Assembly (NCBI RefSeq): GCF_042688385.1 | Contig: NZ_JBHUPY010000007.1 | Location: 258,110-322,109 of the forward strand | Length of the DNA: 64,000 nucleotides | Source of the DNA: Herpetosiphon sp. NSE202 | GTDB taxonomy: Bacteria > Chloroflexota > Chloroflexia > Chloroflexales > Herpetosiphonaceae | Direction: 5' to 3' | Part shown: piece after piece, positions 1 through 64,000 of the stretch | Numbering within the stretch: position 1 is the first letter of the stretch | How the letters are laid out: each line of letters opens with the position of its first letter | The notes under the pieces: generated by a model | Databases searched by the model: none | What the model saw: only the letters and a program-made list of their open reading frames with translations | What the model was told of the DNA's origin: nothing | Position numbers and translations under genes: made by a program

Positions 1-11
1 TTGCTGAGCGT

Positions 12-698
12 TTGGCCCCGCCATCGTTGAGCAATCCGCTTGGCACCGATCAATTTGGGCGTGATGTTCTCGCCCGAATCTTGATTGGCGGGCGCTGGTC
101 GTTAGCGGGAGCGACATTAGTTTGTCTTGGAACAAGTTGTTTAGGCTTGATCATTGGCGCGTGCTGTGCTTTGGGACCGCGCTGGCTTGATTATCTACTG
201 AGCCGCATTACCGAAACCCTGCAAGCAATTCCAGCAGTGTTGTTGGCCTTGGCGCTAAGTGCGATTCTCTCGCGCTCGTTTGGCAATTTGCTGCTGGCCT
301 TGGTGCTGACCAATTGGACGTGGTATGCTCGCATATATCGGGCCTTGATCATCAAAGAATTGGCAATGCCCTATATTGAAGGTGCGCAGGTCATTGGGGT
401 CAAGCCGCTGGCGATTTTAACCCGTCATGTGCTGCCCAACCTCTTTGGCGCGATTGTTGTGGTTGCCACGACCAACTTTGGCGGCGTGATTTTGAACCTC
501 TCAGCCTTATCGTTTATTGGCTTTGGCCTCAACCCACCAACCCCAGAGTGGGGCAATTTGATTAACGAATCGCGAACATTTTTTCAACGTGAACCACGCC
601 TGATGCTTATTCCTGGCCTGTGCATTGCGACCACCGTGCTTTGGATTAATCTCTTGGGCAATGCCCTGCGCGATCGCTTGGATCTTGATAGAAGGTAG
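12..698 (+). CDS. ABC transporter permease (Dpp/Opp-type inner-membrane component), C-terminal part; gene starts upstream of the window
   Basis: Multi-TM protein with a binding-protein-dependent transport signature (..ITETLQAIPAVLLALALSAIL.. / ..ARIYRALIIKE..). The ORF runs off the 5' edge. Confidence 0.8.
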   Translation: MAPPSLSNPLGTDQFGRDVLARILIGGRWSLAGATLVCLGTSCLGLIIGACCALGPRWLDYLLSRITETLQAIPAVLLALALSAILSRSFGNLLLALVLTNWTWYARIYRALIIKELAMPYIEGAQVIGVKPLAILTRHVLPNLFGAIVVVATTNFGGVILNLSALSFIGFGLNPPTPEWGNLINESRTFFQREPRLMLIPGLCIATTVLWINLLGNALRDRLDLDRR

Positions 699-990
699 AG
701 AGTGGGGATTGGGGATCGGGGATCAGGGATTAGGGGCTATCGGACGATCAATTAGTGGAATTCGGGCAATTCGTGGCTAAAAAGAACAGAGAGCAAAGAA
801 CATAGAACAGAGAGCATAGAACATAATCCCAACAATCTGTGCCAATCTGTGGCGAAAAATAATGCTTCGCGTTTTTCGCGCCCTTCGTGGTTTTCGTCCT
901 TCGTGTCCCTTCGTGCCCTTCGTGGATCAAAAACAAACCCCCGCCACCAGAACGGTAGCGAGGGGTTCGTAAGCCATAGTAAAAACTCTT
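699..990. repeat. Mosaic intergenic repeat cluster A: G-rich gggat(c/t)(a/g)ggg words, agaacatagaac words, ccttcgtg words (the reverse orientation of ccacgaag)
   Basis: Short words are tandemly reiterated. The same word set recurs at 8 other intergenic loci in this window in both orientations. Confidence 0.8.
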
Positions 991-2047
991 AGTCAAGATA
1001 GGCTCGGAGGTGTTGTCCAACATTGGGTTGGCGCAAGTGGCGCATTGCTTCGGCCTCGATTTGGCGGGTGCGTTCGCGGGTAATGCCGAATTCAGCCCCA
1101 ACTTCTTCGAGAGTGCGGCGTTTGCCATCGGCTAAGCCATAGCGCAACTGCAAGATTTGGCGTTCGCGGTCGGGCAATTGCGAAAGCGCATCGGCCAACT
1201 CATCGTGCAACATCATGCGGGTTGCTTGCTCAAGTGGCGCTTCATCGGTATCGTCGGCCAGAAACTCGCCAACCCGACCTTGGCCTTCTTTGCCAATTGG
1301 TTGCTCGAGCGACACTGGCTGGACTGAAGCATTCAACATGCGCTTGACCTTGCGCAAACTTACGCCCAAGGCATCGGCCAACTCATCGGGAGTAGCCTCG
1401 CGTTGCAGGGCTTGTTCAAGCTGGTAGGCAACGCGGCGCATTTGCGCGATTGATTCGCTCAAGTGAACTGGCAAGCGAATGGTGCGGCTTTGTTCGGCAA
1501 TCGCCCGGGTCACTGCTTGGCGAATCCACCAAGTAGCATAGGTTGAAAAACGGTTGCCTTTGCGATAGTCGAATTTTTCGACGGCACGCATCAAGCCAAT
1601 ATTGCCTTCTTGGATCAGATCCATGAACGACATATGATTGCCGATATATTTTTTGGCGACGCTGACCACCAAGCGCAAATTGGCTTGAGTTAGCTTGCGC
1701 CGGCCTTCGTTACCATAATCGACGCGGCGTTCGAGCGCTTTGCGCTCGTCCCACGTTGCGTATTGTTCGGTTTGCAACTGGAGCTCCGCCTTGCGCCCAG
1801 TTTCAATTTGTTTGGCGAGAGTAATTTCTTCCTCGGCGGTAAGCAACTCGACCTCGCCGATTTCACGCAAATACATCTGGACTGAATCTTCGACAGCCTC
1901 GGAATAGAGCGTTTTCTTGCGGCGTAGGTTTACTATGGCTAATTCTGCGTCTTCATCATTAAAACCCGGCTCAAGCTCCCAGCCCTCAGGGGCATCTTCA
2001 AGCTCCGGTTGGTTTTTTGCTACATTCATCGTTTCATACTTTGTCAT
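989..2047 (-). CDS. rpoD: RNA polymerase sigma-70 factor RpoD/SigA
   Basis: Regions 1.2-4 are conserved (..TLYSEAVEDSVQMYLREIGEVELL.., ..FMDLIQEGNIGLMRAVEKFDYRKGNRFSTYATWWIRQAVTRAI.., ..TLEEVGAEFGITRERTRQIEAEAMRHLR..). The start is placed at MTKYETMNV (ATG at 2047); the six-frame ORF extends to 2200. Confidence 0.9.
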   Translation of the reverse strand: MTKYETMNVAKNQPELEDAPEGWELEPGFNDEDAELAIVNLRRKKTLYSEAVEDSVQMYLREIGEVELLTAEEEITLAKQIETGRKAELQLQTEQYATWDERKALERRVDYGNEGRRKLTQANLRLVVSVAKKYIGNHMSFMDLIQEGNIGLMRAVEKFDYRKGNRFSTYATWWIRQAVTRAIAEQSRTIRLPVHLSESIAQMRRVAYQLEQALQREATPDELADALGVSLRKVKRMLNASVQPVSLEQPIGKEGQGRVGEFLADDTDEAPLEQATRMMLHDELADALSQLPDRERQILQLRYGLADGKRRTLEEVGAEFGITRERTRQIEAEAMRHLRQPNVGQHLRAYLD

Positions 2048-2456
2048 CGTCCACGCTCGCTGGGCTACGCCCACTATGGCTTTCGCTGCTGGCGGCGCAC
2101 GAAAGCTATCTATTGAACCCGCAGGATTCTTTATACAATGTACTACGTTACGTCTGGTAAGCTTGGATGTTTGCTGGATTGTGACGGGCTGCTTCCACAT
2201 CCTGGATTATGTCTAAAGCAAAAACCACGCCACGAACTGTAATTCTTACAGTTACAGTATAACAAGTATAGTATAGCAAGAGATTCGTCAAGATCAATAA
2301 GCCAAAAGGGGTAGTTTATAGATGTTCAAAGTTTCTTCATAGGTTAGGAGTAAAGTGCTAGTGTACAATGGGACTATTGTATGCATTGGAGGATTTATCG
2401 AATTGTTAGGTATCAAAAAGTAACTTGAAATGAGGTCAAATAATAGTTAAAAACTA

Positions 2457-2485
2457 TTGCAAAGGGTATAGCTATCCGCTATAAT
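2457..2485 (+). promoter_or_regulatory. Near-consensus sigma-70-like promoter (TTGCAA-N17-TATAAT) on the + strand
   Basis: ttgcaa agggtatagctatccgc tataat. It lies downstream of the rpmB stop and points toward the asp23-fakA-fakB genes on the + strand. Confidence 0.3.
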
Positions 2486-2543
2486 GCGTTGCGGTCAAAA
2501 CCGAGGTTCCTTGCCGCAACGCACCTCTGCGGTGATAAAACCA

Positions 2544-2726
2544 TTAGCGATCTTTGTACATGGTGCGAATATAGCGGGTGCTAACTTTCATTCGCTTCAT
2601 TTGACCATTAACTTCAACCATAGCCCATTGGATATTTGGTTTCCATGAGCGATTGGTACGGTTTTTAGCGTGGCTCACATTGTGGCCGAAGGAGCGCTTT
2701 TTCCCCGTCATTTGGCAGACTGCCAT
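2544..2726 (-). CDS. rpmB: 50S ribosomal protein L28
   Basis: MAVCQMTGKKRSFGHNVSHAKNRTNRSWKPNIQ.. is the L28 signature. A GGAGGT RBS sits 6 nt upstream of the ATG at 2726. The six-frame ORF has a spurious N-terminal extension. Confidence 0.85.
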   Translation of the reverse strand: MAVCQMTGKKRSFGHNVSHAKNRTNRSWKPNIQWAMVEVNGQMKRMKVSTRYIRTMYKDR

Positions 2727-3018
2727 GGGCGGACCTCCGTAGTTGAGACTTAAAAAGAGCCACCCTTGGTGGCTGTACCCGCTGACTATACCATAGGACG
2801 CGCTCTGATGCAACTTTTTAAATTATGCAAGTTTTCTGGCTGAATGCCCAGCAATCAAGGCCAATTGGGCTTCAGATTGAAGCCAATTATGGCATATGCT
2901 AGCTCTTGCATAATCGAGTATCATACAGCAGTAGCGCGGTTAGTTCCGCGCTATTCTCATCAAAAAACCGACGCTCGTGAGCGCCGACCATCGAACCATC
3001 TAGTTGCGAGGACTGTTC

Positions 3019-3500
3019 GAGTGAACGAGAAAACAAGTCTCGCGAATGTGCGCCAAAACGACGCTGGACGCATCGAGGTACATTCTCGCGCCATTGCTAC
3101 TGTAGTAGCCGGAGCGGTAGTGCGGTGCTACGGCGTTGTGGGCATGGCCCCGCGCAACTTACGCGATAGTGTCGCCCATGTGTTGCGACCGGAAGATCAA
3201 TATAAAGGTATTGACGTGCAAGTCAGTGCCGAGGCAATTAACATCGATCTGTTTGTGATCATCGAGTATGGCACACGGATCGCTACTGTTGCCCGCAATA
3301 TTATGGAAACTGTTCAGTACGCGGTTGTGCATGCACTTGGCGAGGCCAATATCACGGTCAATGTGCATGTTCAGGGCCTGCGGATTGAGCAAGCAGACAA
3401 AGAACCAACAAAAGATGCAACCGAAGGCCAGCCCAGCCGCTGGCGACGTTTTGGCGTAATGGGAGGTCTGCGTGGACAGCGCACCGAAGAATCAAATTGA
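3019..3500 (+). CDS. Asp23/Gls24 family (alkaline shock protein-like)
   Basis: ..GRIEVHSRAIATVVAGAVVRCYGVVGM.. is an Asp23 core. The start is proposed at the GTG at 3019 after GAGGA; the ORF track starts at 2844. It overlaps the fakA start by 29 nt. Confidence 0.7.
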
Positions 3501-5109
3501 TGGCACCCGGCTGTTGGCAGTTTTTCGCGCAGCCGCAGCGTGGTTTAGCCAGAATGTGGCAACTGTCAACGCCCTAAATGTGTTTCCTGTGCCCGATGGC
3601 GATACAGGAACCAACATGAACCTTACGCTGACAGCGGCGCTCAAGGATGTGCAGGATGATGCCTCGGTCGCGGTCGTGGCCGAACGAGTGTATCGCGGGG
3701 CTTTGATGGGCGCTCGCGGCAACTCTGGGGTGATTCTTTCGCAAATTCTGCGCGGGCTTTCGCAGGGCATGGCCGGCCAGCAGGTTTGTACGCCCGAAAT
3801 CTTGGTTGCAGCCTTAGAACAAGCCTCAACTACTGCTTATAAAGCGGTGATCAAACCAGTCGAAGGCACAATGCTCACGGTTATTCGCGAAACCAGCGAA
3901 GCAGCCCGAGCAGGCTTTAAGCCAGAAATGAACTGGCATGAAGTGCTTGATTTAATTGTTAAAGGGGCACGGGTTTCGGTCGATAATACGCCCAACCTGA
4001 TGAAAATGTTACGCGACGCTGGCGTAGTCGATGCTGGCGGCGAAGGTTTGTATGTGCTCTTCGAGGGCGCGATGGCATTTGCCCGTGGCGAGAAGCTTGA
4101 ACAACGAGTTGCCCCAGTCGATCAAGTGGCGATGGCCTTTGACGATATTCATAGCGACGATGATTTTGGCTATTGCACCAACTTTATGATCCAAGGCGAA
4201 GATATTCCCTACGAGGATGTGCGGCGCACGATTGCCGAAATGGGTACGTCGGTGGTCGCGGTTGGCGATGAACGCTTGGTCAAGGTGCATTTGCACACCC
4301 TACGGCCTGGCGATGCACTGAATTATGCAGTGCAATGGGGCAGCCTTGGGGCAATTGAAATTACCAATATGGATAAACAGCGCAGCGATCTGCATGAAGC
4401 CAAAGCCCAACAAACTAGCCAACCAGCCCGGGTAAAACCCGATGAGCCAGTGAGCGATGTTGGCGTGGTCGCGGTTGCGCCTGGCCAAGGCTTTCGCGAG
4501 CTGTTTGAATCGTTAAATGTTGGCGAAGTGGTCACTGGCGGCCAAACCATGAATCCCTCGATTCAAGATTTGGTGACGGCAATCGAGAAATTGCCCCAGC
4601 CAGCAGTTGTGGTGTTGCCAAATAATAGCAATGTGATTTTGGCAGCACAACAAGCGCAACAATTAACCAATAAAGTTGTGCATGTAATTCCAACTAAAAC
4701 CGTGCCGCAAGGCATGGCGGCAATGTTTGCCTTTAATTATGCGGTTGGCGCTGAAGAAAATGTGCAGGCCATGAGCCGCGCAATTAAGGATATTACTACG
4801 GCGGAAATTACCACTGCCGTGCGCGATGCTACCGTAAATGATGTTGAAGTGCGCGATGGCCAAACGATTGGCTTGCTCAACGGCGCACTGGTTGAATCTG
4901 GCGATCAGCCCGACGACGTGATTGATCGCATCTTAGCCCGGATGGATTTGGACGACCATGAGATCGTTACCATCTATTATGGCGAACAATGTTCGGCGGA
5001 ACAGGCTGAAACACTAGCCCACAAAATCAACGCAACCTACCCTGCGCTTGATGTTGAGGTGCAAAACGGCGGACAACCATTTTATGATTACATTCTCTCT
5101 GCGGAGTGA
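3472..5109 (+). CDS. fakA: DAK2-domain fatty-acid kinase subunit A (FakA / YloV family)
   Basis: The N-terminal DAK2 domain reads ..VPDGDTGTNMNLTL.. and is followed by a YloV-like C-terminal domain. A GGGAGG RBS sits 5 nt before the GTG start. The genes that follow are DegV/FakB genes. Confidence 0.85.
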   Translation: MDSAPKNQIDGTRLLAVFRAAAAWFSQNVATVNALNVFPVPDGDTGTNMNLTLTAALKDVQDDASVAVVAERVYRGALMGARGNSGVILSQILRGLSQGMAGQQVCTPEILVAALEQASTTAYKAVIKPVEGTMLTVIRETSEAARAGFKPEMNWHEVLDLIVKGARVSVDNTPNLMKMLRDAGVVDAGGEGLYVLFEGAMAFARGEKLEQRVAPVDQVAMAFDDIHSDDDFGYCTNFMIQGEDIPYEDVRRTIAEMGTSVVAVGDERLVKVHLHTLRPGDALNYAVQWGSLGAIEITNMDKQRSDLHEAKAQQTSQPARVKPDEPVSDVGVVAVAPGQGFRELFESLNVGEVVTGGQTMNPSIQDLVTAIEKLPQPAVVVLPNNSNVILAAQQAQQLTNKVVHVIPTKTVPQGMAAMFAFNYAVGAEENVQAMSRAIKDITTAEITTAVRDATVNDVEVRDGQTIGLLNGALVESGDQPDDVIDRILARMDLDDHEIVTIYYGEQCSAEQAETLAHKINATYPALDVEVQNGGQPFYDYILSAE

Positions 5110-5153
5110 TACACAGCCCCGTTTCTGACGGCGCGATGGAGATATGTTGGGTT

Positions 5154-6002
5154 ATGGCGCGAGTAAAGATTATTACCGATAGCACTGCTGATATTCCACC
5201 AGCCTTGGCACAAGAGCTGAACATCACCGTGATTCCAATCTATGTGCATTTTGGTGATCAGACGTTGCGAGCTGGGATCGACATTAGCAACGAGCAGTTT
5301 TATCGGCGGATGGCCGAGGGTGGGCCGTATCCTTATACGACTGCACCAGCACCAGGAGTGTTTGAACAGTATTATCGTCAATTTTCCCGTGAATATGACG
5401 GGGTCTTTTCAATTCACTTGTCGAATCGCTTTGGCGGCGTGGTTAAATCGGCAACGATTGCCCGCGATAAATTGCCAGCCTCGCTGACCCGCGTTGAGGT
5501 GATTGATAGCACCTCGACCTCGTTGGGCTTAGGTATGGTGGCGATCGCCGCAGCCAAGGCAGCACTTGATGGTGCATCACTTGATGAAGTGCATCGAACG
5601 GTCATGCAAACTATTCAATTGACCCATGTAGTGTTTTTTGTTGATTCAATTGATTATCTTGAACGCAGCGGGCGTTTATCGCAAGCCTCGGCAATGCTTG
5701 GCTCGATGCAACGGATCAAGCCGTTGCTGATTCTTGATGATGGTGAAATTGTGCCTTACGATCGCACCCGCACGCGAGCCAAAGCAATTGAAGGCTTGTT
5801 TACCTTTATTGAGGACTTTCCCAAGGTCGAGCAGGTGGCGATTATGCACAGCACCACGCCTGATGATGTGGAGAAATTGCTAGAGAAGATTGACCCGATC
5901 TATCCTCGCGATCAGGTCATGATTGTGGAATATGGGCCAGCGCTGGGCGCACATCTGGGTCCAAATGCAATGGGTGTCGTGGTTTACGAAGGGATCGAGT
6001 AA
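5154..6002 (+). CDS. DegV family fatty-acid-binding protein (FakB paralog 1)
   Basis: MARVKIITDSTADIPPALAQELNITVIPIYV.. is a DegV N-terminus. The start is at the ATG at 5154 after GGAGAT. Confidence 0.85.
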   Translation: MARVKIITDSTADIPPALAQELNITVIPIYVHFGDQTLRAGIDISNEQFYRRMAEGGPYPYTTAPAPGVFEQYYRQFSREYDGVFSIHLSNRFGGVVKSATIARDKLPASLTRVEVIDSTSTSLGLGMVAIAAAKAALDGASLDEVHRTVMQTIQLTHVVFFVDSIDYLERSGRLSQASAMLGSMQRIKPLLILDDGEIVPYDRTRTRAKAIEGLFTFIEDFPKVEQVAIMHSTTPDDVEKLLEKIDPIYPRDQVMIVEYGPALGAHLGPNAMGVVVYEGIE

Positions 6003-6057
6003 ACCAGCGCCGCAGATCAACTGTGCATCAACCAGTCTTAAATAAACCAACGTAACA

Positions 6058-6100
6058 CCCCACGCAGCGTCATTTTCGGCTATTATACGGCTGCGTGGGG
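6058..6100 (+). other. Intergenic stem-loop (11-bp perfect stem ccccacgcagc / gctgcgtgggg, 21-nt loop) between the two fakB genes
   Basis: The inverted repeat was read directly from the sequence. No U-run follows it. Possibly an intercistronic processing or attenuation element. Confidence 0.3.
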
Positions 6101-6189
6101 TAGCTATTCCCTTAGCGAGCAGTGTGCTGGCAGTGTAGCCAAAGGCCGCTCGCTACGATTTGGCGAAAATAAAGCCAGAAGGAGGCCAA

Positions 6190-7023
6190 GTGGCGATTAT
6201 TGTAACCGACAGTACTGCTGATATTCCGCCTGGGTTGGCAGCAGAACACGACATTCATGTGATTCCATTAACGGTTAATTTCGATGCAGAATCGTTCTCC
6301 GATGGTGTCGAAATTACCCATGATCAATTTTATACTCGCCTCGTTGCCAGCAACAATTTGCCAACCACGTCGCAGCCCTCAGTTGGGGCCTTCGAGCAAT
6401 TGTATCGCGCAATTGGCAACGACGAGCCAATTATCTCGATTCATATTGCTGGCAAATTGAGCGGCACGATTCGCTCAGCTCAACAAGCAGCCGAATTATT
6501 GCCCGATTTTGATATTCGGGTGATTGATGTCCAAAGCACCACCATGTCGCAAGGCTGGGCAGCGCTTTTGGCAGCTCGCGCCGCCAAAGAAGGCAAATCG
6601 GCTGATGAAATTGAAGCCTTGGTGCATAGCATCGTTGAGCGCACTCGCTTGCTTGCAGCCTTGGATACCTTGCGCTACCTCGAAAAAGGTGGTCGGATTG
6701 GCAAAACCCGTGCGTTGCTGGGAACTTTGCTCAACGTCAAGCCAATTATCGACGTGCGTGATGGCGAAGTTAAACCCTTCGAGCAAGTGCGCAGCAAGAA
6801 AAAAGCTGTGGCCCGCTTGATCGAAGAAGCACGCAATATGGCTCCCTTCGAAGAATTGGCGGTACTTTATTCACGCAACGAGGAAGAAGCCCAAGAGTTT
6901 GCCCAAAGCCTCAACGAAATTTTTCCCGCCGAACGAATTGTACTGGCCGAAATTGGGGCAGTTGTGGGAACCCACATTGGGCCAGGCGCTTTAGGTTTCA
7001 CTGGCGTGCGTAAAAATAAATAG
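6190..7023 (+). CDS. DegV family fatty-acid-binding protein (FakB paralog 2)
   Basis: VAIIVTDSTADIPPGLAAEHDIHVIPLTV.. The start is GTG at 6190, directly after AAGGAGG. An alternative TTG start lies at 6160. Confidence 0.85.
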   Translation: MAIIVTDSTADIPPGLAAEHDIHVIPLTVNFDAESFSDGVEITHDQFYTRLVASNNLPTTSQPSVGAFEQLYRAIGNDEPIISIHIAGKLSGTIRSAQQAAELLPDFDIRVIDVQSTTMSQGWAALLAARAAKEGKSADEIEALVHSIVERTRLLAALDTLRYLEKGGRIGKTRALLGTLLNVKPIIDVRDGEVKPFEQVRSKKKAVARLIEEARNMAPFEELAVLYSRNEEEAQEFAQSLNEIFPAERIVLAEIGAVVGTHIGPGALGFTGVRKNK

Positions 7024-7375
7024 GCGATCAGGAATAAGGGGTCAGGGATCAGGCTTAAAAAACGCGAACTCTGGCCCCTCGCCCCTGAATTCCGCCCCCT
7101 AGCTCTGAGTTAATGATCTACGCAGGACACGAAGGCTTGAAACCACGAAGCGCGCGAAGAACGCGAAGCATTATTTTTTCGCCACAGATGAGCACAGATT
7201 GGCTTGATTATCGTTCCCAATAGCCAATAGCCAATAGCCCTGACTCCTCGCTTTTGACTTCTGATTTTTGACTTCTGATTTTTGCCTTTTGCCTTTTACT
7301 TTCACAGCTTCTATGTTCTATGTTCTTTGCTCTATGTTCTCCTTCATCCCTCATCCTTAACGACAGCGACTTAAG
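7024..7375. repeat. Mosaic intergenic repeat cluster B (gggtcagggatcagg, ccacgaag/cgcgaag words, atagccaatagcc x3, ttttgacttctga x2, ttctatgttc x3, catccctcatcc)
   Basis: Same word families as cluster A, in the opposite orientation. Confidence 0.8.
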
Positions 7376-7471
7376 TCATAGCTAGTCGTGCTATAATCGT
7401 TCTAAATAGCATAACAAGATTGCTCAATGGTGCGCGACACTCGCATCATTGTTATAGGAGCGCATAGCACC

Positions 7472-8551
7472 ATGGGCTTGTTTGGGAAACGGGCGGATGC
7501 GCCAACACAAGAGGCAGTCTTGGCTGCCCTTGCAACGGTGCAAGAGCCAGAACTCGGTGGCAACTTAGTTGCCCGCAAAATGATCAAAGAACTGACCATC
7601 GATGGCGGACGCGTCGTTGTCTTGGTCGATCTGACCACGCCAGCTTGTCCGTTCAAGGACCAGTTGGCCAACGATGTGCGCGCAGCTTTGGCCCAAGTGC
7701 CAGGCGTGAGCGAAGTCGAGGTCGATTTTACCGCTACCGTGCGGTCATACAATGGGATTCCTGATAAAGCCCGCGTGCCTGGCGTGAGCCATATTTTGGC
7801 TGTGGCTTCGGGCAAGGGCGGCGTAGGCAAATCAACAGTTGCAGTTAATCTTGCGGTCGCGTTGGCCCAAGAAGGCGCACGGGTTGGCTTGCTCGATGCC
7901 GATATTTATGGGCCAAGTGCCCCGTTGATGACTGGCGCACGCGGCAAACCAGGCATTACCGAAAACCAAAAAATTGCCCCACTCGAAGCACATGGCATTA
8001 AAGTCATTTCGGTGGGCTATTTTGTTGATGATAGCCAGCCCTTGGTTTGGCGTGGGCCGATGATTTCATCGATGTTGCGTCAATTTTTGTTCGAGGTTGA
8101 TTGGGGCCAGCTGGATTATTTGGTCGTCGATTTGCCCCCGGGCACTGGCGATATTCAATTAACCTTGGCCCAAGCGATTCCACTTTCTGGCTCAGTTGTG
8201 GTAACCACCCCGCAAGATGTAGCCCTTGCTGATGCGATTAAAGGCGTTGAGATGTTCCGCAAGTTGAATGTACCCATCTTGGGGATTGTCGAGAACATGA
8301 GCTACTTTATCGCACCTGACACTGGCAAGCGCTACGACATCTTTGGCCATGGCGGCGCACAAACCGCCAGCACCAAATTGGGTGTACCATTCTTAGGCGA
8401 AATTCCGTTGGGCATGCCAATTCGCGAAGGTGGCGACACTGGTCAACCAGCGGTTACTCAAAGCGCCAAAGATGCCTATGCAGATGCCTTCCGCGAAGTT
8501 GCACGCACACTCGCAGGCCGCATCAGTATTGAAACCATGGTGGCGGCCTAG
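7472..8551 (+). CDS. Mrp/ApbC/NBP35 family iron-sulfur cluster carrier ATPase with an N-terminal MIP18/DUF59 domain
   Basis: ..AVASGKGGVGKSTVAVNLAVALAQEGARVGLLDADIYGPS.. is a deviant Walker A. The start is placed at MGLFGKR.. (7472). Confidence 0.85.
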   Translation: MGLFGKRADAPTQEAVLAALATVQEPELGGNLVARKMIKELTIDGGRVVVLVDLTTPACPFKDQLANDVRAALAQVPGVSEVEVDFTATVRSYNGIPDKARVPGVSHILAVASGKGGVGKSTVAVNLAVALAQEGARVGLLDADIYGPSAPLMTGARGKPGITENQKIAPLEAHGIKVISVGYFVDDSQPLVWRGPMISSMLRQFLFEVDWGQLDYLVVDLPPGTGDIQLTLAQAIPLSGSVVVTTPQDVALADAIKGVEMFRKLNVPILGIVENMSYFIAPDTGKRYDIFGHGGAQTASTKLGVPFLGEIPLGMPIREGGDTGQPAVTQSAKDAYADAFREVARTLAGRISIETMVAA

Positions 8552-8625
8552 CGCCTTGCCACTGGCAACGCTTCAATGACGCATGGCTGCTGCTATGCGT
8601 CATTGTTGTCTGAAAGAGCAAGCCG

Positions 8626-9660
8626 ATGATGCCGATTGAACTACTGGAAAGCCCTCAAACCAGCCAAATTCACGCCAGCACCCCTGCCCACGATGCTCAT
8701 GGGCGGCGGATTAATTACCTGCGGATTTCACTAACCGACCGCTGTAATTTTCGCTGTTTCTACTGTATGCCTGAATGGGGCATGCAATTTGCGCCCAAAC
8801 CAGAATTGCTGACCAATGACGAGTTGATTCGTTTGGTGCGAATTATGGCCCAAACTGGCTTTGAAAAGATTCGCCTAACGGGCGGCGAACCAACTTTGCG
8901 CCGCGATTTGGTCGGGCTGGTCGAGGCAATTGCCAATACTCCAGGCATTAACGAAGTTTCGATGACCACCAATGCCTTATTGTTGGCCCCGATTGCTCAG
9001 CAATTGGCCGATGCAGGCCTCAAACGGGTCAATATCAGCATCGATTCGCTCAACCCCGAAAACTTCCGTAAAATTACGCGCGGTGGCGATTTGGCGCGGG
9101 TTTGGGCTGGCATCGAAGCCGCCGAACAGGCTGGTTTAACGCCACTCAAGCTTAATTGTGTGATCGTGCGCGGCGTGAATGATCACGAAGTGCTCGATTT
9201 GGCGCGCCTGACGATCGACAAGCCATGGCAAATGCGTTTTATCGAGGTGATGCCCTTGGTTGGCGTGGCTGATGTGGCTGATAATGGCGTAGTGCCAAGC
9301 AACGAATTAATTGGCCAGATTGAAGCCAACTTGGGCCTCGATTTCCTTGGCTGGTATGGAGCCGACCCAGCGCGCACCTATCAAATTCCTGGGGCGCAAG
9401 GCAAAATTGGCTTTATTAGCTCAATTAGCGACCCGTTTTGTGCCACCTGCAATCGAATGCGGCTGACAGCCGATGGCAAATTACACCTGTGTTTGCTGCG
9501 CGATAATGAGCTTGATCTGCGGGCAGCGCTGCGTGGCAAGAGTAGCGATGAAGAGCTAGCAGCTTTGGTGCGCCATGCAGTTTGGATCAAACCTTGGGGC
9601 CATGGCTTGCCCGAAGGGGTTAAACCGACAGTTCGAGGAATGTCAGAGCTAGGCGGGTAA
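8626..9660 (+). CDS. moaA: GTP 3',8-cyclase MoaA (radical SAM)
   Basis: ..INYLRISLTDRCNFRCFYCMPEWG.. is the CxxxCxxC radical-SAM cluster. A C-terminal Cys motif reads ..CATCNRMRLTADGKLHLC.. Confidence 0.9.
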   Translation: MMPIELLESPQTSQIHASTPAHDAHGRRINYLRISLTDRCNFRCFYCMPEWGMQFAPKPELLTNDELIRLVRIMAQTGFEKIRLTGGEPTLRRDLVGLVEAIANTPGINEVSMTTNALLLAPIAQQLADAGLKRVNISIDSLNPENFRKITRGGDLARVWAGIEAAEQAGLTPLKLNCVIVRGVNDHEVLDLARLTIDKPWQMRFIEVMPLVGVADVADNGVVPSNELIGQIEANLGLDFLGWYGADPARTYQIPGAQGKIGFISSISDPFCATCNRMRLTADGKLHLCLLRDNELDLRAALRGKSSDEELAALVRHAVWIKPWGHGLPEGVKPTVRGMSELGG

Positions 9661-9679
9661 ATCGAGCAGAAGGAACAAA

Positions 9680-10141
9680 TTGATGCCAAAGCCATTACGC
9701 ATTAGCGCCAACGAATTGCTGAGCAGCGATCAAGCAACGACCTTCGCCTATGTTTGTCGGTTTGAAAATAACCGCGAATGGTGGTTGCCAGTCACCCATA
9801 CCCAACACATCAGTGGCGAGGGCGTTGGCGCAATCTACGAGGAACACGCCAAAGTAGCGGGAATTCCGATGAAAATGCAGTTGAAGGTTTATCATTACGA
9901 GCCACCAAAGCAAATCAAATTCACCATTAGCTCAGCGTTAATGCAATCGGATATGGATTATCAGTTTGTGGTTGAGCCAGCAGGCACGCGCTTAATCATT
10001 AGCACCGCGATTGATTTTAAGTGGTTTTTACGCCCATTTGCTCCGCTGATGCGTTCTGCATTAATTAAAGAAGCGAGCCAACATTTGAGCGTACTCAAGC
10101 GGGTTTTGGCCCAAAAAACTGCCCAAGCAAGCGGCCAATAA
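9680..10141 (+). CDS. Hypothetical protein, possibly SRPBCC-like
   Basis: 153-aa ORF with good coding appearance. No strong motif was recognised. Confidence 0.45.
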   Translation: MMPKPLRISANELLSSDQATTFAYVCRFENNREWWLPVTHTQHISGEGVGAIYEEHAKVAGIPMKMQLKVYHYEPPKQIKFTISSALMQSDMDYQFVVEPAGTRLIISTAIDFKWFLRPFAPLMRSALIKEASQHLSVLKRVLAQKTAQASGQ

Positions 10142-10198
10142 GCTATTTTTTTGCTTGGGGCAGCCAAATTTTATGGTATGCTATACAAAACTTAGACG

Positions 10199-10240
10199 CT
10201 GAGGTCAACGTTGTTGCTCGGCGTTTTTTGTTGTTGAAAG
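10199..10240 (+). terminator. Rho-independent terminator-like hairpin plus T-run
   Basis: cgctgag gtcaacgttgttg ctcggcg followed by tttttt. Confidence 0.5.
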
Positions 10241-10252
10241 GATAGTGGCGCA

Positions 10253-10693
10253 ATGGCGCGTACTGATCAAACCAATGAATCGGAAGTTTTAGCAGGTAGT
10301 AGCCGGGTTTTACGCTTTGCCTATTGTGTGCTGGCAATTTCTGCTGGCGTGCGAGCCTTGTTTCAAGTTGCCACCAAATTCAATCAAGCTCCACTGGCCT
10401 ATAGCCTAACCACCATCGCCGCGTTGATTTATGGAATCGCTTTCTTGGGCTTTGGGCGACGCACCCCACAAGCGTGGCGCGTGACCATAGCGGTATGTGC
10501 GGTTGAGCTTTTGGGCGTAATTACGGTCGGCATTTTGACCTTAATCGAACGCGATTGGTTTCCCAAGGATACGGTTTGGAGCGATTTTGGGATTGGCTAT
10601 GGCTTTACGCCATTACTCTTGCCCATCGCTGGGCTGTGGTTATTGCTGCGCCAAGAAACCCGCGAAGCCTATGGAGTCGCCAATAGATCCTGA
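10253..10693 (+). CDS. Hypothetical integral membrane protein (about 4 TM)
   Basis: Hydrophobic segments throughout. No recognised family. Confidence 0.45.
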   Translation: MARTDQTNESEVLAGSSRVLRFAYCVLAISAGVRALFQVATKFNQAPLAYSLTTIAALIYGIAFLGFGRRTPQAWRVTIAVCAVELLGVITVGILTLIERDWFPKDTVWSDFGIGYGFTPLLLPIAGLWLLLRQETREAYGVANRS

Positions 10694-11478
10694 ACCGCAG
10701 CCACAACCGCAGGCCATTCGCGACTTGACGGATCGATTAATTCAAAATGATGAGCGTTTGGTAGCGCTACCAAGCGCGACTCATCACCAGCAGCCAGCGC
10801 TTGCTCAACATAGCTTTCGCTAATACCAAACGGTACTGGCCCATCATCTGTGCCATGGAGCACGATTTGGGGCACGCCTAAGGGCAATAAGGCAGCTGGA
10901 GAAGCATCATGGTAGCGTTCTGGATACTCTGCTGGCGAGCCGCCCAATAATTCTTGCACCGCTTGCTGGCTCAAACGCCGTTGATCAGCCAAGGCCAAAT
11001 CGGCGACTCCCGCCAAACTAACCACACCTTGTAAGCGCAACGGTTGGGCTTGCCAAAGCGGGCTGGTTGGGGCAAGTTTCGAGCGTGCAGCCAGCCATAA
11101 AGCTAAATGGCCACCAGCAGAATGGCCCAAGCTAATCACACGTTGGGCATCAATCGGATAGGTTTGGGCCAACTGAGGCACAAAATCGGCAGCTTGGGCA
11201 ACATCGAAAAAGGTAGTGGGCCAACCACCGCCATTGCCAATCCGCCGATACTCAATATTCCACGTCGCATAGCCAAGTGCAGTCAGGGCGGCACAAACGT
11301 GGCCAATATGCTCAAGGTCGTAGCGAGCACGCCAAAAACCACCATGGACAACGATGACCACAGGAAATGGCCCACTGCCAGCTGGCAAGCGCAAATCGCC
11401 AAATTGCAATGGATCGGCAGCATACCAAATTCGCTGATCAGCAGGCGGCGCAGCCTGAGCCAAAATCGAATCACTCAT
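10669..11478 (-). CDS. Alpha/beta hydrolase (esterase/lipase-like)
   Basis: ..VVIVVHGGFWRARYD.. is the oxyanion HGG. ..SLGHSAGGHLALW.. is the GxSxG nucleophile elbow. Confidence 0.8.
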   Translation of the reverse strand: MSDSILAQAAPPADQRIWYAADPLQFGDLRLPAGSGPFPVVIVVHGGFWRARYDLEHIGHVCAALTALGYATWNIEYRRIGNGGGWPTTFFDVAQAADFVPQLAQTYPIDAQRVISLGHSAGGHLALWLAARSKLAPTSPLWQAQPLRLQGVVSLAGVADLALADQRRLSQQAVQELLGGSPAEYPERYHDASPAALLPLGVPQIVLHGTDDGPVPFGISESYVEQALAAGDESRLVALPNAHHFELIDPSSREWPAVVAAVQDLLATP

Positions 11479-11634
11479 TGGCTATTCCTAAATGCTTAAA
11501 AATACATACTTGTTAATAAAGTTTTAAAGGCGAATAGGACTGTTGGCCTATAGTCAATTAGCGCTTAGCATAGCACGATCTACCCATTATTTCCATTTAA
11601 CTGCCATGTTTGCAGTCACGGAGGAGTGTCTGGT

Positions 11635-13374
11635 ATGTTCATTCGAAGGATGATGTTTGTTCTGCTCGTTATTTTTAGCCTGAGCACAGTTTCGGCAAAG
11701 CCGCTCGAAACGAACGCCCCTGAAGCCCAAGTTGTCGCAAGCCCAGCCGCAACCAATGCCTACAATATGCGCGCTGGCTTTCCAGCAACCAAGCCCAATG
11801 GCTCCTACTTTTCGTCGCCCACTGTGGTCGATTTGTTCAAAGATGGCTCGCCGGAAATTCTCTCCGCCGATGCAACTGGCTGTATTTGGGGCCATAACAT
11901 TTATGGCCAAGTGCTGCCTGGCTTCCCATGGATGACTGGCGGCGCATGTGCCAACACGCCACGGGTCAACGGCTCGTTAGTGGTCGCCGATATTAACCAA
12001 GATGGTTTGCTAGAAATTGTGGTTGGGACGCGCGGCAAAGGTACTGCTGTCGGCCAACGCGGCAAAGTGATCGTCTATCAACGCAACGGCGCAATCCTGA
12101 GCGGCTGGCCCAAAGAGATGGATTGGGCCTATATTACCAATGGCAATTTCCCCGAAGTCGTGCATGTGGCAGCTGCTGATATTGTTGGCGATGGCAAACT
12201 TGAGGTGATTGCAACCACGACCAACGAAGCTGGCAGCAATACCAATTTTGCGCCAAATGTCTATGCTTGGTCTTCGAACGGAACCATCCTCAATGGCTAT
12301 CCACGCAGCGCCGACAAAGGCTCGGGCATTTGGGGCCACCCAGCCTTGGCCGACATCGATAATAATGGCCATTCGGAAATTTTGGTTGGCCGCGATGAAA
12401 TCTATTTCTATCGCTACAATGGTGATGGTAACCAATATCCAGGCTGGCCAATTCGCACCTATACCAATGTCAACCAAACCACCTGGAATGTCCACGATTA
12501 TCTGGAGTTTACCCGCTCTGGGCCAGCAGTCGCCGACTTAGATGGCGATGGCAGTTACGAGGTTATTGCAGCAGGCAAAGTGCGGACTCCCGACGGTTTG
12601 CCCAATAATAACTATGACCCCCAAATTGCTAGCGCGGTAATTGTGACCGAGCCAAACGGCACGCGCCGCGCAGGCTGGACTGATGCCAAACGGGCAGGCG
12701 CGCCCTTGGATGTGAACTTCACGCCAAATAACCCGATTGTCGTCGCCGATTTGGATGGCGATGGCATCAAAGAATTTGTCGTGACCTTCGACGATGGCAC
12801 GATTCGCGCCTATCGCGAAAATGGGGTTCAAATGTGGTCGTTCTTCTATGCCCAAGAGCCTGTTGCTGGCGCGCCAACCCGCAAAGTCTTTGGTAGCGAA
12901 GTCGTCATTGCCGATGTGACTGGCGATCGCAAAATAGATATTGTGTTCGGCACCTATTCATTCGATCGCGTTTATGCAGGAATTGTGGGGCTGTACGCGC
13001 TCGATGCCCGTACCGGAACTTTGCATGGCGGCTTTCCATTATCGCTGCCTAATGAAGGCCCATCGAACGATAATAGTGCTGGATCGCAAAAAGGCATTCA
13101 AGCTGCGCCAACCATCGCCGATATTGACAACAATTGTTATGTTGAGATTTTGGCCCATAGCCGAGCTGGCAATATTTATGTTTGGGAAACCCCAGGCCGT
13201 AATTTGCCCGAATTAATGCCCTGGCCAATGAGCCGCAAAGACTTGCAGCGTACCGCGTGGGTCAAAAACCCTGCGCCAGAGCCACCACGCCAACAGGTGT
13301 ATGCTCCCGAGCAACTGCAAGGTGGCGATTTCAAGGCCTATTTGCCAATTACCCGCACAGGCTGCGATTTCTAA
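11635..13374 (+). CDS. Secreted FG-GAP/VCBS-repeat beta-propeller protein
   Basis: Signal peptide MFIRRMMFVLLVIFSLSTVSA. About 7 repeats of the type (V/I)AD(L/I)(D/N)xDGxxE(I/V)(V/I). The ATG is at 11635 after GGAGG. Confidence 0.8.
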   Translation: MFIRRMMFVLLVIFSLSTVSAKPLETNAPEAQVVASPAATNAYNMRAGFPATKPNGSYFSSPTVVDLFKDGSPEILSADATGCIWGHNIYGQVLPGFPWMTGGACANTPRVNGSLVVADINQDGLLEIVVGTRGKGTAVGQRGKVIVYQRNGAILSGWPKEMDWAYITNGNFPEVVHVAAADIVGDGKLEVIATTTNEAGSNTNFAPNVYAWSSNGTILNGYPRSADKGSGIWGHPALADIDNNGHSEILVGRDEIYFYRYNGDGNQYPGWPIRTYTNVNQTTWNVHDYLEFTRSGPAVADLDGDGSYEVIAAGKVRTPDGLPNNNYDPQIASAVIVTEPNGTRRAGWTDAKRAGAPLDVNFTPNNPIVVADLDGDGIKEFVVTFDDGTIRAYRENGVQMWSFFYAQEPVAGAPTRKVFGSEVVIADVTGDRKIDIVFGTYSFDRVYAGIVGLYALDARTGTLHGGFPLSLPNEGPSNDNSAGSQKGIQAAPTIADIDNNCYVEILAHSRAGNIYVWETPGRNLPELMPWPMSRKDLQRTAWVKNPAPEPPRQQVYAPEQLQGGDFKAYLPITRTGCDF

Positions 13375-13385
13375 ATTTAGCGCCA

Positions 13386-13421
13386 GCGCAGGGATAGTCG
13401 AGCCATCCCTGCGCTTTTTTT
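13386..13421. terminator. Bidirectional rho-independent terminator between convergent genes
   Basis: agcgcaggga tagtcgagcca tccctgcgct followed by ttttttt. It sits between the FG-GAP gene (+) and the lipoprotein gene (-). Confidence 0.7.
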
Positions 13422-14133
13422 ATTGCAATGGAAGGCTGGGATCGATTTTGTAGCTTTGAACAATTCGTTGTAGGTCGGGTTGCAAGCTCTCGAATTGCTC
13501 CAAGGGAACCAAAATCTGAATCATGCTGATATACTTGCCATCGCGGCGTACATAGCCATCGCCACTCATCGCCAGCAAGCTTTGCGGATCAACGAAGCTA
13601 TAGGAAACATAGGTTGTGCCATCTGCTTGCTTGACTGGCTGATCAAGATTAAACTCCGCCGACTCACCCACGATTTGGCTAATAAAATCGTTTAAAAACT
13701 CTTCCTCGTTGGTAATTAAATTTTCGCCATCCTCAACTACCAGCAATTGAATAAAAGCTTGTTCTAAAGGATCGACCCAAAACAGCAGATTATTGCCTGC
13801 ATCAACGCTATCGCGCAGTTGCCAATCGCTTGGCACATCGATTGAAAAGGCCTTGGTTGGATTGGTGTAGGTTTGCAGCTCGTCAATTACGATAAAGGAT
13901 GTGCTATCGCCTGGCACATTCGCCAAATCGTCTGTGGTTGGGGTCAATTGCGGACGTGGGGTAAACGTCGCTGGCACGGTTGGGGTGGCCGATGGTTGCA
14001 ACAAAACTGGCTCAGCAGTGGCCGTAGCCGTGGCTGCTTGGGCAACCTGTTCGGTTGGCGGCACCGTTGTGGCCGTCGCACCACCACAGGCAACCAAGCT
14101 ACAGATTACGAGAAAATAGCCAATAAACCGCAT
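13420..14133 (-). CDS. Lipoprotein (Thr/Pro/Ala-rich linker plus globular domain), hypothetical
   Basis: MRFIGYFLVICSLVACGG has a lipobox. An AAGGAG RBS sits 6 nt upstream of the ATG at 14133. Confidence 0.65.
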   Translation of the reverse strand: MRFIGYFLVICSLVACGGATATTVPPTEQVAQAATATATAEPVLLQPSATPTVPATFTPRPQLTPTTDDLANVPGDSTSFIVIDELQTYTNPTKAFSIDVPSDWQLRDSVDAGNNLLFWVDPLEQAFIQLLVVEDGENLITNEEEFLNDFISQIVGESAEFNLDQPVKQADGTTYVSYSFVDPQSLLAMSGDGYVRRDGKYISMIQILVPLEQFESLQPDLQRIVQSYKIDPSLPLQ

Positions 14134-14195
14134 AGATACTCCTTCCGACCAACGGGGTCGGCTCAATGACGGTTTAGAGTGTACTCGATTTTGGC

Positions 14196-15035
14196 TTAGG
14201 CTAATTCGCCGCGCTGCCACAATGCCAATTGCTGCAATTCTTCGTAATAATCAGCTACGCAGGCAATTCCTGCCTGAATGCCATCATCAAGGTGCAAGAG
14301 ATCGGCCATACTCATGCGATTCACATCGGGGCTAAATAGCAGATCGGGCGGGGTTTCGCGCAAGCGTTGCAAGGTAATTTGATGCACCATAATGCCAATC
14401 GCCCGTTCAGCCAAGGCCAATTGGGTGAGTGGAACCCAGCGCCGCCACGAAAAAAGGCTACTTTGGGCAGCGCTGCTCACTTCAAATTGATCAAATTCGC
14501 CAATTAAATTAACTGCAATCACCCGTTCAGCGCCAAGCTGACGAGTTATGTCAATTGGTAAATTATTGCGAATGCCACCATCAGCCAAAATATAGCGATC
14601 GATCCGGCGCGGCGGAAATACGCCAGGCACAGCAGCACTCGCCAGCGCTGCCTCAACCAAAGAGCCACGTTGCAACACAATCTCATGGCCAGTCACTAAA
14701 TCGACAGCAACCGCCGCATAGGGAATCGGCAAATCCTCAATCAGCTGATCGCCCAATAATTCGCTGAGCACGCCAGCCAATTTTTCCGAGCCAATCAAGC
14801 CCCAGCTGGCCGGATCAAGACTGAGAATGCGGCGCAACGGAGTTGAGCGAAAGGCTTGCTCGATGGTTCTCGCGTTGTAGCCCGCCGCCACAACTGCGCC
14901 AATAATCGCGCCAATGCTCGTTCCGGCCACCATATTCGGTTGAATGCCAACTCGTTCTAGCTCGTGCAGCACGCCGATATGAGCGCTGCCTTTGCCGCCG
15001 CCGCCGCCAAGGCACAAGCCGATTGTCCGTTGCAT
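14196..15035 (-). CDS. Patatin-like phospholipase
   Basis: ..GLCLGGGGGKGSAHIGV.. is the oxyanion GGGxxG. ..GTSIGAIIG.. is GxSxG. ..ILADGGIRNN.. is the catalytic DG(G/A). Confidence 0.85.
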   Translation of the reverse strand: MQRTIGLCLGGGGGKGSAHIGVLHELERVGIQPNMVAGTSIGAIIGAVVAAGYNARTIEQAFRSTPLRRILSLDPASWGLIGSEKLAGVLSELLGDQLIEDLPIPYAAVAVDLVTGHEIVLQRGSLVEAALASAAVPGVFPPRRIDRYILADGGIRNNLPIDITRQLGAERVIAVNLIGEFDQFEVSSAAQSSLFSWRRWVPLTQLALAERAIGIMVHQITLQRLRETPPDLLFSPDVNRMSMADLLHLDDGIQAGIACVADYYEELQQLALWQRGELA

Positions 15036-15059
15036 GGCCCTACTCCTGAATTCAAATGA

Positions 15060-15445
15060 CGCACTGCATTATATTATATCACGTTAATTTAGGGGTCAGG
15101 GATGAGGGGTCAGGCATCAGAGCAGTTACAGAAACCGCGAAGGACACGAAGATTGGAAACCACGAAGGACGCGAAGAGCGCGAAGATTAAGTTTTTAGCC
15201 ACAGATTCTTGTTCCCATAGCCTATAGCCTATAGCCTGATTCCCTCACCCCCAGCCCCCTCTCCCACTAGACGCGGGCGAGGGGTGTTTGTTTCGTGGTT
15301 CTAGTCTCAATCGTGGCGAAACTATCTTCATCCCTCATCCTTCATCCCTCATCCTTCATCCCTCATCCTTCATCCTTCATCCTTCATCCCTCATCCTTCA
15401 TCCCTCATCCTTCATCCCTCATCCTTCATCCTTCATCCCTCGCTA
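15060..15445. repeat. Mosaic intergenic repeat cluster C, including a solo MITE arm (15240-15285) and a 113-bp tandem 8-mer array catcc(c/t)t(c/t) (15328-15440)
   Basis: Words present: gggtcaggg, cgaaggacacgaag, atagcctatagcctatagcc and ccctcacccccagccccctctcccactagacgcgggcgagggg, followed by about 14 tandem copies of tcatccct/tcatcctt. Confidence 0.8.
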
Positions 15446-15535
15446 CCCCTCATGGTTACCCTATCGTGGCAATTGTGCAATTTTAATAACTCTGTTACTG
15501 TTTTGAGTAACGCTATTATGTGGAGAGTCTGGCAT

Positions 15536-16474
15536 ATGTCCTCAGCATCAGGATCGCAGCTTGACAATGCTGACCGAACCGAGACACTGCAAGAGCTAGG
15601 GCTACTTGATGTTTCTTTCGACCCAGCCTTTGATCGATTGACCCGCTTAGCAAGCAAGGTGCTGCAAGCACCAGTTTCATTACTTTCCTTAGTTGAACAT
15701 CATCGCCAATATTTCAAAAGCCATGTTGGCTTGGGCGAGCCTTGGGCCGAGCGCCGCGAAACGCCCTTGAGCCATTCATTTTGTCAACATGTCGTCAGCA
15801 ATGGCAGCGAGTTGATCGTTACCGATGCCCGCGAACATCCTTTGGTTCACGATAATCTTGCCATCCCCGATTTGGGCGTGATTAGCTATGCTGGCATGCC
15901 GATTCGCAGCGATGGCCATGTGCTTGGCGCGTTCTGTGTGATCGATAGCAAACCACGGGTTTGGACAGCTGACGAACTTGATATTTTGCACGAATTTGCT
16001 GAATTGTTGATGACTGAACTCAAATTGCGCCAAGAGATTCGCACCCATCAACACGATATTCGCGAACGCGAGCGGCTGCAAACCGAGATTATTGGCCTGC
16101 AACAAAACTTGCTCGATGAGCTTTCAACGCCGTTGATTCCGCTCAATGATCAAGTGTTGGTTGCACCATTGATTGGCGCACTCGATCAGCAACGGGCGCA
16201 ACGGATGACCGAGGCGGTCTTATCGGGAGTTGGCAAATATCGCGCCGATTTCGTGATTCTCGATATTACGGGCGTGCCAGTCTTGGATACCTATGTGGCT
16301 TCGTTGTTAGTGCAAACCTCGCAAGCAATTCAGCTGCTTGGGGCGCGCATGGTGCTTACTGGCTTGCGGCCTGAAATTGCCCAAACCATCGTCAGCGTGG
16401 GCCTCGATTTGCGCAGCGTCGTGACCTATAGCACGCTACAACAAGGCATCGAATATACCTTTCGACGTAAATAA
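15536..16474 (+). CDS. GAF domain plus STAS domain protein (partner-switching / RsbR-like anti-sigma-antagonist-type module)
   Basis: GAF-like ..GAFCVIDSKPRVWTADELDILHEFAELL.. The C-terminal STAS reads ..LIPLNDQVLVAPLIGALDQQRAQRMTEAVL..ILDITGVPVLDTYVA.. The start is placed at MSSASGSQ (15536); the ORF track starts at 15452. Confidence 0.7.
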   Translation: MSSASGSQLDNADRTETLQELGLLDVSFDPAFDRLTRLASKVLQAPVSLLSLVEHHRQYFKSHVGLGEPWAERRETPLSHSFCQHVVSNGSELIVTDAREHPLVHDNLAIPDLGVISYAGMPIRSDGHVLGAFCVIDSKPRVWTADELDILHEFAELLMTELKLRQEIRTHQHDIRERERLQTEIIGLQQNLLDELSTPLIPLNDQVLVAPLIGALDQQRAQRMTEAVLSGVGKYRADFVILDITGVPVLDTYVASLLVQTSQAIQLLGARMVLTGLRPEIAQTIVSVGLDLRSVVTYSTLQQGIEYTFRRK

Positions 16475-16487
16475 TGAGTTTCTTCAA

Positions 16488-16523
16488 AACACGGCGGAGT
16501 TTGCGCTCCGCCGTGTTTCGTTT
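16488..16523. terminator. Bidirectional terminator hairpin between the GAF-STAS gene (+) and murJ (-)
   Basis: aaacacggcggag tttgcg ctccgccgtgttt, then cgttt. Confidence 0.6.
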
Positions 16524-18102
16524 AGGCAGCTTTGCGTTTGAATTTACGTTGCAGGGCTTCGCTGAAAAATTGCAGTGCATCGAGTTTGAGCCACCACAAT
16601 AAGCCCAAATAGATTAAGCCACTGCCGCCACCCGCCACAATCAGCACCAACAGCGCATTCAATTTGCTGGGCGTGGTTGGCAACAAGTGTAACAACCCCC
16701 AACATGTTGCGGCCATGACCAAGGCAGCCATGGCTATTTTGGCGACAGCCAGAAGCATGGCTTGGCCATCAAAAACTCGTAAGCGCCGATGGGCCACGAC
16801 GGCCATCACCAAGGCGTGGATCGTTAATTGAGCCACATTACCAGCAATCAGGCCATACATGCCCCAATGGCGATAGCTCAAACCAGCCACCAAAAAGTAG
16901 CTGGCAATCGCTGGAGCTTGTACCAAATTGGGCAACAAGGTATTTTTGCGCGCATAAAAAGCGAAAATTAATGGCTGATCGATCGCCGCCGCCAGCATGC
17001 TTGGCAAGTAGGCCAGCAATACCAGCGCTGTAACCCGAGTATTTTCTGGGCTAAACTTGCCACCTTCAAACAAAATCCGCAGCACAGATTCGCCCAGCAA
17101 GCCAAAAATCACTAACATTGGCACAATCAGCAGCAACACCACTTTCAGCCCAATGCCTAAGATGCGGCGAAAACCTGCTTCATCGCCGTCGCTGTTGAGC
17201 CGCGCTAGGGTTGGCAAAATCGCAATTGAGATTGCTGCGGAAACTAAGCCCAAGGCAAATTGAATAAAGGTTGTGGCATTGCGCATATACGATGCAGATA
17301 GATCATCAATGCTGCCCGCCAACTGGCGATCGATCAGCGTGCCAACAAACGAGAAGCTAATGCCTAAGGCAACTGGGGCATACAGTAAGCCAATGCGGCG
17401 CACGCCTGGGTGACGTAAACGCAGCATCGGGCGCAAGCGGGCAGCACGCAAAGCTGGCAATTGTAAGCCAACTTGAGCCAAGGCTCCAGCCACCATCGCC
17501 CAACCCAACACCCGCGCATCCTGCGGCCAAAACCAAATCAGCACAATCAAGGCCAAATTAAACACGGTCGAGGTAAAGGCAGGCAACGAAAAACGCCGTT
17601 GGGCTTGCAATAAACCAGTTAGCACCCCCGACAAGCACATAAAAACCACTGCGATAACCATGGAATGCAACATCGACACGCCAAGGCTGAGCATGGTTGG
17701 GCTAGCAACAATTTTAGAAGCCAGTACCTGATTAATCGGCTCAGCAAAGAGCCAAACCAGCCCGCCCAAAACACCCAAAACAAGGCTGAGCATGGTCAAA
17801 ATTGTGTTGATAATTTGCCACAAATCGCCATCATCCTGCTGATCGATGTAATCGCTGAGCACCGGAACGAGGGCCGCGCTGACCAAGCCACCAACCAAAA
17901 AATCGTAGAGCTGGGTGGGCACGGCGCTGAGCAACGAATAGAGGCTAGTTTCTGCGCCAACCCCAAAATTATGATTAATAACTTTATCGCGGACGAGGCC
18001 AAGGATGCGGCTCGCAAAATTGCCAACCATTAATAACAAAGCGGCTAGCGCAATACTGCGTCCAGCCGTTGCTTGGGCTTTGGTTTCGAGTTTGGTGTTC
18101 AT
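16522..18102 (-). CDS. murJ: Lipid II flippase MurJ/MviN
   Basis: 526 aa with about 14 TM segments and a MurJ-like architecture (..FGVGAETSLYSLLSAVPTQLYDFLVGG..). Confidence 0.85.
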   Translation of the reverse strand: MNTKLETKAQATAGRSIALAALLLMVGNFASRILGLVRDKVINHNFGVGAETSLYSLLSAVPTQLYDFLVGGLVSAALVPVLSDYIDQQDDGDLWQIINTILTMLSLVLGVLGGLVWLFAEPINQVLASKIVASPTMLSLGVSMLHSMVIAVVFMCLSGVLTGLLQAQRRFSLPAFTSTVFNLALIVLIWFWPQDARVLGWAMVAGALAQVGLQLPALRAARLRPMLRLRHPGVRRIGLLYAPVALGISFSFVGTLIDRQLAGSIDDLSASYMRNATTFIQFALGLVSAAISIAILPTLARLNSDGDEAGFRRILGIGLKVVLLLIVPMLVIFGLLGESVLRILFEGGKFSPENTRVTALVLLAYLPSMLAAAIDQPLIFAFYARKNTLLPNLVQAPAIASYFLVAGLSYRHWGMYGLIAGNVAQLTIHALVMAVVAHRRLRVFDGQAMLLAVAKIAMAALVMAATCWGLLHLLPTTPSKLNALLVLIVAGGGSGLIYLGLLWWLKLDALQFFSEALQRKFKRKAA

Positions 18103-18815
18103 GCAAAAAGTGTCGTTTCTGGCTGATCGTTCAATCCGAACGAAGGATAGACGCGATGTAAATAGGCGGTATTAAACCAATCATGGTTGTCGAGAAATTG
18201 TTGCCAATCGTGGCGCTGCGTGGCATGGGCATCTAAAGCTGCGCGCTTGGTTTCGGCAAACTCACTAACATCAATAATCGTGGTTGCTGGCAGCGGGTCA
18301 GGGAAATCGCCGCTACTCGCAGCGTTGATCACGCGATCGCTGCCTGGCGCAACGCTCTGATAATACAAGCGTGGCTGTTCGCTACTTGGATTCAAGGCCA
18401 TATATTGGGCAAAAGCTTGGGTTGTGGCCATGCTAATTGCAATATGGTCGGGGTGGCCATAAATTCCATCGGGGCCAAAGGTCAAGACAATTTCTGGCTG
18501 CTCTGCATTCAACACTTCGACAATTTTATCGCGCAATTCGCTGGCATTTGCCAGTGCCAAGCCACCATCGGGATAATCCCAGACGATGCTGCGATCGACT
18601 CCGATTGCTTGACATGCTTGATGCAGCTCCTCTAGGCGCACCGAACCCAAGTGTTCAGGATCAATTTCCAGCTCAGGGCTTACATCGCCGCGTTCGCCAT
18701 GAGTTGCAGTGATAATCACAACCCGATAGCCAGCAGCACGGGCTTGGGCGAGCACGCCAACAGGGCCAAAAGCTTCATCATCGGGGTGCGCCCAAACAGA
18801 AAGAATGGTTGGCAT
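18099..18815 (-). CDS. PIG-L/LmbE family N-acetylglucosaminyl deacetylase
   Basis: MPTILSVWAHPDDEAFG.. is the AHPDDE zinc-binding signature. ..THGERGD.. The start overlaps the murJ stop by 4 nt. Confidence 0.8.
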   Translation of the reverse strand: MPTILSVWAHPDDEAFGPVGVLAQARAAGYRVVIITATHGERGDVSPELEIDPEHLGSVRLEELHQACQAIGVDRSIVWDYPDGGLALANASELRDKIVEVLNAEQPEIVLTFGPDGIYGHPDHIAISMATTQAFAQYMALNPSSEQPRLYYQSVAPGSDRVINAASSGDFPDPLPATTIIDVSEFAETKRAALDAHATQRHDWQQFLDNHDWFNTAYLHRVYPSFGLNDQPETTLFA

Positions 18816-18833
18816 AGTTTCGATAGTCCTCGA

Positions 18834-19508
18834 CTAAGCAGGCTTTAGCAGGTTTAAATCAAAGACACGGATAAAAATCCGTATAATGCGTTGTTGCACA
18901 TCGCTCAAAGCTGGCGCGACAGGCAACAGATCGGCCAACGAGGTTACGCCATAATCATGAATGCCGCAGGGCACAATCGCTGCAAAATCATCCAAATTGG
19001 TCGTAACATTCAGGGCAAAGCCATGCGAGGTAACGCCACGGGTATTCGAGCGCACGCCAATCGCAGCAATTTTGCACTCGCCAACCCAAACCCCAGTATA
19101 GCCAGGAAAGCGCCGCGCACTCAAACCATATTCAGCCAGCAACTCGATAATCACTTCTTCGAGCATGCGCAGGTATTGGTGTAAATCGCGGCCATGATCG
19201 CGAATTTGCAAAATTGGGTAGCCCACCAACTGGCCTGGGCCATGATAGGTAATATCGCCACCACGATCAACCTCGATCAGGGCTGCACCGCGTTGTTGCA
19301 AGCTTTCGGGGCTGACCAACAAGTGTTCGTGGCCGCCAGAACGCCCAATCGTGTAGGTTGCTGGGTGTTCCAACAACACCAAGGTATCGGGAATGGTTTC
19401 GGCGCTGCGTTGACTAACCAAGTGGCGTTGCAATTCCCAAGCAGCTTGATAATCGAGCATGCCGAGAATTTGCACATCCAATTGGCGTTGGGCTTGTTGA
19501 ATCGTCAT
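18834..19508 (-). CDS. lipB: Lipoyl(octanoyl) transferase LipB
   Basis: ..LLEHPATYTIGRSG.., ..GGDITYHGPGQLVGYPIL.., ..KIAAIGVRSNTRGVTSHGFALNV.. Confidence 0.85.
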   Translation of the reverse strand: MTIQQAQRQLDVQILGMLDYQAAWELQRHLVSQRSAETIPDTLVLLEHPATYTIGRSGGHEHLLVSPESLQQRGAALIEVDRGGDITYHGPGQLVGYPILQIRDHGRDLHQYLRMLEEVIIELLAEYGLSARRFPGYTGVWVGECKIAAIGVRSNTRGVTSHGFALNVTTNLDDFAAIVPCGIHDYGVTSLADLLPVAPALSDVQQRIIRIFIRVFDLNLLKPA

Positions 19509-19939
19509 AAAGGCATCAAACTAATCATATCGCCGCCGAATGGTGATGGTTGGCTCAGCCGAGTGCCATAGGTTGCTGGCTCGCTCGCCGCCCAATCTGC
19601 ATAATCGGCACTATATTGGCCATTAAAGTAGACATGCACCACTTGATTGTGGGTCACGCGGCTCATCGCATCCCACACTTCGTTATCGTCGTGGGAATAA
19701 GCCACCAGCATCGCGCGCTCAGGTGCAAATTCATCTTCCTCGGGCGGAATCACCAAGCCGAGCCATTGATTTGGATAGCGGGCTTCGATGATTTCGATGG
19801 CTTCGGTATGGCCGCGAGTTTCCATCGCGGTATATGGGCAACCACAATTGCAACTCACGCCACATTCGGCGGTGCCACATTTGCCGGTTGAAACGCGTCC
19901 GCCGTGATCGGCAGTGGTTAATTGGATTAAAACAGGCAT
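19505..19939 (-). CDS. Hypothetical Cys-rich protein (CGTAECGVSCNCGCP motif), co-oriented upstream of lipB
   Basis: 144-aa ORF overlapping the lipB start by 4 nt. The Cys cluster is near the N-terminus. No family recognised. Confidence 0.45.
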   Translation of the reverse strand: MPVLIQLTTADHGGRVSTGKCGTAECGVSCNCGCPYTAMETRGHTEAIEIIEARYPNQWLGLVIPPEEDEFAPERAMLVAYSHDDNEVWDAMSRVTHNQVVHVYFNGQYSADYADWAASEPATYGTRLSQPSPFGGDMISLMPL

Positions 19940-20128
19940 AGGTTAAACTCACAAGTTGAGAACAAACGCTCTGCGAGCATGATAGCACAATCAAGTTATT
20001 TGCACTCAAATCGCTAGCAATTGAGGAATTTCTGCTATACTAGCACGCTAGTTAGCCGCACATTTTGCGCAAACCTAGTTGCTTATGCTCCGTCAATGCC
20101 AAGCAATTCAGCGGAGGTACGATAAACA

Positions 20129-20704
20129 ATGAAGCGTGTTGATCCAACTCAAGCAGCGTTAGCACCGGAAGCTGCCGAAGCTCTGCTGCGCAGCTTGCAA
20201 GCTCGCTTTGAGCAATTTATGCAGCGCCATCCAACGCTGGAATGGGCCAAAATTGAAGCAAAACTCGTGGCCCAGCCGGCCAAACTGTGGTCGCTCAACG
20301 AAATGGAGCGCACTGGTGGCGAGCCAGATGTGGTTGGCTACGATCCAGCAAGCGATCAATATCTGTTTTATGATTGTTCGATTGAAACTCCCAAAGGCCG
20401 CCGCAGCATCTGTTACGATCGTGCTGCGCTGAATGCCCGCAAAGAGCATAAACCAGCAACCAGTGCGCAGGATATGGCAGCGGAAATGGGGATTGAATTG
20501 CTGAGCGAAGCAGATTATTGGGCTTTGCAACAGCTTGGAGCATTCGATACTAAAACCTCAAGCTGGATTCAAACTCCGCCCGCGATTCGCGATCATGGCG
20601 GCGCGCTCTTCGGTGATTATCGCTATAAACATGTTTTTATCTATCATAGTGGTGCCGATTCGTATTATGCTGTACGCGGCTTTCGGGGCTTGATCCGCGT
20701 CTAA
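20129..20704 (+). CDS. Hypothetical protein (DUF4256-like, tentative)
   Basis: 191-aa ORF with good coding bias. The family assignment is from memory only. Confidence 0.5.
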   Translation: MKRVDPTQAALAPEAAEALLRSLQARFEQFMQRHPTLEWAKIEAKLVAQPAKLWSLNEMERTGGEPDVVGYDPASDQYLFYDCSIETPKGRRSICYDRAALNARKEHKPATSAQDMAAEMGIELLSEADYWALQQLGAFDTKTSSWIQTPPAIRDHGGALFGDYRYKHVFIYHSGADSYYAVRGFRGLIRV

Positions 20705-20762
20705 AGTGGATTTAGCGCTCGCGTCGCGGCACTCTATGCTACGCCAATAGAAAGGTCGATCA

Positions 20763-21878
20763 ATGGTTGGACGTGAACTTTATCGGTTGTTGCAATGCCC
20801 TACCTGTAACTCACGGGATTTGGCGGTGTATGCTGAGCACGTGCTCTGCGCTGGCTGCCGCAACGAATATCCCATTCACAAGGGCTACATTGATTTAATG
20901 CCGCGCCAAACTGAATTTGATTATATTTCGAAATATGTTTCCGAAGAAGAAAGCATGGGCGAGGAGCTTGATTATCGTGAGATGGCTCCCCCGTTGCTGG
21001 CAGCAGGCGTGCGCCATCGCCAAATTCGGCGCATGTTGGCGCTCAAGCCAACCGATATTGTGTTTGATAATGCCTGTGGTAATGGGCGCTTTGGCTTGTG
21101 GAACGCCGATGCAGTTGGCTTGATTGTTGGCAGCGACCCAGCGGTGCTCTTCGCCGACCAAGCCTTGGCCGAGATGGAATTGGCGCAAGCTGATTCGCGG
21201 CGCTTGCCATTTGTCGATGGTGCGTTCGATAAATCGCTCTCGGTCGATGTGCTCGAACACTTCCCACGCGATGTAATTCACGATTATTTGGTCGAAACTG
21301 CACGCGTGTTGCGGGTTGGCGGGCGGGTGGCAATCTTCTCGAATACCCGCGAAATGTCACCAATTCAGCCGATCATCAATATTTCCAAACGCTTGGGCAA
21401 ATTCTTCGTCAAGCAAGGCGTTTACGATTTCGAGCGCGAAGCACGGCGTAAATCCGACCACATCAAAGACCTTAAAACCTGGGATGATGTTGAAGCAGCC
21501 TTGGTTGAAGCAGGTTTGAAGCCGGTTAAAGTTGTATTTTGGAATAGCGTTTTCACCTCGTTTGTTGAGCATGTGCTGATGAAACTGGGCGAATCGTTGA
21601 TTGCCAAGCGCAAAGCTGCCAAATCAGCCAGTGCTCCGGTGCTAACCGACGAGGCCGTTAATGCCTCGGCTGGCGCACAACGCGAAATCGTGGCCCGGCG
21701 CGCGATGCGTCGCCACCTGACCAAAAGCTCGCCAATTTACTGGGCGCTATATCTGGTCACACTGCTGATGGAGCTTGATTTGTGGTTGTTTGGCTGGATG
21801 CGCACCGGCCCCTATTTTGTGTTGGCCGAGAAGGTCGAAGGCCGCTATGTGCCAGCGCCCTTGCCAACCGAAGAATAA
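20763..21878 (+). CDS. Class I SAM-dependent methyltransferase with an N-terminal Trm112-like zinc ribbon and a C-terminal TM helix
   Basis: CPTCNSRDL..CAGCRNEYPIHKGYIDLMP is the zinc ribbon. ..FDNACGNGRFGL.. is the SAM motif I. A hydrophobic C-terminus reads ..IYWALYLVTLLMELDLWLFGW.. Confidence 0.7.
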   Translation: MVGRELYRLLQCPTCNSRDLAVYAEHVLCAGCRNEYPIHKGYIDLMPRQTEFDYISKYVSEEESMGEELDYREMAPPLLAAGVRHRQIRRMLALKPTDIVFDNACGNGRFGLWNADAVGLIVGSDPAVLFADQALAEMELAQADSRRLPFVDGAFDKSLSVDVLEHFPRDVIHDYLVETARVLRVGGRVAIFSNTREMSPIQPIINISKRLGKFFVKQGVYDFEREARRKSDHIKDLKTWDDVEAALVEAGLKPVKVVFWNSVFTSFVEHVLMKLGESLIAKRKAAKSASAPVLTDEAVNASAGAQREIVARRAMRRHLTKSSPIYWALYLVTLLMELDLWLFGWMRTGPYFVLAEKVEGRYVPAPLPTEE

Positions 21879-21883
21879 AAAAT

Positions 21884-21919
21884 CAGCCCTGTTGCTCAAG
21901 CGAGCAGCAGGGCTTTTTT
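21884..21919 (+). terminator. Rho-independent terminator of the methyltransferase gene
   Basis: cagccctgttgctc aagc gagcagcagggct followed by tttttt. Confidence 0.7.
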
Positions 21920-21925
21920 GATGAC

Positions 21926-22064
21926 ATTCCCTCACCCCAACCCCTCTCCCGTGGCACAGGCGAGGGGCTTTAAGTCCTTGGTTCTTGCCCAATTCGTCCA
22001 TGAACACTGGCGGCTCCCCCTCGCCCGCGTCGAGTGGGAGAGGAGGTTGGGGGGTGAGGGAATT
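21926..22064. mobile_element. MITE-like palindromic element (about 139 bp; terminal inverted repeats attccctcaccccaacccctctccc .. gggagaggaggttggggggtgagggaat)
   Basis: A perfect or near-perfect long inverted repeat. Each arm contains its own hairpin (cccctc..gagggg). Further copies occur at 43741-43846 and 59726-59856, with partial copies at 15240-15285 and 29829-29954. Confidence 0.6.
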
Positions 22065-22069
22065 GCTCC

Positions 22070-23101
22070 TTAACATTCTTCATCACAACATTCGTCGTTT
22101 TCGTGGCGCACGATCATGCTAATTGGAAGGATTGTGTTTTCGCTGCTTGGCGTTTTGCCTTCGATCATTTCGATCAACACATTGGCTGCGGTTGTGCCAA
22201 GGTCGTACATTGGCTGATGCAGCGAGGTCATGCTGGGGTTGAGGCTGGCAGCAGTTGGTACATCATCAAAACACACCACGGTTATATCATCGGGAATGCG
22301 CAGCCCAGCATCGTGCAAGGTTCGCAGCACGCCAGTTGCCATCACCGCGCTACTCACAAATAGCGCAGTTGGCCGTGGTTGCAAGGCCAAAAGTTGCTGA
22401 ATTGCGCTTTGGCCACCTTGTTCGCTCTCAGCTCCAGTCACAATCAAGGCTGGGTGAATTGGCAAGCCTGCCTCACGATAGGCTTGTTGATAGCCCTCAA
22501 TTTGATCATGGCTGGCTGGGGCATGCAACGAGCCAATAATCATGCCAACCGATTGATGGCCAAGCATCAGCAGATGCCGCACCGCTTGATAGCTACCAGC
22601 AAAATGGTCAATATCGACGCTCACGATATGGTGCAAAAGCGGGTGTTTGCCGACCAACACCATTGGCACGCGATCAGCAATCAGTTGCGGTAACAAGGGA
22701 TCATTGATCGTATTCGGAATCACGATCCGGCCATCGACGCTGCGACCATGCAACAATTTGGTCGCCGGATCATCAGCCCGATTAGCGCTATCGAGCGAAA
22801 CCATCAATACGTAGCCCTTGGCATTACAGGCTTCGGTCATACCTTGCAGCAAATTCGAGAAGGTCGGATTGCGAAAGATCGTCGCGGTGGTTTCGGAGAT
22901 AAACACCGCAATAACTTTGGGTCGTTGCCCAGCCAAGGTGCGGGCCGCTGCCTGCGGCGTATAATGATGCTCTTGCATCACCGCCAAGACCCGTTCGCGC
23001 ACTTCCGCTCGCACATGCGGCTGATTGTTCAGCACCCGCGAAACAGTCGCAATCGAAACTTGGGCAATTTCGGCAATTTGTTCAATCGTAATCGATGGCA
23101 T
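22070..23101 (-). CDS. LacI family transcriptional regulator
   Basis: MPSITIEQIAEIAQVSIATVSRVLNN.. is the LacI HTH, followed by a periplasmic-binding-protein-like sugar-binding domain. The ATG is at 23101 after GAAGG. The ORF track extends to 23245. Confidence 0.85.
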   Translation of the reverse strand: MPSITIEQIAEIAQVSIATVSRVLNNQPHVRAEVRERVLAVMQEHHYTPQAAARTLAGQRPKVIAVFISETTATIFRNPTFSNLLQGMTEACNAKGYVLMVSLDSANRADDPATKLLHGRSVDGRIVIPNTINDPLLPQLIADRVPMVLVGKHPLLHHIVSVDIDHFAGSYQAVRHLLMLGHQSVGMIIGSLHAPASHDQIEGYQQAYREAGLPIHPALIVTGAESEQGGQSAIQQLLALQPRPTALFVSSAVMATGVLRTLHDAGLRIPDDITVVCFDDVPTAASLNPSMTSLHQPMYDLGTTAANVLIEMIEGKTPSSENTILPISMIVRHENDECCDEEC

Positions 23102-23679
23102 AATCCGACCTTCTAAACAACTTCTATTGCTAGGCTGACAAGCGCACAAACTTACTGGCGCAATCCTTGCTGCGCTGCCCAACGAACAAACAGAGCTGTT
23201 GAGCGAATTCACAAACAGCGCTAGGCTTGCTAAAATTGCGATCAACAGCCGCTCAATGAGAGCGGTTCCGAGCTGCGGATAGCGTTGGCAGCATTATTTT
23301 TTGACAGGCGTAAAGCATATTTTGCCATAGCCGAGCCTAATATTGATCAGACTTTCGCCTGAAAAATGAATTATCACTTAAATAAAACACTCCCAGCGCA
23401 GCAGCCCTCATCGGGAGAATCAAGGCCAATCCGCTGGGAGTGCAAGGAGAGTATGCTTCGAACACGCGAGGCTCGCGAATCTCGGTTTTTGGAATGTGTT
23501 TGCCGCACATGCTCCAAAGACCATTATCAGACGAAACGCTGAAGCAACGCTTGTGTTTCTGAAACGTTACAGAAGTATAGCACAGCAATGCGGCACATGC
23601 AATAGACTTATTACAATGATTTGAATAACGCGGCACAACTGCTGCTATAGCCAAATCGGTAAAAATAGCTGGGGACTCT

Positions 23680-24696
23680 ATGAAGTATCGTGAATATCGC
23701 ATTCCTGCGCCAAACGTGCGCTCGTTATGCTGGAACAATAATAGTTTGATTGATTGGGTTGCTGGCGGAACGCGCTATCAGCTTGATGGCAAGATTAAGC
23801 GTTCGGCCACGGTCTATCCGTATCCTTTTGATGCGGCGGTGCAATCGGCCTCAGGCGAGGTGGTCGTCATCTATCAACGCTTGGGAACGAAGGGCTTGGT
23901 GCTTAAAAATGGCAAGATTGTGCGCGAAATTAACCGCAGTTATTACTACGCCGATAGCTATGAATACCCGATAGCCGTGTTGCAGCATGCCGATTTGAAT
24001 GATGTGCTACTACACTGTCCCGATAAACACAACCAACTTGATCTTGAGGATGTAGCAACCGGACGGCGTTTGACTGAAGGCTGGAAGCGCAAACCAGTCG
24101 ATATTTTCCATTCGCGCTTGAGCGTCAGCCCCAAAGGAACCTGGGCGGTAAGTGCTGGTTGGCAATGGCAGCCAGCCCATACCGTGGCAATCTACAAAGT
24201 CGATGAGCTATGGTCAGAGCCGCAAATTCTTGATACTGAAGGCTTTTGCCCGCCAATCAAAGTTGATATTAGCTCGGTCAGCTTTTTGGATGAACAAACC
24301 CTGCTGATCATCACCGATGAATTTGCCAACCTCAATGCAAATTTGGTTGATACGCTGGTGCAACGGCGCGGAGCACATAGCATTGGCTACTACGATTTGG
24401 AAAATCGCCAATTTCGAGCAACTGTTCAGGCACAAGAAATTGTGGGCACAGCCATGGCATTAAGCGAGCGCTACGTGGTCGGCTTCTTTGATCATCCCAA
24501 AGTATTCGATTGCACAACTGGCAAAGTAGTGCAGCGTTGGCCAGAGTTAGCCACAGGCCGCCAAACCCACAGCATGATTGGCAGGCTTGACCAAGCACTG
24601 CCGCCAACCGCCTTTGATTCAGCAAACCAGCGTTTTGCGGTCGCCGATGAAAAAGGCATTACCGTGATTGAATTGGATTTGCAGGATATTAATTAA
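23680..24696 (+). CDS. Hypothetical protein (possible beta-propeller fold)
   Basis: 338-aa ORF. No motif recognised. Confidence 0.45.
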   Translation: MKYREYRIPAPNVRSLCWNNNSLIDWVAGGTRYQLDGKIKRSATVYPYPFDAAVQSASGEVVVIYQRLGTKGLVLKNGKIVREINRSYYYADSYEYPIAVLQHADLNDVLLHCPDKHNQLDLEDVATGRRLTEGWKRKPVDIFHSRLSVSPKGTWAVSAGWQWQPAHTVAIYKVDELWSEPQILDTEGFCPPIKVDISSVSFLDEQTLLIITDEFANLNANLVDTLVQRRGAHSIGYYDLENRQFRATVQAQEIVGTAMALSERYVVGFFDHPKVFDCTTGKVVQRWPELATGRQTHSMIGRLDQALPPTAFDSANQRFAVADEKGITVIELDLQDIN

Positions 24697-25493
24697 TGCA
24701 TGATTTGCTTGAATATCAAACCCAGCGCGATCGTTTAATTGCTCAGTTAAGCACAACGCTCGCAGCCGATCAGCGCTTTGTGGCTGGTTGGCTGGTTGGC
24801 AGTTTTGGTCGCAATGCTGCTGATGCAGTCAGCGATCTTGATCTGATGGTGATAGTAGCCGAGGCGGCAAGCGCCCAATTATGAGCCAAACCAGCGATTA
24901 ATCGCGCCAGCACAACGCCCGAGCGGGCAGCGTTATTTACAACATTTGGCCCAATTGCCGCCTTGTACGAGGCCCATCAGAATGCACCAGCAGGCGGAAC
25001 CCAAAGCTTTGTCTGCTACCAAGGCATTGGCTTAATAGTTGATTGGACATTAGTTCCAGCTGACAAGGCGCAACGCCCAGTCGATGCGATGATCTTGTTT
25101 GAGCACGTGCCAATTGCCGTGGCAGCTGCCTCGCAGGCTGAGCCAAACCCAGCTGAATTAATCAAAGAACGGGTAGCATTTTTTTGGATGATGAGCACAG
25201 TCACGATTAAATATCTGATTCGCAAGGATCATGTGTTTGTGACGACATGGCTGGAGGAATTGCAACGGATTGTGCTTGAAGTCGAACGCTTAATCGAACA
25301 GCGACCATGGAGCTATCAGCATGGCTCGCGCAGCCAGTTTACGGCCACAACCCTCGCCCAAAAACAGGCAATTCAAAGCTTGATTGCGGCAATGCTGCAA
25401 TTAACCTCACCGCTTGCTGAGCTTAGGCCTGCGCCTTTACCAGAGCTTGAGCGTTTGTTAGCATTGGTTGATACAGAGGATCTTATGCTCTAG
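24696..25493 (+). pseudogene. Nucleotidyltransferase (ANT/Lnu-like NTase fold) interrupted by an in-frame TGA at 24882-24884
   Basis: The N-terminus reads ..WLVGSFGRNAADAVSDLDLMVIV.. (GS..D.D NTase motif). The reading frame is open in the same frame on both sides of the TGA (..AEAASAQL*AKPAINRASTT..MYEAHQ..). Confidence 0.55.
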
Positions 25494-25706
25494 GGCTTAA
25501 GATGTTCAATTCAATCTATCGCTACGACATTGTTTCGCCACCCTTCCGTCCCTCCGCCGGAGGGAAACGCCGGGGGTTTTCATCCCCCAGCGCCCCCTAA
25601 TATTTATTTTGTGGATTATTTGGGCAGAACATTAGCTTCAATCTTGGTTAAAAAATCCAAAAATCATCCTCATCATAAAGCTCCAATGGTACAATAGCCG
25701 CTGCTG

Positions 25707-26597
25707 ATGTGTAGATTGGGGCTGGCGATGCGGCGAAAAAAACCATTGGATTGGGCAACTCTTGGGCCAATTGCGGTACTTTTGGGCTTATTGCTGTTAA
25801 TTGTCAACCAGCTTAATCAACCAAAAACCCGTTATGCTCCGCTGGGTGCATATTTCAGCGATGCTGCTGCCAGCGTGCCTCAAAGCCAAGTTACACCCCT
25901 GCCACCAACCACCTTGCAAGCGATTGAACAAAGCAATGCTGCTGGCAGCTCCAACCAAATCGATTTGGTGCTCGAAACCGAGCTGTACCAAGACCAAAGC
26001 AACGAATTGGCGGGCGAGTTGCAAACAGCGCTCGATTATGTTCAAGAGCGCACCAATATTCGCCTCAATGAACGAGTGACCGTCGTAATTAGCCAGGATG
26101 CCCAATGTGGTTTTCATGGCGTAACCTATTCCGATGTGCGGGTGATTTACATTTATAGTTGTGCTGGGGTTGCGCGTAGCCGCGTGGTTAATATCGCGGC
26201 TCACGAATTTGTGCATCAATTGGAGCAAGATCGCTATGGCGCTGCCCATTTGAGCGCCGACTTGGCGCTTTCTGAAGGCTTTGCAACCTGGGGCGCAGGC
26301 CGCTATTGGCTTGGCAGTGCCAGCGATTTTAGCAGTTTTGCCCGCGACTATAAGTCCAATGGTCAAGCCTTGCCGCTTGCCACGCACTACGCCAGCGTTG
26401 GCATCGACGGCATGAATGTGCTCTACTATCAATGGGCGAGCTTTGTCGATTATTTGATTAACAGATATGGCCGCGAAGCCTTCGATCAATTGTACGTTTC
26501 TGGCGGCGAGCGCCAACCTGGTGCGGCCAACTATGCTGCAATCTACAATCGATCGTTTGGTTTGTTAGAGGCCGAATGGCAGCAAACACTCGATTAG
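25707..26597 (+). CDS. Membrane-anchored hypothetical protein with an HExxH zinc-metallopeptidase-like motif
   Basis: N-terminal TM helix (..LGPIAVLLGLLLLIVNQL..) and ..VNIAAHEFVHQLEQ.. Possible alternative start at 25728 (MRRKKPL). Confidence 0.5.
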   Translation: MCRLGLAMRRKKPLDWATLGPIAVLLGLLLLIVNQLNQPKTRYAPLGAYFSDAAASVPQSQVTPLPPTTLQAIEQSNAAGSSNQIDLVLETELYQDQSNELAGELQTALDYVQERTNIRLNERVTVVISQDAQCGFHGVTYSDVRVIYIYSCAGVARSRVVNIAAHEFVHQLEQDRYGAAHLSADLALSEGFATWGAGRYWLGSASDFSSFARDYKSNGQALPLATHYASVGIDGMNVLYYQWASFVDYLINRYGREAFDQLYVSGGERQPGAANYAAIYNRSFGLLEAEWQQTLD

Positions 26598-26639
26598 GCC
26601 GTGCTACAATGGCCCAAGCAATTGTTCTAAGGAGAGTCT

Positions 26640-27542
26640 ATGCAACCGCCGTTTGGTCCAAATTTGCTTGAATTAGGCCCGATTATTATTCGAATGTATG
26701 CGATTGCCATTTTGAGTGGTGCGATGATGGGTGGCTGGTTGGGTGCGCATCGCGCGCGCGCTCGTGGCTATAATCCCAATATCGTGTGGGATTGGTTGAT
26801 CGTTGGCTTGATTTTGGGCGTTGCCGGAGGCCGCATTTGGTATGTCGCCTCGTCGTGGCCGCAATATCGCGATGGCCCATTCATCGATATGATCAACACC
26901 ACCAAAGGCGGGCTGGCAATTCACGGAGCAATCGTTGGCGCAGTACTCACGGTGATTATCGCTTCGTGGCGCACCAAAACCAATGCCCTGACATGGATGG
27001 ATATCATGGCTCCATGTTTGAGTGTTGGCCAAGCAATTGGGCGCTGGGGCAATTTTTTCAACAACGAAGCCTATGGCGGCCCAGTCAATAATGGCCTGCC
27101 TTGGAACTTAAATATTCCTGCTCAATATCGCATTCGTGGCACCGAACAATACGATGCAGCAACCCGCTTCCACCCAACCTTCCTGTATGAATCATTCTGG
27201 AATTTGGGTGTGTTGTTTGCAATTGTGTTTATCGAGCGCCGCTTCCGGGGCCGCTTGCGCAACGGCGATTCATTGCTAATCTACGGCGTGCTCTATTCAA
27301 TTGGCCGCTTCTGGATCGAAGATCTGCGGGTTGATAAGCTGTGTACTGGCGGGGTTGGCGGCGCTGCGTGTGGCGATAGCCTTTCAACCGCCCGTTTAAC
27401 CAGCATTGTTTTAATTGTTGGTTGTAGCAGTTTGTTTGTGTTGCGCCGCGCCTTACAACGCCGCCCACCAGCCAGCAGCTACCAACAATGGGATAATCCT
27501 TGGCAACCAGAGCCAAGCGAACCAGCCAAAGCCGCCGCTTAA
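26640..27542 (+). CDS. lgt: Prolipoprotein diacylglyceryl transferase
   Basis: ..MYAIAILSGAMMG.., the Lgt signature ..GQAIGRWGNFFNNEAYGGP.., a multi-TM protein. Confidence 0.9.
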   Translation: MQPPFGPNLLELGPIIIRMYAIAILSGAMMGGWLGAHRARARGYNPNIVWDWLIVGLILGVAGGRIWYVASSWPQYRDGPFIDMINTTKGGLAIHGAIVGAVLTVIIASWRTKTNALTWMDIMAPCLSVGQAIGRWGNFFNNEAYGGPVNNGLPWNLNIPAQYRIRGTEQYDAATRFHPTFLYESFWNLGVLFAIVFIERRFRGRLRNGDSLLIYGVLYSIGRFWIEDLRVDKLCTGGVGGAACGDSLSTARLTSIVLIVGCSSLFVLRRALQRRPPASSYQQWDNPWQPEPSEPAKAAA

Positions 27543-27675
27543 TCACAAAAGAGCTTGGGGTTGCTGCCTCAAGCTCTTTTTCGCAACAATCAACCCCGAA
27601 ACCACGTACCTTTTGCAAGATTTTCTCCCAATTCTGGCCATTTTCTGCGATGTTCTTTTTGAGAAAGGGCTTATT

Positions 27676-29055
27676 ATGTTTGGCGTTTTGCGTGGGTGCT
27701 CGCCGCACCTCGATCAATCGACCCATGCTGCTTGGTGGAGCCATATTTGTGGCATGTGCCTCACATTGCGCGATCAGCACGGCCAAGTTGCCCGCATCAC
27801 CACCAATTACGATGCGGCCTTGCTTTCGGCCTTGTACGAAGCGCAACGCCCTGAACAAGGCGCACGCCGCACCAGTGTTTGTGCCTTGCGCAGCTTTCGG
27901 GCGCTCGATGTGGTAGCGGCTGATGATCATGGGTCGCGCTATGCAGCAGCGGTCAGTTTGCTGATGGCAGCAATTCGGCTGCGCGACAATGTGGCCGACC
28001 GCGATGGCTGGGCTGGTAAAGTGCCCTTCGTTGCCAATGGCGTGGCCAAGCGCTGGGATAAGCAGGCAGAACAAACCGCCCGCGAATTGGGCTTCGAGCC
28101 AGCCTTGTTGCGAGAACAAGCAATTGCCCAAGCAGCAGTCGAAGCCTTGCCCAAGGCCGATTTTTGCACCTACTCAGCGCCAACTGAAGCCGCTGTGGGC
28201 GCAGCCTTTCGGCATACCGCAATTTTGGCCAACCAGCCAAGCAACGCCGAGCCGCTAGAGCATATGGGTCGCATGTATGGCCGCATGATGTTGCTGCTCG
28301 ATAGCTATGGCGATTTTGCCGAAGATCAGGCGCGTGGCCATTTTAATGCCTTGAATGCAACACCCCAAGCTGAATTGCGCACCACGGCGCATAAAATCTT
28401 CAACGATGCCTTGGCAAGCTTGCGCCAACACTGGCAACGTTTGACCCTCTTGCAAGCGCATTTGGTCGAAGTGTTGTTGCTCAATATGTTGCCAGCAATT
28501 GGCTCAAAAGCTTTTGGAGCTTGCAAACGCCATAGTTTGGTCTGTGCAACCGCTTTGCCAGTGGCCGCCGCATTGTTGCCAGCCATGGCCAGCGATTATG
28601 ACGACGACCCTTCGCGTCGCGACCCCAACCGTGCCTACACTGGGCCAACACGGGCCCTCAAACCCCACGAAAACCCAGAGTACCAAGGCCAATATCCGCA
28701 ACAACCGCCCTACCAAGGCCAACAATATCCTTCGCAATATCCGCCGCCGTACAATCCCAACGATCCAGGGATGTTGCCACCAGGTACGTTGCCGCCAGCC
28801 AGCTCGCATCCCGCGCCGCAAGGCCATTATCAAGATAGCAAGCGCGATGTGGCCTTAGGTGCGGCCTTGTGTTGCTGCCAAAGCCGCCGCCATTCGCATC
28901 GCTCGCGCAGCCGCTGTTGTGATAGTGATTGCTGTGATTGTTGTCAATGTTCATGTATCTGTTGCGATGCAACTGATGCCTGCGAAGGCGGCTGTGGCTG
29001 TTGCGAATGTGGTAGTTGCTGCGAATGTGGCGATTGCTGTAGCTGCGATTGTTAA
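27676..29055 (+). CDS. Chimeric protein: conserved N-terminal Cys/His-motif domain (DUF5685-like, tentative), Pro/Gln/Tyr-rich linker and a metallothionein-like poly-Cys C-terminal tail
   Basis: N-terminus MFGVLRGCSPHLDQSTHAAWWSHICGMCLTLRDQHGQVARITTNYD.. The linker reads ..YQGQYPQQPPYQGQQYPSQYPPPYNPNDPGMLPPGTLPP.. The tail reads CCCQSRRHSHRSRSRCCDSDCCDCCQCSCICCDATDACEGGCGCCECGSCCECGDCCSCDC. The start is ATG 27676 after GAGAAAGGG; the ORF track starts at 27415 inside lgt. Confidence 0.7.
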   Translation: MFGVLRGCSPHLDQSTHAAWWSHICGMCLTLRDQHGQVARITTNYDAALLSALYEAQRPEQGARRTSVCALRSFRALDVVAADDHGSRYAAAVSLLMAAIRLRDNVADRDGWAGKVPFVANGVAKRWDKQAEQTARELGFEPALLREQAIAQAAVEALPKADFCTYSAPTEAAVGAAFRHTAILANQPSNAEPLEHMGRMYGRMMLLLDSYGDFAEDQARGHFNALNATPQAELRTTAHKIFNDALASLRQHWQRLTLLQAHLVEVLLLNMLPAIGSKAFGACKRHSLVCATALPVAAALLPAMASDYDDDPSRRDPNRAYTGPTRALKPHENPEYQGQYPQQPPYQGQQYPSQYPPPYNPNDPGMLPPGTLPPASSHPAPQGHYQDSKRDVALGAALCCCQSRRHSHRSRSRCCDSDCCDCCQCSCICCDATDACEGGCGCCECGSCCECGDCCSCDC

Positions 29056-29122
29056 ATTAAAAGCTGACCCCGCCATGCGTCTAGGCTGCATGGCGGGGTC
29101 GCTGTGTGTATCTGTAAGTTGT

Positions 29123-29575
29123 TTAGGCGCGAGCGGTAATTTGGCGGCCAGTCAAGCGTGGGCTGAGCAAGTTGTCGAGCGCCAATGAGCCTGAACCAAG
29201 CAAGACCAAGGCAAGGCTTGCCCCAATCAAAGCCAACACATATTCGTAGCCACCATTTTGTGATGAGAAGCCATTTTCCAAGTGCACGGTTACCAAGGCC
29301 ACAACCATGGCAATTGCTTCAGCCACTGCAACGTAGCGGGTAAAGAGGCCGAGAATCAACATAATCCCGCCAATAAGCTCAGTCGCAATCAACAAAATTG
29401 CCATGAAATAAGGGGCTGGAATGCCAAGGCTGCCAAGGAAACCAGAAGTTCCGTTAAGCCCACCTTCGCCAGTAAATTTATCCCAACCGTGCATAAAGAA
29501 AATAAAACCAACCACAATTCGCAAAATAGCGATCCCAAACCCTGGCTTATCGAGTAATTTATTGATACTTGCCAT
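29123..29575 (-). CDS. DoxX family membrane protein
   Basis: ..IAILRIVVGFIFFMHGWDKF.. and 4 TM segments typical of DoxX. Confidence 0.8.
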   Translation of the reverse strand: MASINKLLDKPGFGIAILRIVVGFIFFMHGWDKFTGEGGLNGTSGFLGSLGIPAPYFMAILLIATELIGGIMLILGLFTRYVAVAEAIAMVVALVTVHLENGFSSQNGGYEYVLALIGASLALVLLGSGSLALDNLLSPRLTGRQITARA

Positions 29576-29828
29576 GACCGTGTGCTCCTTTCAAGCAATG
29601 GTGAATTTCAAACCTCGGCCACTATAAAGCTAGATAGTCCGAAACAACGTCCTTGCTCACGTCCCAAAGGTCAATAAAAGATTAATAAACGATGAAGTAG
29701 CGATGAATATTGCTGAGAATTCCAGCTAACAAACTTAATTTTAGATATAACGCCGCATAAACGTGGGCAAACGAGCTACATAAAAAGCCCTTAGTTCGTA
29801 ACCATTCTTGGGACATCCACAGCATGAA

Positions 29829-29954
29829 AAAGCCCCTCGCACGCTAGGCATGCGAGGGGCTTTAACACCTTGATTGTACCGCAATCTGTTGGTACATAAC
29901 GGTCGGCTCCCCCTCGCCCGCGTCTAGTGGGAGAGGGGGTTGGGGGGTGAGGGG
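29829..29954. repeat. 5'-diverged MITE-like element copy whose inner hairpin doubles as the rho-independent terminator of the FTR1 operon (- strand)
   Basis: agcccctcgca cgctaggca tgcgaggggc ttt aacacc .. cggctccccctcgcccgcgtctagtgggagagggggttggggggtgagggg. On the - strand the hairpin is followed by UUUUUC. Confidence 0.55.
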
Positions 29955-29979
29955 ACGTTTGACCACAGCTTTAAATTAT

Positions 29980-32310
29980 TTATTTGGCAGGGGCACTTTG
30001 GCGTTTAACCGCAACATCGGTTTTGCGATGTTGCAAGTGCTCAGCAATCACATACGAGCCAATGACGAAGGCAGCAGCTGCAACTTGTGAGGCAATGCCT
30101 TCCCAGGTTGCATAGAAGCCCAGCCACATATTGGCCCAATACGGAATTTCAAGGCTGCGAATTGGGTGCAGCGGCATCCAACCAACTAATTGCATAATAT
30201 GAACCGTGTTGCCAACCATAATCAGCAGCACCGCCCCAATCATCACGCCAGTGACGATCAGCATTTTCTTATGCGGCAATTTGGCTTGCAAACCAAAGAC
30301 TAGCACGCCAACCAAGGCCGTGCCACCAAGCCCCAGCGCAACCCCGCCAAGCACCACTTGGGTGCTAGCTTCGAGCACCAGCGCTTGCAAAAAGAGCACG
30401 GTTTCAACGCCTTCGCGATAGATGCTGGTAAAGCCCAAGGTGATCAAGCCCAGCCAAAGCCCTGCTTTGCCGCCAATAATTCGGCGTTTTTGGGCATGGA
30501 AATTGGCCATCCAGCCAGTCCAATAGACTTTGTGGAAGAACCAGTTGGTGATCAATAGCAACACGCCAATCGCAATCAACGAAACAATCGCCTCGATCTT
30601 TTCTTGATCACCACGCCGAATCAGTTCGTTGATCAAGCCTCGCGCTAGCACCCACGTTAGAGCTGTAGCGACCATCGCGAGGGCTGCACCAATCCAAATT
30701 GGCTTGCGATAGCTGCGTTGTTCGCCAATTTTGAGGCTGGCTAGCAACGAGGCCAAAATCAACACGGCCTCTAAGCCTTCGCGGAACACAATCACGGCAG
30801 CACTGGTAGCCACAGCTTCTGGGGTACTGGAGCCGCCAAGGGCATCTTGCGCCAAATCGAGTTGTTTATCCAAGGCTTGGCGGCTGGCGCGAATGTCGCT
30901 CAGCGGCGCTTTTTGGCGAATCAACTCGGCAAGGCCAGTAAATTCGTCTTTGCCATACCAAAAGAGATTTTCAATTGGGGCTTTGTATTCTGGCGCAAAC
31001 ACAATCAAGCGCGCTTCTGGGCCAGATTCGAGCACAGCGTAGGCTTCCAAACGCGCCGATTCAGCCAGATCATATTGATCGCCAGCGACAGCATTTTCCA
31101 TCTGATCAAGCATTGAATCGATCACATCGAAATCGCCTTCGAGGCTCGATTTTTGCCACTCGGCAGGCATAATTGAGGCTAAGGTTGTGGTAATGCTATC
31201 AACTTTGGCTTGCACTGCATCGGGGTCGGCGACGCTGGTACGTTGGGCCGCAGCGGTCAGCATCGTTTCAAGATCGCGCAACTCGCCAGCAACTTGTTGG
31301 GTTTTGGTCGCATCAATTTCGACCAACAAGCTTTCAAGGTCACTAAATGCGGCAGCAGCGCCATTACGGAAGGTAGTGGCTTCTTGAATTTCAAGGTCAA
31401 GCGTGACTTGGCCGTTGCGCACGCCACGTTCATATTCAACAGGCACAAGGCTCAAGAAGCGGCGCAATTGACCAGCGCGACGCACTTGCTCCGATGGACT
31501 AAGCGGAGCCGCCCGAAAGCCGCTGAGTGAGCCTTCAAAGGTTGTAATTGCCGTTTCTAGGTTGGTATTGCTTAGCGCTGCTTCGCGCAAGGCTTGGGCA
31601 TTGGTTAATGCACTATCAGCCTTATCAGGATATTGCCCACGATAGGCTGGCTCTAAAATATTAAAATAGCCTTGGATTGCTGCGCCAGCCTCTGCTTGCT
31701 GAATCCGATTGCCTTTTTGGGCGGCGCTACGCAGGGTGCGCAAACTCTCGTTAAGTTTGGCTTGATAGGTATCCAACAAATCGGCATCGAGGGCAATGCG
31801 GGCATCGGCGGCACTATAGGCTGCTTGTTTCCATTGCTCGATAGCGCGGGCTGCATCGCCATTAGGGCGTGAAAAGCGGGTCGCATTGCGAAACTCGCGC
31901 ACAGGCAGCCATTGCAAAGCTTGTTCTGGCTTGTCGGTATCGATTGCTTGGCCAACAATGCCATAGCTCGCTTTGAGCAAATCGATCCAGAGCAAGGCAC
32001 GCTGTTGAGCAAAGGCCGCAACATCGTTCGCAGCCAAGGCCTGATCTAAATCTGCCCAGCGTGTGGCGATTTCAGTAGCCTGTTGGGGAGCCAAGCTGGT
32101 CAAATCCTTGGCGAGAGCTTGATCATACAAGGCTTGGGCTTCGCTGACCAAACGTTTGGCGTTGGCAGCATCAGTTGTGAGCGATAATTGGGCTTTCACC
32201 AACAACGAACGCACCGATTCGCTGGCTTGGGCTGGTGATGGTTCGGCTGCCATGGCCGACCATGGCAATAAAGCAACGACCAACGCCAGCAAAAAACGAC
32301 GCAACCACAT
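29980..32310 (-). CDS. FTR1-family iron permease fused to a large (about 480 aa) N-terminal periplasmic domain
   Basis: Signal peptide MWLRRFLLALVVALLPWSAMA. The C-terminal 7-TM region carries two REGLE / REGVE motifs (..VIVFREGLEAVLILASL.., ..SIYREGVETVLFLQAL..). The ATG is at 32310 after AGGAG. Confidence 0.8.
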   Translation of the reverse strand: MWLRRFLLALVVALLPWSAMAAEPSPAQASESVRSLLVKAQLSLTTDAANAKRLVSEAQALYDQALAKDLTSLAPQQATEIATRWADLDQALAANDVAAFAQQRALLWIDLLKASYGIVGQAIDTDKPEQALQWLPVREFRNATRFSRPNGDAARAIEQWKQAAYSAADARIALDADLLDTYQAKLNESLRTLRSAAQKGNRIQQAEAGAAIQGYFNILEPAYRGQYPDKADSALTNAQALREAALSNTNLETAITTFEGSLSGFRAAPLSPSEQVRRAGQLRRFLSLVPVEYERGVRNGQVTLDLEIQEATTFRNGAAAAFSDLESLLVEIDATKTQQVAGELRDLETMLTAAAQRTSVADPDAVQAKVDSITTTLASIMPAEWQKSSLEGDFDVIDSMLDQMENAVAGDQYDLAESARLEAYAVLESGPEARLIVFAPEYKAPIENLFWYGKDEFTGLAELIRQKAPLSDIRASRQALDKQLDLAQDALGGSSTPEAVATSAAVIVFREGLEAVLILASLLASLKIGEQRSYRKPIWIGAALAMVATALTWVLARGLINELIRRGDQEKIEAIVSLIAIGVLLLITNWFFHKVYWTGWMANFHAQKRRIIGGKAGLWLGLITLGFTSIYREGVETVLFLQALVLEASTQVVLGGVALGLGGTALVGVLVFGLQAKLPHKKMLIVTGVMIGAVLLIMVGNTVHIMQLVGWMPLHPIRSLEIPYWANMWLGFYATWEGIASQVAAAAFVIGSYVIAEHLQHRKTDVAVKRQSAPAK

Positions 32311-32374
32311 ACAAGCTCCTAAAATTGTGGTTTGCTGCTGCTCACAATGGGCAACAGCAAAATAAACCGACAAA

Positions 32375-32412
32375 GGACGTGAACCGTATGCCAACAGTTC
32401 ACGTCCTTTGCT
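32375..32412. promoter_or_regulatory. Perfect 12-bp-stem palindrome aaggacgtgaac(N12)gttcacgtcctt in the imelysin-FTR1 intergenic region
   Basis: Read directly. It contains GTGAAC..GTTCAC half-sites. A second imperfect palindrome, aatcaGTTCgtGAACcgatt, lies at 32547-32566. Confidence 0.4.
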
Positions 32413-32586
32413 GCTTAAGTTTTGTGATGGAGGGACGCACACCCAAACTCCATCGACCTTGCTCCGTCGCAACTTCTTTCTCATTGATCGCATAGGTATA
32501 ACTGTGATACAAGCAGTATACCTATTTTGGTTCGATTTGCGAATCAGTTCGTGAACCGATTTTTAGCCTATTTCGAGCTTTTTTGC

Positions 32587-33666
32587 TTATTCGCTAATTT
32601 TTACATTCAAGCGAGCAGCAATTTGGCTAACTTGGCCGGTAATTGCATCAGCACGATTTTGGGCTTCAGCACCGAGCAAATCGGCTTCTTCCGCGGTAAA
32701 GCGTTGGCCAGCTTGTTCTTTTTTGTGCACATCGGCAACAAAATCGCGTAGACCTTGTAAGTTGGTCTTGATTTGGCGATCTTGATCGGCATCGAGGGTA
32801 GCAATTTTGGGGCTAAGGCTGTCGTAGACAACTTGCAAGCTGCCCAAAATATCGCCGATGTCGGCCAAACGTGAGATGGCCACGAAATCGCGTTGGGTGC
32901 TGCTATCGCCAGCAACAAAGCGCGAGTTCTTCCACGAATCGAAATATTCGTTCATGGTTGGCACCATCACGACCAAGGCGCTAAATGCGTCGCTGTCGGT
33001 TGGTTCCCAAGCTTTGGCGGCGGTATCAAGCTCGGTTGCGGTGGCTTTGAGCTTTTGGGCTGCTGCCAACAACACATTCGCTTCTGGCAACGATTCGCCA
33101 AATTCAACCGTGCCGTTGCCGTTGATATCGGCTTCTACATCGGTGACGCGGAAAGCATCGTAGGTGCCCCAGAGCGTGCTTTCGGTTACGCCAAACAAGT
33201 TGCCTGGTTTGGCAACCGTGCGGCCATCAGCCAAGGTCAAATCATAATTGACCACGCTATCGCCGCCTTCTTCTGCCGAAGCGCCAGCGTCAAGCGTTAC
33301 GTCGAAATCGGCCAAGCTGCTTACGCCTGCAACGATCCCTTCCATTTGTTCGTAGGTAGGGCTGGATTTCAACCAAGCTGCTTTGGCATCGTTTAAGATT
33401 GTGCCAACCTCAGCTTGCTTGCTGCTCCACAGCGTTGCATAATCGAAATTAGCAGCTTTTGCCAAATCATAATAGCGTTGGCTAGCGGTTTCCAAAGCGC
33501 TGGTACTGGTGATCAAATCGCCAGTTTTGCCCAAAAGATAGGTCTTGATTGCGCCAAGTTCGCCAGCGGCGGCAGCTTGGGTTGGTTGCGTGGTAGGAGC
33601 AGCTTCTTCAGCACCACAGCCGAAAAGCACTGCCACGAGAGTTAATGCACAAAGCCAACGATACAT
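32587..33666 (-). CDS. Imelysin-like (EfeO/M75-like) periplasmic lipoprotein, iron-uptake associated
   Basis: Lipobox MYRWLCALTLVAVLFGCGA. It lies co-directional and upstream of the FTR1 permease gene, the typical imelysin-FTR1 pairing. The ATG is at 33666 after GGAGG. Confidence 0.65.
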   Translation of the reverse strand: MYRWLCALTLVAVLFGCGAEEAAPTTQPTQAAAAGELGAIKTYLLGKTGDLITSTSALETASQRYYDLAKAANFDYATLWSSKQAEVGTILNDAKAAWLKSSPTYEQMEGIVAGVSSLADFDVTLDAGASAEEGGDSVVNYDLTLADGRTVAKPGNLFGVTESTLWGTYDAFRVTDVEADINGNGTVEFGESLPEANVLLAAAQKLKATATELDTAAKAWEPTDSDAFSALVVMVPTMNEYFDSWKNSRFVAGDSSTQRDFVAISRLADIGDILGSLQVVYDSLSPKIATLDADQDRQIKTNLQGLRDFVADVHKKEQAGQRFTAEEADLLGAEAQNRADAITGQVSQIAARLNVKISE

Positions 33667-33773
33667 GAGCCAGAAACCTCCAAATGCCAAGGTCTAGTTA
33701 AATCAGTTAGTACGGAAAAAACTGTTTTTATTGTGATTGGCAGAGTATACGTCGCGCTATTGGTTCTGTCAAA

Positions 33774-33788
33774 CGAGAATGATTCTTA
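33774..33788. promoter_or_regulatory. Candidate Fur-family 7-1-7 box cGAGAATgATTCTta upstream of the imelysin-FTR1 operon
   Basis: The 11-bp perfect palindrome agaatgattct resembles the TGATAATnATTATCA architecture (5/7 plus 5/7 matches). Confidence 0.25.
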
Positions 33789-33925
33789 GATTTAGCTGCT
33801 GAATCAAGCCCAAAGCTGCGTCAACGCGAGGCCAAGTCAATGGTACAATTTGTGATATTACAGCACAAGGAATCCCAATTAAAAACTGTGCTGGAACATT
33901 CTATATTTGAGAAAGGAACAATTGA

Positions 33926-35224
33926 ATGCTAAGTGACATAGCCAGCGAGCTAGGAATTGTCTTGGTATTGCTGGTTGCCAACGGGGTTTTTGCTGCATCG
34001 GAGCTAGCCATGGTTTCGGCGCGGCGTTCTCGCTTAGAACAACAAGCCGCCGATGGCGATCTTCGGGCAAAGAAGGCCCTGCAACTCGCCGACCAACCTG
34101 ATCGTTTATTAGCCACCGTTCAAGTTGGGATCACATTAATTGGTACGTTTGCAGCAGCTTTTGGGGGCGCGAACATCAGCAAACCCTTTGCCGAATATCT
34201 GAAAACGATTCCTGCGCTCGAGAGTTATGCCGATTCAATTGCCTTTACGGTGGTTGTATTGCTCATCACGTATCTGTCGTTGATTATTGGTGAGCTAGTG
34301 CCAAAACGCTTAGCTTTGTTGCATGCAGATGCGATTGCCCGCAACCTTGCGCCGTTACTTTCGTGGCTTTCGTGGCTCACCCGCCCAATCGTTTGGGTGC
34401 TTACCAATTCATCAACTTTGATTTTGATGTTGATTGGCCAGAACAAAAAACCTGATTCTAGCGTTACCGAAGACGATATTTTGTATATGACCCGCGAAGG
34501 GCGAGCAGGCGGCACAGTGGCCTTGCACGAAGAAGCGTTAATCTCGCGGGTTTTCGATTTTTCGGATCGCACGGCGCGCATGTTGATGACTCCCCGCCCC
34601 GATGTGGTAGCGGTCAGCGCCAACACCCCACTTGCTGAAATCACTCGCATTGCGGTTGAACATGGCTATTCGCGCATGCCAGTCTACGAAGGCGATTCGC
34701 TTGACCGCTCGATTGGCACGATCTATATAAAGGATGTGTTGCCATCGATGTTGGGCAACGATCAACGCCAACTGCGTGAATTGGTGCGCCCGCCAACCTA
34801 TGTCTTGGAGCACGAGCCAGTATCCAAAATGTTGAGTCTGTTTCGCCGAACTGGCTCGCATATGGCCTTGGTGGTCGATGAGTATGGCCAAATTTCGGGG
34901 ATTCTGACCCTCGAAGACGTGTTAGAAGAATTAGTTGGCGATATTCGCGACGAATATGATTCGAACGAAGAACAAACCATGGTCAAGCGTGATGATGGCT
35001 CATGGCTGATCGACGGCTCTGAATCCTATGCGGTAATTGCAGATCGCTTAAACATTGCAATTAATGATGCCAATGATTTTGTGACGATTGCGGGCTATGT
35101 GCTAAACGAACTGCATCGTTTGCCAAATGTTGGTGATCATGTCGCTTGGGATGATTATGATGTTGAAGTTATCGATATGGATGGGCGGCGGATTGATAAA
35201 GTCTTGATCAAAAAACGCGCCTAA
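33926..35224 (+). CDS. HlyC/CorC (CNNM) family transporter: DUF21 TM domain, CBS pair and CorC_HlyC domain
   Basis: N-terminal 4 TM (..GIVLVLLVANGVFAASELAMVSARRSRLE..), a CBS pair and C-terminal ..WLIDGSESYAVIADRLNIAI.. Confidence 0.85.
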   Translation: MLSDIASELGIVLVLLVANGVFAASELAMVSARRSRLEQQAADGDLRAKKALQLADQPDRLLATVQVGITLIGTFAAAFGGANISKPFAEYLKTIPALESYADSIAFTVVVLLITYLSLIIGELVPKRLALLHADAIARNLAPLLSWLSWLTRPIVWVLTNSSTLILMLIGQNKKPDSSVTEDDILYMTREGRAGGTVALHEEALISRVFDFSDRTARMLMTPRPDVVAVSANTPLAEITRIAVEHGYSRMPVYEGDSLDRSIGTIYIKDVLPSMLGNDQRQLRELVRPPTYVLEHEPVSKMLSLFRRTGSHMALVVDEYGQISGILTLEDVLEELVGDIRDEYDSNEEQTMVKRDDGSWLIDGSESYAVIADRLNIAINDANDFVTIAGYVLNELHRLPNVGDHVAWDDYDVEVIDMDGRRIDKVLIKKRA

Positions 35225-35344
35225 ACTGCTTGATCGACAATTGGCAATGACGAAGCTCGTTTGAGTTTCGTCATTTGCGTTAATCACGAACCTGTTGAAT
35301 TGATTGTTGATAAAGCCCGTCACGTGTTTACAACAAGAGGTGAT

Positions 35345-35944
35345 ATGCTTGATTTAGATCGTGCTTTAGCCCAATTTCCCGTGTTGGAGACCAAGCGCCT
35401 GATATTGCGCCAGCCAGTTTTAGCCGATCGCGATCCCATGTTTGCGATTATGGCCGACCAGCAGGTATTGCGTTATTTTGGTCAATTGCCAATGGAAACG
35501 CCTGAGCAAGCAGAAAATCGCTTGAACAATCTCAAACGATCGTTTGAGCAAAAAATTGGTGTGCGCTGGGCCATTACCTTACGCGACCATGGCGAATGGA
35601 TTGGTTCTGGTGGGTTTTGGCGGTTTGAGAGCGAGCATGCGCGGGCCGAAATTGGCTACGAATTGGCAGCCCAATACTGGGGCCAGGGCATTATGACCGA
35701 GGCCTTGCAGGCGATTCTCCAATTTGGCTTTGAAAACCTTAAATTACATAGCGTCGAAGCCCAAATTCACCCTGAGAATCAAGGCTCGCGGCGAGCGCTC
35801 GAAAAAGTTGGCTTTCGCCAAGAAGGGCTGCTGCGCGAGAACTACTTTGATATTGTCGAAAAACGCTTTACCGACACGGTGGTCTTTGGCTTGCTCGGCA
35901 CTGATTGGCGAGCGGCGCAGGCCAAAAAGATTAACAACGGTTAA
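35345..35944 (+). CDS. GNAT family N-acetyltransferase (RimJ/RimL-like)
   Basis: ..WAITLRDHGEWIGSGGFWRFE..IGYELAAQYWGQGIMTEAL.. is the acetyl-CoA binding core. The ATG is at 35345 after GAGGTGA. Confidence 0.8.
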   Translation: MLDLDRALAQFPVLETKRLILRQPVLADRDPMFAIMADQQVLRYFGQLPMETPEQAENRLNNLKRSFEQKIGVRWAITLRDHGEWIGSGGFWRFESEHARAEIGYELAAQYWGQGIMTEALQAILQFGFENLKLHSVEAQIHPENQGSRRALEKVGFRQEGLLRENYFDIVEKRFTDTVVFGLLGTDWRAAQAKKINNG

Positions 35945-36017
35945 GCCAAAGCTTTGACTTTTTATCAGCGCTACGGTAGCATAACGAGCGATTGAAAACC
36001 CATGGAGGTTCTTACAG

Positions 36018-36254
36018 ATGCGCAAACACATGTTGGCTAGCCTTGTTGTGCTAGCACTCTTGGCTGGTTGTTCAACCACCGGTTCAGCTCCAACCACGGC
36101 TCCGGTTACCAACCAACCAACCAATCCGGCCCCAGCCCAAACCCCGGCCAGCTACCCAACGCCAGCAGATGGCAACGTGGTTGTTGAGCCAACCTTGGAG
36201 CCAGGCCAATACCCAGCCCCCAACTCGCAACCAACGGCCTACCCAACTCCCTAG
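36018..36254 (+). CDS. Small Pro/Thr-rich lipoprotein
   Basis: MRKHMLASLVVLALLAGCSTTG has a lipobox. A GGAGG RBS is present. Confidence 0.55.
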   Translation: MRKHMLASLVVLALLAGCSTTGSAPTTAPVTNQPTNPAPAQTPASYPTPADGNVVVEPTLEPGQYPAPNSQPTAYPTP

Positions 36255-36256
36255 GG

Positions 36257-36285
36257 TTGCACGGCCTTAGTGGTAGTGATATACT
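36257..36285 (+). promoter_or_regulatory. Sigma-70-like promoter TTGCAC-N17-TATACT for the nusA operon
   Basis: ttgcac ggccttagtggtagtga tatact, about 145 nt upstream of the nusA ATG. Confidence 0.4.
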
Positions 36286-36310
36286 ATAATCAGTATGAAG
36301 TACACAGACC

Positions 36311-36341
36311 GAAACGTGGGTGTCCCCCACGTTTCTTCTTG
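36311..36341 (+). terminator. Leader hairpin (10-bp stem gaaacgtggg / cccacgtttc) plus U-rich tract in the nusA 5' UTR; candidate NusA-dependent attenuator
   Basis: Structure read directly. It lies between the putative promoter and the nusA start. Confidence 0.4.
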
Positions 36342-36429
36342 TCAACAAGGTTAACCAACGCAGGGTGGCTCCATCAAAGCAGGTATTATGTCGATACCTG
36401 ACCCACTGCACCCCTAAGCGAGGCTAGAT

Positions 36430-37764
36430 ATGAAAAGTGATTTTTACGCAGCTATTTCACAGATTGCCGCTGAGCGCGGCATTCCCCGCGAGTCGGTGCA
36501 GGATGTGGTCGAGCAAGCCCTAATCTCCGCCTATCGGCGCTATTTGGGCAATAATCCGCCACCCGTTGATGTTAAGATTGAATTAGAGCCAAATACTGGC
36601 CGCATTCGGGTTTATGCTGAAAAGCAAGTTGTTGATGAAGTAATGGATGATCGCTTCGAGATCGACATTGAAGATGCTCGCAACGTGCGCGCCGATGTTG
36701 AAATTGGCGAAACCGTCTATGTTGAAAGCACGCCCGACGATTTTGGCCGGATTGCCGCCCAAACTGCTAAGCAAGTTGTGCTCCAACGAATCAAAGAAGT
36801 TGAACGCGACCATATTTATGGCGAATACTTTGATCGCGAAGGCGAAATTGTCACGGCGACCGTGCAGCGCACCGCCAAAGGCAACGTCATTTTAGAAGTT
36901 GGGCGCGCCGAAGCAATTCTGCCCCAAAAAGAGCAAATTAGCCACGACAACTATCGCCATGGCCAGCGGCTCAAAGTCTATTTGATGGAAGCCCGCCGTG
37001 ATGATCCCCGTGGCCCGCGCTTGGTGGCCTCGCGCACCCACAAAGATTTGATCAAACGCTTGTTTGAAATGGAAGTGCCAGAAATTTATAACGGCACGGT
37101 TGAAATTAAATCAATTGCCCGCGAACCGGGCTTACGATCGAAAGTAGCCGTGCATGCCCGCCAAGAAGGCATCGACCCAGTTGGCTCGTGCGTGGGGATG
37201 CGCGGGATTCGGATTCAAAATATTGTCAATGAACTGAACGGCGAGAAGATCGACGTGGTGCAATGGGGCGCTGATATGCGGGTATTTATTGCCAACGCCC
37301 TCAGCCCAGCCCAAGTCGTCGAAGTTCATCTTGATGAAGGCGAGAAAACGGCCACCGTGGTCGTGCCAGATAAACAATTGTCGTTGGCAATTGGCAAGGA
37401 GGGCCAAAACGTTCGTTTGGCAGCCAAACTGGTTGGTTGGCGCATCGACATCAAGAGCGCATCTTCACTCCTTGAGGAAGAACGCGCTGCTGCCGAAGTG
37501 CGCGAAGCTGCCGCGTCGGAACAAATGCTGCAAGAAGCAGCGCTTTCAACCGCCAAAGTCGAAACCCGCAAGGTTCGGGTCGATTCCTTGGTTACCTATC
37601 AAGGGCGACAATACGGCCCATTGCCAGCAGAGATTATTGGCGAAGAAGTCGCGTTACGCGCCGCCGCCCAAAAACTCAATATTTATTTCAATGACAAGCT
37701 CATTGCTAGCTATATCATCGATGATGAAGCTGGCGAGAGCGACGAGACGGATACCGAGGCATAG
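36430..37764 (+). CDS. nusA: Transcription termination/antitermination factor NusA
   Basis: [37 protein letters not shown].. An S1 domain reads ..[21 protein letters not shown].. KH domains and an acidic C-terminal tail are present. Confidence 0.9.
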
Positions 37765-37767
37765 CCT

Positions 37768-38091
37768 ATGGCTGCTCAAAAGCAGTCGCCGCGCCCACGC
37801 CATGTGCCACAGCGCATGTGTGTTGCTTGCCGGCGTACCGATAATAAACGTCAGTTGGTACGTCTTGTACGCTTGGCCGACCAAAGTGTTGTGGTCGATC
37901 CAAGTGGCAAGCAAGCGGGCCGCGGTGCATATCTCTGTGCTGAACGCCCATGTTGGACCAATGCGCTAAAGCGCGGGGCCTTAGAGCGAGCCTTGCGCGT
38001 CGAATTAAGCGCGATTGATCAGCAGGCTCTGCAAACAATTGCTGATCAATTTCCCGATGCTGACCCAGCGGTGGAGGCTGCGATGAACTAA
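37768..38091 (+). CDS. ylxR: YlxR/DUF448 family RNA-binding protein
   Basis: ..PQRMCVACRRTDNKRQLVRLV..GRGAYLC.. It sits in the conserved position between nusA and infB. Confidence 0.8.
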   Translation: MAAQKQSPRPRHVPQRMCVACRRTDNKRQLVRLVRLADQSVVVDPSGKQAGRGAYLCAERPCWTNALKRGALERALRVELSAIDQQALQTIADQFPDADPAVEAAMN

Positions 38092-38174
38092 GCCGCATCA
38101 CTGCCTTCGCCTCTGGCTTCAGCTTCCCAAGCCCTTAAACACAAGTTTCGTGTTGGGCATTAGGAGGACTATAG

Positions 38175-40397
38175 ATGCCAGTTTCTCAAAAAAATACCCG
38201 CGATGGCGTAAGTGATCGCGCAAACAATCGCAAATCATTCTCTGCTAGCAGCGGCGGCAGCGGTGGCAACCGTGGCGGCGGCGGTGGCGGTGGTGGCAAC
38301 CGTGGCGGCGGTGGCGGCGGCGGTGGCAACCGCAATCGGCCTCAATCGTCTGGTGGCGCACGCCCTACCCGTAGCGGCGAAGACGACCGCAATCGCTCTG
38401 GTGGCGGTGGTGGCGGCGGCGGTAACCGCAATAATAATAACCAAAACCGTAGCGGTGGCCCTGGTGGTAATCGTGGCGGTGGTGGTGGCGGCGTTCCTCC
38501 ACGCGGCGGTGGAGTTCCACCTCGTGGCAGCGGCGGACGCGGCCAAAACAACAATCAACAAGGTGGCCGTGGCCGTGGCACGCCAATGATGGCTCGCCCC
38601 GTTGCGCCTGCGCGCCCACGTGGCCCAGTCGAGCTTGCTCCGGTTATGACCGTGCGCGAGCTATCAGAAGCGCTGAGCGTCGGCGCAGCTGATATTATCA
38701 AAGAAATGCTCAAGCAAGGCATTTTGGCAAATATTAATCAACAGCTTGATTATGAAACTGCCGCTGTAATTGCCGCAGAATTTGATATTGAAACCACCGA
38801 GCATGTGCCTGAAAGCATGGCTGGCTTGGTTGATGATATTGGCGATGCGCTACGCGCTGAAACCGCTGAAAATCTCAAAACCCGCCCACCAGTTGTCACA
38901 ATCATGGGTCACGTTGACCACGGTAAAACCAAATTGCTCGATGCAGTGCGCTCAACCCGCGTTGCTGAAGGCGAAGCTGGCGGGATTACCCAACACATTG
39001 GGGCTTACCAAGTTGAAATCCATGGCCGCAAAATTTCGTTCTTGGATACACCAGGTCACGAAGCGTTTACCGCCATGCGTGCCCGTGGTGCAACCGTCAC
39101 CGATATTGTTATTTTGGTGGTTGCAGCAGACGACGGCGTGATGCCGCAAACGGCAGAAGCTATCGCCCACGTTAAGGCCGCTGGCGTGCCAATGATTGTG
39201 GCCATCAACAAAATCGACGTGCCTGGGGCCAACCCCGACCGCGTGCGCCAACAATTGGCGGTCGAAGGCATTGCGACTGAAAGCTGGGGCGGCGACGTTC
39301 CTGATGTCGAAATTTCGGCCAAGCACAAGAAAAATATCGATGGCTTGCTGGATATGGTGTTGTTGGTTGCCGATTTGCAAGAATTGAAGGCCAACCCCGA
39401 TAAACCAGCCATCGGTACAATCGTAGAAGCTGAGCTCGACAAAGGTCGTGGCCCAGTCGCAACGGTGCTGATTCAAAACGGTACGTTACGTCAAGACGAT
39501 ATTGTGGTGGTGGGTGCAACCCACGGCAAGATTCGGGCAATGTTTACCGATATTGGCCGCCGGATTCGCATCGCCGAACCTGCAACGCCAGTCTCGATCA
39601 TTGGGCTTTCGGAAGTGCCACAAGCTGGCGATATTTTGCAAGTGCTTGATGATTCGCGGATTGCCCGTGAAGTGGCAACCCAACGCCAACGCCAACGCCA
39701 GATGGAACACTTGGCCAACCAGCTTGGTAAAGCAACCACGCTTGATGAAGTCTACAAACAAATTCAAGCAGGCAAAATCAAAGATCTCAATATTATTCTC
39801 AAAGCCGACGTACAAGGCTCAATTGGGGCTATCGAACACTCGTTGGCGCAGTTGAACGAGAAACAAAGCGAGATTCAAATCAAGATTTTGCACCGTGGGA
39901 CGGGCACAATCAGCGAGTCGGACGTAAGCTTGGCCGTGGCATCGCACGCGATTATCATTGGCTTTAATGCTCGCCCCGATGCTGCTGCTCGCCGTAGCGC
40001 CGAAGCAAACGGGATTGATATTCGCTTCTACAACATCATTTACCAATTGATCGAAGACCTGAACAAGGCCATGATCGGGATGCTCGATCCTGAGATCAAG
40101 GAAGTGACCGATGGCTTTGCAGAAGTGCGCAATACCTTCCGCTTGCCATCACGCGAAGTTGTGGCTGGTTTGATGATGATCGACGGCAAGGTTACCCGCA
40201 ACTCATTGGTACGGGTCTTGCGCTCAGGCGTTGTGTTGCACGACGGACGGATTGGCTCGCTACGCCGTTTCAAAGACGACGTGCGCGAAGTGCTGTCTGG
40301 CTACGAGTGTGGGATGCAGGTCGATGGCTTCAACGACATCGAAGCTGGCGATACCATGGAATTCTATCGCAAAGAAAAGATTATTCGCACCTCGTAA
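38175..40397 (+). CDS. infB: Translation initiation factor IF-2 with a Gly/Arg/Asn-rich N-terminal low-complexity region
   Basis: G-domain ..[18 protein letters not shown].., ..DTPGHEAFT.., ..NKID... The N-terminal region ([14 protein letters not shown])n is encoded by 27-nt tandem repeats (38255-38335). Confidence 0.9.
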
Positions 40398-40496
40398 GCG
40401 CTGATTAACCGTTAGAGTGGAGACAAATAGATCTGTTGTTTGTAACAGGTGTGTTTGTCTCCATTCTGCATTATTAATCCTGTGGGAGTGACTGTT

Positions 40497-40877
40497 ATGG
40501 CAAAAGGTAAACGAGTTGAACAAGTTGCCGAAGAAATTAAAGTCATTTTGAGCAACGCAATTCAATTTGAAATTCAAGACCCACGCTTGGGCTTTGTAAC
40601 CCTCACCAGCGTGAATGTTAGCCCAGATTTGTATCATGCCAATATCAACGTCAGTGTGATGGGCGATGATGCTGCCCGCAAAGATTCGATTGCAACCCTT
40701 GATCGGGCTAAAGGCTTTTTGCGGCGTGAACTTGGCCAGCAAATGAAGTTACGGGCTGTGCCAGAGTTGCATTTTCATCTTGACGTGACGATTGATACAC
40801 GCCAACATATGGACAAGCTGTTCAACCAAGTGGACGAAGAACGGCGGGTTAATCCACCACAACTAGACGACGAATAA
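40497..40877 (+). CDS. rbfA: Ribosome-binding factor A
   Basis: MAKGKRVEQVAEEIKVILSNAIQFEIQDPRLGFVTLTSVNVSPDL.. The ATG is at 40497 after GGGAGTG. Confidence 0.85.
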   Translation: MAKGKRVEQVAEEIKVILSNAIQFEIQDPRLGFVTLTSVNVSPDLYHANINVSVMGDDAARKDSIATLDRAKGFLRRELGQQMKLRAVPELHFHLDVTIDTRQHMDKLFNQVDEERRVNPPQLDDE

Positions 40878-40888
40878 GGAATACCACG

Positions 40889-41881
40889 ATGCTGTATACC
40901 ACTATTCAACAAGCGGCTCCGGCCCTGCGTGATGCCATGACCGCCGCACGCCATATTTTGGTTACCTCGCATATCAACCCCGATGGCGATGCAGTTGGCT
41001 CAAGTATTGGGCTAACCCGTATTTTACGGGCGATGGGCTGTCGAGTAACCATGGTTTTGCCAACCGATCTGCCAAGTTTGGCGGTGGTTTTGCCCGATGC
41101 GCCAGAGGTTGGGGTTTATAGCCAAGGGGCAAGTTTGCCCGCCGATGTTGATTTAGTGGTGTTGGTCGATACTGGCAGCATCTCGCGGATTGAGCCGATT
41201 TTTAGTGCTGAACGGGCCTATTTGGCTCAGCGCCCATTGTTGGTGATTGATCATCACGCCACCAATAGCGGCGAGGGCTTTTTAAATTTGGTGATGACCG
41301 AAGCCGCCGCAACTTGCGAAATTTTGGGCTTGCTGGCGCAAGCTTGGAACCAAGCAATTGATGCAGAAACTGCAACCGCCTTGTTGATGGGCTTGGTGAC
41401 TGATACCCAAAGCTTCCAAACCTCGCATACCAGCCCGCGCACCTTGCGCGTTGCCGCCGATTTATTGGCGCTTGGCGGGCGATTAAACGAGGTGATGCGC
41501 TCGATGATGTATGGCAAGCCGTTTGCCCATGCCAAAGCTTTGGGCATGGCAATTGAGCGCATGCACGACGAAGGCGATATTATCTGGACGGAATTTACCC
41601 AAGCCATGCAACAAGGCACTGGTGCAGATGATGAAGCTGGTGATGAAATTACGGCCTATCTCAGCCGCGTTGCCACAGCCAAAGCCTATGTGCTGTTTAA
41701 AGAGCGACGTGATGGCACGGTGAAAATCAGCATGCGCTCGCAACCTGGGATTGATGTTGGCAGCGTGGCCCATAATTTGGGTGGTGGCGGCCATCGCGAA
41801 GCTGCTGGCGCAACCTTGCAGATGGGCTTAGCCGAAGCCCGCGAGTTGGTGCTGAGCACGTTACGGTCAGCCTTAGCCTAA
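40889..41881 (+). CDS. nrnA: DHH/DHHA1 phosphoesterase (NrnA-like bifunctional oligoribonuclease / pAp phosphatase)
   Basis: ..HINPDGDAVGS.., the DHH motif ..LVIDHHATN.. and the DHHA1 motif ..GGGGHREAAG.. Confidence 0.8.
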   Translation: MLYTTIQQAAPALRDAMTAARHILVTSHINPDGDAVGSSIGLTRILRAMGCRVTMVLPTDLPSLAVVLPDAPEVGVYSQGASLPADVDLVVLVDTGSISRIEPIFSAERAYLAQRPLLVIDHHATNSGEGFLNLVMTEAAATCEILGLLAQAWNQAIDAETATALLMGLVTDTQSFQTSHTSPRTLRVAADLLALGGRLNEVMRSMMYGKPFAHAKALGMAIERMHDEGDIIWTEFTQAMQQGTGADDEAGDEITAYLSRVATAKAYVLFKERRDGTVKISMRSQPGIDVGSVAHNLGGGGHREAAGATLQMGLAEARELVLSTLRSALA

Positions 41882-41921
41882 TTAATAGAAAGGTTGTGGC
41901 TCGTTAATTGACGAGCCATGT

Positions 41922-42803
41922 TTGCGTATGCTGCATGGATTTTTAAACATCGATAAACCTCAGGGTATGACCTCAACCGACGTGGTGCGGGTGGTTAAAC
42001 GAACTGCGCGCATGAAACGGGTTGGCCATGGTGGTACACTCGATCCAATGGCCACGGGCGTGCTGCCGATTGCTTTGGGCAATGCCACCCGTCTGCTGGA
42101 ATATTTGCAAGAGGAAGATCACAAAGCCTATACGGCAACCCTGCGGCTCGGCATCACCACCGATAGCGACGATGCAGAAGGCGCTGTAATTGCTGAATCG
42201 GCGGTTCCTGCGCTTGATGCAGAATTGATTGAGCGGGTGTTGAGCCAATTTCGTGGTGCAATCGAGCAAGTGCCACCGCAATATGCAGCGATTCGGGTTG
42301 ATGGCAAACGCATGTATGAATATGCTCGCGAAGGCACACATATCGAGTTGCCAGCCCGCCCAATCACGATCGAGCAGCTTAATTTGTTGGCTTGGGATGC
42401 GCAGCAATTAACGATTGCGGTAGATTGCAGCAAAGGCACCTATATTCGCGCCTTGGCCCGCGATATTGGAGCCGTGCTTGGGTGTGGCGCGCACCTAACT
42501 GCCTTGCGACGTACCCGAGCAGGAGCCTTTGATTTGAGCACAAGCATTGCGCTGGCTGAGCTTGATCAACAGCCTGAGGTTTTGGCTGCGGCGCTTTTGC
42601 CACCACAGGCAGCAATTGCCAACTGGCCCTTAATCTCGCTGCATGAGGCGGTTATAGCCGATGTGCGTATGGGGCGGGTTGTACAGGTTGAAAGCGCTGC
42701 CGAACGGATTGGCTTGCTTGATCAAGCTGGTCAATTAGTGGCGATTGCGGTATTGCGCGAAACTGGCTATCAGCCAATCAAGGTTTTTGCCCCAGAAGCG
42801 TAA
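41922..42803 (+). CDS. truB: tRNA pseudouridine(55) synthase TruB
   Basis: ..GFLNIDKPQGMTSTDVV.., ..GHGGTLDPMATGVLPIALGNATR.. where D is catalytic, and a C-terminal PUA-like region. Confidence 0.9.
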   Translation: MRMLHGFLNIDKPQGMTSTDVVRVVKRTARMKRVGHGGTLDPMATGVLPIALGNATRLLEYLQEEDHKAYTATLRLGITTDSDDAEGAVIAESAVPALDAELIERVLSQFRGAIEQVPPQYAAIRVDGKRMYEYAREGTHIELPARPITIEQLNLLAWDAQQLTIAVDCSKGTYIRALARDIGAVLGCGAHLTALRRTRAGAFDLSTSIALAELDQQPEVLAAALLPPQAAIANWPLISLHEAVIADVRMGRVVQVESAAERIGLLDQAGQLVAIAVLRETGYQPIKVFAPEA

Positions 42804-42804
42804 A

Positions 42805-42995
42805 GCAAATTATGAAGGATGAATTATGAGGGATGAAGCACAAAGCAACCTAATAATCTGTGGCTAAAAACCTTCTTTGTGCACTTCATGGTTTCTATAA
42901 TTCATCCCTCGCAATTACGTAAACCTGACCCCTGATCTCTAGACCCTGACCCCTCTGAACTCTGGGCTGCTATTCATCATCCCTCATCCTTCATA
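42805..42995. repeat. Mosaic intergenic repeat cluster F (atgaaggatgaattatgagggatg words, cctgacccctga words, catccctcatccttcat)
   Basis: It shares the word families of clusters A, B and C. Confidence 0.7.
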
Positions 42996-42999
42996 ATTA

Positions 43000-43494
43000 C
43001 TACTGGGTTGTGTATGGCAAAAAGACGAAATTGGCAGGCTCAACCGAGAAGGTGCGGGTAATGCTCTGGCCTTGGTAAGTGCTGCAATCATAGGCAACAT
43101 GCCAATTCCATGGCCCCAGTGCATCGGCTGGCAGCGCTTGCGTTTGAGTATAGCTGAAGGTAAACGGGACGATTGCTTGGCCTTGGCCCATAACCCCATT
43201 GAAAACATAATTCCGATCGCCAGGCCCATCGAGATGGATCGTGTGTCCACAGCGCGGGCCTTGCCAATTAAATGTCCATTTGTTGGGGGCAACTGGCTGG
43301 GGCAAAATGGCTTCATTGGCAGGCGACTGGAGGGTAGGCTCTGGTCCAGGCGTTGCGGTGGGGCCGCCAAATGAGTGGGCAAGGCTGCTTGTGGTTGCTG
43401 AAGTGGCATGGTTCGGCGCAAGCAAGGTTCCGACGATGAACAGTCCGATCAGCCCTATCACAATGATAGTGCCTGTGCGTTCGAGAAAATTCAT
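43000..43494 (-). CDS. Hypothetical secreted/membrane-anchored protein
   Basis: N-terminal TM/signal MNFLERTGTIIVIGLIGLFIVGTLLA. No motif recognised. Confidence 0.5.
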   Translation of the reverse strand: MNFLERTGTIIVIGLIGLFIVGTLLAPNHATSATTSSLAHSFGGPTATPGPEPTLQSPANEAILPQPVAPNKWTFNWQGPRCGHTIHLDGPGDRNYVFNGVMGQGQAIVPFTFSYTQTQALPADALGPWNWHVAYDCSTYQGQSITRTFSVEPANFVFLPYTTQ

Positions 43495-43559
43495 ACCATC
43501 CTCCTAAACTGTAGCAGTGGCTGAATCAGCAACAGCCATATGCTCCAACTTGATAGTAA

Positions 43560-43975
43560 TTTTTTCGAATGCAAGAAGCAATAGCCGATCTAGGCTAGAT
43601 TATCGTTTTGATCCACGAAGCGCACGAAGAGCACGAAGGACGAAAACCACGAAGAACGCGAAGAGCACGAATTAATTATTCCAATAGCCAATAGCTGTAC
43701 TGGTTCATTAGGTTGACAACCAAGTGCATGCCCTCACCTCCAGCCCTTCTCCCACTGAACGCGGGCGAGGGGAGCACTGATTCAGCGGTTCCCCCTCGCC
43801 CGTTCGACGGACGAGGGGGCTAGGGGGTGAGGGGGAATCGTCGTTAACGCAATGAACCATTACACATGGCCAATAGCCAATAGCCCTGAGTTCTCTGCGC
43901 CTCTGCGTTAAATTTTTGACTTTTGACTTTTGACTTTTGATTTTAGATCCCAATCAAAAAAAACCCTCTGGAATG
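43560..43975. repeat. Mosaic intergenic repeat cluster G including a MITE-like palindrome (43741-43846), at the left flank of the low-GC island
   Basis: ccacgaag x5, atagccaatagc x2, ccctcacctccagcccttctcccactgaacgcgggcgagggg .. ccccctcgcccgttcgacggacgagggggctagggggtgaggggg, ctctgcgcctctgcgttaaa, ttttgac x4. Confidence 0.8.
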
Positions 43976-44021
43976 TATCTAACTCTAGTAATGCGTATTT
44001 ATGCTAGAGTTGGAGGCTTTT

Positions 44022-44894
44022 ATGCCAGTTGTTGGTACCGCCCCAGTAAAGCCCTGTCCGCAATGTCAATTTCGTAATAACACTCATTCAACATTTTGTC
44101 AGAATTGTGGCCAAGTATTAGCCAAGCCGCAAGCAGTTCCATCAACCCAGCCTGTGGCCAAGCCAATTGCGCAGTCACCTGTTAATCAATCTTCGACCCA
44201 GCCTGTGGCCAAGCCAATTGCGCGTCCACCTGTTAATCAACTTTTAGGTGCACCAGCAACAAGACCACTTACACCGCCAGCACCCTATCAAACCAGCCCA
44301 ATTGCAAGCTCAACTCAATCAACTCATCAAAAACTCTTGTTTCAATTGCAAATGTTTGCTTACGGTTTAATTGGGCTTGGCTCAATTATGCTGATTTGTT
44401 TTATTTTTGGGCCATTTGTACAAAACAATATTGCTGGTGGCTTTGGCGATACCCTAGGTGCCAGTATGGGAAGCAGTTTTAGCGCACTCCATATGTTGGG
44501 AATGCTTTTAGGTGTTCTATTTGATGATCGCTTTTCAAATGGTAGCATTTTTATAGTTTTGGGGATTATTGCGATTCTTCTATTGCCAATTTTTGCTGTT
44601 ATCGTAATTATGACGGGATCAAAAATGTATAAAGGCTTTACGTTGAATCATCCACCCCAACCAATCAAGCTCCTCCAAATTGGCAGTGGAATTATGCTTG
44701 GCTTTTGGGGCTTTCTTTACTCAGCATTTAATTTCCGATTAAGCGTTAATGGAAACCTTGCAAAAATTTTTGGAATCGAAGGCGACATTGGTTTGGGATG
44801 GGGATTTACATTCAGCGTGATTTCAATCTTAGTGCTATTTATTAGCTGTATTTGGTATAAAAATACAGTTTTAAAACTTTCAGTTACCCCATAA
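44022..44894 (+). CDS. Zinc-ribbon membrane protein: N-terminal CxxC..CxxC ribbon, Pro/Gln-rich region with a 17-aa tandem duplication, and 4 TM segments. First gene of the low-GC island.
   Basis: MPVVGTAPVKPCPQCQFRNNTHSTFCQNCGQV.. STQPVAKPIA(Q/R)(S/P)PVNQ appears twice, encoded by a 51-nt tandem duplication at 44145-44246. Hydrophobic helices follow. The ATG is at 44022 after GGAGG. Confidence 0.6.
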   Translation: MPVVGTAPVKPCPQCQFRNNTHSTFCQNCGQVLAKPQAVPSTQPVAKPIAQSPVNQSSTQPVAKPIARPPVNQLLGAPATRPLTPPAPYQTSPIASSTQSTHQKLLFQLQMFAYGLIGLGSIMLICFIFGPFVQNNIAGGFGDTLGASMGSSFSALHMLGMLLGVLFDDRFSNGSIFIVLGIIAILLLPIFAVIVIMTGSKMYKGFTLNHPPQPIKLLQIGSGIMLGFWGFLYSAFNFRLSVNGNLAKIFGIEGDIGLGWGFTFSVISILVLFISCIWYKNTVLKLSVTP

Positions 44895-44904
44895 AGGAGC
44901 AATT

Positions 44905-45573
44905 ATGGAATATGGATTAGAAAGCCCAACTAATTACGAACAGAAATGTTTGTGTGTTTTGGTCGTCGATACATCAGGTTCGATGCAGGGTAAACCAATT
45001 GACGAATTAAACCAAGGTCTCCAATTATTTCATCAAGATATTAGTAATAATTTTTCGACTGCTCAACGCTTAGAAATTTGCTTAATTGAATTTAATAGTC
45101 AAGTTGATTGTATTGTTGAGCCAAGTTTAATTGATCATTTTGATATGCCAATTTTAGCGGTAGCCGGAACAACAAAACTCGTTGATGGAGTACGTTTGGC
45201 TATTCATAAAGTCCAAGAACGCAAAGAATGGTATCGCTCAACAGGTCAGCCATATTATCGGCCATGGATTATTTTGATGACTGATGGCGCGCCTGATAAA
45301 GACCAAGATATTCCAGGTTTAGCCCAAGAGCTTCAATATGGGGTCGCCAATAAACAATTTACGTTCTTCCCAATCGGGGTTCAAGGAGCAGATCTTAACA
45401 TGCTTCGGCGTATTAGCACGCCAGATCGCCCACCAATGATGTTGCAAGGCTTACGGTTTGAAGCATTTTTTGACTGGTTAAGCGCAAGTTTAGCTATGGT
45501 CGCAAGCTCAACTGATGGCCAAGTAATCAATTTGCCGCCAACGAGTGGTTGGGGAATTCTTCCAGTGTCCTAA
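44905..45573 (+). CDS. vWA domain protein, TerY-like
   Basis: ..CLCVLVVDTSGSMQGKPIDEL.. is the MIDAS DxSxS. ..ILMTDGAPD.. At about 220 aa it is the size and architecture of TerY. Confidence 0.75.
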   Translation: MEYGLESPTNYEQKCLCVLVVDTSGSMQGKPIDELNQGLQLFHQDISNNFSTAQRLEICLIEFNSQVDCIVEPSLIDHFDMPILAVAGTTKLVDGVRLAIHKVQERKEWYRSTGQPYYRPWIILMTDGAPDKDQDIPGLAQELQYGVANKQFTFFPIGVQGADLNMLRRISTPDRPPMMLQGLRFEAFFDWLSASLAMVASSTDGQVINLPPTSGWGILPVS

Positions 45574-45630
45574 AATTTGTTGGGGTTGGTTGGTTTGGCT
45601 CCAGCTGACCCCTTTTGCAAGGAAGAGACG

Positions 45631-47031
45631 ATGAAACAGTATCAACGATCACTCATTTTGGTGTTATCTGCGCTGCTTTTGCTCAGCAGTCTATTAATTG
45701 TACTGCTCTTTATCCGATTAAACACCACCAATCCGCAGGCAACTCCAATAATTCGATCAACAACTATACCACCAACGTTAACCAGTTCAGGCTCAATTAC
45801 AACAACCCAATCGCTACCTGTTGCGGCACCAATTGAATCAATCATTACCACTATTGCAACTGTTGCGCCAAAACCTGATAATGCCAAACTGCAACCAAAC
45901 GCTCCTAAACCCGCTACAACTCAAGCCCCCACTAGTTTTGGAGCAACATTGCTCAAAAGCCTGCTTGGATTGGGTGTGCTTGCGATTGGCGGATACTTAT
46001 TATGGGTGCGTTTGACTGGTTCGCCTCAGTTCGAACCCCAACGGCGTTTGATGCCGAAACCGCTGCTTAAGCAAAATCCAGCGGAGATTGCCTTGCCACC
46101 AGAGAGCAATCCAACTCCACCTAGGTCGCGACCAGTCGCTGAACCGAGCGCGTCTAGCAATTTGAAACCAGCAGTTGACCCGAGTTTGCGGAATGCCAAC
46201 TATCAATTTCATGTATTTTGTGAATCGATCATTGGTAAGAGCCATAGTCAACATGGTTTATTATGTCAAGATTATTCACAACATCAAATGTTGGGTGAAG
46301 GTTGGGGTGTTGCAGTGATAGCTGATGGTTTGGGTAGCCGCAAATTATCACATCTTGGCTCTGAATTTGTGGTTAAAGCAGCATGCACACAATTATTAGA
46401 GCTGGTGAAAAAGCATTCTTGGTATGAAACCAAGCAATTACCGAATCTGCAGCAATGGCAGAGCTATGTAATTTATATTTTCCAAGATATTTATGCAAAA
46501 TTACAAAAGAAGGCCCAAGCAGAAAAGCAATCAGTTCATGAATATGCTTCTACATTAATTAGTGTCATTTATAGCCCAATTGGCATTTTGGTAGCACATA
46601 TTGGCGATGGTCGGGCTGGCTATAGCGATCGTCATGGCCAATGGCATTCAATGATTACGCCACATAAAGGTGAAGAAGCCAACGAGGTTATGCCATTTAC
46701 TGCCGATCAGGTTTGGAAAAATCCATCTGAATTAATCGAATGTCGAGTCATTAACGACCACATTAATGGATTTGTATTAATTTCTGATGGCTGTGAAAAA
46801 CATACATTTCAATGTAGCCAATTTGATCAAGCAACTCAGCACTGGCACGATCCAAATCGACCACATCAACAATTTTTTGATCGTTTGCAGCAGCTATTTC
46901 GTGAAAAAAAACAAAAAGGCCAAAGTCTCCAAGATTTACAGCCTACGTTTAAAGATATTCTAGAACGAGGTACTACCGGTTTTGCCAATGAGCCAGATGA
47001 TAAAACCATGATTCTTGGTTTGTGGATCTAA
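45631..47031 (+). CDS. Transmembrane PP2C-family Ser/Thr phosphatase (two TM helices flanking a Thr/Pro-rich extracytoplasmic segment; cytoplasmic PP2C domain)
   Basis: TM1 is ..LILVLSALLLLSSLLIVLLFI.. TM2 is ..GLGVLAIGGYLLWV.. PP2C motifs are ..GVAVIADGLGS.., ..VAHIGDGRAGY.. and ..VLISDGCEK.. The ATG is at 45631 after AGGAAGAG. Confidence 0.7.
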   Translation: MKQYQRSLILVLSALLLLSSLLIVLLFIRLNTTNPQATPIIRSTTIPPTLTSSGSITTTQSLPVAAPIESIITTIATVAPKPDNAKLQPNAPKPATTQAPTSFGATLLKSLLGLGVLAIGGYLLWVRLTGSPQFEPQRRLMPKPLLKQNPAEIALPPESNPTPPRSRPVAEPSASSNLKPAVDPSLRNANYQFHVFCESIIGKSHSQHGLLCQDYSQHQMLGEGWGVAVIADGLGSRKLSHLGSEFVVKAACTQLLELVKKHSWYETKQLPNLQQWQSYVIYIFQDIYAKLQKKAQAEKQSVHEYASTLISVIYSPIGILVAHIGDGRAGYSDRHGQWHSMITPHKGEEANEVMPFTADQVWKNPSELIECRVINDHINGFVLISDGCEKHTFQCSQFDQATQHWHDPNRPHQQFFDRLQQLFREKKQKGQSLQDLQPTFKDILERGTTGFANEPDDKTMILGLWI

Positions 47032-47053
47032 GCATACGAGAAGGATATCAATA

Positions 47054-48271
47054 ATGAGTCTTATCTATCAAACCAAACAGCATACCCACGTTCAGCTTGA
47101 TGAATCCAAGCCGCTAGGAAAAGGTGGCGAGGGTTGTGTTTATTCTATCATTAACACTGCTACTTATCCTAATCATTGTGCGAAAATTTTCTATCCTAAC
47201 CGATTAACTCCTGAATTAGAGCAAAAGATTAATTTTATGGTTGATAATCCACCTGATACTCTTACCAGTACTAATTATCGGATTGCATGGCCAATTGCTG
47301 CATTGTATCAAAAACAAAAATTTTGTGGTTTCATTATGCCAAAAGCTTTTGATCAGAGCATTGGGCTTGAACGATTAACACAACCTCATATTCATATCAA
47401 AAATATTGATCAGTCATGGATTAAGTATCAACGATCTGATAAACAAGGGGTTATTAATTGCTTTAAAGTTTGTGTTAATATTGCTTTCACGGTTAATCTT
47501 ATTCATCAAATGCAAAAATATATTTTTGTCGATTTAAAACCTCAGAATATATTAGTCACATTAAATGGATTTATTTCGATTACCGATATTGATTCAATGC
47601 AGGTTTATGATGATAAGAAGAATCTCTATTATAAATCGGTCGTTTCAACAGCTGAATATTCGCCTCCAGAGTATCGTAACTATCTTAAAAGTGGAAGCAT
47701 TATTGCAAAAGAGTGGGATAATTTCTCATTAGCAGTTATTTTCTATCAATTGATTACAGGAATTCATCCTTTTGCTGCAACCTTTGGTGATAAATTTCAT
47801 GATTCAACAACGATTGATGACCATATTAGCCGTAGTTTATTTGTATTTGGTAATCACAAGCATGCAATTGTTCAGTTGCCAAAGTTACATAAATATTACG
47901 AAAGAATGCCAGCTGATATTCAACAATTATTCCTGCGTGCGTTCGATAAACCAGTTGCTCAGCGACCTAATGCAGAGGAATGGGGAAAAAATCTGTTTGA
48001 TTTAGTTTCGCAGAAACAACATTTAATTGCACATAATCCAGATATTAGTCCGGCTTCACAGCCCAAAAAACCAGTAGGAGGATTAAATCAAGCAAAAAAA
48101 ATCAACTCAGCATTAAAACCAGTACAACAGCAAGCGACTCAGCCACGCAATAATTCGGCTCCGATTCAAATATCACAGCCAATTAATGCTCAGCGTAAAA
48201 GTTATGCTTGGATCGGCTGGTTGATTGTTGTAATTGCGATTATTGGAGTTATTTTGCTGGCGCAAGCCTAG
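47054..48271 (+). CDS. Eukaryotic-like Ser/Thr protein kinase with a C-terminal TM anchor
   Basis: ..LGKGGEGCVYSI.. is the Gly loop. ..HCAKIF.. carries the catalytic Lys. ..IFVDLKPQNILV.. is the catalytic loop. ..ITDIDSMQ.. is DFG-like. ..TAEYSPPEY.. is APE-like. C-terminal ..WIGWLIVVIAIIGVILLA.. It overlaps the PP2C gene end by 17 nt. Confidence 0.75.
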   Translation: MSLIYQTKQHTHVQLDESKPLGKGGEGCVYSIINTATYPNHCAKIFYPNRLTPELEQKINFMVDNPPDTLTSTNYRIAWPIAALYQKQKFCGFIMPKAFDQSIGLERLTQPHIHIKNIDQSWIKYQRSDKQGVINCFKVCVNIAFTVNLIHQMQKYIFVDLKPQNILVTLNGFISITDIDSMQVYDDKKNLYYKSVVSTAEYSPPEYRNYLKSGSIIAKEWDNFSLAVIFYQLITGIHPFAATFGDKFHDSTTIDDHISRSLFVFGNHKHAIVQLPKLHKYYERMPADIQQLFLRAFDKPVAQRPNAEEWGKNLFDLVSQKQHLIAHNPDISPASQPKKPVGGLNQAKKINSALKPVQQQATQPRNNSAPIQISQPINAQRKSYAWIGWLIVVIAIIGVILLAQA

Positions 48272-49173
48272 AGGCCAATAATGCCGCGCCGCCGTAGAAA
48301 GGGCAGAATGCTTTGCTCAAGCGGGCGATCGCTGCGAATGCCAGCATAGGTCGCCCCATAGCGCTGACACATTTGCTCGTGCATGCGCACCCAACGCACC
48401 AGTTTTTCGCGATAATCTTTTTGGGTTTGTTGATCAAGCTCAAGCGCCAGCACTTGGCCTGTTTCACTATCTTCAAATTCAACTGGTCCGCTTAGCGTGG
48501 GCTTGATTTCTTCGGGATGCAGCAGGTGCAGCACCACAACTTGCCAGACTGGCGGGGCAGCCGCCCGCAGCAATGGCTCTAAATCGCTCGTCCATAGATC
48601 GGAGATGATCAAGAGCATACCGCCAGAACTGCGGCGAACTGCTTGAGTAATTGGCGTAAATGAGGTTTGTTCGGCCCAATTCAAATTGCTCAAATAGCGC
48701 AGCAAATCGGGGCCGCGTGCGCGACTAACCGCCGGCCCAAACGGCTTGATCAATTTGCTGGTAAACGGCCAAATCGTGGTTTGATCGTTTGAGGTAAGGC
48801 CGAGATAGCCGAGCATTGCCGCCAAACGCAGCGCATAGCGACCTTTGTGCAGCTCGCCTTGGCCCCAATCCAACGAGGCTGAACAATCTAAGGCAATCGT
48901 AATATTAATATCTTGTTCAGTTTCGCCAAGCTTCACATGCAAATCTTCATGGCGTGCATAGGCAAACCAATCGACGTGGCGAAGGTCGTCGCCTGGGCTA
49001 TAGGCGCGATGATCGCTAAATGTTGGCGCGGGCAAGCGCCGGCGCGAGGCATGTTCGCCGCTCAAGCCCCCGCGTAAGGTACGCCGCGAACGCAAGGCAA
49101 GGCGTTCGATCCGCGCTAAAAACTCAGGGTTAAATAGGTCGCCACTAGCGCCCGAAGTAGTCTTGAATCGCAT
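48268..49173 (-). CDS. DUF58 family protein (vWA-like; normally a MoxR-operon component)
   Basis: ..LARIERLALRSRRTLRGGLSGEHASRRRLPAPTFSDHRAYSPGDDLRHVDW.. is the characteristic DUF58 N-terminal motif. The start is at MRFKTT (49173). Confidence 0.75.
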   Translation of the reverse strand: MRFKTTSGASGDLFNPEFLARIERLALRSRRTLRGGLSGEHASRRRLPAPTFSDHRAYSPGDDLRHVDWFAYARHEDLHVKLGETEQDINITIALDCSASLDWGQGELHKGRYALRLAAMLGYLGLTSNDQTTIWPFTSKLIKPFGPAVSRARGPDLLRYLSNLNWAEQTSFTPITQAVRRSSGGMLLIISDLWTSDLEPLLRAAAPPVWQVVVLHLLHPEEIKPTLSGPVEFEDSETGQVLALELDQQTQKDYREKLVRWVRMHEQMCQRYGATYAGIRSDRPLEQSILPFLRRRGIIGL

Positions 49174-50479
49174 CGCGTAGCTCCGCAGGAATATTGGATG
49201 GATCGCTAATATCGCTGGGCACGCTGCCACCGCTACCGCCAGCATTGCCACCACCAGCACCCTCACCACCAGGCAAGGTGATTGAAGTATCGCCGCCCGT
49301 TCCTGGAGTCGTTTCGCCAGCAGCAGGTGCTTCCGGCAAGCTTACATCGGGGCCAAGCGCAGCGCTCGGTGGCGGCGATGAACGGCTGCCAGTGCCGGGA
49401 TTATTGCCAGCGCCGTTGTTGCTGGGCTGGCCATTTTGGTTTTCGCCTGGCTGGCCTTGTTGCGGTTGGTTGCCAGCTTGTGGCTCGTTGCCAGCTTGGC
49501 CATTCTGCTCGCCATTGGCTAAATCTGGTTGGGCATTATCAAGCTGATCGGTCAGTTGGGCCAAATCTTCAAGCGCATCGGCACCATTTTGCGGGTTGCC
49601 ACGCAGTTGTTCTGCATCGCTACGCAAGCGTTCGGCCACCTCTGGCTGATTCTGCAATTGTTCGGCTGCTTGTTCAAGACCATCAGCAATTTCGTTGCGG
49701 GTTTGGGGCGATAGCTGATCAGCTTGATCGGCGAGTTTGGACAATTCTTCGGCTGCTTGTTGCACATCACCACGGCGCAAAGCATCGGCAGCGGCCCGCG
49801 TTGCACCATTATCACTTAAGCCATCGGCCAAGGCATCGGCAATTTCTTGGCCTTCGGGGCTGATTTCTGGTTGTTGATCAGGCTGATTGCCAACTGGCTG
49901 ATTGGGATCAGCAGCAGGATCTTGCTCAGTGGCAGGCTGTTGCGGCGGTTCAGTCGTGGTCAAACTCGCCAATTCGCGCAATGGCTCGGTGGTCGGCGCA
50001 GGCAAGCCAGCATCAATTTGGCCCAACACAAACAAACCAGTAGCCAACACCGCAGCCAAGCCCAAACTTTGCCATTCAAGCGCAATCGGCGCAATCACGC
50101 TAGCAGTGGCATCGCGGGCAACGCTAGGCAAACGGCGCTTGGCACGTTCAATATTCACAGCGTGAAAGCCACCACGCTGGTCTTGAAATTCGCTAGCAGT
50201 GCTCAACTGGGCATTTAATTGATAATGCTGATCGAGCATTTGCACAAATTCGGCTGGGGCAAGAATTGATTTCCAAGCGTACACTCCGCCTAATGCCGCC
50301 ACCAAAATCACAATTAAGCCCAACATTGGCCACGAAAGTGGCCAAGCTAGCCAGTTTCGGCCAATCAGGCCAAGGCATAAGACCGCCAAGGTCATCCAAG
50401 CGGCGCGAATTAATAAGCGCTGGCGTTGGCGCTTTTGAACTTCGACATATAATTCAAGAATTTGTTGGGTCAGATTCAT
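49145..50479 (-). CDS. Membrane protein with a long Gln/Asn/Pro/Gly-rich low-complexity C-terminal region, upstream partner of DUF58
   Basis: Two N-terminal TM helices, then an acidic coiled-coil-like segment and a Q/N/G/P-rich tail. The ATG is at 50479 after AGGAGCG. Confidence 0.55.
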   Translation of the reverse strand: MNLTQQILELYVEVQKRQRQRLLIRAAWMTLAVLCLGLIGRNWLAWPLSWPMLGLIVILVAALGGVYAWKSILAPAEFVQMLDQHYQLNAQLSTASEFQDQRGGFHAVNIERAKRRLPSVARDATASVIAPIALEWQSLGLAAVLATGLFVLGQIDAGLPAPTTEPLRELASLTTTEPPQQPATEQDPAADPNQPVGNQPDQQPEISPEGQEIADALADGLSDNGATRAAADALRRGDVQQAAEELSKLADQADQLSPQTRNEIADGLEQAAEQLQNQPEVAERLRSDAEQLRGNPQNGADALEDLAQLTDQLDNAQPDLANGEQNGQAGNEPQAGNQPQQGQPGENQNGQPSNNGAGNNPGTGSRSSPPPSAALGPDVSLPEAPAAGETTPGTGGDTSITLPGGEGAGGGNAGGSGGSVPSDISDPSNIPAELRDAIQDYFGR

Positions 50480-50639
50480 GGTGGCGCTCCTAGCCTTGCG
50501 CGCTGGTGAATAGCTGCATGCCCTGAGGCGTGAGAAGGACAACCAAACAGTTGCAATTATGAGTGTACCATAGAATTACAATGGATCGGCCTCTGCTATA
50601 ATTGACAGTTGGAACTGATACATCACCGCAGGAGGATTT

Positions 50640-52646
50640 GTGACTCAAGCACATACACTCGATGAACTGGCCATCAATACAATCCGCATGTTGGCGGTTG
50701 ATGGTGTGCAAGCGGCTAATTCGGGCCACCCAGGCTTACCAATGGGGGCTGCGGCCATGGCTTATGTGCTGTGGACGCGCCACCTCAAACATAATCCGGC
50801 TAATCCAGATTGGGCTGACCGCGACCGCTTTGTGCTGTCGGCGGGCCATGGCTCAATGCTGTTGTATAGTTTATTGCATCTCACGGGCTATAGTGACATG
50901 ACGCTCGATGATTTGAAGAATTTCCGCCAATGGCACAGCAAAACTGCTGGCCACCCAGAATATGGCTATGCTGCTGGGATCGAAACCACGACTGGCCCGC
51001 TTGGCCAAGGCTTTGCAACAGGCGTGGGTATGGCAATTGCCGCCCGTCACTTGGCTGGCACATTCAATCAACCTGAGCTTGAAATCGTCAAGCACCATAT
51101 TTATGCGATTGTCTCCGATGGCGATTTGGAAGAGGGCATTAGCGCCGAAGCTGCTTCGTTGGCAGGCCACCTCAAATTGGGCGAGTTGGTTTATCTCTAC
51201 GATGATAATGAAATTTCGATTGAAGGCGATACCTCAATTGCCTTCACCGAAGATGTGCCAGCGCGTTTCCGCGCCTATGGCTGGCATGTTCAAGAGATCG
51301 ACGGGCTTGATACCGAGCAAGTTGATGCAGCCTTGACCGCCGCCAAAGCAGTGACCGACCAGCCATCGTTGATTGTGGCCCACACCGTGATTGGCTATGG
51401 CTCGCCTAATCGGGCTGGCACGGCCAAAGCGCACGGCGCACCACTCGGCCCCGATGAAGTAAAATTGACCAAAGAAGCCCTCGGCTGGCCGCTCGAACCA
51501 ACCTTCTACGTTCCTGAAGAAGTGTCGGCACATTTCCGCGAGGCCTTAACCAAGGGCGCTGCTGCTGAGCAAGCGTGGAACGAATTGTTCGACCGCTACG
51601 CTGAGGCGCATCCAGCAAAGGCTGCCGACTTCAAGCAACGCATGGCTGGCGAATTACCAGACGGTTGGGATAGCAAGTTGCCAGTTTGGGAAGCTGATGC
51701 CAAGGGCGTGGCAACTCGCAAATCATCAGAAGCAGCGCTCAACGGCTTGGCCGAGCAAATTCCGGCCTTGATTGGCGGCTCGGCAGATTTGGCCGAATCG
51801 ACCTTTACCTTGATTGAGCATGCAGAATCGTTCCAACCAGCAACGCCTCAAGGCCGCAACATGCACTGGGGTATTCGCGAACATGCGATGGTCGCAGCTG
51901 TCAACGGCATGGCCTTGCATGGCGGCACGATTCCCTACGGTGCAACCTTCTTGGTGTTCAGCGATTATTGCCGCGCCTCGATTCGTTTGGCAGCCTTGAT
52001 GGGCATTCGCACGATTCAAGTCTTTACCCACGATAGCATTGGCGTTGGCGAAGATGGCCCAACCCACCAACCAATCGAACACATTCCATCGTTGCGGATT
52101 ATTCCCAATTTGAATGTGATGCGACCTGGTGATGCCAACGAAACCAGCCAAGCCTGGCACGTAGCCGTAACCCACAAAGGCCCAACCTTGCTGGCACTGA
52201 CTCGCCAAAACTTGCCAACCCTTGATCGCAGCCGCTATGCTTCGGCAGAAGGCGTGGCCCAAGGTGGCTATGTGTTGGCTGATAGCGACGGCCAACCAGA
52301 ACTGATTATCATTGCCACCGGCTCGGAATTGCAGCATGCGGTTGCTGCCTACGAGCAATTGAGCGGCGAAGGAGTCAAAGTTCGCGTGGTCAGCATGCCA
52401 TCGACCTTCTTGTTTGATGCGCAGTCGGCGGAATATCGCGAAAGCGTGCTACCCAAGGCTGTGAGCAAACGGATTGCGATTGAAGCTGCCCATCCAGTCA
52501 CGTGGTACAAATATGTTGGCACTGAAGGCGATATTATTGGGATTGATCACTTCGGTGCATCAGCACCAATTAATATTTTGATGAAGGAATTTGGCTTTAC
52601 CGCTGAAAACCTGATTGCCCGCGCCAAGGCCTTATTGGCTAAGTAA
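50640..52646 (+). CDS. tkt: Transketolase
   Basis: ..[14 protein letters not shown].. is the ThDP site. ..[10 protein letters not shown].. ..[19 protein letters not shown].. Confidence 0.9.
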
Positions 52647-52723
52647 TCGTTGCTTGATTGAGCATGTGACGCGAAGTACGAGCAATTCGTGCTTCGCGTT
52701 GTGCTGTTGAAAGGACATAAATC

Positions 52724-53167
52724 ATGAAAATTGCGGTCGGAACCGATCATGGTGGCCTGATTTTGAAGCAAGCAGTGATTGAGGCTGTGCAGCGGCTGGG
52801 CCATGAAGTGCTCGATTTTGGCACCGATTCGCCAGCCTCGGTCGATTACCCTGATTTTGCGGCTGCGGTTGGCAATGCGGTCGTTAGCGGCCAAGCTGAA
52901 CGCGGGATTGCGATTTGTGGCAGTGGCGTTGGTGTGACCGTCGCCGCCAACAAAATTAAAGGCGTGCGGGCATGTTTGTGCCACGACACCTACTCGGCGC
53001 ATCAAGGCGTTGAGCACGATGATTTGAATGTGCTGTGTTTGGGCGGGCGGGTAATTGGCCCAGCCTTGGCCGATGAAATTGTGCAAGCCTTTTTGAGCGC
53101 CAATTTCCACAACGAAGCGCGTTTTACCCGCCGCTTGGATAAAGTGATCGCCCTCGAAAACCAATAG
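52724..53167 (+). CDS. rpiB: Ribose-5-phosphate isomerase B (RpiB/LacAB family)
   Basis: [18 protein letters not shown].. ..[23 protein letters not shown].. Confidence 0.9.
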
Positions 53168-53180
53168 ATCGCCAATCAAA

Positions 53181-53218
53181 AAAGCCCCGCCCTTGGTTTG
53201 AATCAAGGGCGGGGCTTT
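53181..53218. terminator. Bidirectional terminator between rpiB (+) and the protease gene (-)
   Basis: aaagccccgcccttg gtttgaatc caagggcggggcttt. On the - strand it is followed by UUUUUUG. Confidence 0.7.
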
Positions 53219-53238
53219 GGGCTATTCAGCGCAGCGAT

Positions 53239-55845
53239 TTAGTTCTTCATCACTGCTGGCAAGTAGACCAATTCTGGGCCTTCTGGCTCAGATTCTTCGG
53301 TACAAGCCTTCACGCTGACGTTATCGATCTTCCAGCCATCAGGCCGGCCAACTGAGCTGTCCGAGGCAAGACGGAAGCGGAACATCACGGTTTCGCCGTC
53401 GTAGGCTGCCAAATCAACGACGCTCTTGATCCAGTCTTGTGGGTCGCCACACCAAGCGTCGCGGCCATTGAGTGGATTGGTAGAAGCAGTGATTGCGCCA
53501 TTGTATGGGTCGGTCAACAAGGCAGCGTTAGGAATTTGCTCCCATGCGGAGCCGCCATCGGTTGATACTTCAATCAATGCGCCATCATAACAGCCGCCAG
53601 CTGTACGATCTTCAAGCGTTTGTGAGTTCCAGAATTGCAGGGTATGGGTCAGACCTTCGGTTAAGGTAATTGCTGGGGTAGTCAGCCATTGATCTGATGC
53701 TGTGGTCGGATCAATCGCCTTCATCCCTGAAGTGCCACCATAGCCAAATGCACCATGGGCCCAGGTATTGCCAGTGCCACCGCTAACCCAGTTTGGATTG
53801 GTTTCGAAATTTTCTTCGAAGGTAACCACGGTTTCGGTGCCAATTGAACAATCGCCAGGTGCTGCTTCAGTCATAAAGCTGAAGATTGCGCTATTGGCGC
53901 TAACGCCACACGCATTGGCAGCGCGCACGCGCCAGTAGTGTTTGGTGTTGGTGCTCAAAGGAGCGCTGGTCAAGCTGGTCAACTCGGTCGTGGCCGTGTA
54001 AACCAAATTGCTGAAGCCAGCATCGCTAGCAATTTCGAGCACATAGCTATCTGCGCCAGTAGCGCTTGACCAAGTGAAGGTTGGGGTATTGCTCACATCG
54101 GTAGCATTGTTGGCTGGTGCAGTCAAGGTTGGTGCTGCGCTTGGAATGCCAGCCGAGACGCTGAGATCCAAGTCGGCGGTGCGGGTGATGCTAGCACTAT
54201 CTGCATGCACCACAACCGTATAATCGCCAGCTGCGGCAGCAGTTACGTTACCAATGGTTAATTGGCTGCTCAAGGTTGGTGAAATCACTGGGTTTGGCGT
54301 AAAGGTTGCGGTTGCGCCAGCAGGCAAATTGCTTGCCGAAAGGTTTACCGGCTCGCTGAAGCCTGAAATCCAGTTTAAGTTAACCGTGGTTTGGCCCGAA
54401 GCTGGGGCACAAACTGCCAAGCTGGCAGGGCTGAGATTCATGGTGAACGCAGGCGAACCACCATTACCATCAAGCACCAACGTACCCGAGTTGGTTGGGT
54501 CAAGCCAATCCTTCAAGCGGCTTGCGCTGGTACCGCCACCATTCCATGATACAGAAACCCGACCATACCAGTCTGATAAATCGTTACCACAGGCAGCGCC
54601 GCCACCATGGAGTTGGCCAACCACGCGATGCTGAGGATCGTACAATGGCGAGCCTGACGAACCACCTTCAGTCGTGCCTAAATCCCAGTCGATAACCCGA
54701 ATGTGGGTGCCATCGCCAGGTACAGCGTTGCTATTGTAGCCGGTGGTTTGGGTAGCTTGGTTTTCAAAGCTGATCCGTTTTTCTTCAACACCTGGGTGGT
54801 GAATCGCCACAACGCTAGCGAAGTCGCCACTTTGGGCGTTCCAGCCAGTCCAGTATGGTGAGTATTCGGTTGGAACTGCATCATCAAGCTCAACCAAGGC
54901 AAAGTCTGATGGGGCATATTCGGCGCGTAGAATCGCCCCGGTCATGGTTGTGTTAGGCTTGGGCAATGGCGTACCATTTTCAGCCGATCCAACCGCGCGA
55001 CACAGGGTTGATTCGTAGTTCCAATATGTCACCATCGAAGCAGCATTGCCTGAACTGATGCCACAGTGATCGGCGGTCAGGAAGTAGGGCTTTTGATCTT
55101 GGGCGGTGTTATTCACCAACGAACCAGTACATGTGTCAATACCATTCAAGGTATAGGCAGCAACCGCGTTGATTTCTGCGCGCCAGTCGTCGCCTTGAGG
55201 ACAAATAACGTCGACATTACACGATCCTGATTTATCGACCAAGAGATCACGCGGAACACCGAAGCCACTAAAGCCACGGTTGATTGCGCTCAAGGTCAGG
55301 TCGGCTGTTGCAAACTCGCCACTATCAGCGCTATATTCGATGATCATTTCATCGCCAGCGACGATTGGAGTCCACAATTGGCCATGATCTTCGTTATCAG
55401 CAGCACCGTATGGCCCAATAACTGAGCGATAATCAGGGCTGTACATAAACAGTTGGCCGCTCTTGGGCAGGTTATAGCGTGTATAGCCAAGGTTAATCGA
55501 CAAGGCTTTTGGTGCGCTAATCCGCAAGCGGGCTACAGTACGATTGCCAACGACTTCGATCGTCGATACTTGCTTGATGTCAAGCGAGGTTTGATAATCT
55601 TTGGCAAAACGCATTGGGGTATTGCTTGGGCGTTTGGCTGCATCGGAGCGCTCTTTGGCCACATCCAGTTCTGGCACAGCAATCTGGGCAACTGTCGCCA
55701 AATCTTTCAAGCCTTGCGCCAATGCCAACGGTCGGTCGGACGTGCTGGCTTGATTTTGCGCAGCAGTAAACGGTACCTTAGCCCCAATTACCGATAATAA
55801 AACGGTAATCGCAAGTAAAGCAAATAGCCAACGGGATCGAACCAT
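53239..55845 (-). CDS. Large secreted trypsin-fold (S1-like) serine protease with a propeptide and C-terminal Ig/Fn3-like and additional beta-rich domains
   Basis: Signal MVRSRWLFALLAITVLLSVIGA. ..YFLTADHCGISSGN.. is the catalytic His. ..TEGGSSGSPLYD.. is the catalytic Ser. 868 aa. Confidence 0.75.
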   Translation of the reverse strand: MVRSRWLFALLAITVLLSVIGAKVPFTAAQNQASTSDRPLALAQGLKDLATVAQIAVPELDVAKERSDAAKRPSNTPMRFAKDYQTSLDIKQVSTIEVVGNRTVARLRISAPKALSINLGYTRYNLPKSGQLFMYSPDYRSVIGPYGAADNEDHGQLWTPIVAGDEMIIEYSADSGEFATADLTLSAINRGFSGFGVPRDLLVDKSGSCNVDVICPQGDDWRAEINAVAAYTLNGIDTCTGSLVNNTAQDQKPYFLTADHCGISSGNAASMVTYWNYESTLCRAVGSAENGTPLPKPNTTMTGAILRAEYAPSDFALVELDDAVPTEYSPYWTGWNAQSGDFASVVAIHHPGVEEKRISFENQATQTTGYNSNAVPGDGTHIRVIDWDLGTTEGGSSGSPLYDPQHRVVGQLHGGGAACGNDLSDWYGRVSVSWNGGGTSASRLKDWLDPTNSGTLVLDGNGGSPAFTMNLSPASLAVCAPASGQTTVNLNWISGFSEPVNLSASNLPAGATATFTPNPVISPTLSSQLTIGNVTAAAAGDYTVVVHADSASITRTADLDLSVSAGIPSAAPTLTAPANNATDVSNTPTFTWSSATGADSYVLEIASDAGFSNLVYTATTELTSLTSAPLSTNTKHYWRVRAANACGVSANSAIFSFMTEAAPGDCSIGTETVVTFEENFETNPNWVSGGTGNTWAHGAFGYGGTSGMKAIDPTTASDQWLTTPAITLTEGLTHTLQFWNSQTLEDRTAGGCYDGALIEVSTDGGSAWEQIPNAALLTDPYNGAITASTNPLNGRDAWCGDPQDWIKSVVDLAAYDGETVMFRFRLASDSSVGRPDGWKIDNVSVKACTEESEPEGPELVYLPAVMKN

Positions 55846-56067
55846 GCTTTAACCTCCTGAGGTGAGTTCCACACAACACTGAGGGGAATTGAGAGGATTT
55901 GTTAATAAGCTTAATATAAAAAGATTTAGCGCATTTGTCAAATTTATTAATTATTGTCTTATCGCGATAAGCCGATATATATTCAATTCGACGCTAATTT
56001 AATAGATTCAATTTAGCTAGCTAGATGGAGATTCAGATTAATTTAACTGCAATTAAATAACACATGT

Positions 56068-56125
56068 GGGCAACAAAAAAACAGCATTCTTCAAATAATA
56101 CACTTTTGTCAGAATGCTGTTTTGG
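56068..56125 (-). terminator. Rho-independent terminator of the FAH-family gene
   Basis: On the - strand: aacagcattct gacaaaagtgtattatttg agaatgctgtt followed by tttttttg. Confidence 0.6.
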
Positions 56126-56132
56126 TGTGAAA

Positions 56133-57002
56133 TTAACCGGCGACAACCGGATTGCGCAGCATGCCAATGCCCTCAACTTCGGTTTCGAGCAAATCGCCTG
56201 GGCGCAAAAATTCTTGCGGGGTGCGGGCAAAGCCCACGCCAGCAGGAGTGCCAGTTGCAATAATATCGCCTGGCTCAAGGGTCATGCCTTGCGAGAGCAC
56301 GCTAATTAAGGTTGGAATATCAAAAATAAGATCGTTGGTATTGGATTCTTGCTTGATCTCGCCATTGACCCGTAAGCGTACAACTAAATTATGCGGGTCG
56401 GTCAACTCGCTGCTGGTGATAATCCACGGCCCCATTGGGCACGAGCCATCGAGTGCTTTGCCTTTGAAAAATTGCTGGTGGCGGGTTTGCAAATCGCGGG
56501 CCGAAATATCGTTAATCACGGTATAGCCCCAAACATGCTCCATGGCTTGCTCGCGGCTAATGTTTTTGCCAGCTTTGCCGATGATCACACCCAACTCAAC
56601 TTCCCAATCAATCCGCTCGGAAACCGCCGGATCGATCACAATTTCGCCGGTTGGACTATTAATAGCGGTTGGTGGTTTGGTAAAAAAAACCGGATGTTCG
56701 GGCATTTTGACTTCGAGGCCTTTGGCTTGCAACGATTCACGGGCATGAGCAGCGTAATTCAAGCCAACACAAAACACATTTTTCAATGGCCGTGGCAACG
56801 GAGCCAATAATTGATCAAGATTGAGCTGAATGCCTGCACGGCTTTGATATTCAGGCAAGGCTGCTTTGACGATTTCTAAGCCAGCATCACCAGCCTCAAT
56901 CAGGGCTTGCAGTGATTGATAGCCATCGAGCAACATCACCCGATCGCCGAGCACAATGCCTGGGCGCGGCCCAACCGCTGTTTTGAGCGTTACAAATCGC
57001 AT
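56133..57002 (-). CDS. Fumarylacetoacetate hydrolase (FAH) family protein
   Basis: ..KNVFCVGLNYAAHARE.. ..INDISARDLQ.. ..GDIIATGTPAGVG.. Confidence 0.85.
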   Translation of the reverse strand: MRFVTLKTAVGPRPGIVLGDRVMLLDGYQSLQALIEAGDAGLEIVKAALPEYQSRAGIQLNLDQLLAPLPRPLKNVFCVGLNYAAHARESLQAKGLEVKMPEHPVFFTKPPTAINSPTGEIVIDPAVSERIDWEVELGVIIGKAGKNISREQAMEHVWGYTVINDISARDLQTRHQQFFKGKALDGSCPMGPWIITSSELTDPHNLVVRLRVNGEIKQESNTNDLIFDIPTLISVLSQGMTLEPGDIIATGTPAGVGFARTPQEFLRPGDLLETEVEGIGMLRNPVVAG

Positions 57003-57098
57003 AGTATCTCCGCAATATCGCCATGATAGCGTTTTCGCACCATCGTTTTGGCAAAGAATATGCTTGCATTATAACGATATTCGCTTATGTTGATGAAG

Positions 57099-58349
57099 CT
57101 AGCTTGATTCAGGGTTGAGCTTGACGACCAACAAGGTCAAATCGTCAATCGGCGGTGTGCCACTCTGAAAGGCGCGCACATCACCAAGGATGGCATCTGC
57201 AAGGCCATGGGCTGGTAAACGCCCATAGGCTTGAACTGCTGAAATTAAGCGCTCGCGGCCATAGGTATCGCCAGCAAAATTGCGCGCATCACACAAGCCA
57301 TCGGTATAAAACACCAAGGCATCGCCTAGCTCTAAATCGATGTGCATCTGCTCGAAAAAGGCTTCTTCGGTGATGCCAACGGGCATACCACCACCCTCAA
57401 GCATGGCAACCCGCCCTTGTTTTGAGCGATAATGCAACGGCCAATCGTGGCCCGCTCGCACATAGCTAAAGCGTCGCCGCGCCAGATCCAAATGCGCATA
57501 AACCATGGTAATAACTGCTGCATCAAGGTTGGTGGTGCGAATTAATTGATTGAAACGTTCGACCAACGCCAAAGGATCACGCTGATCCATACCCAGCAAC
57601 AGGCCTTTGGCCAGCGCCATCACCAAGGCAGCGCCCGCACCTTTATCGCAGACATCGGCCATCACAATCGAGAGCATGTGCTCGCTAAGTTGGCGCACCT
57701 CGTAGAAATCGCCGCTCATTTCGTAGGCAGGGAAGGTCGCGGCGGCAATGACCACGCCATGCACATTTGGAAAACTGGTAGGAATTAATCGGCGTTGCAA
57801 TTCGCGGCCCAACTCCAATTCCCGGGCGGCCCGCGCACGGCGTAACGCCTCTGCTTGGGCTTGTTCCAAGGCAGTGTAGGCATCAGTTAAAAGCCGATTC
57901 TTATGGCGCAAATCTTCCAAACGCCGTTCATCAGAGCGGCGCACATGGGCAGCAACGCGGCGCAACATATTGTAGGCAATCGCGGGGTAGGTATGCAGCA
58001 AGGTTTCAAACGCCGCAATCGGAATCTCCAAGACCTCGCTTTGGACAACCGCAATTGCGCCAGCGGCCCGCGTACCATCAGGCTCCAATAAACTAAGCTC
58101 GCCGAAAAATGCCCCAACCCCCAACAAACCAAGGGTCGTTTCCTCGGAACTACCTTGCTCGAGCACCAACCGCAAGGTGCCACTCACCACCACATAACAG
58201 GCATCGCCACGATCACGCTGGTGGAACAACCACGCATCTGCTGGCAAGCCACGAATTCGGGCCTGACCATCGAGCATTTGCAAGCCTTCGAGCGAAAGGT
58301 CAGCAAATAGGGGCACTCGACGTAGGAACTCCATTTGGGACATACCCAC
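57099..58349 (-). CDS. Cyclic-nucleotide-binding domain plus PP2C/SpoIIE-type phosphatase (RsbU-like)
   Basis: The N-terminal cNMP-binding region reads ..FGELSLLEPDGTRAAGAIAV.. The C-terminal PP2C region reads ..MSGDFYEV.., ..MADVCDKGAGAAL.. and ..YTDGLCDARN.. Confidence 0.8.
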   Translation of the reverse strand: MGMSQMEFLRRVPLFADLSLEGLQMLDGQARIRGLPADAWLFHQRDRGDACYVVVSGTLRLVLEQGSSEETTLGLLGVGAFFGELSLLEPDGTRAAGAIAVVQSEVLEIPIAAFETLLHTYPAIAYNMLRRVAAHVRRSDERRLEDLRHKNRLLTDAYTALEQAQAEALRRARAARELELGRELQRRLIPTSFPNVHGVVIAAATFPAYEMSGDFYEVRQLSEHMLSIVMADVCDKGAGAALVMALAKGLLLGMDQRDPLALVERFNQLIRTTNLDAAVITMVYAHLDLARRRFSYVRAGHDWPLHYRSKQGRVAMLEGGGMPVGITEEAFFEQMHIDLELGDALVFYTDGLCDARNFAGDTYGRERLISAVQAYGRLPAHGLADAILGDVRAFQSGTPPIDDLTLLVVKLNPESS

Positions 58350-58463
58350 CTCCTAGCAACGACCAAAATGCAGCATAGCACGCTCGCTAGCCTGATGCAA
58401 GACAGGCTTGTGCAATGGCTGCGGTACAATATAGCTATACCTGCTTAGTGATGGAGGAAGACC

Positions 58464-59594
58464 ATGCCTCGTCAGCTTTTAACCTATCTTGATGCTTGCC
58501 TGCCGGATCTGTTGGATGAAATGCGTCAATGGATCGAAATTGAGTCGTTTACCCGTGATATTACGGCGGTTTCTTGGATGGTCAATGTGGTTGGCGAGCG
58601 CTTGAGCAAATTGGGCGCAAGTGTGCGCAAATACAACGGCAAACCCCAAGCCGACCATTTGTTGGCCAGCTGGCCCGGCGAGGGCGAGCCAATTCTGATT
58701 GTCGGCCATGTTGATACCGTTTATCCCCCAGGCACAATCGATCAATTTCCCTTCCGCATAGATGGTGATGTTGTGCGTGGGCCAGGCGTGAGCGATATGA
58801 AGGGCTGTATTTTGCTGACCTGCGCCGCCTTGCAAGCCTTACGCCATTTTGGGCGCTGGCCAAGCCGCCCCTTGAAATTTTTGATTACCACCGATGAAGA
58901 AATTGGTAGCCCAACCTCGCGGCGCTATATTGAAGAACAGGCGCGAGGCTGTCGCGCTGCACTGATTATCGAATCGGCGGAAGAGGGCGGCTGGCTCAAA
59001 ACATGGCGCAAAAGTGTCAGCATGTATGATTTGGAGATTACTGGCAAGCCGTCGCACGCTGGCGTTGCCCCTGAGCTTGGCATTAGCGCCATCCATGAAT
59101 TAAGTTATCAGATTGGCCAGATTTTACCATTGGCCCGACCTGATATTGGTACGACGATCAATATTGGCAAAATTAGCGGCGGCACTGCTGCCAATGTGGT
59201 TGCTGCCGCAGCTCATTGCACAATTGACGTACGCGCACTCAAAGTTGGCGAGGCCGAACGCGTCGATCAAGCATTGCATCAGCTAGCGCCGCGCCTCGCT
59301 GGGGCCAAATTAAGCTTGGAAGGTGGCGTGAATCGCCCAGCCATGGAACCAACGCCGGCGACGATGGCCTTATATGCAGCTGCCGAGCAGATTGCCAAGC
59401 AACTCGATTTGCCGATTAAAGCCAGTGGCACTGGCGGCGGCTCGGATGGCAATTTCACCTCGGCGATTGGCGTGCCAACCCTCGATGGCCTTGGTGGCTG
59501 GGGCAGCGATTCGCATAGCTTCGACGAGTGGCTCTCGATCAGTCAATTTGCCCCTCGCGCTGCCTTGTTGGCGCGTTTGATTGAAACGTTGTAG
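58464..59594 (+). CDS. M20 family metallopeptidase / deacylase (ArgE/DapE/CPG2-like)
   Basis: ..LIVGHVDTV.. ..GVSDMKG.. ..TDEEIGS.. The dimerisation and lid domain is present. Confidence 0.8.
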   Translation: MPRQLLTYLDACLPDLLDEMRQWIEIESFTRDITAVSWMVNVVGERLSKLGASVRKYNGKPQADHLLASWPGEGEPILIVGHVDTVYPPGTIDQFPFRIDGDVVRGPGVSDMKGCILLTCAALQALRHFGRWPSRPLKFLITTDEEIGSPTSRRYIEEQARGCRAALIIESAEEGGWLKTWRKSVSMYDLEITGKPSHAGVAPELGISAIHELSYQIGQILPLARPDIGTTINIGKISGGTAANVVAAAAHCTIDVRALKVGEAERVDQALHQLAPRLAGAKLSLEGGVNRPAMEPTPATMALYAAAEQIAKQLDLPIKASGTGGGSDGNFTSAIGVPTLDGLGGWGSDSHSFDEWLSISQFAPRAALLARLIETL

Positions 59595-59599
59595 GTATA

Positions 59600-60000
59600 A
59601 AAGAACATAGAGCATAGAGCGAAAGGATGAAGGATGAGGGATGAATTATGAAGTTTAACGCAGAGGCGCAGAGAAGTTGTGGCTCTAGGCTATGTGTATT
59701 GGTACATGAGGTTAACCACCGCCTGATCCCCTCACCCCAACCCCTCGCCCGTCCGACGGGCGAGGGGCTTTAACGCCGTGGTTCTTGCGCAATACGTCAG
59801 TAAAAACCAGTGCTCCCCTCGCCCGCGTTCAGTGGGAGAGGGGCTGGGGTGAGGGCATGGATGTCATTGCCAATCCAATGAACCATTACATAGAGCCTAT
59901 AGCCTCACTTCGCGTCCTTCGCGATCTTCGCGGTTTCAGAATCGCCCATCCTAGAGCCTAGAGCCTAGAGCCTCACTTCGTGTCCTTCGTGGATCATATT
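59600..60000. repeat. Mosaic intergenic repeat cluster H including a MITE-like palindrome (59726-59856)
   Basis: gaacatagagcatagagc, ggatgaaggatgagggatgaa, ttaacgcagaggcgcagag, the palindrome cccctcaccccaacccctcgcccgtccgacgggcgagggg .. cccctcgcccgcgttcagtgggagaggggctggggtgaggg, aatgaaccattaca, tagagcc x3, cttcgcg/cttcgtg words. Confidence 0.8.
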
Positions 60001-60013
60001 CAGGAGCAAAACA

Positions 60014-60475
60014 ATGGCAGGCTACACAGTTAACATCGAATGGGAGCGCAAGGCGGCTTCATTTAGCGACGGCAAGGATAGCCGCGCTCATCGTTGGATT
60101 TTTGATGGCGGCCAGGTTGTGCCAGGCTCTTCGTCGCCGCATGTCGTGCCGCTGCCCTACTCCGACGAACAGGCGGTGGATCCTGAGGAAGCCTTTGTGG
60201 CCGCCTTATCAAGCTGTCATATGCTCTGGTTTTTATCAATCGTGGCCGAAGCAGGCTTTGTCGTCGATCACTATGCCGATCAGGCGCTGGGCAAAATGGG
60301 CAAAAATAGCGCTGGCAAAATCGTCATGAGCAAAGTAACCTTGCGCCCAAGCATAACCTGGGTCGAGCCAGCACCCAGTGCCGAGCAAATCGAGTACTTC
60401 CATCATCAAGCTCACGATAAATGCTTTCTGGCCAACTCAGTCTATACCGAAATTAGCATCGAACCACAAGCCTAA
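60014..60475 (+). CDS. OsmC/Ohr family protein
   Basis: 153 aa. ..PEEAFVAALSSCHMLWFLSIVAE.. carries an OsmC-type Cys. Confidence 0.7.
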   Translation: MAGYTVNIEWERKAASFSDGKDSRAHRWIFDGGQVVPGSSSPHVVPLPYSDEQAVDPEEAFVAALSSCHMLWFLSIVAEAGFVVDHYADQALGKMGKNSAGKIVMSKVTLRPSITWVEPAPSAEQIEYFHHQAHDKCFLANSVYTEISIEPQA

Positions 60476-61872
60476 CGCAACAGTTGATCAAATTCCTGAG
60501 CGGCTTCATGCATTTTGCCTTGTGGCTCGCTCAGGCTCCATTCGCGCCATTGCTGGCCAAACGGCTGATCAACAAACCAACACAAGGCCTGCACCTGCGG
60601 ATTGGCGCTCACTTCGCGCAGCGCATTGCTCAGCCACCCATTGGGATAATTCTCCAGCGGCGTTTGGCCTTGCTCAGGGTGAAACGTGTTGGTAGCCGTG
60701 ATATACACCGGACGATTGGCCATACTCGGGTAACGATTGATAATCGCCAACCAATCGCGATAAACCCGAAATCCGCGCTGGGCCTTGCCCGATTGCGCCA
60801 GATAGAGATCGCGTAATGGCTCTTGGGCAGGGTCGGCGCGCTGTTCGGGCCAGCCAAACGTACTGACCGCAAAGCCATCAGGCGCAACATTAATTTGCTG
60901 CGCATGCTTCAAACGAATCGTTTGATCAAGCAACAGCAACAAACTATTAAAATAATTGAGCCATGGTTGATTTAGCGGATCAGCCCAAGCGCCATCTGCA
61001 TCGTTGCTCCAAGGCCGTACTGCCCCGACCAACAATTTGAGCTGCGGATTCAAGCCGCGCATAGTTTCAATCACATTATCGTGGCGCTCGACGGCAACAC
61101 CATAACCAACCAGCATCCGCGCAACCCAAGCAGGAGTTAATGGTTCTTGGGTCAGGGTATTTTCGCCAACACTATTGTAGCCATTGCCAATGCTATAGCC
61201 ATAAACCGCCTGCAAGCGTTGATCATGGGCTAGGCGCTGGCAAAAACGCAAAAAAATCGCCAAGGCAGTTTCATCATTATTCGGCGGCAAACTTTGGCCT
61301 TGATCGTAGGCAACCCGAATAATCACCCGCAAGCCAGCTTTATGCGCTGCCGCCACCCGCGAGGCTAGGGCATCGATGCTCCATTGGCTCTCATCGGCAC
61401 GCAACGCATAGGCCAATTCAATCGTCCAAGCTGCGCGGCCATGCCAATCGCGCTCAGGATTGGCGAAGACAGCGCCCAACAAGGTGCTTTGGCGTGGCAT
61501 CGGCGTTGGCACAGGCTGGCCCAGCATCAAACTGCCACGCTCTTGGCAACCACGATCACAATCGTGATAAAAACGAATATCAGCTTGGGTCAAATTGCCT
61601 GTTGTGTTCCAGCGCCATGTCCATGGGTCGCTGCCAGTGGCAAATTGCTGATCGCGGCTCAACGTCGTGCCATCAAGCGTCAAGGCCACATAGACCCAAG
61701 GCTGGTTATCACGCACATAGACCCATTGCTGATTTTCGGCATCGCGCTCGAACCAAATTTGGGGCCAGCCAGCCTGTTGGTTGGTCTGAAGCACCAAATT
61801 ACCGTCAATTGGCAAGAGCCAGTAGATGATTGAACCAAGAACGAGTAGGCTAAGCCAACGCCATTTAGTCAT
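60472..61872 (-). CDS. Membrane-anchored hypothetical protein, possibly a glycoside-hydrolase-like TIM barrel. Third gene of the two-component operon.
   Basis: N-terminal TM ..WRWLSLLVLGSIIYWLL.. The start is ATG 61872 after GGTGGA, overlapping the histidine kinase stop (translational coupling). Confidence 0.5.
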   Translation of the reverse strand: MTKWRWLSLLVLGSIIYWLLPIDGNLVLQTNQQAGWPQIWFERDAENQQWVYVRDNQPWVYVALTLDGTTLSRDQQFATGSDPWTWRWNTTGNLTQADIRFYHDCDRGCQERGSLMLGQPVPTPMPRQSTLLGAVFANPERDWHGRAAWTIELAYALRADESQWSIDALASRVAAAHKAGLRVIIRVAYDQGQSLPPNNDETALAIFLRFCQRLAHDQRLQAVYGYSIGNGYNSVGENTLTQEPLTPAWVARMLVGYGVAVERHDNVIETMRGLNPQLKLLVGAVRPWSNDADGAWADPLNQPWLNYFNSLLLLLDQTIRLKHAQQINVAPDGFAVSTFGWPEQRADPAQEPLRDLYLAQSGKAQRGFRVYRDWLAIINRYPSMANRPVYITATNTFHPEQGQTPLENYPNGWLSNALREVSANPQVQALCWFVDQPFGQQWREWSLSEPQGKMHEAAQEFDQLLR

Positions 61873-62677
61873 AGGGCAAAATCCACCATACATTCGTGCC
61901 AGTCGGCGGGCTGGTGCTACTTTCAAGCTGCAAGCTGCTATGATGGCGGGCCAAAATCTGTTTGACCAAGCTCAAGCCCAAGCCGCTGCCTTGATTATCC
62001 AGCACGCCACGATACAATGGCTCAGTTACATGCGGCAAATCAGCGGTGGCGATGCCTGGCCCACTATCTTCAACACTACAACGCAACCCTTGCTCGCTCG
62101 CAGCAACTCGCACCAGCACCCGATCGCCAGCCCGACAATAGCGCAAACAATTGATCAGCAAATTTAACCAAACTTGTTTTAAGCGATCAGGATGAGCTAA
62201 AACACGCTTATGCGTTGGGTCGGCCTCAAATTGTAATTCAATTTGGGCTTCATCAGCCATCACCCAAATACTGGCAAGCGCTTCTTCGGCCAGCAGCGCC
62301 ACATTAACTGGCACTAGCGGTAATTCTTCGCTCAATTCTAAACGATGCAATTCCAACAGATCGCGCACCAGGCGCGCCATACGTTGGGCTTCGCGTTCCA
62401 ACGTCAGCAACGAATGGTCGCGCACCGTTTGCTCGCTTTGTTGGTTGCGCACAATTGCGGTATGGGCTAAAAGCGCGGTCAACGGTGTGCGCAATTCATG
62501 CGAAAGCGTGCCGATAAAGGCCCGATGTTGGGCAATTTGCTGGCGCAAGATTGGGTCAGCAGTGTGTTGAATAATCGGGCGCTTGCCGCGCTGACCCAGC
62601 CACCAGCCAAGACTAGCGACCAACCATAGCAACAGCAAGCTACCAAAAAGCATGGCTTTGAGCGGCAGCACAATCAT
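61865..62677 (-). CDS. Sensor histidine kinase (short sensor, HisKA plus HATPase_c)
   Basis: N-terminal TM. ..GTLSHELRTPLTAL.. is the H-box. ..VEDSGPGI.. and ..GSGLGLSLV.. are the G-boxes. Confidence 0.85.
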   Translation of the reverse strand: MIVLPLKAMLFGSLLLLWLVASLGWWLGQRGKRPIIQHTADPILRQQIAQHRAFIGTLSHELRTPLTALLAHTAIVRNQQSEQTVRDHSLLTLEREAQRMARLVRDLLELHRLELSEELPLVPVNVALLAEEALASIWVMADEAQIELQFEADPTHKRVLAHPDRLKQVWLNLLINCLRYCRAGDRVLVRVAASEQGLRCSVEDSGPGIATADLPHVTEPLYRGVLDNQGSGLGLSLVKQILARHHSSLQLESSTSPPTGTNVWWILPYD

Positions 62678-63366
62678 GGTTCACACTTCAAGCGATAGCC
62701 AAACCCACGCACCGTCTGAATTGGGTCGGCACTAGGATCAAGTTGGTTGATTTTAGCACGTAAGCGTTGCACACATACATCAACAATTCGCGAATCGCCC
62801 AAAAAATTGGTGCCCCAAACGGTTTGCAACAAGGCCAAACGACCCCAAACATGGCTCGGCTGACGCATTAATTGCAATAAAACGCCACTTTCTTTGGGAG
62901 TTAATTCAAGCAATTGTTCATCCCACCATGCGCGCTGCAATTCGCAATCAAAGCGTAATTTGCCGCATTCCAATGCGCCAAGCGTTTCGCGTTGATGTTG
63001 AGCCAAGCGCAAAATTGCTCGTACTCGCGCCAATAATTCAACGGGCGCAAACGGCTTGGTCAGATAATCATCAGCGCCAACCGTCAGGCCTTCAACCCGA
63101 TCATGCAATTCATCACGGGCCGAAAGCATCAAAATTGGCACATATTGACTGCTCTGACGAATTTGGCGACAGAGTTCAAAGCCATCACCATCGGGCAACA
63201 TTAAATCGAGAATCACCAAGCTTGGGGGATTAAATGCCTGCAATTGGGCCCGCGCCTGAGCCACACTTGCAGCCTGAGCAATCTCATAACCTGCTTGCTC
63301 CAACAGGGTGCTCACCCCACTTAAAATTGCTGGATCATCATCGACAATCAGGATGCGACCACTCAT
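62674..63366 (-). CDS. OmpR/PhoB family response regulator
   Basis: MSGRILIVDDDPAILSG..LVILDLMLPDGDGFEL.. is the receiver domain. The C-terminal winged helix reads ..LRRLRAKI..VRGFGYRL.. Confidence 0.85.
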   Translation of the reverse strand: MSGRILIVDDDPAILSGVSTLLEQAGYEIAQAASVAQARAQLQAFNPPSLVILDLMLPDGDGFELCRQIRQSSQYVPILMLSARDELHDRVEGLTVGADDYLTKPFAPVELLARVRAILRLAQHQRETLGALECGKLRFDCELQRAWWDEQLLELTPKESGVLLQLMRQPSHVWGRLALLQTVWGTNFLGDSRIVDVCVQRLRAKINQLDPSADPIQTVRGFGYRLKCEP

Positions 63367-63446
63367 AGCCCAAAACCTCCAAACTGTTGCATAGGGCTAT
63401 TTTAGCCATAAAAGCGCACTCTCAGCAGCGCATCAGCGCTTTATCA

Positions 63447-63465
63447 GCCAATTGTTACCTAATTG
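63447..63465. promoter_or_regulatory. Direct repeat TTGTTAC-N4-TTGTTAC (11-bp periodicity), a candidate OmpR-family binding site about 80 bp upstream of the response-regulator start
   Basis: aattgttacctaattgttaca. The 7 plus 4 spacing is typical of PhoB/OmpR-type boxes. Confidence 0.35.
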
Positions 63466-63562
63466 TTACACAAGGGTGCTAGGCAGCTGCGTAGGAAGTT
63501 GCTACAATAATTAGTGAGGGGTGCGAACTAGTGTGTGGAAGTGATATGTGGTGGTTGATCGG

Positions 63563-63586
63563 GTAGCATTGCTACCCTTTTTTAAT
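63563..63586 (+). terminator. Hairpin gggtagc attg ctaccc followed by tttttt, a candidate intrinsic terminator on the + strand
   Basis: Read directly. It follows a candidate promoter (TAGGCA-N17-TACAAT, 63474-63508). Confidence 0.4.
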
Positions 63587-63589
63587 TTA

Positions 63590-63850
63590 ATCCACGAAGG
63601 ATACGAACCTGAGAAACCGCGAAGAGCGCGAAGGTCGCGAAATTTTCTCATTCCCTCGTCCGTACATTGCATCCTTCATTCCTCATCCTTCATATTTTTG
63701 AAGCTCTGCGCCTCTGCATTAAATGCGTACTCTATTTTGCTTTTTGACTTTTGATTTCTGCCTTTTCACTTTTAAAAAGGGATCAGGCTTGATGGAATAC
63801 ATCCTCCAAAGCCTAATCCCTTTTGCTTTTTGATTTCTGACTTTTGACCT
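63590..63850. repeat. Mosaic intergenic repeat cluster I
   Basis: ccacgaaggatacgaa, cgcgaag x3, catccttcattcctcatccttcat, ctctgcgcctctgcattaaa, ttttgacttttgatttctgcc, gggatcagg, ttttgatttctgacttttgacc. Confidence 0.8.
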
Positions 63851-63855
63851 TTAAC

Positions 63856-64000
63856 TTATGCTTGCAACTCGCGCAAGGTTTGGAAGTCTTCGTCACTCAA
63901 AGCAATCTTTTCAGCGCCCAGATTTTCTTCGAGGTGCTTGATTTTCGAGGTACCAGGAATTGGCAAAATCACTGGTGAGCGTTTGAGCAACCAAGCCAAG
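63856..64000 (-). CDS. Aldo/keto reductase, C-terminal fragment (gene continues beyond the window end)
   Basis: The reverse-strand translation ..[39 protein letters not shown] is the classic AKR C-terminal signature. Confidence 0.7.

Follow-up and report, generated by a model that had tools for sequence, protein, structure and literature searches.

Three kinds of repeat element build intergenic clusters in Herpetosiphon

The 64,000 nucleotide stretch of Herpetosiphon sp. NSE202 (Chloroflexota) analysed here, called the window, harbors a repeat family of nine clusters, C1 to C9, covering 3,246 bp or 5.1% of its length (Table 1). The family consists of three kinds of element and is not one free mosaic. 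The first, a polar composite some 140 nt long, runs from CRCGAAG 9-mers (module B) through TTTTAGCCACAGATTnCACAGATT (C) and ATAGCC 7-mers (D) to CTCTGCGCCTCTGCGTTAAA (E). The second comprises separate heptamer arrays of TTTTGAC, TTCTATG, CATCCYT and GGGGATY, and the third is a GC-rich palindromic element that is REPIN- or MITE-like. With a probability of roughly 55%, the clusters represent non-autonomous, non-coding repeat DNA that is selfish or neutral, not a device serving the host, and that grew by slippage and ectopic copying.

Almost all 16-mers with at least two copies in the window, counting both strands, lie inside the nine clusters, with a few small sites outside. Pairs of clusters have up to 35 12-mers in common, in both orientations, while each cluster shares 0–6 with the remaining 95% of the window. 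A sequence-only reading had described nine modular intergenic clusters here, and all nine are present where it placed them; the local reiteration of words and the use of both orientations are confirmed by the shared 16-mers and 12-mers and by Tandem Repeats Finder (TRF), which detects arrays of the quoted words with periods of 7, 8 and 9 in every cluster except C4 and C5. The proposal that all clusters draw on the same set of words holds for seven of them, but C4 (21926–22064) and C5 (29829–29954) contain the palindromic element only, with no word arrays. Moreover, aatgaaccattaca, listed as a word in its own right, is the outer inverted repeat of that element.

Table 1. Positions of the repeat features in the window.
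Feature	Position	Strand	Basis
C1 module A, GGGGATT/GGGGATC heptamer array	703-735	+	TRF period 7, 4.7 copies
C1 module K, CACGAAT-type cassette, minus-strand reading TTTTTAGCCACGAATTGCCCGAATT	759-784	-	sequence, runs
C1 module G reversed, AGAACAT/AGAGCAT heptamers (reverse of TTCTATG)	783-825	-	TRF period 7, 6.1 copies; higher-order period 21 nt, 2.0 copies at 95%
C1 module C cassette, minus-strand reading TTTTTCGCCACAGATTGGCACAGATTG	833-859	-	
C1 module B reversed, CTTCGYG 9-mer arrays; minus-strand start TTTTTGATCCACGAAG	865-934	-	TRF period 9
C2 module A, GGGRTCA heptamers	7026-7053	+	TRF, sequence, runs
C2 module B, CACGAAG/CGCGAAG 9-mers with TTGAAAC leader	7126-7168	+	sequence, runs
C2 module C cassette TTTTTTCGCCACAGATGAGCACAGATTGG and conserved linker cttgattatcgttcc	7173-7216	+	
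C2 module D, CCAATAG x3.3	7217-7239	+	TRF 100% matches
C2 module F, TTTTGAC/TTCTGAT/TTTTGCC heptamers	7251-7302	+	TRF period 7, 7.6 copies; higher-order period 14 nt at 95%
C2 module G TTCTATG x4.6, then module H CATCCCT CATCCTT	7309-7358	+	
C3 GGGGTCA/GGGATGA heptamers, module A mixed with reverse of H	15092-15120	+	
C3 composite unit, B (x5), C (TTTTTAGCCACAGATT), D (ATAGCCT x3)	15133-15237	+	
C3 single arm of palindromic element, CCCTCACCCCCAGCCCCCTCTCCCACTAGACGCGGGCGAGGGG	15242-15284	+	
C3 module H, CATCCYT 16 copies = 14-mer 8 copies	15326-15441	+	TRF period 14, 8.1 copies, 96% matches, score 212; folding: structure absent on both strands
C4 complete palindromic element, two inverted GC-rich arms and conserved spacer	21929-22060	.	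ssDNA fold -37.1 kcal/mol, z -4.6; copies aligned by eye
C5 arm-derived hairpin (29832-29865), then minus-strand TTTTT; one palindromic-element arm (29904-29953)	29832-29953	.	sequence; fold z -5.0
C6 ATGAAGG/ATGAGGG heptamers, reverse of H	42808-42838	-	TRF, sequence, runs
C6 reversed module C cassette atctgtggctaaaaa and degenerate reversed module B cttctttgtgcacttcatgg	42855-42893	-	
C6 CCTGACC/CCTGATC heptamers (reverse of A), then CATCCCTCATCCTTCAT (H)	42924-42994	.	
C7 modules B/K (GATCCACGAAG... x6), then D CCAATAG x2	43610-43695	+	TRF period 9, 6.7 copies
C7 MITE-like palindromic element, outer inverted repeats TGTACTGGTTCATT...AATGAACCATTACA, inside CCAATAG array	43696-43864	.	core fold z -3.8
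C7 D (GCCAATA x2.4), E (CTCTGCGCCTCTGCGTTAAA, 43893-43912), F (TTTTGAC x4.4)	43869-43944	+	
C8 reversed G (AGAGCAT), H (AAGGATG), E (TTTAACGCAGAGGCGCAGAG, 59654-59673), D (GGCTCTAGGCTATG)	59602-59694	-	
C8 MITE-like palindromic element, core 59729-59855, outer repeat AATGAACCATTACA at 59877-59890	59695-59890	.	ssDNA fold -42.5 kcal/mol, z -6.6
C8 D (TAGAGCC/TATAGCC), reverse B (CTTCGCG x2.8), D-type (CCTAGAG x3.4), reverse B (CTTCGTG x2)	59891-59992	.	
C9 module B, ATCCACGAAG..., AAACCGCGAAG x3	63590-63642	+	TRF, sequence, runs
C9 H (CATCCTT-type heptamers), then E variant CTCTGCGCCTCTGCATTAAA at 63704-63723	63670-63723	+	
C9 module F, two TTTTGAC/TTTTGCT-type arrays (63734-63773, 63820-63857)	63734-63857	+	
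Repeated 16-mers, C1-C3	790-905, 7160-7358, 15170-15441		
Repeated 16-mers, C4-C6	21929-22060, 29904-29953, 42855-42994		
Repeated 16-mers, C7-C9	43632-43943, 59623-59973, 63618-63757		

The architecture had been called combinatorial, and the module order is instead strongly polar. In 73 clusters from 27 Herpetosiphon loci, B precedes C in 15:0 cases, C precedes D in 19:1 and D precedes E in 24:1, and the order E to B (14:0) marks tandem units. Most of these loci were chosen for containing module E, which biases the counts but not the order or orientation. Each cassette of the composite unit opens with a T-run leader and continues with 2–5 iterations of a 7-mer word at a period of 7–9 nt, and the arrays run head-to-tail. 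Five Herpetosiphon species or strains retain TTGTTTGATTATGTTCC as linker and TTTTTAGCC as leader at loci unrelated to one another, showing that the copies are homologous and not independent products of slippage. Higher-order periods (a 14-mer repeated 8 times at 96%, a 21-mer twice at 95%) indicate recent local duplication, in agreement with the suggestion that the clusters are prone to slippage.

The palindromic element is 100–200 nt long, has no ORF, exists in many copies across species and folds strongly relative to shuffled sequences (z -3.8 to -6.6). Its terminal inverted repeats are TGTAATGGTTCATT...AATGAACCATTACA. Copies in H. giganteus and H. llansteffanensis share 82–84% identity with the C8 copy, and the C7 copy is located within a CCAATAG array. 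The target-site duplication is ambiguous, being either TA or part of the inverted repeat, and no autonomous partner of the element was identified. The outer arm GGGGTGAG fits GGGGWSAS, the motif of TIRYT-associated inverted repeats, which border Y1 transposase genes (PMC3733652).

With genes called by a greedy ORF heuristic, the words are 2.4–37 times denser outside ORFs than inside, and the clusters carry none themselves. The repeats start just past the conserved promoter-proximal parts of spacers, and about two thirds of the window spacers of at least 60 nt carry no arrays. The sequence-only reading set the clusters precisely at convergent or divergent gene boundaries. Three are convergent and two divergent, but four lie between co-directional genes, and in 297 kb of Herpetosiphon DNA there is no convergent or divergent excess, the modules following the background of spacer types.

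The family is found in five Herpetosiphon species or strains. At orthologous spacers, arrays occupy the same site with words or orientation changed, as for C6 and C7 against H. llansteffanensis, C3 against H. aurantiacus, and C8 against a relative in which a protein is 96% identical; in near-identical strains the arrays are identical. Three of the four synteny break points observed fall on clusters (C2, C3 and C8). The C cassettes are equally similar within and between species (0.26 versus 0.24), which is not expected from pure neutral decay plus slippage. A transposase, a target-site duplication or an insertion polymorphism with exact boundaries was not found, and thus we infer mobility rather than demonstrate it.

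The family had been taken as genus-specific. It does extend across the genus, but (GGGGATT)n is a known heptamer of Nostoc/Anabaena (PMC4692102), and parts of the vocabulary reach much further. Chance would account for about 2 stretches with the exact module E 20-mer, but more than 116 contain it, and they come from at least 15 phyla; being low-complexity, a duplicated 8-mer, the 20-mer indicates homology less strongly than a complex sequence would. The CACAGAT and CACGAAG cassettes are likewise found in many phyla, and in PVC, Acidobacteriota and Chloroflexota genomes cassettes with different words have a common leader-plus-word layout. Outside Herpetosiphon the arrays are also intergenic (72 of 98 copies). 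Inverted array pairs account for 26 of 82 arrays in other phyla versus 0 of 46 in Herpetosiphon. Viral contigs hold just 3 copies.

Cyanobacterial STRR sequences were reportedly described by Mazel et al. in 1990, and Nostoc punctiforme is said to carry the small dispersed repeats (SDRs) SDR1–8 of 21–27 nt, attributed to Elhai et al. in 2008 (cited in PMC5861425 and PMC3116915). The Herpetosiphon units resemble the SDRs in being very short (about 20–27 nt), dispersed, without transposase and tied to heptamer arrays, and SDR mobility was reportedly likewise deduced by comparing orthologous sites; however, the sequences differ, and the Herpetosiphon units are internally iterated and chained in polar order. 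SDRs are reported to be restricted to Nostocaceae (PMC5861425). Known heptamer arrays include GGGAATC of Xanthomonas and GGGGAYT of Nostoc/Anabaena (PMC4692102), and Chloroflexus aurantiacus has (GATAGRA)n satellites (PMC6749651). Like the long simple repeats of 5–11 nt (Mrazek, Guo and Shah 2007; PMC4692102; PMC6749651), the Herpetosiphon heptamers are head-to-tail, mainly intergenic and on both strands, and at a given gene pair they differ in length and sequence from one related species to another; the array at 703–735 is literally the Anabaena heptamer. Unlike those isolated single-motif arrays, those described here combine a dozen words, 7, 8 or 9 nt long, in fixed polar order with conserved linkers, forming a dispersed unit some 140 nt in length. 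Microcystis, Beggiatoaceae and Bacteroidetes have arrays of mixed heptamers, TAACTGA among them, one heptamer being common to distant phyla with "no mechanism evident" (PMC4679880). STRR and TAACTGA arrays similarly mix several heptamers per spacer, and their proposed function was never demonstrated; Herpetosiphon, however, belongs to Chloroflexota and its vocabulary differs except for GGGGATT. TAACTGA arrays are also found predominantly on the coding strand, immediately 5' of start codons (PMC4679880), whereas the Herpetosiphon arrays show no bias of strand or position.

The family is extragenic, high-copy and arranged in mosaic clusters like the REP, BIME and REPIN sequences of proteobacteria (PMC2817692, PMC3116915, PMC3733652). 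The likeness to BIME/REP that had been proposed stands for the palindromic element only, which consists of two inverted stem-loop units as in a REPIN and whose arm GGGGTGAG fits the GGGGWSAS motif of TIRYT-associated repeats (PMC3733652). The word arrays are non-palindromic and head-to-tail rather than alternating, no GTAG or CGTC tag ends the palindrome, and no RAYT or TIRYT gene was found in the sampled DNA. As in bacterial MITEs, the palindromic element is short, multi-copy, ORF-less and hairpin-prone with terminal inverted repeats; it departs from them in its ambiguous target-site duplication and missing partner, and the composite unit lacks inverted ends.

It is highly improbable that the clusters work on RNA in the manner of REP/BIME, terminating transcripts, insulating against read-through or stabilising 3' ends at operon boundaries. 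The attraction of this reading lies in the very stable hairpins of the palindromic element, in the three clusters between convergent genes, and in C5, where the arm-derived hairpin and TTTTT just downstream of gene 29980–32493(-) are terminator-like by sequence. Yet the word arrays, the bulk of the clusters, fold no better than shuffles on either strand, as do whole clusters (z 0 to +2; -1.2; +1.2), and module orientation shows no bias relative to the flanking genes (5:6, 5:12, 9:15, 7:6 and 15:19). RNA-level roles are unsupported for the arrays, including the transcript insulation and mRNA stabilisation suggested earlier. Two clusters are flanked by divergent genes, a setting in which transcripts do not end, ordinary intrinsic terminators adjoin clusters (e.g. 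21885–21914), and a terminator scan gave no excess over shuffles. That the clusters are degraded remnants of a single known insertion sequence or transposon, or result from faulty assembly, is hardly credible despite the MITE-like terminal repeats of the palindromic element: the arrays are head-to-tail unlike an IS and carry no ORFs, the clusters match no Rfam family and have just two weak partial matches in a plasmid collection, no protein family recurs beside the arrays, and the family is present in the finished H. aurantiacus DSM 785 genome and four other Herpetosiphon assemblies.

It is possible, though unlikely, that the arrays are functional binding platforms at the DNA level, each word being the site of a putative trans-acting protein, e.g. 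a nucleoid-associated or architectural one, recruited cooperatively by iterated copies to organise the nucleoid or insulate supercoiling domains. Selection would then act on words and not on positions, consistent with a vocabulary kept across the five species or strains, and partly across phyla, despite positional turnover. The period of 7–9 bp, always in double-stranded intergenic DNA without strand bias, is a DNA-level rather than an RNA-level prediction, and REP/BIME elements are reported to bind several proteins (PMC2817692). However, no candidate protein was found and none recurs beside arrays, the assignment of words to spacers is not conserved, about two thirds of the window spacers of at least 60 nt are array-free, and many words would require many proteins. 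Somewhat less likely still is that a dedicated, widespread, putative enzyme system writes or moves the cassettes, with a Y1/HUH transposase relative acting on single strands or a reverse-transcriptase-like copier as candidates. Its recognition of the T-run leader and CRCRRAK words would explain the vocabulary common to many phyla, and the excess of the 20-mer, the recurring layout, the intergenic arrays elsewhere and the GGGGWSAS fit of GGGGTGAG (PMC3733652) are in its favor. Against it, neither an enzyme nor a recurrent neighbour gene was found, target duplications and excision products were not seen, higher-order organisation varies by phylum as the inverted pairs show, the 20-mer is of low complexity, and viral copies are few.

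We favor selfish or neutral repeat DNA, in which the three components would accumulate in the dispensable part of spacers. The palindromic element would insert into arrays, arrays would expand and contract through replication slippage or unequal exchange, and whole modules would be swapped by ectopic recombination, gene conversion or a putative copying enzyme in trans. Slippage is also the cause proposed for the established over-representation of heptamers in bacteria (Mrazek 2007, as summarised in PMC4679880 and PMC4692102). The reading is weakened by a vocabulary that is maintained across species while positions are not. The anatomy, the polarity, the intergenic confinement, the lack of structure and strand bias, and the turnover between species are demonstrated here; slippage and ectopic copying as mechanisms, together with a lack of host function, are what we infer, and the consequences would be side effects: long spacers, coincidence with synteny break points, breaks in short-read assemblies, and some palindrome arms acting as intrinsic terminators. 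The recurrence of short words and their layout across phyla was unexpected; for the E 20-mer and the cassettes, in at least 15 phyla, it points to a conserved trans-acting factor or horizontal spread as candidate explanations.

The nine clusters, C1 to C9, lie where the sequence-only reading had placed them, and the words it quoted are iterated there. Tandem Repeats Finder (TRF) reports arrays of period 7, 8 and 9 (20 rows of period 7 and 16 of period 9, with up to 16 copies), and the same periods are commonest in 26 other Herpetosiphon loci (126 rows of period 7, 82 of period 9). The array sequences include (CACGAAGGA)n, TTTTAGCCACAGATTCCACAGATT, (AATAGCC)n, CTCTGCGCCTCTGCGTTAAA and (CATCCYT)n. 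Recurring 16-mers on either strand of the window are confined almost entirely to the nine clusters, which share a vocabulary in both orientations, with up to 35 12-mers in common; each cluster has only 0–6 12-mers in common with the other 95% of the window. Instances of repeated 11-mers number 6,806, versus about 1,900 in shuffles. The clusters therefore show the head-to-tail iteration of a short unit beyond chance that defines long simple sequence repeats of the heptanucleotide class. Together they occupy 3,246 bp, or 5.1% of the window, at a spacing of about one per 7 kb. REP elements in enterobacteria occupy far less than about 5% of the DNA. The picture of a nine-cluster mosaic holds except at C4 and C5, which contain the palindromic element only, and aatgaaccattaca, listed as a word of its own, belongs to that element as its outer inverted repeat. 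The window, with a G+C content of 51%, contains neither tRNA genes nor an Rfam family at the gathering or E≤5 threshold.

Coordinates of the clusters and of other features in the window and in compared sequences
Feature	Sequence	Position	Remark
Cluster C1	window	about 699-990	
Cluster C2	window	about 7024-7375	
Cluster C3	window	about 15060-15445	
Cluster C4	window	about 21926-22064	
Cluster C5	window	about 29829-29954	
Cluster C6	window	about 42805-42995	
Cluster C7	window	about 43560-43975	
Cluster C8	window	about 59600-60000	
Cluster C9	window	about 63590-63850	
(GGGGATT)n array	window	703-735	
CATCCYT x16	window	15326-15438	largest array; eight 14-mers, 96% identity (TRF)
Palindromic element, C7 copy	window	43696-43864	outer repeats TGTACTGGTTCATT and AATGAACCATTACA
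Terminator-like hairpin and T-run at C1	window	938-966	minus strand
Terminator-like hairpin and T-run at C4	window	21885-21914	plus strand
Terminator-like hairpin and T-run at C5	window	29832-29865	minus strand
Two-hairpin element, about 90 nt	window	25525-25620	hairpins ccctccgccggaggg, gggggttttcatccccc
Copy of two-hairpin element	L013, H. giganteus	2660-2746	96.5% identical
Coding direct repeat, about 45 nt x2	window	44145-44223	ccagcctgtggccaagccaattgcgc..cacctgttaatcaa
GGC/GGT-rich repeats	window	38248-38332	periods 9, 21 and 30; 5' end of IF2 gene
Junction lacking the 427-aa gene	window	9661-9683	
427-aa gene	L118, H. aurantiacus	6511-8050	region that holds the gene, which has no Pfam match
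Synteny with H. aurantiacus	window	7364-15102	
CGGAGTG indel	L118	16425-16431	7 nt, central loop of palindromic element
Contig end	L127	11132-11178	
Composite of about 250 nt	L103	3470-3700	
Composite of about 250 nt	L008	4200-4420	
Composite of about 250 nt	L105	7380-7720	minus strand
Match to GC-rich core of C7	NZ_CP112875.1, Pseudanabaena galeata plasmid	181553-181647	75% over 103 nt

The words were tokenised in the window and the 26 other loci (about 297 kb in total) into modules A to H and K. The words had been thought to combine freely; instead, the modules recur in a fixed order as a polar composite unit. Module B, made of (GAT)C-CACGAAG and (GAAA)C-CRCGAAG 9-mers, comes first and is optionally followed by module K, repeats of TTTTAGC-CACGAAT. 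Next are module C, TTTTTAGC-CACAGATT-n-CACAGATT, a conserved linker of about TTGTTTGATTATGTTCC, and module D, heptamers of the ATAGCC type; module E, CTCTGCGCCTCTGCGTTAAA, is last. The transitions are nearly one-way (B to C 15:0, C to D 19:1, D to E 24:1), and that from E back to B (14:0) reflects units of about 140 nt running head-to-tail, as in locus L080. Leaders and linkers, though non-repetitive, are conserved across five species or strains at unrelated loci, indicating that the unit copies form a homologous dispersed family and are not separate slippage products. Arrays of F (TTTTGAC), G (TTCTATG) and H (CATCCYT) mostly come after the unit, with F before H in 14:4 and G before H in 11:4 cases; module A (GGGGATY) lies ahead of B versus behind it at 6:3.

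The palindromic element is GC-rich and 100–200 nt long, with two inverted arms, CCCTCACCCC..CCCCTCTCCC..GCGGGCGAGGGG, around a conserved spacer, an arrangement that makes it REPIN-like. Its arm motifs number 40 in 31 loci. Full copies end in outer inverted repeats TGTAATGGTTCATT...AATGAACCATTACA, and the outer ends of the C7 copy, which is nested in a CCAATAG array, recur at C8 and in three other loci (L118, L060 and L018). It alone among the components has the features of a MITE: terminal inverted repeats, small size, multiple copies and no ORF. Its flanks read ...AGC|TGTA...TACA|CAT.., so that a TA duplication is possible but indistinguishable from the inverted repeat itself. No cognate transposase was found in the Herpetosiphon DNA sampled, and the only ORF with palindromic arms on both sides in about 330 kb of it encodes, by Pfam, a 628-aa ABC transporter. 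All outer arms contain GGGGTGAG, which appears to fit GGGGWSAS, the motif shared by the inverted repeats flanking Y1 transposase genes other than RAYT (PMC3733652); with a motif so short and degenerate, the fit is a lead rather than a test. The GC-rich core of C7 also matches a Pseudanabaena galeata plasmid, and elements of the GGGGTGAGGG type may therefore occur in cyanobacteria too.

Another dispersed sequence is the two-hairpin element, whose close copy in H. giganteus lies at an unrelated locus, flanked there by word arrays. Weaker copies are present in L097, L095, L022 and L006. Its sole match in Rfam is weak (Clostridiales-2, E 4.5), and the element is a small RNA or else one more dispersed repeat. 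Two further repeats in the window are coding. The direct repeat is a coding tandem repeat within ORF 44001-44894, a hypothetical protein only 65% identical in H. llansteffanensis, and the GGC/GGT-rich repeats encode the glycine-rich N-terminal region of IF2.

The sequence-only reading had proposed roles at the RNA level like those of REP and BIME elements. REPs are palindromes with a GTAG or CGTC tag, linked to RAYT transposases (PMC3733652). Their unit is an imperfect palindrome of 20–40 nt with a stem-loop, whereas in Herpetosiphon only the GC-rich element is palindromic and the word arrays are not. Seven copies of this element lack GTAG, and CGTC occurs inside loops only (GCGTCTAGTGGG), never terminally. 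BIMEs alternate REPs with fixed linkers, whereas the Herpetosiphon words run head-to-tail with modules B, C, D and E co-oriented. Folding is strong in the palindromic element (z −3.8 to −6.6). On both strands, the arrays and the composite unit fold like dinucleotide shuffles, with z between −1.02 and +2.0 (individual values 0.0, 0.07, 1.05, 0.45, −0.41 and −1.02; MFE 0 for the CATCCYT array). The idea that whole clusters form giant hairpins, in which GAAGG of module B would pair with CCTTC of module H, was rejected at z −1.2 and +1.2 against shuffles.

Word density outside ORFs is 2.4–37 times that inside, so the arrays are mostly intergenic, as heptanucleotide-class repeats are. The cluster spacers are the longest among about 32 spacers of at least 60 nt in the window. 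They do not mark convergent or divergent gene boundaries as had been supposed, since three are convergent, two divergent and four co-directional; over all Herpetosiphon loci the modules track the background distribution, with no preference for a spacer type. In co-directional spacers the counts of modules on the coding versus the non-coding strand (5:6, 5:12, 9:15, 7:6, 5:8, 4:2 and 7:6) reveal no bias. The GTTAAA end of module E faces gene starts no more frequently than gene ends (15:19 copies in Herpetosiphon, 35:39 in other phyla), and a promoter-like role for it was discarded. Promoter or terminator function was likewise rejected, as consensus scans gave no excess over shuffles and no notable matches inside arrays.

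Intrinsic-terminator-like hairpins with T-runs adjoin C1, C4 and C5; the one at C4 has the form of an ordinary terminator. At C1 the terminator T-run of gene 989-2200 (minus strand) continues into the TTTTTGATCCACGAAG leader of the first cassette, a cassette being such a leader with its iterated word. Directly 3' of gene 29980-32493 (minus strand), C5 has an arm-type hairpin with TTTTT after it; therefore some palindrome arms probably act as terminators. The arrays themselves, unstructured and free of strand bias, lend an RNA-level role no support, and we regard it as very unlikely.

Comparison with syntenic loci of H. llansteffanensis (L117), H. aurantiacus DSM 785 (L118) and uncultured relatives (L127, L128) reveals how the clusters change. 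In the C7 spacer, between a 164-aa and a 289/290-aa gene, NSE202 and H. llansteffanensis are >90% identical over promoter-proximal stretches of 127 and about 70 columns, and the middle is unalignable. Both begin with GATCCACGAAG and end with TTTTGAC arrays; the intervening modules differ, and the palindromic element is present in NSE202 and absent from H. llansteffanensis. C6 has the same pattern of conservation. At C3, NSE202 and H. aurantiacus share GGGRTCA words directly after the conserved upstream region of a patatin gene, and then diverge completely. In a relative whose M20 peptidase beside C8 is 96% identical, a forward CACGAAG cassette lies 20 nt past the stop, where NSE202 has reversed G and H modules. 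A metagenome contig (L122) near-identical to DSM 785, and evidently of that strain, has identical arrays, so the change is not rapid at the strain level. The sole difference between the two across three clusters is the CGGAGTG indel.

The synteny with H. aurantiacus stops exactly at C2 and C3, and that with L128 stops at C8. Three of the four break points observed fall on clusters, which fill about one spacer in six; this coincidence is suggestive only. H. aurantiacus has an extra gene between the MoaA-like and polyketide-cyclase-like genes; it is absent from NSE202, and the junction is without repeats. Contigs L126 and L127 stop before or within clusters. The short-read contig L127, from a close relative, ends 47 nt past the M20 peptidase stop, within a CACGAAG array, and such breaks mean that array abundance in MAGs is probably underestimated. 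The similarity of C-cassettes is equal within and between species (0.26 versus 0.24). The vocabulary is maintained across species, and the positions are not.

The words also extend far beyond the genus. A scan of CTCTGCGCCTCTGCRTTAAA against one genome per species found it in at least 116 stretches, versus about 2 expected by chance, including megabase contigs and one closed chromosome. Among the matches listed are four Herpetosiphon species and other Chloroflexota; Verrucomicrobiota, Kiritimatiellia, Lentisphaerota, Planctomycetota and Chlamydiota; Acidobacteriota, Nitrospinota, Thermodesulfobacteriota and Poribacteria; and Armatimonadota, Ignavibacteria, Deferribacteres, Marinimicrobia, a Polaromonas MAG and a contig labelled Lachnospira hominis. 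The same words and leader-word layout recur in at least 15 phyla. In the other-phyla loci listed, 72 of 98 copies lie outside ORFs, though ORFs cover 84% of the DNA there. Other arrays in these loci share the layout of a T-run, 2–4 nt, C and a C-R-C-R-R-A-K word (CACAGAT, CACGAAG, CGCAAAG, CACAGAG, CACGGAT or CGCCAAG) at a period of 8–9 nt, and in PVC genomes cassettes are joined by the linker GGGGCnTTGCTCGGG-TTTTTT...TTTTTGGGGG. Arrays of module E have an inverted partner 40–220 nt away in 26/82 cases elsewhere versus 0/46 in Herpetosiphon. Heptamers D, F, G and H are absent from 591 kb of other-phyla loci, a small sample, and may be specific to the family. The description "genus-specific" thus does not hold for modules A, B, C and E, since words recur in other phyla and (GGGGATT)n was already reported in Anabaena (PMC4692102).

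Verrucomicrobia and Kiritimatiellia have in common a composite of about 250 nt, with a CACAGAT cassette, a CGCAGAG cassette, TTTTTGGGGG linkers, a hairpin ATTGCGACCACnCAGTGGTCGCAAT and a conserved tail. Its CACAGAT cassette opens with a perfect DnaA-box 9-mer, TTATCCACA, probably by coincidence. A DnaA-box likeness of TTATCCACAGAT in the PVC copies was dropped because the other words do not fit. No Rfam family was found in 20 loci from other phyla.

To our knowledge, the genome architecture of Herpetosiphon, a predatory filamentous bacterium, has hardly been studied, and heptamer arrays, known from 1990 and catalogued from 2007 onwards, still lack a mechanism. The STRR of heterocystous cyanobacteria consist of the heptamers CCCCA(A/G)T, TTGGTCA and CAACAGT. 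The small dispersed repeats SDR1-8 were reportedly defined by Elhai in 2008 as 21–27 nt sequences of Nostocaceae. None has been found outside Nostocaceae (PMC5861425). Identity with the STRR was rejected, and identity with the SDRs is improbable: the host is Herpetosiphon, of the Chloroflexota, the protein encoded at 44001-44894 being 100% identical to one from Herpetosiphon sp. NSE202. The words differ from the STRR heptamers except one, (GGGGATT)n, the complement of CCCCAAT. Among long simple sequence repeats, heptanucleotides show the strongest over-representation in many bacteria, and polymerase slippage was proposed as the cause, according to the accounts of Mrazek 2007 in PMC4679880 and PMC4692102. 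Chloroflexus aurantiacus has (GATAGRA)n satellites (PMC6749651); Beggiatoaceae, Cyanobacteria and Bacteroidetes have TAACTGA arrays in common, with "no mechanism evident", and in Microcystis several heptamers occur mixed (PMC4679880). Our literature search found no paper connecting Herpetosiphon with simple sequence repeats, and text matches to array word strings were unrelated primers only.

The best-supported reading, to which we give a probability of about 0.55, is that the clusters are repeat DNA, non-autonomous and either selfish or neutral. Their three components, namely the dispersed polar unit with its cassettes, the plain heptamer arrays and the REPIN/MITE-like palindrome, would pile up in the dispensable part of spacers. 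Change would come about by slippage, which the higher-order periods of 14 nt and 21 nt suggest, and by recombination or copying at ectopic sites. The length of the spacers, the break points, the gaps in assemblies and the occasional terminators would be side effects. That the clusters are IS debris or an artefact seems extremely improbable. Carriage by phages (only 3 copies in viral contigs) or plasmids (two weak partial matches) was also rejected.

The maintenance of the vocabulary across species and phyla keeps two other explanations in play. The arrays could be a binding platform at the DNA level, which we consider unlikely, or the product of a putative enzyme that writes or moves cassettes, which is more doubtful still. 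No linked protein family or transposase tracks the arrays when 1,999 ORF segments (≥120 aa) from the 116 loci are clustered all against all. Speculatively, the T-run-led CRCRRAK cassettes (CGCAGAG, CACGAAG, CACAGAT, CGCAAAG, CACAGAG and CGCCAAG; 2–5 copies at a period of 8–9 nt, frequently with a GTTAAA end) could be a pan-bacterial intergenic class made, copied or bound by one conserved trans-acting system, with the Herpetosiphon unit as a lineage-specific chaining.

In practice, short-read assemblies break at the arrays, which also coincide with break points of synteny and can be mistaken for ORFs. The near-invariant polar order of the cassettes, together with the same words and layout in at least 15 phyla, provides handles on the mechanism of heptamer arrays.

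Follow-up and report, generated by a model that had tools for sequence, protein, structure and literature searches.

A BoxC/TM-type doublet repeat of Herpetosiphon and its probable carriage by a MITE in part of its copies

Background

Elements of the BoxC/PIT/TM type have been known since the 1990s, BoxC and PIT reportedly from the work of Bachellier et al. (1990s) and Hoyne et al. (2000). They are strikingly well conserved among distantly related bacteria, their number changes from one close relative to the next, and they mark loci that are unstable. To our knowledge, neither their function nor the way in which they spread has been established and, in E. coli, where BoxC is present, we know of no RAYT dedicated to it. 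REPINs and BIMEs are doublets of REP sequences that are mobilised by RAYT transposases, and mosaic clusters of REPs are found in enterobacteria.

The arm motif discussed below was first described in E. coli as BoxC, was rediscovered as PIT and was later presented as the TM-ECO triplex motif (Holder et al. 2015, PMC4666352). It forms an intrastrand purine-motif triplex in vitro, a stable form of which is unsupported by in vivo footprinting; E. coli PIT elements display neither promoter nor terminator activity, and RNA does not adopt the purine-motif triplex (PMC4666352). In the same work, no link between TM-ECO and mobile elements was found, and the E. coli TM loci were reported as unusually rearranged between strains and hypervariable (PMC4666352). 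IS481 elements, to which part of the present data also relate, generate 6-bp duplications at NCTAGN, CCTAAC being recorded as well, and the ends of one member of the family begin with TGTG (PMC3053399, PMC2516522).

The repeats analysed here are best explained, with a probability of about 0.7, as a BoxC/TM doublet module of Herpetosiphon that is carried in some copies by a MITE, designated shell 1, that has later undergone decay and that does not serve as a general terminator.

Repeat copies in the 64-kb window

All five loci of the original prediction were recovered at or near the positions that it gave, and an nhmmer profile derived from the three longest of them detected none further in the window, i.e. 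the whole 64-kb stretch of NSE202 DNA that was analysed. One protein encoded in the window shows 100% identity to a protein of Herpetosiphon sp. NSE202. After refinement of their boundaries they are as follows.

15240..15320, + strand: decayed copy, with left arm at 15242-15284 and a degenerate spacer remnant to ca. 15320
21926..22064, + strand: bare TM-doublet core, with left arm at 21929-21967, spacer at 21968-22016 and right arm at 22017-22060
29829..29954, + strand: 5'-truncated core, with a recognisable spacer and an intact right arm at 29909-29953
43696..43864, - strand: putative shell-1 MITE of 169 bp, in the opposite orientation, with core at 43731-43833
59695..59890, + strand: putative shell-1 MITE of 196 bp, with ends TGTATTGGTACAT...ATGAACCATTACA
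59726-59856: TM-doublet core inside the 59695..59890 shell, with arms at 59729-59767 and 59815-59855

Depending on the pattern used, 4-8 arms were observed in the window when 0-0.19 would occur by chance. A full copy begins with CCCTCACCCC, followed by 2-3 nt, a hairpin (CCCCTCKCCC-loop-GGGMGAGGGG) and the spacer, 3' of which are found a second hairpin (CCCCTCGCCC-loop-GGGAGAGGGG), 2-4 nt and GGGGTGAGGG. The predicted folds are much stabler than those of shuffled sequence (z = -4.8 to -8.2).

The copy first placed at 43741-43846 does exist, but it is better delimited at 43731-43833; its orientation is the opposite one and its spacer is shortened by ca. 30 nt. Both this core and that at 59726 had been regarded as complete elements; the cores themselves stand, but each is embedded in a longer element having separate outer inverted repeats. 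Two of the remaining copies are incomplete. At 29829, the left-arm hairpin is devoid of the outer CCCTCACCCC and an A-run occurs in its place, which on the minus strand results in a T-run 3' of the hairpin (29825-29866). At 15240, the right arm and the shell have been deleted.

The arms correspond to the BoxC/PIT/TM motif

By sequence, the ca. 42-nt arms can be identified as BoxC/PIT/TM, an intrastrand-triplex motif that was already known and has the form CCCTCKCCC-loop-GGGMGAGGG-linker-GGGTGAGGG. Their three blocks of 9 nt each (CCCTCGCCC, GGGAGAGGG and GGGTGAGGG) recur without any difference in E. coli TMECO entries (Table 1 in PMC4666352) and in L178:622-656, and the G.A mismatch that is conserved in the stem of the window arms corresponds to the "A mm" type, the commonest in E. 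coli. A representative window arm reads CCCCTCGCCC-GCGTTCAGT-GGGAGAGGGG-CT-GGGGTGAGGG. When the third block is read antiparallel, all 10 positions are occupied by G:G, A:A or T:A combinations, as in a class II purine motif. With up to two substitutions allowed, the arm pattern is found in 8 arms of the window and in 159 arms of the 502 kb of family loci.

The strict published TMECO pattern (CCCTCNCCC N3-6 GGGNGAGGG N3 GGGNGAGGG) has no match in the window because both stems and loops are longer in Herpetosiphon, while a relaxed TM pattern with loops of N3-12 and N2-8 gives 4 exact matches in the window for 0 expected. This relaxed pattern also matches both arms of a doublet located in the lldD-trmL intergenic region of E. 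coli, in which the arms have the same head-to-head arrangement, with a spacer of 59 nt and an overall length of 129 bp.

The Herpetosiphon repeats thus share with the published BoxC/PIT/TM elements the same three blocks (CCCTCKCCC, GGGMGAGGG and GGGTGAGGG) in the same order, together with the frequent G.A mismatch. In both cases the elements are strictly intergenic, follow no strand rule and can occur as inverted doublets; their copy number varies among close relatives and, as in E. coli, the Herpetosiphon copies may be associated with variable loci. Differences concern the stems, with 10-12 nt in Herpetosiphon versus 9, and loop 1, with 6-10 nt versus 3-6, the linker having 2-4 nt. Unlike BoxC/PIT/TM elsewhere, the Herpetosiphon copies are nearly all head-to-head doublets around a family-specific, half-conserved spacer, and at least a third of them are located inside a MITE. 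The host also differs, since Herpetosiphon belongs to the Chloroflexota and neither Herpetosiphon nor Chloroflexi appears in PMC4666352 or in two of its supplement files.

DNA of other bacteria matches the family only in the arms. In plasmids as well, arms alone are matched, the hosts being Azospirillum, Cupriavidus, Pseudanabaena and Vitreoscilla. Viral contigs number more than 120 among the matches listed for the outer arm pattern. For 129 of the 138 arm matches in viral contigs, again among the matches listed, no exact partner motif occurs within 400 nt, which indicates that the motifs in viral contigs are mostly single units.

A repeat family of Herpetosiphon

Many more copies were found in relatives of NSE202, and these confirm that the family is dispersed, non-coding and palindromic. 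A pattern including part of the spacer (GCGAGGGGCTTTAANNCCKTGRTT) was scanned against species-representative genomes and identified 57 loci, all of them in H. llansteffanensis, H. giganteus or one Chloroflexia MAG; the scan missed NSE202 itself, so that its zero matches in H. aurantiacus, H. geysericola and H. gulosus do not equate with absence of the family. In the 502 kb composed of the family loci and the window, nhmmer detected 109 non-overlapping matches, 57 of which are full length (101-137 nt; all except two, which are shorter, measure 126-137 nt).

As anticipated in the original prediction, the arms are conserved between copies, being nearly invariant among the 50 that were aligned. 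Mean pairwise identity is 87% in the left arm, 85% in the right arm, 80% in the 5' part of the spacer and 57% in its 3' part; the 5' end of the spacer carries an invariant box (CTTTAA..CCGTGGTTCT) while the 3' half is variable. On the basis of these alignments and searches, the core can be defined as a ca. 130-bp interspersed non-coding repeat that occurs, in the data searched, only in Herpetosiphon and in one related Chloroflexia MAG. Literature searches combining Herpetosiphon with MITE, REP or repeats returned nothing specific.

The arm ends are not transposon termini

It had been proposed that the arms, taken as ca. 45 bp, are the termini of a classical MITE, mobilised by a transposase whose gene is bordered by the same repeats, and that copies have been exapted as terminators. 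The arms do form long and well conserved inverted repeats, the copies of the family are dispersed, lie between genes and have no coding capacity, and the core has well-defined ends (ATC/CCCTCACCC...GGGTGAGGG/MAT, where slashes mark the ends and where GGGTGAGGG is followed by (A/C)A(T/C)). These ends, however, are not flanked by target-site duplications: direct repeats of 3 bp or more were not found above expectation, at any offset, around the 56 full copies or around the 17 bare ones, and the best signal in the flanks is a 2-nt AT on each side, AT being its own reverse complement. Neither the bare cores nor those located in shell 2 (see below) show a target duplication. Furthermore, no inverted pair of arms encloses an ORF in the Herpetosiphon loci, and elsewhere the motif is mostly solo, as indicated above for the viral contigs. 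A pair of arms 1.7 kb apart in a viral contig was considered as a candidate IS and rejected; the gene that it encloses follows a terminase-like ORF and is, by eye, portal-like and not transposase-like. With the features of terminators missing as well (see below), a MITE ending at the arms is an improbable explanation. The core is a module rather than a transposon with ends of its own.

For the spread of the bare cores, the main alternative is a REPIN-like mechanism, by which a RAYT-like or another HUH/Y1 enzyme, of a kind that leaves no target duplication, would copy the doublet as a unit while it is folded in single-stranded DNA; the MITE shells would simply have captured it. Like REPINs and BIMEs, the core is an intergenic, inverted doublet of imperfect palindromes with a short spacer and no target duplication, and it takes part in modular mosaics with other short repeats and in tandem clusters. 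Several data would fit such a process: head-to-head arm pairs exceed tail-to-tail pairs by 53 : 1 in the Herpetosiphon loci, the stem mismatch is conserved and not compensated, the core is found in at least three unrelated flanking settings and, at one orthologous site, in opposite orientations in two species, and the nearest paralogue belongs to the same genome for 36 of 50 copies. By contrast with REPINs, no GTAG or CGTC tag is conserved at the foot of the palindromes in the 50-copy alignment, the arm has an extra third block that is not part of the hairpin, and its sequence is common to several phyla whereas REPs are species-specific. In addition, cores have for the most part kept their positions while their flanks diverged by 5-14%, and no link of E. 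coli BoxC to mobile elements was found (PMC4666352). Taken together, we regard a REPIN-like spread as unlikely.

A MITE that carries the core

The 56 full copies fall into three settings, with 24 in shell 1, 15 in a second palindromic shell (shell 2, inverted repeat CTTACAAGGGTAGG) and 17 bare, proportions that are biased since most family loci were chosen for containing the core. Several of the 17 bare copies retain TTAAG from shell 2. Shell 1 is composed of TGTAYTGGTWCAT..GTTAACCAC, the core and CATG..TTGCCAATCCAATGAACCARTACA, and its outer ends (TGTAYTGGTWCAT...ATGWACCARTACA) are located 31-35 bp outside the arms; the 59726 copy likewise resembles other loci beyond the limits of its arms. 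The 19 paired shells measure 169-343 bp, typically 190-200 (10 of 18 in the 190-199 bp bin), and a core is enclosed in 17 of 18 paired shell-1 ends.

Target-site duplications, which are absent at the arm ends, were found at the ends of shell 1, where they are of 6 bp. The flanking 6-mers are identical in 4 of 19 shells (TCTATG, TATAGC, AATAGC and TATAGG) and agree at 5 or more of the 6 positions in 9 of 19, the mean match being 4.2/6 versus ca. 1/6 in shifted controls if the 7-nt periodicity of the arrays is disregarded. Flanks consisting of heptamer arrays inflate apparent duplications; the controls were a permutation of partners, in which 9 near-matches were reached in 0 of 2000 cases, and three elements that are not array-flanked on both sides (L142, L175 and L145). 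The duplications in non-array flanks are CCTAAA/CCTAAC, ATTAAG/CTTAAG and AGTTGC/AGCTGC, the latter flanking the one shell with a different interior. Finally, two H. llansteffanensis paralogues (L142 and L169) share ca. 97% identity along 200 bp, and no homology extends past the terminal bases.

The initial view of these repeats as MITEs consequently holds for the shell-1 copies, based on duplications, sharp boundaries and absence in relatives, but not for the arms as termini. Judging from these features, the copies at 43696-43864 and 59695-59890 are the cargo of a MITE of ca. 170-200 bp with its own ends, and shell 1 appears as the unit that demonstrably moves.

From the size of the duplications, their target and the first bases of shell 1, we infer an IS481-type partner, so that a DDE transposase of this type may mobilise shell 1 in trans. 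Shell 1 resembles IS481-type MITEs by its length of 170-200 bp, its non-coding nature and its imperfect terminal inverted repeats that start with TGTA; the duplications TCTATG, TATAGC, AATAGC, TATAGG, CCTAAa/c and aTTAAG resemble NCTAGN and CCTAAC, the paralogues have sharp boundaries, and close relatives lack the element at both window sites. It differs in that its interior is a BoxC-type doublet, versus a deleted transposase gene in IS481-derived MITEs, and in that its preferred targets are 7-nt tandem arrays, unlike those of IS481-family MITEs. In ca. 0.57 Mb of Herpetosiphon DNA, no paired shell-1 ends located 0.4-3.5 kb apart and having matching extended repeats, as expected of an autonomous IS, were found. 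A metagenome scan with the shell end gave 20 matches that look like chance, the best-looking of which (L193/L195) apparently runs into coding sequence.

History of the window copies at orthologous sites

The region surrounding the bare copy at 21926 (window positions 17567-25471) is 94% identical to a contig of H. giganteus, in which the core is 96.5% identical for 94% in the flanks (L174). The MAG, whose flanks are 86% identical, has a rearranged core (L187), and H. geysericola retains a stretch of 17 nt, CGTCTCTCACCCAATCC. Judging from these comparisons, the 21926 copy is old and vertically inherited, and the 17-nt remnant marks its deletion in H. geysericola. The same junction harbours two different AT-rich gene inserts in contigs of the H. 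aurantiacus type and an AT-rich cassette with an AAA-ATPase gene in H. llansteffanensis.

At the site corresponding to 15240, H. llansteffanensis possesses a full shell-1 element with duplication TCTATG (L185:4444-4637), which supports the original interpretation of the solo arm as a decay product. The same solo arm is present in H. geysericola and NSE202, and two copies are found in the MAG. At 29829, the whole stretch of 233 nt is replaced in H. geysericola (L186) by 71 unrelated nt.

The shell-1 element at 59726 is present in H. llansteffanensis (L189) with duplication TATAGC, while in NSE202 the left copy of the duplication and the left flank have been lost by an adjacent deletion. In H. 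giganteus (L188), the closest relative with 95.6% identity, there is no element and four in-phase heptamers are found instead; this empty site lies in repeat arrays with other indels, and loss or independent gain both fit the difference. The element at 43741 is part of a 4.6-kb NSE202-specific segment (43634-48268) that is absent from both H. giganteus (L188) and H. llansteffanensis (L189). Distant methyltransferase orthologues (L179 and L180) were also considered as empty sites but were rejected because synteny is broken. In another case, two direct copies flank ca. 870 bp that are absent from the MAG.

Overall, among the five window sites compared, each has a different structure in one or more relatives, owing to a deletion remnant, a cassette replacement, a solo arm or absence. 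In another explanation, the host would have selected the repeat as a DNA structure or protein site, formed by triplex or cruciform arms or by the CTTTAAnnCCGTGGTTCT box of the spacer, with a role in organising the genome, in pausing replication or in programmed recombination where cassettes join. Conservation of the arm sequence across phyla, pairs that are invariant rather than covarying, a nearly invariant spacer box, the three different cassettes found at the 21926 junction in relatives and the hypervariability of E. coli TM loci are all compatible with this explanation. However, copies have been lost without replacement in close relatives and are not placed preferentially with respect to genes, a stable triplex was not supported by in vivo footprinting in E. 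coli (PMC4666352), and the link with instability here concerns five sites without matched controls. We consider selection of this kind by the host as having little probability.

Gene context and transcription

All copies are intergenic, the few that seemed to occur inside ORFs being located in spurious ORFs that are made by tandem repeat clusters; such clusters explain spurious proline- and glycine-rich hypothetical ORFs in the annotation. The gene context could be classified for 85 copies, with 48 between tandem, 24 between convergent and 13 between divergent genes. The convergent share (24/85) represents a mild excess over the 19% of convergent intergenic regions in the same core-selected loci, and in tandem regions both orientations occur (31 vs 17).

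According to the initial description, the elements are inserted between a terminator and a convergent stop codon. This is the case at 21926, where the stop codon of a LacI-family gene (22070-22072) is found 5 nt after position 22064 and where a bidirectional terminator-like hairpin with a T-run (21885-21920) lies on the other side of the copy, but it is not general, since copies also occur in tandem and divergent regions. At the FTR1 site, the terminator-like hairpin that had been postulated does exist, but the genes are not convergent: FTR1 and then DoxX are both on the minus strand and thus in tandem. When read on the FTR1 strand, the 29829 copy gives AAAGCCCCTCGCATGCCTAGCGTGCGAGGGGCTTTTT, a hairpin followed by UUUUU. 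This hairpin and T-run downstream of FTR1, which would have been gained by chance, are plausibly one case of exaptation. Exaptation as terminators does not extend to the family: complete copies have no U-tract, their tails being CUUUAA or AGCACUGGUUUUU depending on the strand, and they were not called by the terminator scan.

These data also bear on a role at the RNA level, either as a 3' stem-loop involved in termination or mRNA stabilisation or as a small RNA. The very stable predicted folds, the location of the 21926 copy in the LacI 3' UTR, the hairpin and T-run on the FTR1 strand and the mild over-representation of convergent sites would agree with it. Yet the missing U-tracts, the 13 of 85 copies in divergent regions and the use of both orientations in tandem regions are difficult to reconcile with such a role. 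The covariation term given by RNAalifold is 0.01, the pairs being conserved in sequence without compensatory changes, and so provides no argument for a structural RNA; Rfam gave 0 matches in the window at the gathering score and, at E values up to 1, sub-threshold chance matches to eukaryotic families. Moreover, RNA forms no purine-motif triplexes, and neither terminator nor promoter activity was seen with PIT elements (PMC4666352). A function of the repeat at the RNA level is very improbable.

Proposed origin and significance

In the preferred explanation of a doublet module carried in part by a MITE, each arm is a hairpin in which a loop joins a C-rich to a G-rich stem, with a further G-rich block that mirrors the first, and two such arms are placed head-to-head around a spacer of ca. 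47 nt, the 5' half of which is conserved. This core exists bare, within shell 2 (CTTACAAGGGTAGG...) or within the shell-1 MITE of ca. 170-200 bp (TGTAYTGGTWCAT...ATGWACCARTACA). Shell 1 would move with 6-bp duplications into NCTAGN-like sites of heptamer arrays, presumably by means of an IS481-type DDE transposase provided in trans. Insertion would be followed by long vertical inheritance and by decay through deletions, with copies residing at intergenic junctions where gene cassettes differ among species. A tie between BoxC/TM and mobile DNA was not found reported in the literature searched; the motif is a known one, and what is new is its lineage-specific doublet and its carriage by a MITE.

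More speculatively, the BoxC/TM motif may be no passive structural curiosity but the part that confers function on a class of mobile or recombinogenic modules. In Herpetosiphon, the doublet might be copied in its own right by an as yet unrecognised single-strand-specific enzyme that reads the hairpin and the third block, or might be a cargo of MITEs that is selected for driving excision, inversion or cassette exchange. Although this proposal is rather unlikely, it would, if true, account for the motif being patchily distributed as well as for its link with hypervariable loci. Carriage by a MITE whose target duplications are clear offers a concrete and testable route for the multiplication of BoxC/TM, and the several sequenced Herpetosiphon species that differ at single sites would constitute a tractable system for studying a possible role of the motif in deletion, inversion and cassette turnover.

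Shell-1 elements and their cargo

A 4.6-kb segment of the window (43634-48268), which carries a shell-1 MITE together with four genes, three of them encoding a VWA domain protein, a PP2C phosphatase and a Ser/Thr kinase, is missing in H. giganteus (L188) and in H. llansteffanensis (L189). One shell-1 element (L145 1163-1386) has a different interior of 224 nt that is devoid of BoxC arms and is flanked by a duplication, AGTTGC/AGCTGC, matching at 5 of 6 positions. Shell 1 can thus move with cargo other than the core.

As target sites, the shell-1 MITE favours GCTATnG and CCTAGAG arrays. The intergenic regions of the window are mosaics of 7-nt tandem arrays, several of them repeating identical array types in identical order; CACGAAGnn arrays are likewise present. 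The heptamer arrays are similar to the STRR heptamers known from filamentous cyanobacteria.

Tandem arrays of 7 nt in the window
Positions: 783-825, 7217-7340, 15217-15237, 15326-15438, 43613-43671, 43914-43944, 59623-59653, 59950-59973, 63734-63773
Unit types: CCAATAG, CTTTTGA, TTCTATG, ATAGCCT, TTTTGAC, AAGGATG, CCTAGAG, AGAACAT
CTTCATC/CCTCATC: 16 units

A second palindromic shell

A different palindromic shell (shell 2), with the arrangement CTTACAAGGGTAGGT..TTAAG / core / ..AAAACCTACCCTTGAAAGG, encloses 15 of the 56 full copies of the core. For the case in L121, a possible direct repeat of 8 bp (TACCTCAG) was found. Where cores lie in tandem clusters, spurious ORFs longer than 100 aa arise.

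Examples of shell 2 in sequences of relatives
L121 3770-4010
L136 917-1130
L168 4240-4674
L148 1100-1494
L156 2679-3071

Rearrangements at core copies

At one orthologous site compared between H. llansteffanensis and H. giganteus, the core occurs in opposite orientations, loops included (L159 5038-5179 versus L162 7725-7864), reflecting either an inversion of the core via its arms or two independent insertions. In an H. giganteus copy (L167 6562-6700), the right-arm hairpin is flipped (CCCCTCTCCCACTGAACGTGGGCGAGGGGG) while the orientation of the outer third block is unchanged, and thus the palindromic hairpin of an arm can invert by itself. In H. llansteffanensis (L129 3618-4915), ca. 870 bp are bracketed by two direct repeats, each composed of the core and ca. 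80 nt of flank. A single copy is found in the related Chloroflexia MAG (L166 2380-2900), in which the ca. 870-bp segment is absent.

A cassette hot spot and a viral contig

A hot spot for cassettes lies at the point where the methyltransferase and LacI genes adjoin, the inserts of relatives occupying the exact position of the repeat in NSE202 and H. giganteus.

Cassette sites at the junction
Window 21879-22069: repeat
L181 4117-5989 and L182 4117-5194: two differing AT-rich inserts, H. aurantiacus-type contigs
L185 11117-13044: AAA_15/AAA_21 ATPase gene, H. llansteffanensis

Finally, two identical single TM units (BoxC/PIT/TM triplex motifs) lie in inverted orientation in a viral contig (L017 5100-5141 and 6867-6905). 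The gene between them, which comes after a terminase-like ORF, looks by eye like a phage portal gene. Since the units flank this portal-like gene, the TM motif occurs in phage intergenic regions as well.

What the first reader, a model, noticed from the sequence alone, without database searches (positions are those of the whole stretch)
27676..29055. Chimeric protein with a metallothionein-like poly-Cys tail fused to a conserved N-terminal CxxH / HxCGxC domain
The C-terminal 60 residues contain about 29 Cys in CC, CxC and CxxC arrays (..CCDSDCCDCCQCSCICCDATDACEGGCGCCECGSCCECGDCCSCDC). They are encoded by internally duplicated tgttgcgaatgtgg units. This tail is separated from a globular N-terminal domain (MFGVLRGCSPHLD..WWSHICGMCLTLRD.., reminiscent of DUF5685-type proteins) by a Pro/Gln/Tyr-rich linker (YQGQYPQQPPYQGQQYPSQYPPPY). 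I do not recognise such a fusion as described. It could be a metal- or redox-buffering or metal-sensing protein. It sits next to lgt and a DoxX gene. If the six-frame ORF is real, its upstream part overlaps the 3' end of lgt.
Basis: seen in the sequence. Interest (0 to 1): 0.75.

Follow-up and report, generated by a model that had tools for sequence, protein, structure and literature searches.

The report
Prenyltransferase-like protein with poly-cysteine tail
This is a real, strongly conserved gene found in hundreds of soil bacteria, in which an enzyme-like domain folded like the enzymes that build isoprenoid lipid chains is tethered to a floppy tail that is almost half cysteine; nobody appears to have worked out what it does.

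Summary
The ORF at 27676-29055 (+) is real: 459 aa, Herpetosiphon sp. NSE202. The quoted motifs, the Pro/Gln/Tyr linker and the duplicated DNA units are all there. The Cys count is 24 in the last 60 residues (25 in the last 61, 32 overall), not about 29.

It is not a one-off chimera. It is the standard architecture of a large DUF5685 (PF18937) clade, found in at least 545 species of Actinomycetota and Chloroflexota, plus Desulfococcaceae. 92% of the proteins of 300 aa or more that I retrieved end in a Cys/Asp/Gly tail.

Compared with the H. aurantiacus orthologue, domain, linker and tail all show pN/pS of about 0.08. All 25 tail Cys are kept, and 9 of them have switched TGT/TGC. That excludes a frameshift artefact.

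No gene partner is conserved, and I found no published characterisation.

Best reading (about 0.4): an isoprenoid-diphosphate-binding enzyme domain with a tethered metal-thiolate tail like metallothionein or phytochelatin. Main rival (about 0.2): the domain S-prenylates its own tail.

The parts
27547..27580 (+). Terminator-like hairpin with a T-run after the lgt stop codon (27542). It separates lgt from the DUF5685 gene.
   Evidence: arms of 14 nt, 93% complementary, 6-nt loop, followed by TTTTT.
27676..29055 (+). Complete CDS, 459 aa plus stop: DUF5685-family protein with a poly-Cys tail.
   Evidence: 100% identical to an NCBI 'DUF5685 family protein' of Herpetosiphon sp. NSE202. Purifying selection against H. 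aurantiacus: pN/pS 0.08-0.09 in all three parts.
27676..28521 (+). Folded N-terminal domain (residues 1-282). It is all-alpha plus one beta-hairpin and has the trans-prenyltransferase (class I isoprenoid synthase) fold.
27742..27759 (+). H23-I-C25-G26-M-C28: an invariant HxCGxC motif, a putative metal (Zn or Fe-S) ligand set together with C69.
   Evidence: C25, G26 and C28 are invariant and H23 is at 90% or more. H is present in 274 of 276 homologues. The ligand role is inferred, not tested.
27880..27891 (+). C69-A-L-R72: an invariant Cys and Arg on the beta-hairpin that replaces helix C of canonical synthases.
   Evidence: C69 and R72 are invariant. CxxR is present in 265 of 276 homologues. 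The HMM alignment places this stretch just after the 'GKRxRP' motif of 4lob.
27985..27999 (+). D104-N-V-A-D108: the counterpart of the first Asp-rich motif (FARM, DDxxD) of trans-prenyltransferases.
   Evidence: D104 and D108 are invariant. They align to HDDVVD of polyprenyl synthetase 4lob. DxxxD is present in 275 of 276 homologues.
28300..28353 (+). D209-S-Y-G-D213-F-A-E-D217 ... G221-H-F-N224-A-L226: the counterpart of the second Asp-rich motif (SARM) and the segment that follows it.
   Evidence: D209, D213, D217 and N224 are invariant. They align to DDILDYTSD of 4lob and to DDILD...GKSTYPAL of E. coli IspA. The IspA sequence was verified as identical to 1RQJ.
28534..28590 (+). Hydrophobic stretch SLVCATALPVAAALLPAMA (residues 287-305). 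It occurs only in the Herpetosiphon-like group.
   Evidence: Kyte-Doolittle mean over 19 residues is 1.89. It is absent from most other lineages. AF2 pLDDT is below 50.
28531..28869 (+). Disordered linker (residues 286-398), rich in Pro, Gln, Tyr and Ala. It includes the YQGQYPQQPPYQGQQYPSQYPPPY block at 28681-28752.
   Evidence: Composition: P 22, A 14, Q 10, Y 9 of 113 residues. pLDDT is below 50 over most of it and reaches only 58-64 around residues 351-370. Length and sequence vary greatly across the family. It is nevertheless under purifying selection within Herpetosiphon.
28870..28914 (+). CCC triplet followed by the basic patch QSRRHSHRSRSR (residues 399-413).
   Evidence: A basic run ahead of the acidic Cys tail is common in the family.
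28915..29052 (+). Acidic poly-Cys tail (residues 414-459): 22 Cys, 10 Asp+Glu and no Lys or Arg in 46 residues, ending ...CCSCDC-COOH.
   Evidence: Family-wide tail composition is C 45%, D 17%, G 15%. 64% of tails end on Cys, and 'CDC' is the commonest ending. All 25 tail Cys are conserved against H. aurantiacus, 9 of them with TGT/TGC changes. Internal 18-nt repeats are present.
29066..29100 (.). Perfect 13-bp inverted repeat between the convergent DUF5685 and DoxX genes, probably a bidirectional terminator.
   Evidence: GACCCCGCCATGC / GCATGGCGGGGTC, 9 nt between the arms.

Best explanation
The gene encodes a two-module protein that is probably cytoplasmic (no N-terminal signal-like hydrophobic stretch is visible in the sequence).

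**Module 1 (residues 1-282)** is a divergent member of the trans-prenyltransferase (class I isoprenoid synthase) superfamily.
- It keeps both Asp-rich motifs (D104xxxD108 and D209xxxD213xxxD217). In this fold those motifs hold the Mg2+ ions that bind and ionise an allylic isoprenoid diphosphate.
- It has lost the residues that bind isopentenyl diphosphate (IPP).
- It has gained an invariant H23-x-C25-G-x-C28 ... C69 tetrad. I infer that this binds Zn or an Fe-S cluster near the place where the second substrate sits in canonical enzymes.

**Module 2** is a roughly 170-residue disordered arm. It ends in a tail that is 48% Cys and 22% Asp/Glu.

**Most likely mechanism.** The tail is a high-capacity thiolate/carboxylate chelator for soft metal ions (Zn2+, Cu+, Cd2+, possibly Fe). 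In this it resembles metallothioneins, gene-encoded (Glu-Cys)n phytochelatin analogues and the metal-reservoir tail of SlyD. It would buffer or sense metal, and perhaps feed the Cys3His site, while the enzyme domain acts on an isoprenoid diphosphate with an acceptor other than IPP.

**Shown here:**
- the gene is real and under selection
- family membership
- the fold
- conservation and alignment of the motifs
- predicted disorder of the arm
- the tail is universal in the clade
- there is no conserved gene partner.

**Inferred:**
- Mg2+/diphosphate binding
- metal binding by the tetrad
- metal binding by the tail
- any coupling between the two modules.
For: **Gene and family**
- PF18937, E = 1e-26.
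- pN/pS of about 0.08 in the domain, linker and tail, with all 25 tail Cys kept.

**Fold**
- AF2 pLDDT above 90 for residues 11-280.
- Foldseek with a second, independent model (homologue P0118) returns only the same families.

**Motifs**
- A profile HMM of the family hits polyprenyl synthetase 4lob (E = 0.0064). It aligns D104/D108 to the DDVVD motif and D209/D213/D217 to DDILDYTSD.
- hhalign against E. coli IspA aligns D209/D213 to the DDILD motif.
- These Asp residues, C25, C28, C69 and R72 are invariant. H23 is present in 274 of 276 homologues.

**Tail**
- 264 of 287 homologues of 300 aa or more have at least 8 Cys in the last 50 residues.
- Composition is C 45%, D 17%, G 15%, with almost no aromatic, hydrophobic or basic residues. 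CxC and CC motifs dominate.
- 79 of 80 genome loci carry the tail.
- The tail is disordered in two AF2 models. That fits a peptide that would fold only around metal.

**Precedents (from established knowledge, not tested here)**
- Fungal Cu-metallothioneins and MymT use CxC/CC arrays.
- The E. coli ZntA N-terminus carries CCCDGAC.
- SlyD carries a disordered Cys/His/Asp metal-reservoir tail on a folded domain.
Against: - No metal-responsive regulator or transporter is consistently linked to the gene. Neighbourhoods are conserved only within lineages.
- A pure metal buffer would not need to be fused, in essentially every member, to a domain that keeps catalytic Asp motifs. The tail was not found on other domains, although the only search for that was uninformative.
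- No metallothionein Pfam family matches.
- The strong preference for ending exactly on Cys or CxC is not explained by metal buffering.
- No experimental data of any kind were found.
Confidence: 0.4

Rival explanations
1. Self-lipidation. The N-terminal domain is a protein-cysteine prenyltransferase that works on its own tail. The Asp motifs with Mg2+ ionise an allylic diphosphate (for example FPP or GGPP). The Cys3His-bound Zn activates a tail thiolate, as in eukaryotic protein farnesyltransferase. One or more tail Cys become S-prenylated, which gives a lipidated 'cysteine-string' membrane anchor.
For: - The fold and both Asp motifs are those of enzymes that ionise prenyl diphosphates. The IPP-binding residues are not conserved: the motif I Arg residues vary, the Lys of the 'KT' motif aligns to Pro169, and there is no RRG after the first Asp motif. 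So the acceptor is something other than IPP.
- Domain and tail co-occur in 92% or more of members across three phyla, despite linkers that range from about 10 to more than 300 residues.
- 64% of tails end exactly on Cys and 42% end CxCxC. This resembles the CC/CXC termini of Rab GTPases.
- Some Streptomyces orthologues score above threshold for Pfam CYSTM. In yeast that module is a multiply S-acylated membrane anchor, not a transmembrane helix (PMC10840359).
- A basic patch precedes the tail, as in polybasic-plus-lipid anchors.
Against: - Protein S-prenylation by a bacterial enzyme acting on a bacterial protein has no precedent that I know of.
- 20-30 Cys interspersed with Asp or Glu is far more than an anchor needs, and it is electrostatically unfavourable at an anionic membrane.
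- AF2 does not dock the tail into the domain, either in the window protein or in a short-linker homologue (tail pLDDT below 50).
- The CYSTM match is absent from the window protein.
- The location of the Cys3His tetrad next to the acceptor site is an inference from a weak sequence alignment.
Confidence: 0.2
2. Redox or electrophile sink, or Fe-S scaffold. The tail thiols act as a sacrificial or reversible buffer for oxidants or reactive electrophiles. Alternatively they assemble Fe-S clusters that supply electrons to, or report redox state to, the enzyme domain.
For: - The thiol density is extreme.
- Three invariant Cys in the domain recall the three-Cys [4Fe-4S] sites of the isoprenoid enzymes IspG and IspH (my knowledge).
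- The host lineages are largely aerobic soil bacteria, judging from the taxa listed; their lifestyle is my knowledge, not a tool result.
Against: - Cys positions in the tail are not conserved across lineages; only the composition is. Fe-S binding motifs are normally fixed in position.
- There is no link to thioredoxin, mycothiol or suf/isc genes in any neighbourhood examined.
- The acidic Asp/Glu spacing is more typical of cation chelation.
Confidence: 0.1
3. Membrane-spanning protein with an exported tail. The hydrophobic stretch (residues 287-305 here; the 'GCLVWAGLACTCQMCC' segment in Streptomyces) is a transmembrane helix. The linker and tail would then lie outside the cell, binding metals or forming disulfides.
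For: - Kyte-Doolittle means of 1.8-1.9 over 19 residues in the Herpetosiphon and Streptomyces groups.
- In the window protein the flanking charges fit N-in/C-out: KRH before the stretch and DYDDD after it.
Against: - Many full-length members have no hydrophobic stretch at all after the domain, for example P0013, P0028, P0118, P0192 and P0194 (maxima of about 0.8 or less). A topology that differs between orthologues is unlikely.
- The two hydrophobic stretches lie at non-equivalent positions.
- The Herpetosiphon stretch contains two Pro and is modelled with low confidence.
- The yeast CYSTM 'TM' turned out not to be transmembrane (PMC10840359).
Confidence: 0.05
4. Transcriptional or 'expression' regulator, as some UniProt names say ('Expression regulator', 'Regulator', 'Regulatory protein').
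For: Only the inherited database names.
Against: - No DNA-binding domain was detected.
- The fold is an enzyme fold with conserved catalytic motifs.
- I found no paper supporting the name.
Confidence: 0.03
5. Assembly frameshift, or a non-coding low-complexity artefact that creates the Cys-rich frame.
For: None. About 8% of database homologues do lack the tail.
Against: - The same frame is present in 79 of 80 genome loci from independent assemblies.
- Tail pN/pS is 0.084, with 25 of 25 Cys conserved and 9 synonymous TGT/TGC switches against H. aurantiacus.
- By my reading of the listed sequences, the tail-less database entries are fragments, or end in Ala/Thr/Val- or Arg/Leu-rich sequence. That is what the other two frames of (TGC-GAC)n encode, so those entries are the frameshifted ones.
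Confidence: 0.01

Closest known systems
trans-Isoprenyl diphosphate synthases (polyprenyl_synt superfamily: M. tuberculosis Rv0562 9imq, E. coli IspA 1RQJ, octaprenyl/solanesyl-PP synthases)
   Different: - Only 10-17% identity, and no PF00348 match even at E = 10.
- The middle Asp of each motif is missing.
- The IPP-binding motif I Arg residues, the Lys of 'KT' and the 'RRG' after the first Asp motif are not conserved.
- Helix C is replaced by a beta-hairpin that carries an invariant Cys.
- It adds an HxCGxC motif and a roughly 170-residue disordered arm with a poly-Cys tail.
Non-elongating prenyltransferases of the same fold (MoeN5, Ord1, and ComQ, which prenylates the ComX peptide)
   Different: None of them carries a Cys3His tetrad or has its presumed acceptor fused in cis. 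Activity of the window protein is unproven.
Metallothioneins and gene-encoded phytochelatin analogues (fungal Cu-MTs, mycobacterial MymT, cyanobacterial SmtA, synthetic (Glu-Cys)n peptides)
   Same: Very high Cys content in CxC, CC and CxxC arrays. Gly, Ser, Asp and Asn serve as spacers, aromatic residues are absent, and the metal-free peptide is predicted to be disordered.
   Different: - It is the tail of a 459-aa enzyme-like protein, not a small free-standing protein.
- At 45-48% it is even more Cys-rich, strongly acidic and without Lys.
- No MT Pfam family matches.
- It does not lie in metal-resistance operons.
- Metal binding was not tested.
Eukaryotic CYSTM / CYSPD proteins (PF12734; yeast Cpp1-3, plant CDT1/PCC1)
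   Same: A Pro/Gln/Gly/Tyr-rich region followed by a C-terminal Cys-rich segment. Some Streptomyces orthologues score above the Pfam threshold (28.4 against 25.2 bits). The family is implicated in metal tolerance and is S-acylated for membrane binding (PMC10840359).
   Different: - The window protein itself does not match PF12734.
- In the bacterial proteins the CYSTM-like stretch is followed by a further roughly 45-residue acidic Cys tail and preceded by a 280-residue enzyme domain.
- CYSTM is described as eukaryotic.
- Lipidation was not tested here.
Metal-reservoir tails on folded bacterial proteins (the E. coli SlyD C-terminal tail; the ZntA N-terminal CCCDGAC motif)
   Same: A disordered Cys/Asp(/His)-rich extension tethered to a folded catalytic or chaperone domain. 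This comparison rests on my knowledge.
   Different: Those tails are shorter, rich in His, and linked to known Ni or Zn pathways. Here there is no His in the acidic tail and no known pathway.

Membership tests
DUF5685 (Pfam PF18937) | Match to the family HMM above the gathering score | tested here: met
   94.4 bits against a cut-off of 26.7; residues 1-261 match profile positions 1-254 of 272. All 52 aligned homologues match.
trans-Isoprenyl diphosphate synthase (polyprenyl_synt, PF00348) | Class I isoprenoid-synthase alpha-helical fold | tested here: met
trans-Isoprenyl diphosphate synthase (polyprenyl_synt, PF00348) | Two Asp-rich motifs, DDx(2-4)D (FARM) and DDxxD (SARM) | tested here: inconclusive
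   D104xxxD108 and D209xxxD213 align to the first and last Asp of each motif and are invariant. The second Asp of each motif is absent (N105, S210).
trans-Isoprenyl diphosphate synthase (polyprenyl_synt, PF00348) | IPP-binding residues (motif I GKxxR, Lys of 'KT', RRG after FARM) | tested here: not met
   The Arg residues before C69 vary among homologues. The Lys of 'KT' aligns to Pro169. No RRG follows D108.
trans-Isoprenyl diphosphate synthase (polyprenyl_synt, PF00348) | Match to the family HMM | tested here: not met
   No PF00348 hit for any of the 52 members, even at E = 10.
trans-Isoprenyl diphosphate synthase (polyprenyl_synt, PF00348) | Chain-elongation activity with IPP | not testable with these tools
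   Needs an enzyme assay.
Metallothionein | High Cys content in CxC/CC/CxxC arrays, with no aromatic residues | tested here: met
   22 Cys in the last 46 residues, with 9 CC, 9 CxC and 2 CxxC across the 61-residue tail and no aromatic residues. The family-wide composition agrees.
Metallothionein | Small free-standing protein (under about 10 kDa) | tested here: not met
   It is the C-terminal tail of a 459-aa protein. The architecture is the same in 92% or more of homologues.
Metallothionein | Match to a known MT family model | tested here: not met
   No MT family appears among Pfam hits at E = 1 or E = 10. HMMER's composition filters may hide weak matches.
Metallothionein | Forms metal-thiolate clusters | not testable with these tools
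   Needs ICP-MS, native MS or spectroscopy.
CYSTM / CYSPD (PF12734) | Match to the family HMM | tested here: not met
   The window protein has no hit at E = 1. Three Streptomyces-clade orthologues do match (26.6-28.4 bits against 25.2).
CYSTM / CYSPD (PF12734) | S-acylation of the Cys-rich segment that mediates membrane binding | not testable with these tools
   Defined experimentally in yeast (PMC10840359).
Prenylated proteins (CaaX / Rab CC-CXC termini) | C-terminal CaaX, CC or CXC | tested here: met
   The protein ends ...CSCDC-COOH. 64% of family tails end on Cys and 42% end CxCxC. This is a resemblance only.
Prenylated proteins (CaaX / Rab CC-CXC termini) | Thioether-linked isoprenoid on Cys | not testable with these tools
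   Needs mass spectrometry of the native protein.

The most novel reading that the evidence does not exclude
The protein is a self-contained protein-lipidation device. A prenyltransferase-fold domain, using a Zn-activated thiolate, S-prenylates Cys residues of its own C-terminal tail. As far as I know, this would be the first endogenous bacterial protein cysteine-prenylation system. It would also be a convergent counterpart of eukaryotic CaaX/Rab prenylation and of CYSTM cysteine-string anchors.
Probability: 0.17. Interest if true: 0.9.

Novelty: new variant of a known kind. Interest (0 to 1): 0.6.

Why it matters
- **Scale of the gap.** The family is present, apparently as a stand-alone gene, in at least 545 species. 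These include essentially all the major antibiotic-producing actinomycete genera listed (Streptomyces, Amycolatopsis, Nocardia, Nonomuraea, Actinomadura and others) as well as filamentous Chloroflexota. It is still labelled only as a DUF, or misleadingly as a 'regulator'.
- **A concrete hypothesis.** Recognising the domain as a prenyltransferase-fold enzyme that keeps its diphosphate/Mg2+ motifs but has lost its IPP site turns an anonymous DUF into something testable. It acts on an isoprenoid diphosphate with a new acceptor.
- **The tail.** It is among the most Cys-dense natural sequences known to me. Either outcome would be new biology in well-studied model organisms. One is a built-in metallothionein linking metal status to isoprenoid chemistry. 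The other is a self-prenylated cysteine string.
- **Practical use.** The tail could also be of interest for metal capture.

Tried and rejected
**Literature.** None of these found a characterisation:
- DUF5685 / PF18937 gave a single in-silico C. difficile survey.
- orf1590 / SCO1748: my recollection that S. griseus ORF1590 might be this gene did not hold. ORF1590 is tagged SGR3902, whereas this family's S. griseus gene sits beside a SepF paralogue.
- Metallothionein plus Streptomyces.
- Neighbouring locus tags.
- CYSTM plus Streptomyces.
- 'Expression regulator'.
- The WhiA regulon paper.

**Family and homology searches**
- NCBIfam gave no match.
- Pfam at E = 10 on 52 members gave no polyprenyl_synt or MT hits.
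- hhalign of the family profile against the single IspA sequence aligned only the SARM region, at low probability (2%). I use it only as corroboration.
- A search for the tail on other proteins returned 'no candidate shares three 5-residue words'. It is uninformative.
- AFDB Foldseek was not available.

**Gene neighbourhood**
- Five individual loci and a clustering of ORFs from 85 loci showed only lineage-level synteny: SepF, acyl-CoA dehydrogenase and an MFS transporter in Streptomyces, and coaE in the Lentzea/Saccharothrix group.
- The lgt and DoxX linkage is therefore rejected as functional evidence.

**Other tests**
- AF2 on a short-linker homologue, run to look for the tail docking into the active site, found none.
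- The promoter/terminator consensus scan found nothing useful. The hairpins were found with the repeat tool instead.
- An alignment of the upstream regions of Streptomyces orthologues shows conserved blocks, but I could not assign them to a known regulator.
- Model coordinates are not exposed, so I could not measure the distance between the Cys3His tetrad and the Asp motifs.
- I could not retrieve the Firmicutes DUF5685 members, so I cannot say whether tail-less forms exist there.
Full report
**1. The observation**

The ORF at 27676-29055 (+) exists and translates to 459 residues. The Pro/Gln/Tyr block is residues 336-359. The tail begins with CCC at residue 399 (nt 28870).

The Cys count was overstated:
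- 24 Cys in the last 60 residues
- 25 in the last 61
- 22 in the last 46 (48%)
- 32 in the whole protein.

The duplicated DNA unit is real. TGTTGCGAATGTGG lies at 28999 and TGCTGCGAATGTGG at 29017, within a four-copy family of 18-nt repeats. The neighbours are lgt (PF01790) upstream and DoxX (PF07681) convergent downstream. Beyond DoxX lies an 837-aa FTR1-family protein.

**2. Is it a real gene, and where does it start?**

The mechanical ORF starts at TTG 27415 and overlaps lgt, but the true start is ATG 27676.
- Homologues begin MFG (196 of 276). M1, F2 and G3 are nearly invariant.
- AAGGG lies 9 nt upstream of the ATG.
- A 14-bp hairpin followed by a T-run (27547-27580) separates it from the lgt stop.
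- A perfect 13-bp inverted repeat (29066-29100) follows the stop codon.

The window protein is 100% identical to an NCBI 'DUF5685 family protein' of Herpetosiphon sp. NSE202.

I compared it codon by codon with the H. aurantiacus orthologue (locus L001):

| Part | pN/pS |
|---|---|
| Domain | 0.088 |
| Linker | 0.081 |
| Tail | 0.084 |

All 25 tail Cys are conserved, although 9 of them have switched between TGT and TGC. The only length differences are in-frame indels, the largest a six-codon repeat unit. It also shows that the linker and tail are selected as protein.

**3. It is a family trait, not a chimera**

- Of the 120 closest database clusters, nearly all end in 15-29 Cys within the last 70 residues.
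- A filter-free HMMER search with the N-terminal domain alone, against 1.84 billion representatives, found 1872 proteins at E below 1e-3, of which 142 are below 1e-30.
- Among all retrieved proteins of 300 aa or more, 264 of 287 have at least 8 Cys in the last 50 residues.
- By my reading of the listed sequences, the exceptions are fragments, or carry Ala/Thr/Val- or Arg/Leu-rich ends. Those are what the other two frames of (TGC-GAC)n encode, so they look like frameshifted gene calls.
The best 80 are Streptomyces, Kitasatospora, Lentzea, Saccharothrix, Amycolatopsis, Nocardia, Streptosporangium, Microbispora, Nonomuraea, Actinomadura, Thermobifida, Nocardiopsis and Chloroflexota MAGs. 79 of the 80 carry the tail, and the remaining one is cut by a contig end.
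- More distant members occur in Desulfococcaceae.

**4. The N-terminal domain**

*Family.* Pfam assigns residues 1-261 to DUF5685. NCBIfam has nothing.

*Fold.*
- AF2 with a 52-sequence alignment gives pLDDT above 90 for residues 11-280. The domain is all-alpha with a single beta-hairpin at 64-80.
- Further down the list come UbiA (about 11), squalene synthase (about 11) and terpene cyclases (about 9).
- An independent AF2 model of a short-linker homologue (P0118, pTM 0.85), searched with Foldseek, gives only the same families.

*Sequence.*
- A profile of the family reaches polyprenyl synthetase 4lob at E = 0.0064. That alignment puts D104/D108 on the first Asp-rich motif (HDDVVD) and D209/D213/D217 on the second (DDILDYTSD).
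- hhalign against E. coli IspA reproduces the second alignment and extends it: GHFNAL pairs with GKSTYPAL.
- D104, D108, D209, D213, D217 and N224 are invariant across the family. So are C25, G26, C28, C69 and R72. H23 is present in 274 of 276 members.

*What is missing.* The residues canonical synthases use to bind IPP are not conserved.
- The Arg residues preceding C69 vary among homologues.
- The Lys of the 'KT' motif aligns to Pro169.
- No RRG follows the first Asp motif.
- No member matches PF00348, even at E = 10.

*Conclusion.* This is a distinct family within the isoprenoid-synthase superfamily. It very probably still binds an allylic diphosphate through Mg2+ (inference). It does not condense that substrate with IPP (inference). 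It has acquired an HxCGxC...C tetrad that looks like a Zn or Fe-S site (inference). The weak sequence alignment places C69 right after the position of the IPP-binding motif I. That suggests the tetrad sits near the acceptor subsite, but I could not measure this.

**5. Linker and tail**

- Residues 283-459 are predicted disordered. pLDDT is below 50 over most of the arm and reaches only 58-64 around residues 351-370. The same holds for the tail of the short-linker homologue.
- Across the family the linker runs from about 10 to more than 300 residues and is not alignable.
- The dense tail has a median length of 35 residues and a median of 16 Cys.
- Its composition is C 45%, D 17%, G 15%, S 6% and E 4%, with almost no aromatic, hydrophobic or basic residues.
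- D is by far the commonest x in CxC.
- 64% of tails end exactly on Cys, 42% end CxCxC, and 'CDC' is the commonest ending.
- In the window protein a basic patch (QSRRHSHRSRSR) precedes 46 residues that hold 22 Cys, 10 Asp/Glu and no Lys or Arg.
- Some Streptomyces orthologues carry a hydrophobic Cys-rich stretch before the acidic tail, and it scores above threshold for Pfam CYSTM. The window protein does not match CYSTM.
- Hydrophobic stretches after the domain are lineage-specific and absent from many members. A conserved transmembrane topology is therefore unlikely.

**6. Genomic context**

The lgt and DoxX neighbours are shared only with other Herpetosiphon.
- In S. griseus the gene is divergent from a SepF paralogue, with an acyl-CoA dehydrogenase beyond it.
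- Three other lineages have unrelated neighbours.
- Clustering ORFs from 85 loci found only lineage-level synteny.

The gene looks monocistronic and has no conserved partner. SCO1750 is listed among lipid-degradation proteins in PMC8062868, consistent with the acyl-CoA dehydrogenase in the S. griseus locus. SepF1 is SCO1749, from my memory. On that basis I infer that the S. coelicolor orthologue is SCO1748. I did not verify this.

**7. How it most likely works**

Two facts need explaining together. One is a catalytic-looking prenyl-diphosphate-binding domain. The other is an always-attached, composition-selected poly-thiolate tail.

*Preferred reading (about 0.4).* The tail is a metal-thiolate/carboxylate module. 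Its composition matches metallothioneins and (Glu-Cys)n phytochelatin analogues. Disordered Cys/Asp-rich metal reservoirs tethered to folded bacterial proteins have precedent (SlyD, the ZntA N-terminus; my knowledge). Any peptide carrying 25 thiols would bind Zn or Cu in the cell. Under this reading the tail buffers or senses metal for an enzyme domain that has its own Cys3His site.

*Main rival (about 0.2).* The tail is itself the acceptor. The Asp motifs ionise a prenyl diphosphate, and the Zn-bound thiolate of a tail Cys attacks it, giving a self-prenylated cysteine-string anchor.
- For it: the loss of the IPP site, the obligatory cis-linkage, the Cys or CxC termini, the preceding basic patch, the CYSTM resemblance (palmitoylated in yeast, PMC10840359), and members of the same fold that prenylate other acceptors.
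- Against it: the number and acidity of the Cys residues, the lack of any bacterial precedent, and the absence of predicted docking.

*Lesser rivals.* A redox or Fe-S role, an exported tail, a transcription regulator (supported only by inherited names), and an artefact (refuted).

**8. Comparison with what is known, and novelty**

The protein is a member of DUF5685. It is a structural relative of trans-prenyltransferases but not a member of that family: the fold test is met, the Asp motifs are partly met, and the IPP site and the HMM match are not met.

The tail works like a metallothionein in composition only. It is not a free-standing MT and matches no MT model.

I found no paper that characterises this family. 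The entity is therefore catalogued but unexplained. The assignment of the fold and motifs, and the recognition that the tail is universal in the clade, are to my knowledge new. I rate it a new variant of a known kind (the isoprenoid-synthase superfamily). There is a minority chance (about 0.17) that it represents a categorically new bacterial protein-lipidation mechanism.

**9. Verdict**

Interest is 0.6. A specialist in Streptomyces or isoprenoid enzymology would find the architecture surprising, and it is directly testable. All functional statements remain inference.

Noticed in passing
window 29980-32493 (-): An 837-aa protein in which only residues 564-760 match the FTR1 iron-permease family. 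The N-terminal ~560 residues have no Pfam match. In H. aurantiacus the equivalent gene is followed by a Peptidase_M75 (EfeO/imelysin-like) gene, which suggests an EfeUO-type iron uptake unit with an unusual fused N-terminal domain.
   Followed up: partly
window 25707-26597 (+): A 296-aa ORF directly upstream of lgt. It has no Pfam match but contains an HEFVH (HExxH) zinc-metalloprotease-like motif and an N-terminal hydrophobic segment. It is conserved at the same position in H. aurantiacus.
   Followed up: no
L004, L044-L048, L059-L089 (Streptomyces loci), about 60-330 nt upstream of the DUF5685 start: The sepF-paralogue / DUF5685 intergenic region holds blocks conserved across many Streptomyces species. 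One is a repeated ACGGGTGA...CGTACGGGTGAAC element close to the DUF5685 start. Another is TGTGACGNTACTGGTGCACAA nearer the sepF paralogue. Kitasatospora has TCATATGATGT instead. I could not assign them to any known regulator.
   Followed up: partly
L008 5112-5420 (-) and 4213-5022 (-): In one metagenomic Chloroflexota-like contig the DUF5685 gene is divergent from an ArsR/SmtB-type (HTH_5) regulator and a SAM-methyltransferase. This is the only neighbourhood with a hint of metal or metalloid sensing, and it is a single case.
   Followed up: no
Taxa: The named hosts are predominantly filamentous or mycelial bacteria: sporoactinomycetes, Herpetosiphon, Chloroflexales, Ardenticatenaceae and Ca. 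Hadersleviella. The more distant members are in Desulfococcaceae, a family that includes filamentous Desulfonema. Unicellular actinobacteria were not seen among the best 80 loci. This could be a sampling effect and was not tested statistically.
   Followed up: no
P0051, P0178, P0200, P0207, P0220, P0242 and similar: Several database 'homologues without a tail' end in Ala/Thr/Val-rich or Arg/Leu-rich low-complexity sequence. That is what the +1 and +2 frames of (TGC-GAC)n repeats encode. They are probably frameshifted assemblies or gene calls of the high-GC Cys-tail region, which is worth knowing when annotating this family.
   Followed up: partly
P0003; P0290 and P0300: Public names for this one family are inconsistent: 'DUF3824 domain-containing protein', 'Cysteine-rich transmembrane CYSTM domain-containing protein', 'Expression regulator', 'Regulator' and 'Regulatory protein'. 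None reflects the prenyltransferase-like fold.
   Followed up: partly
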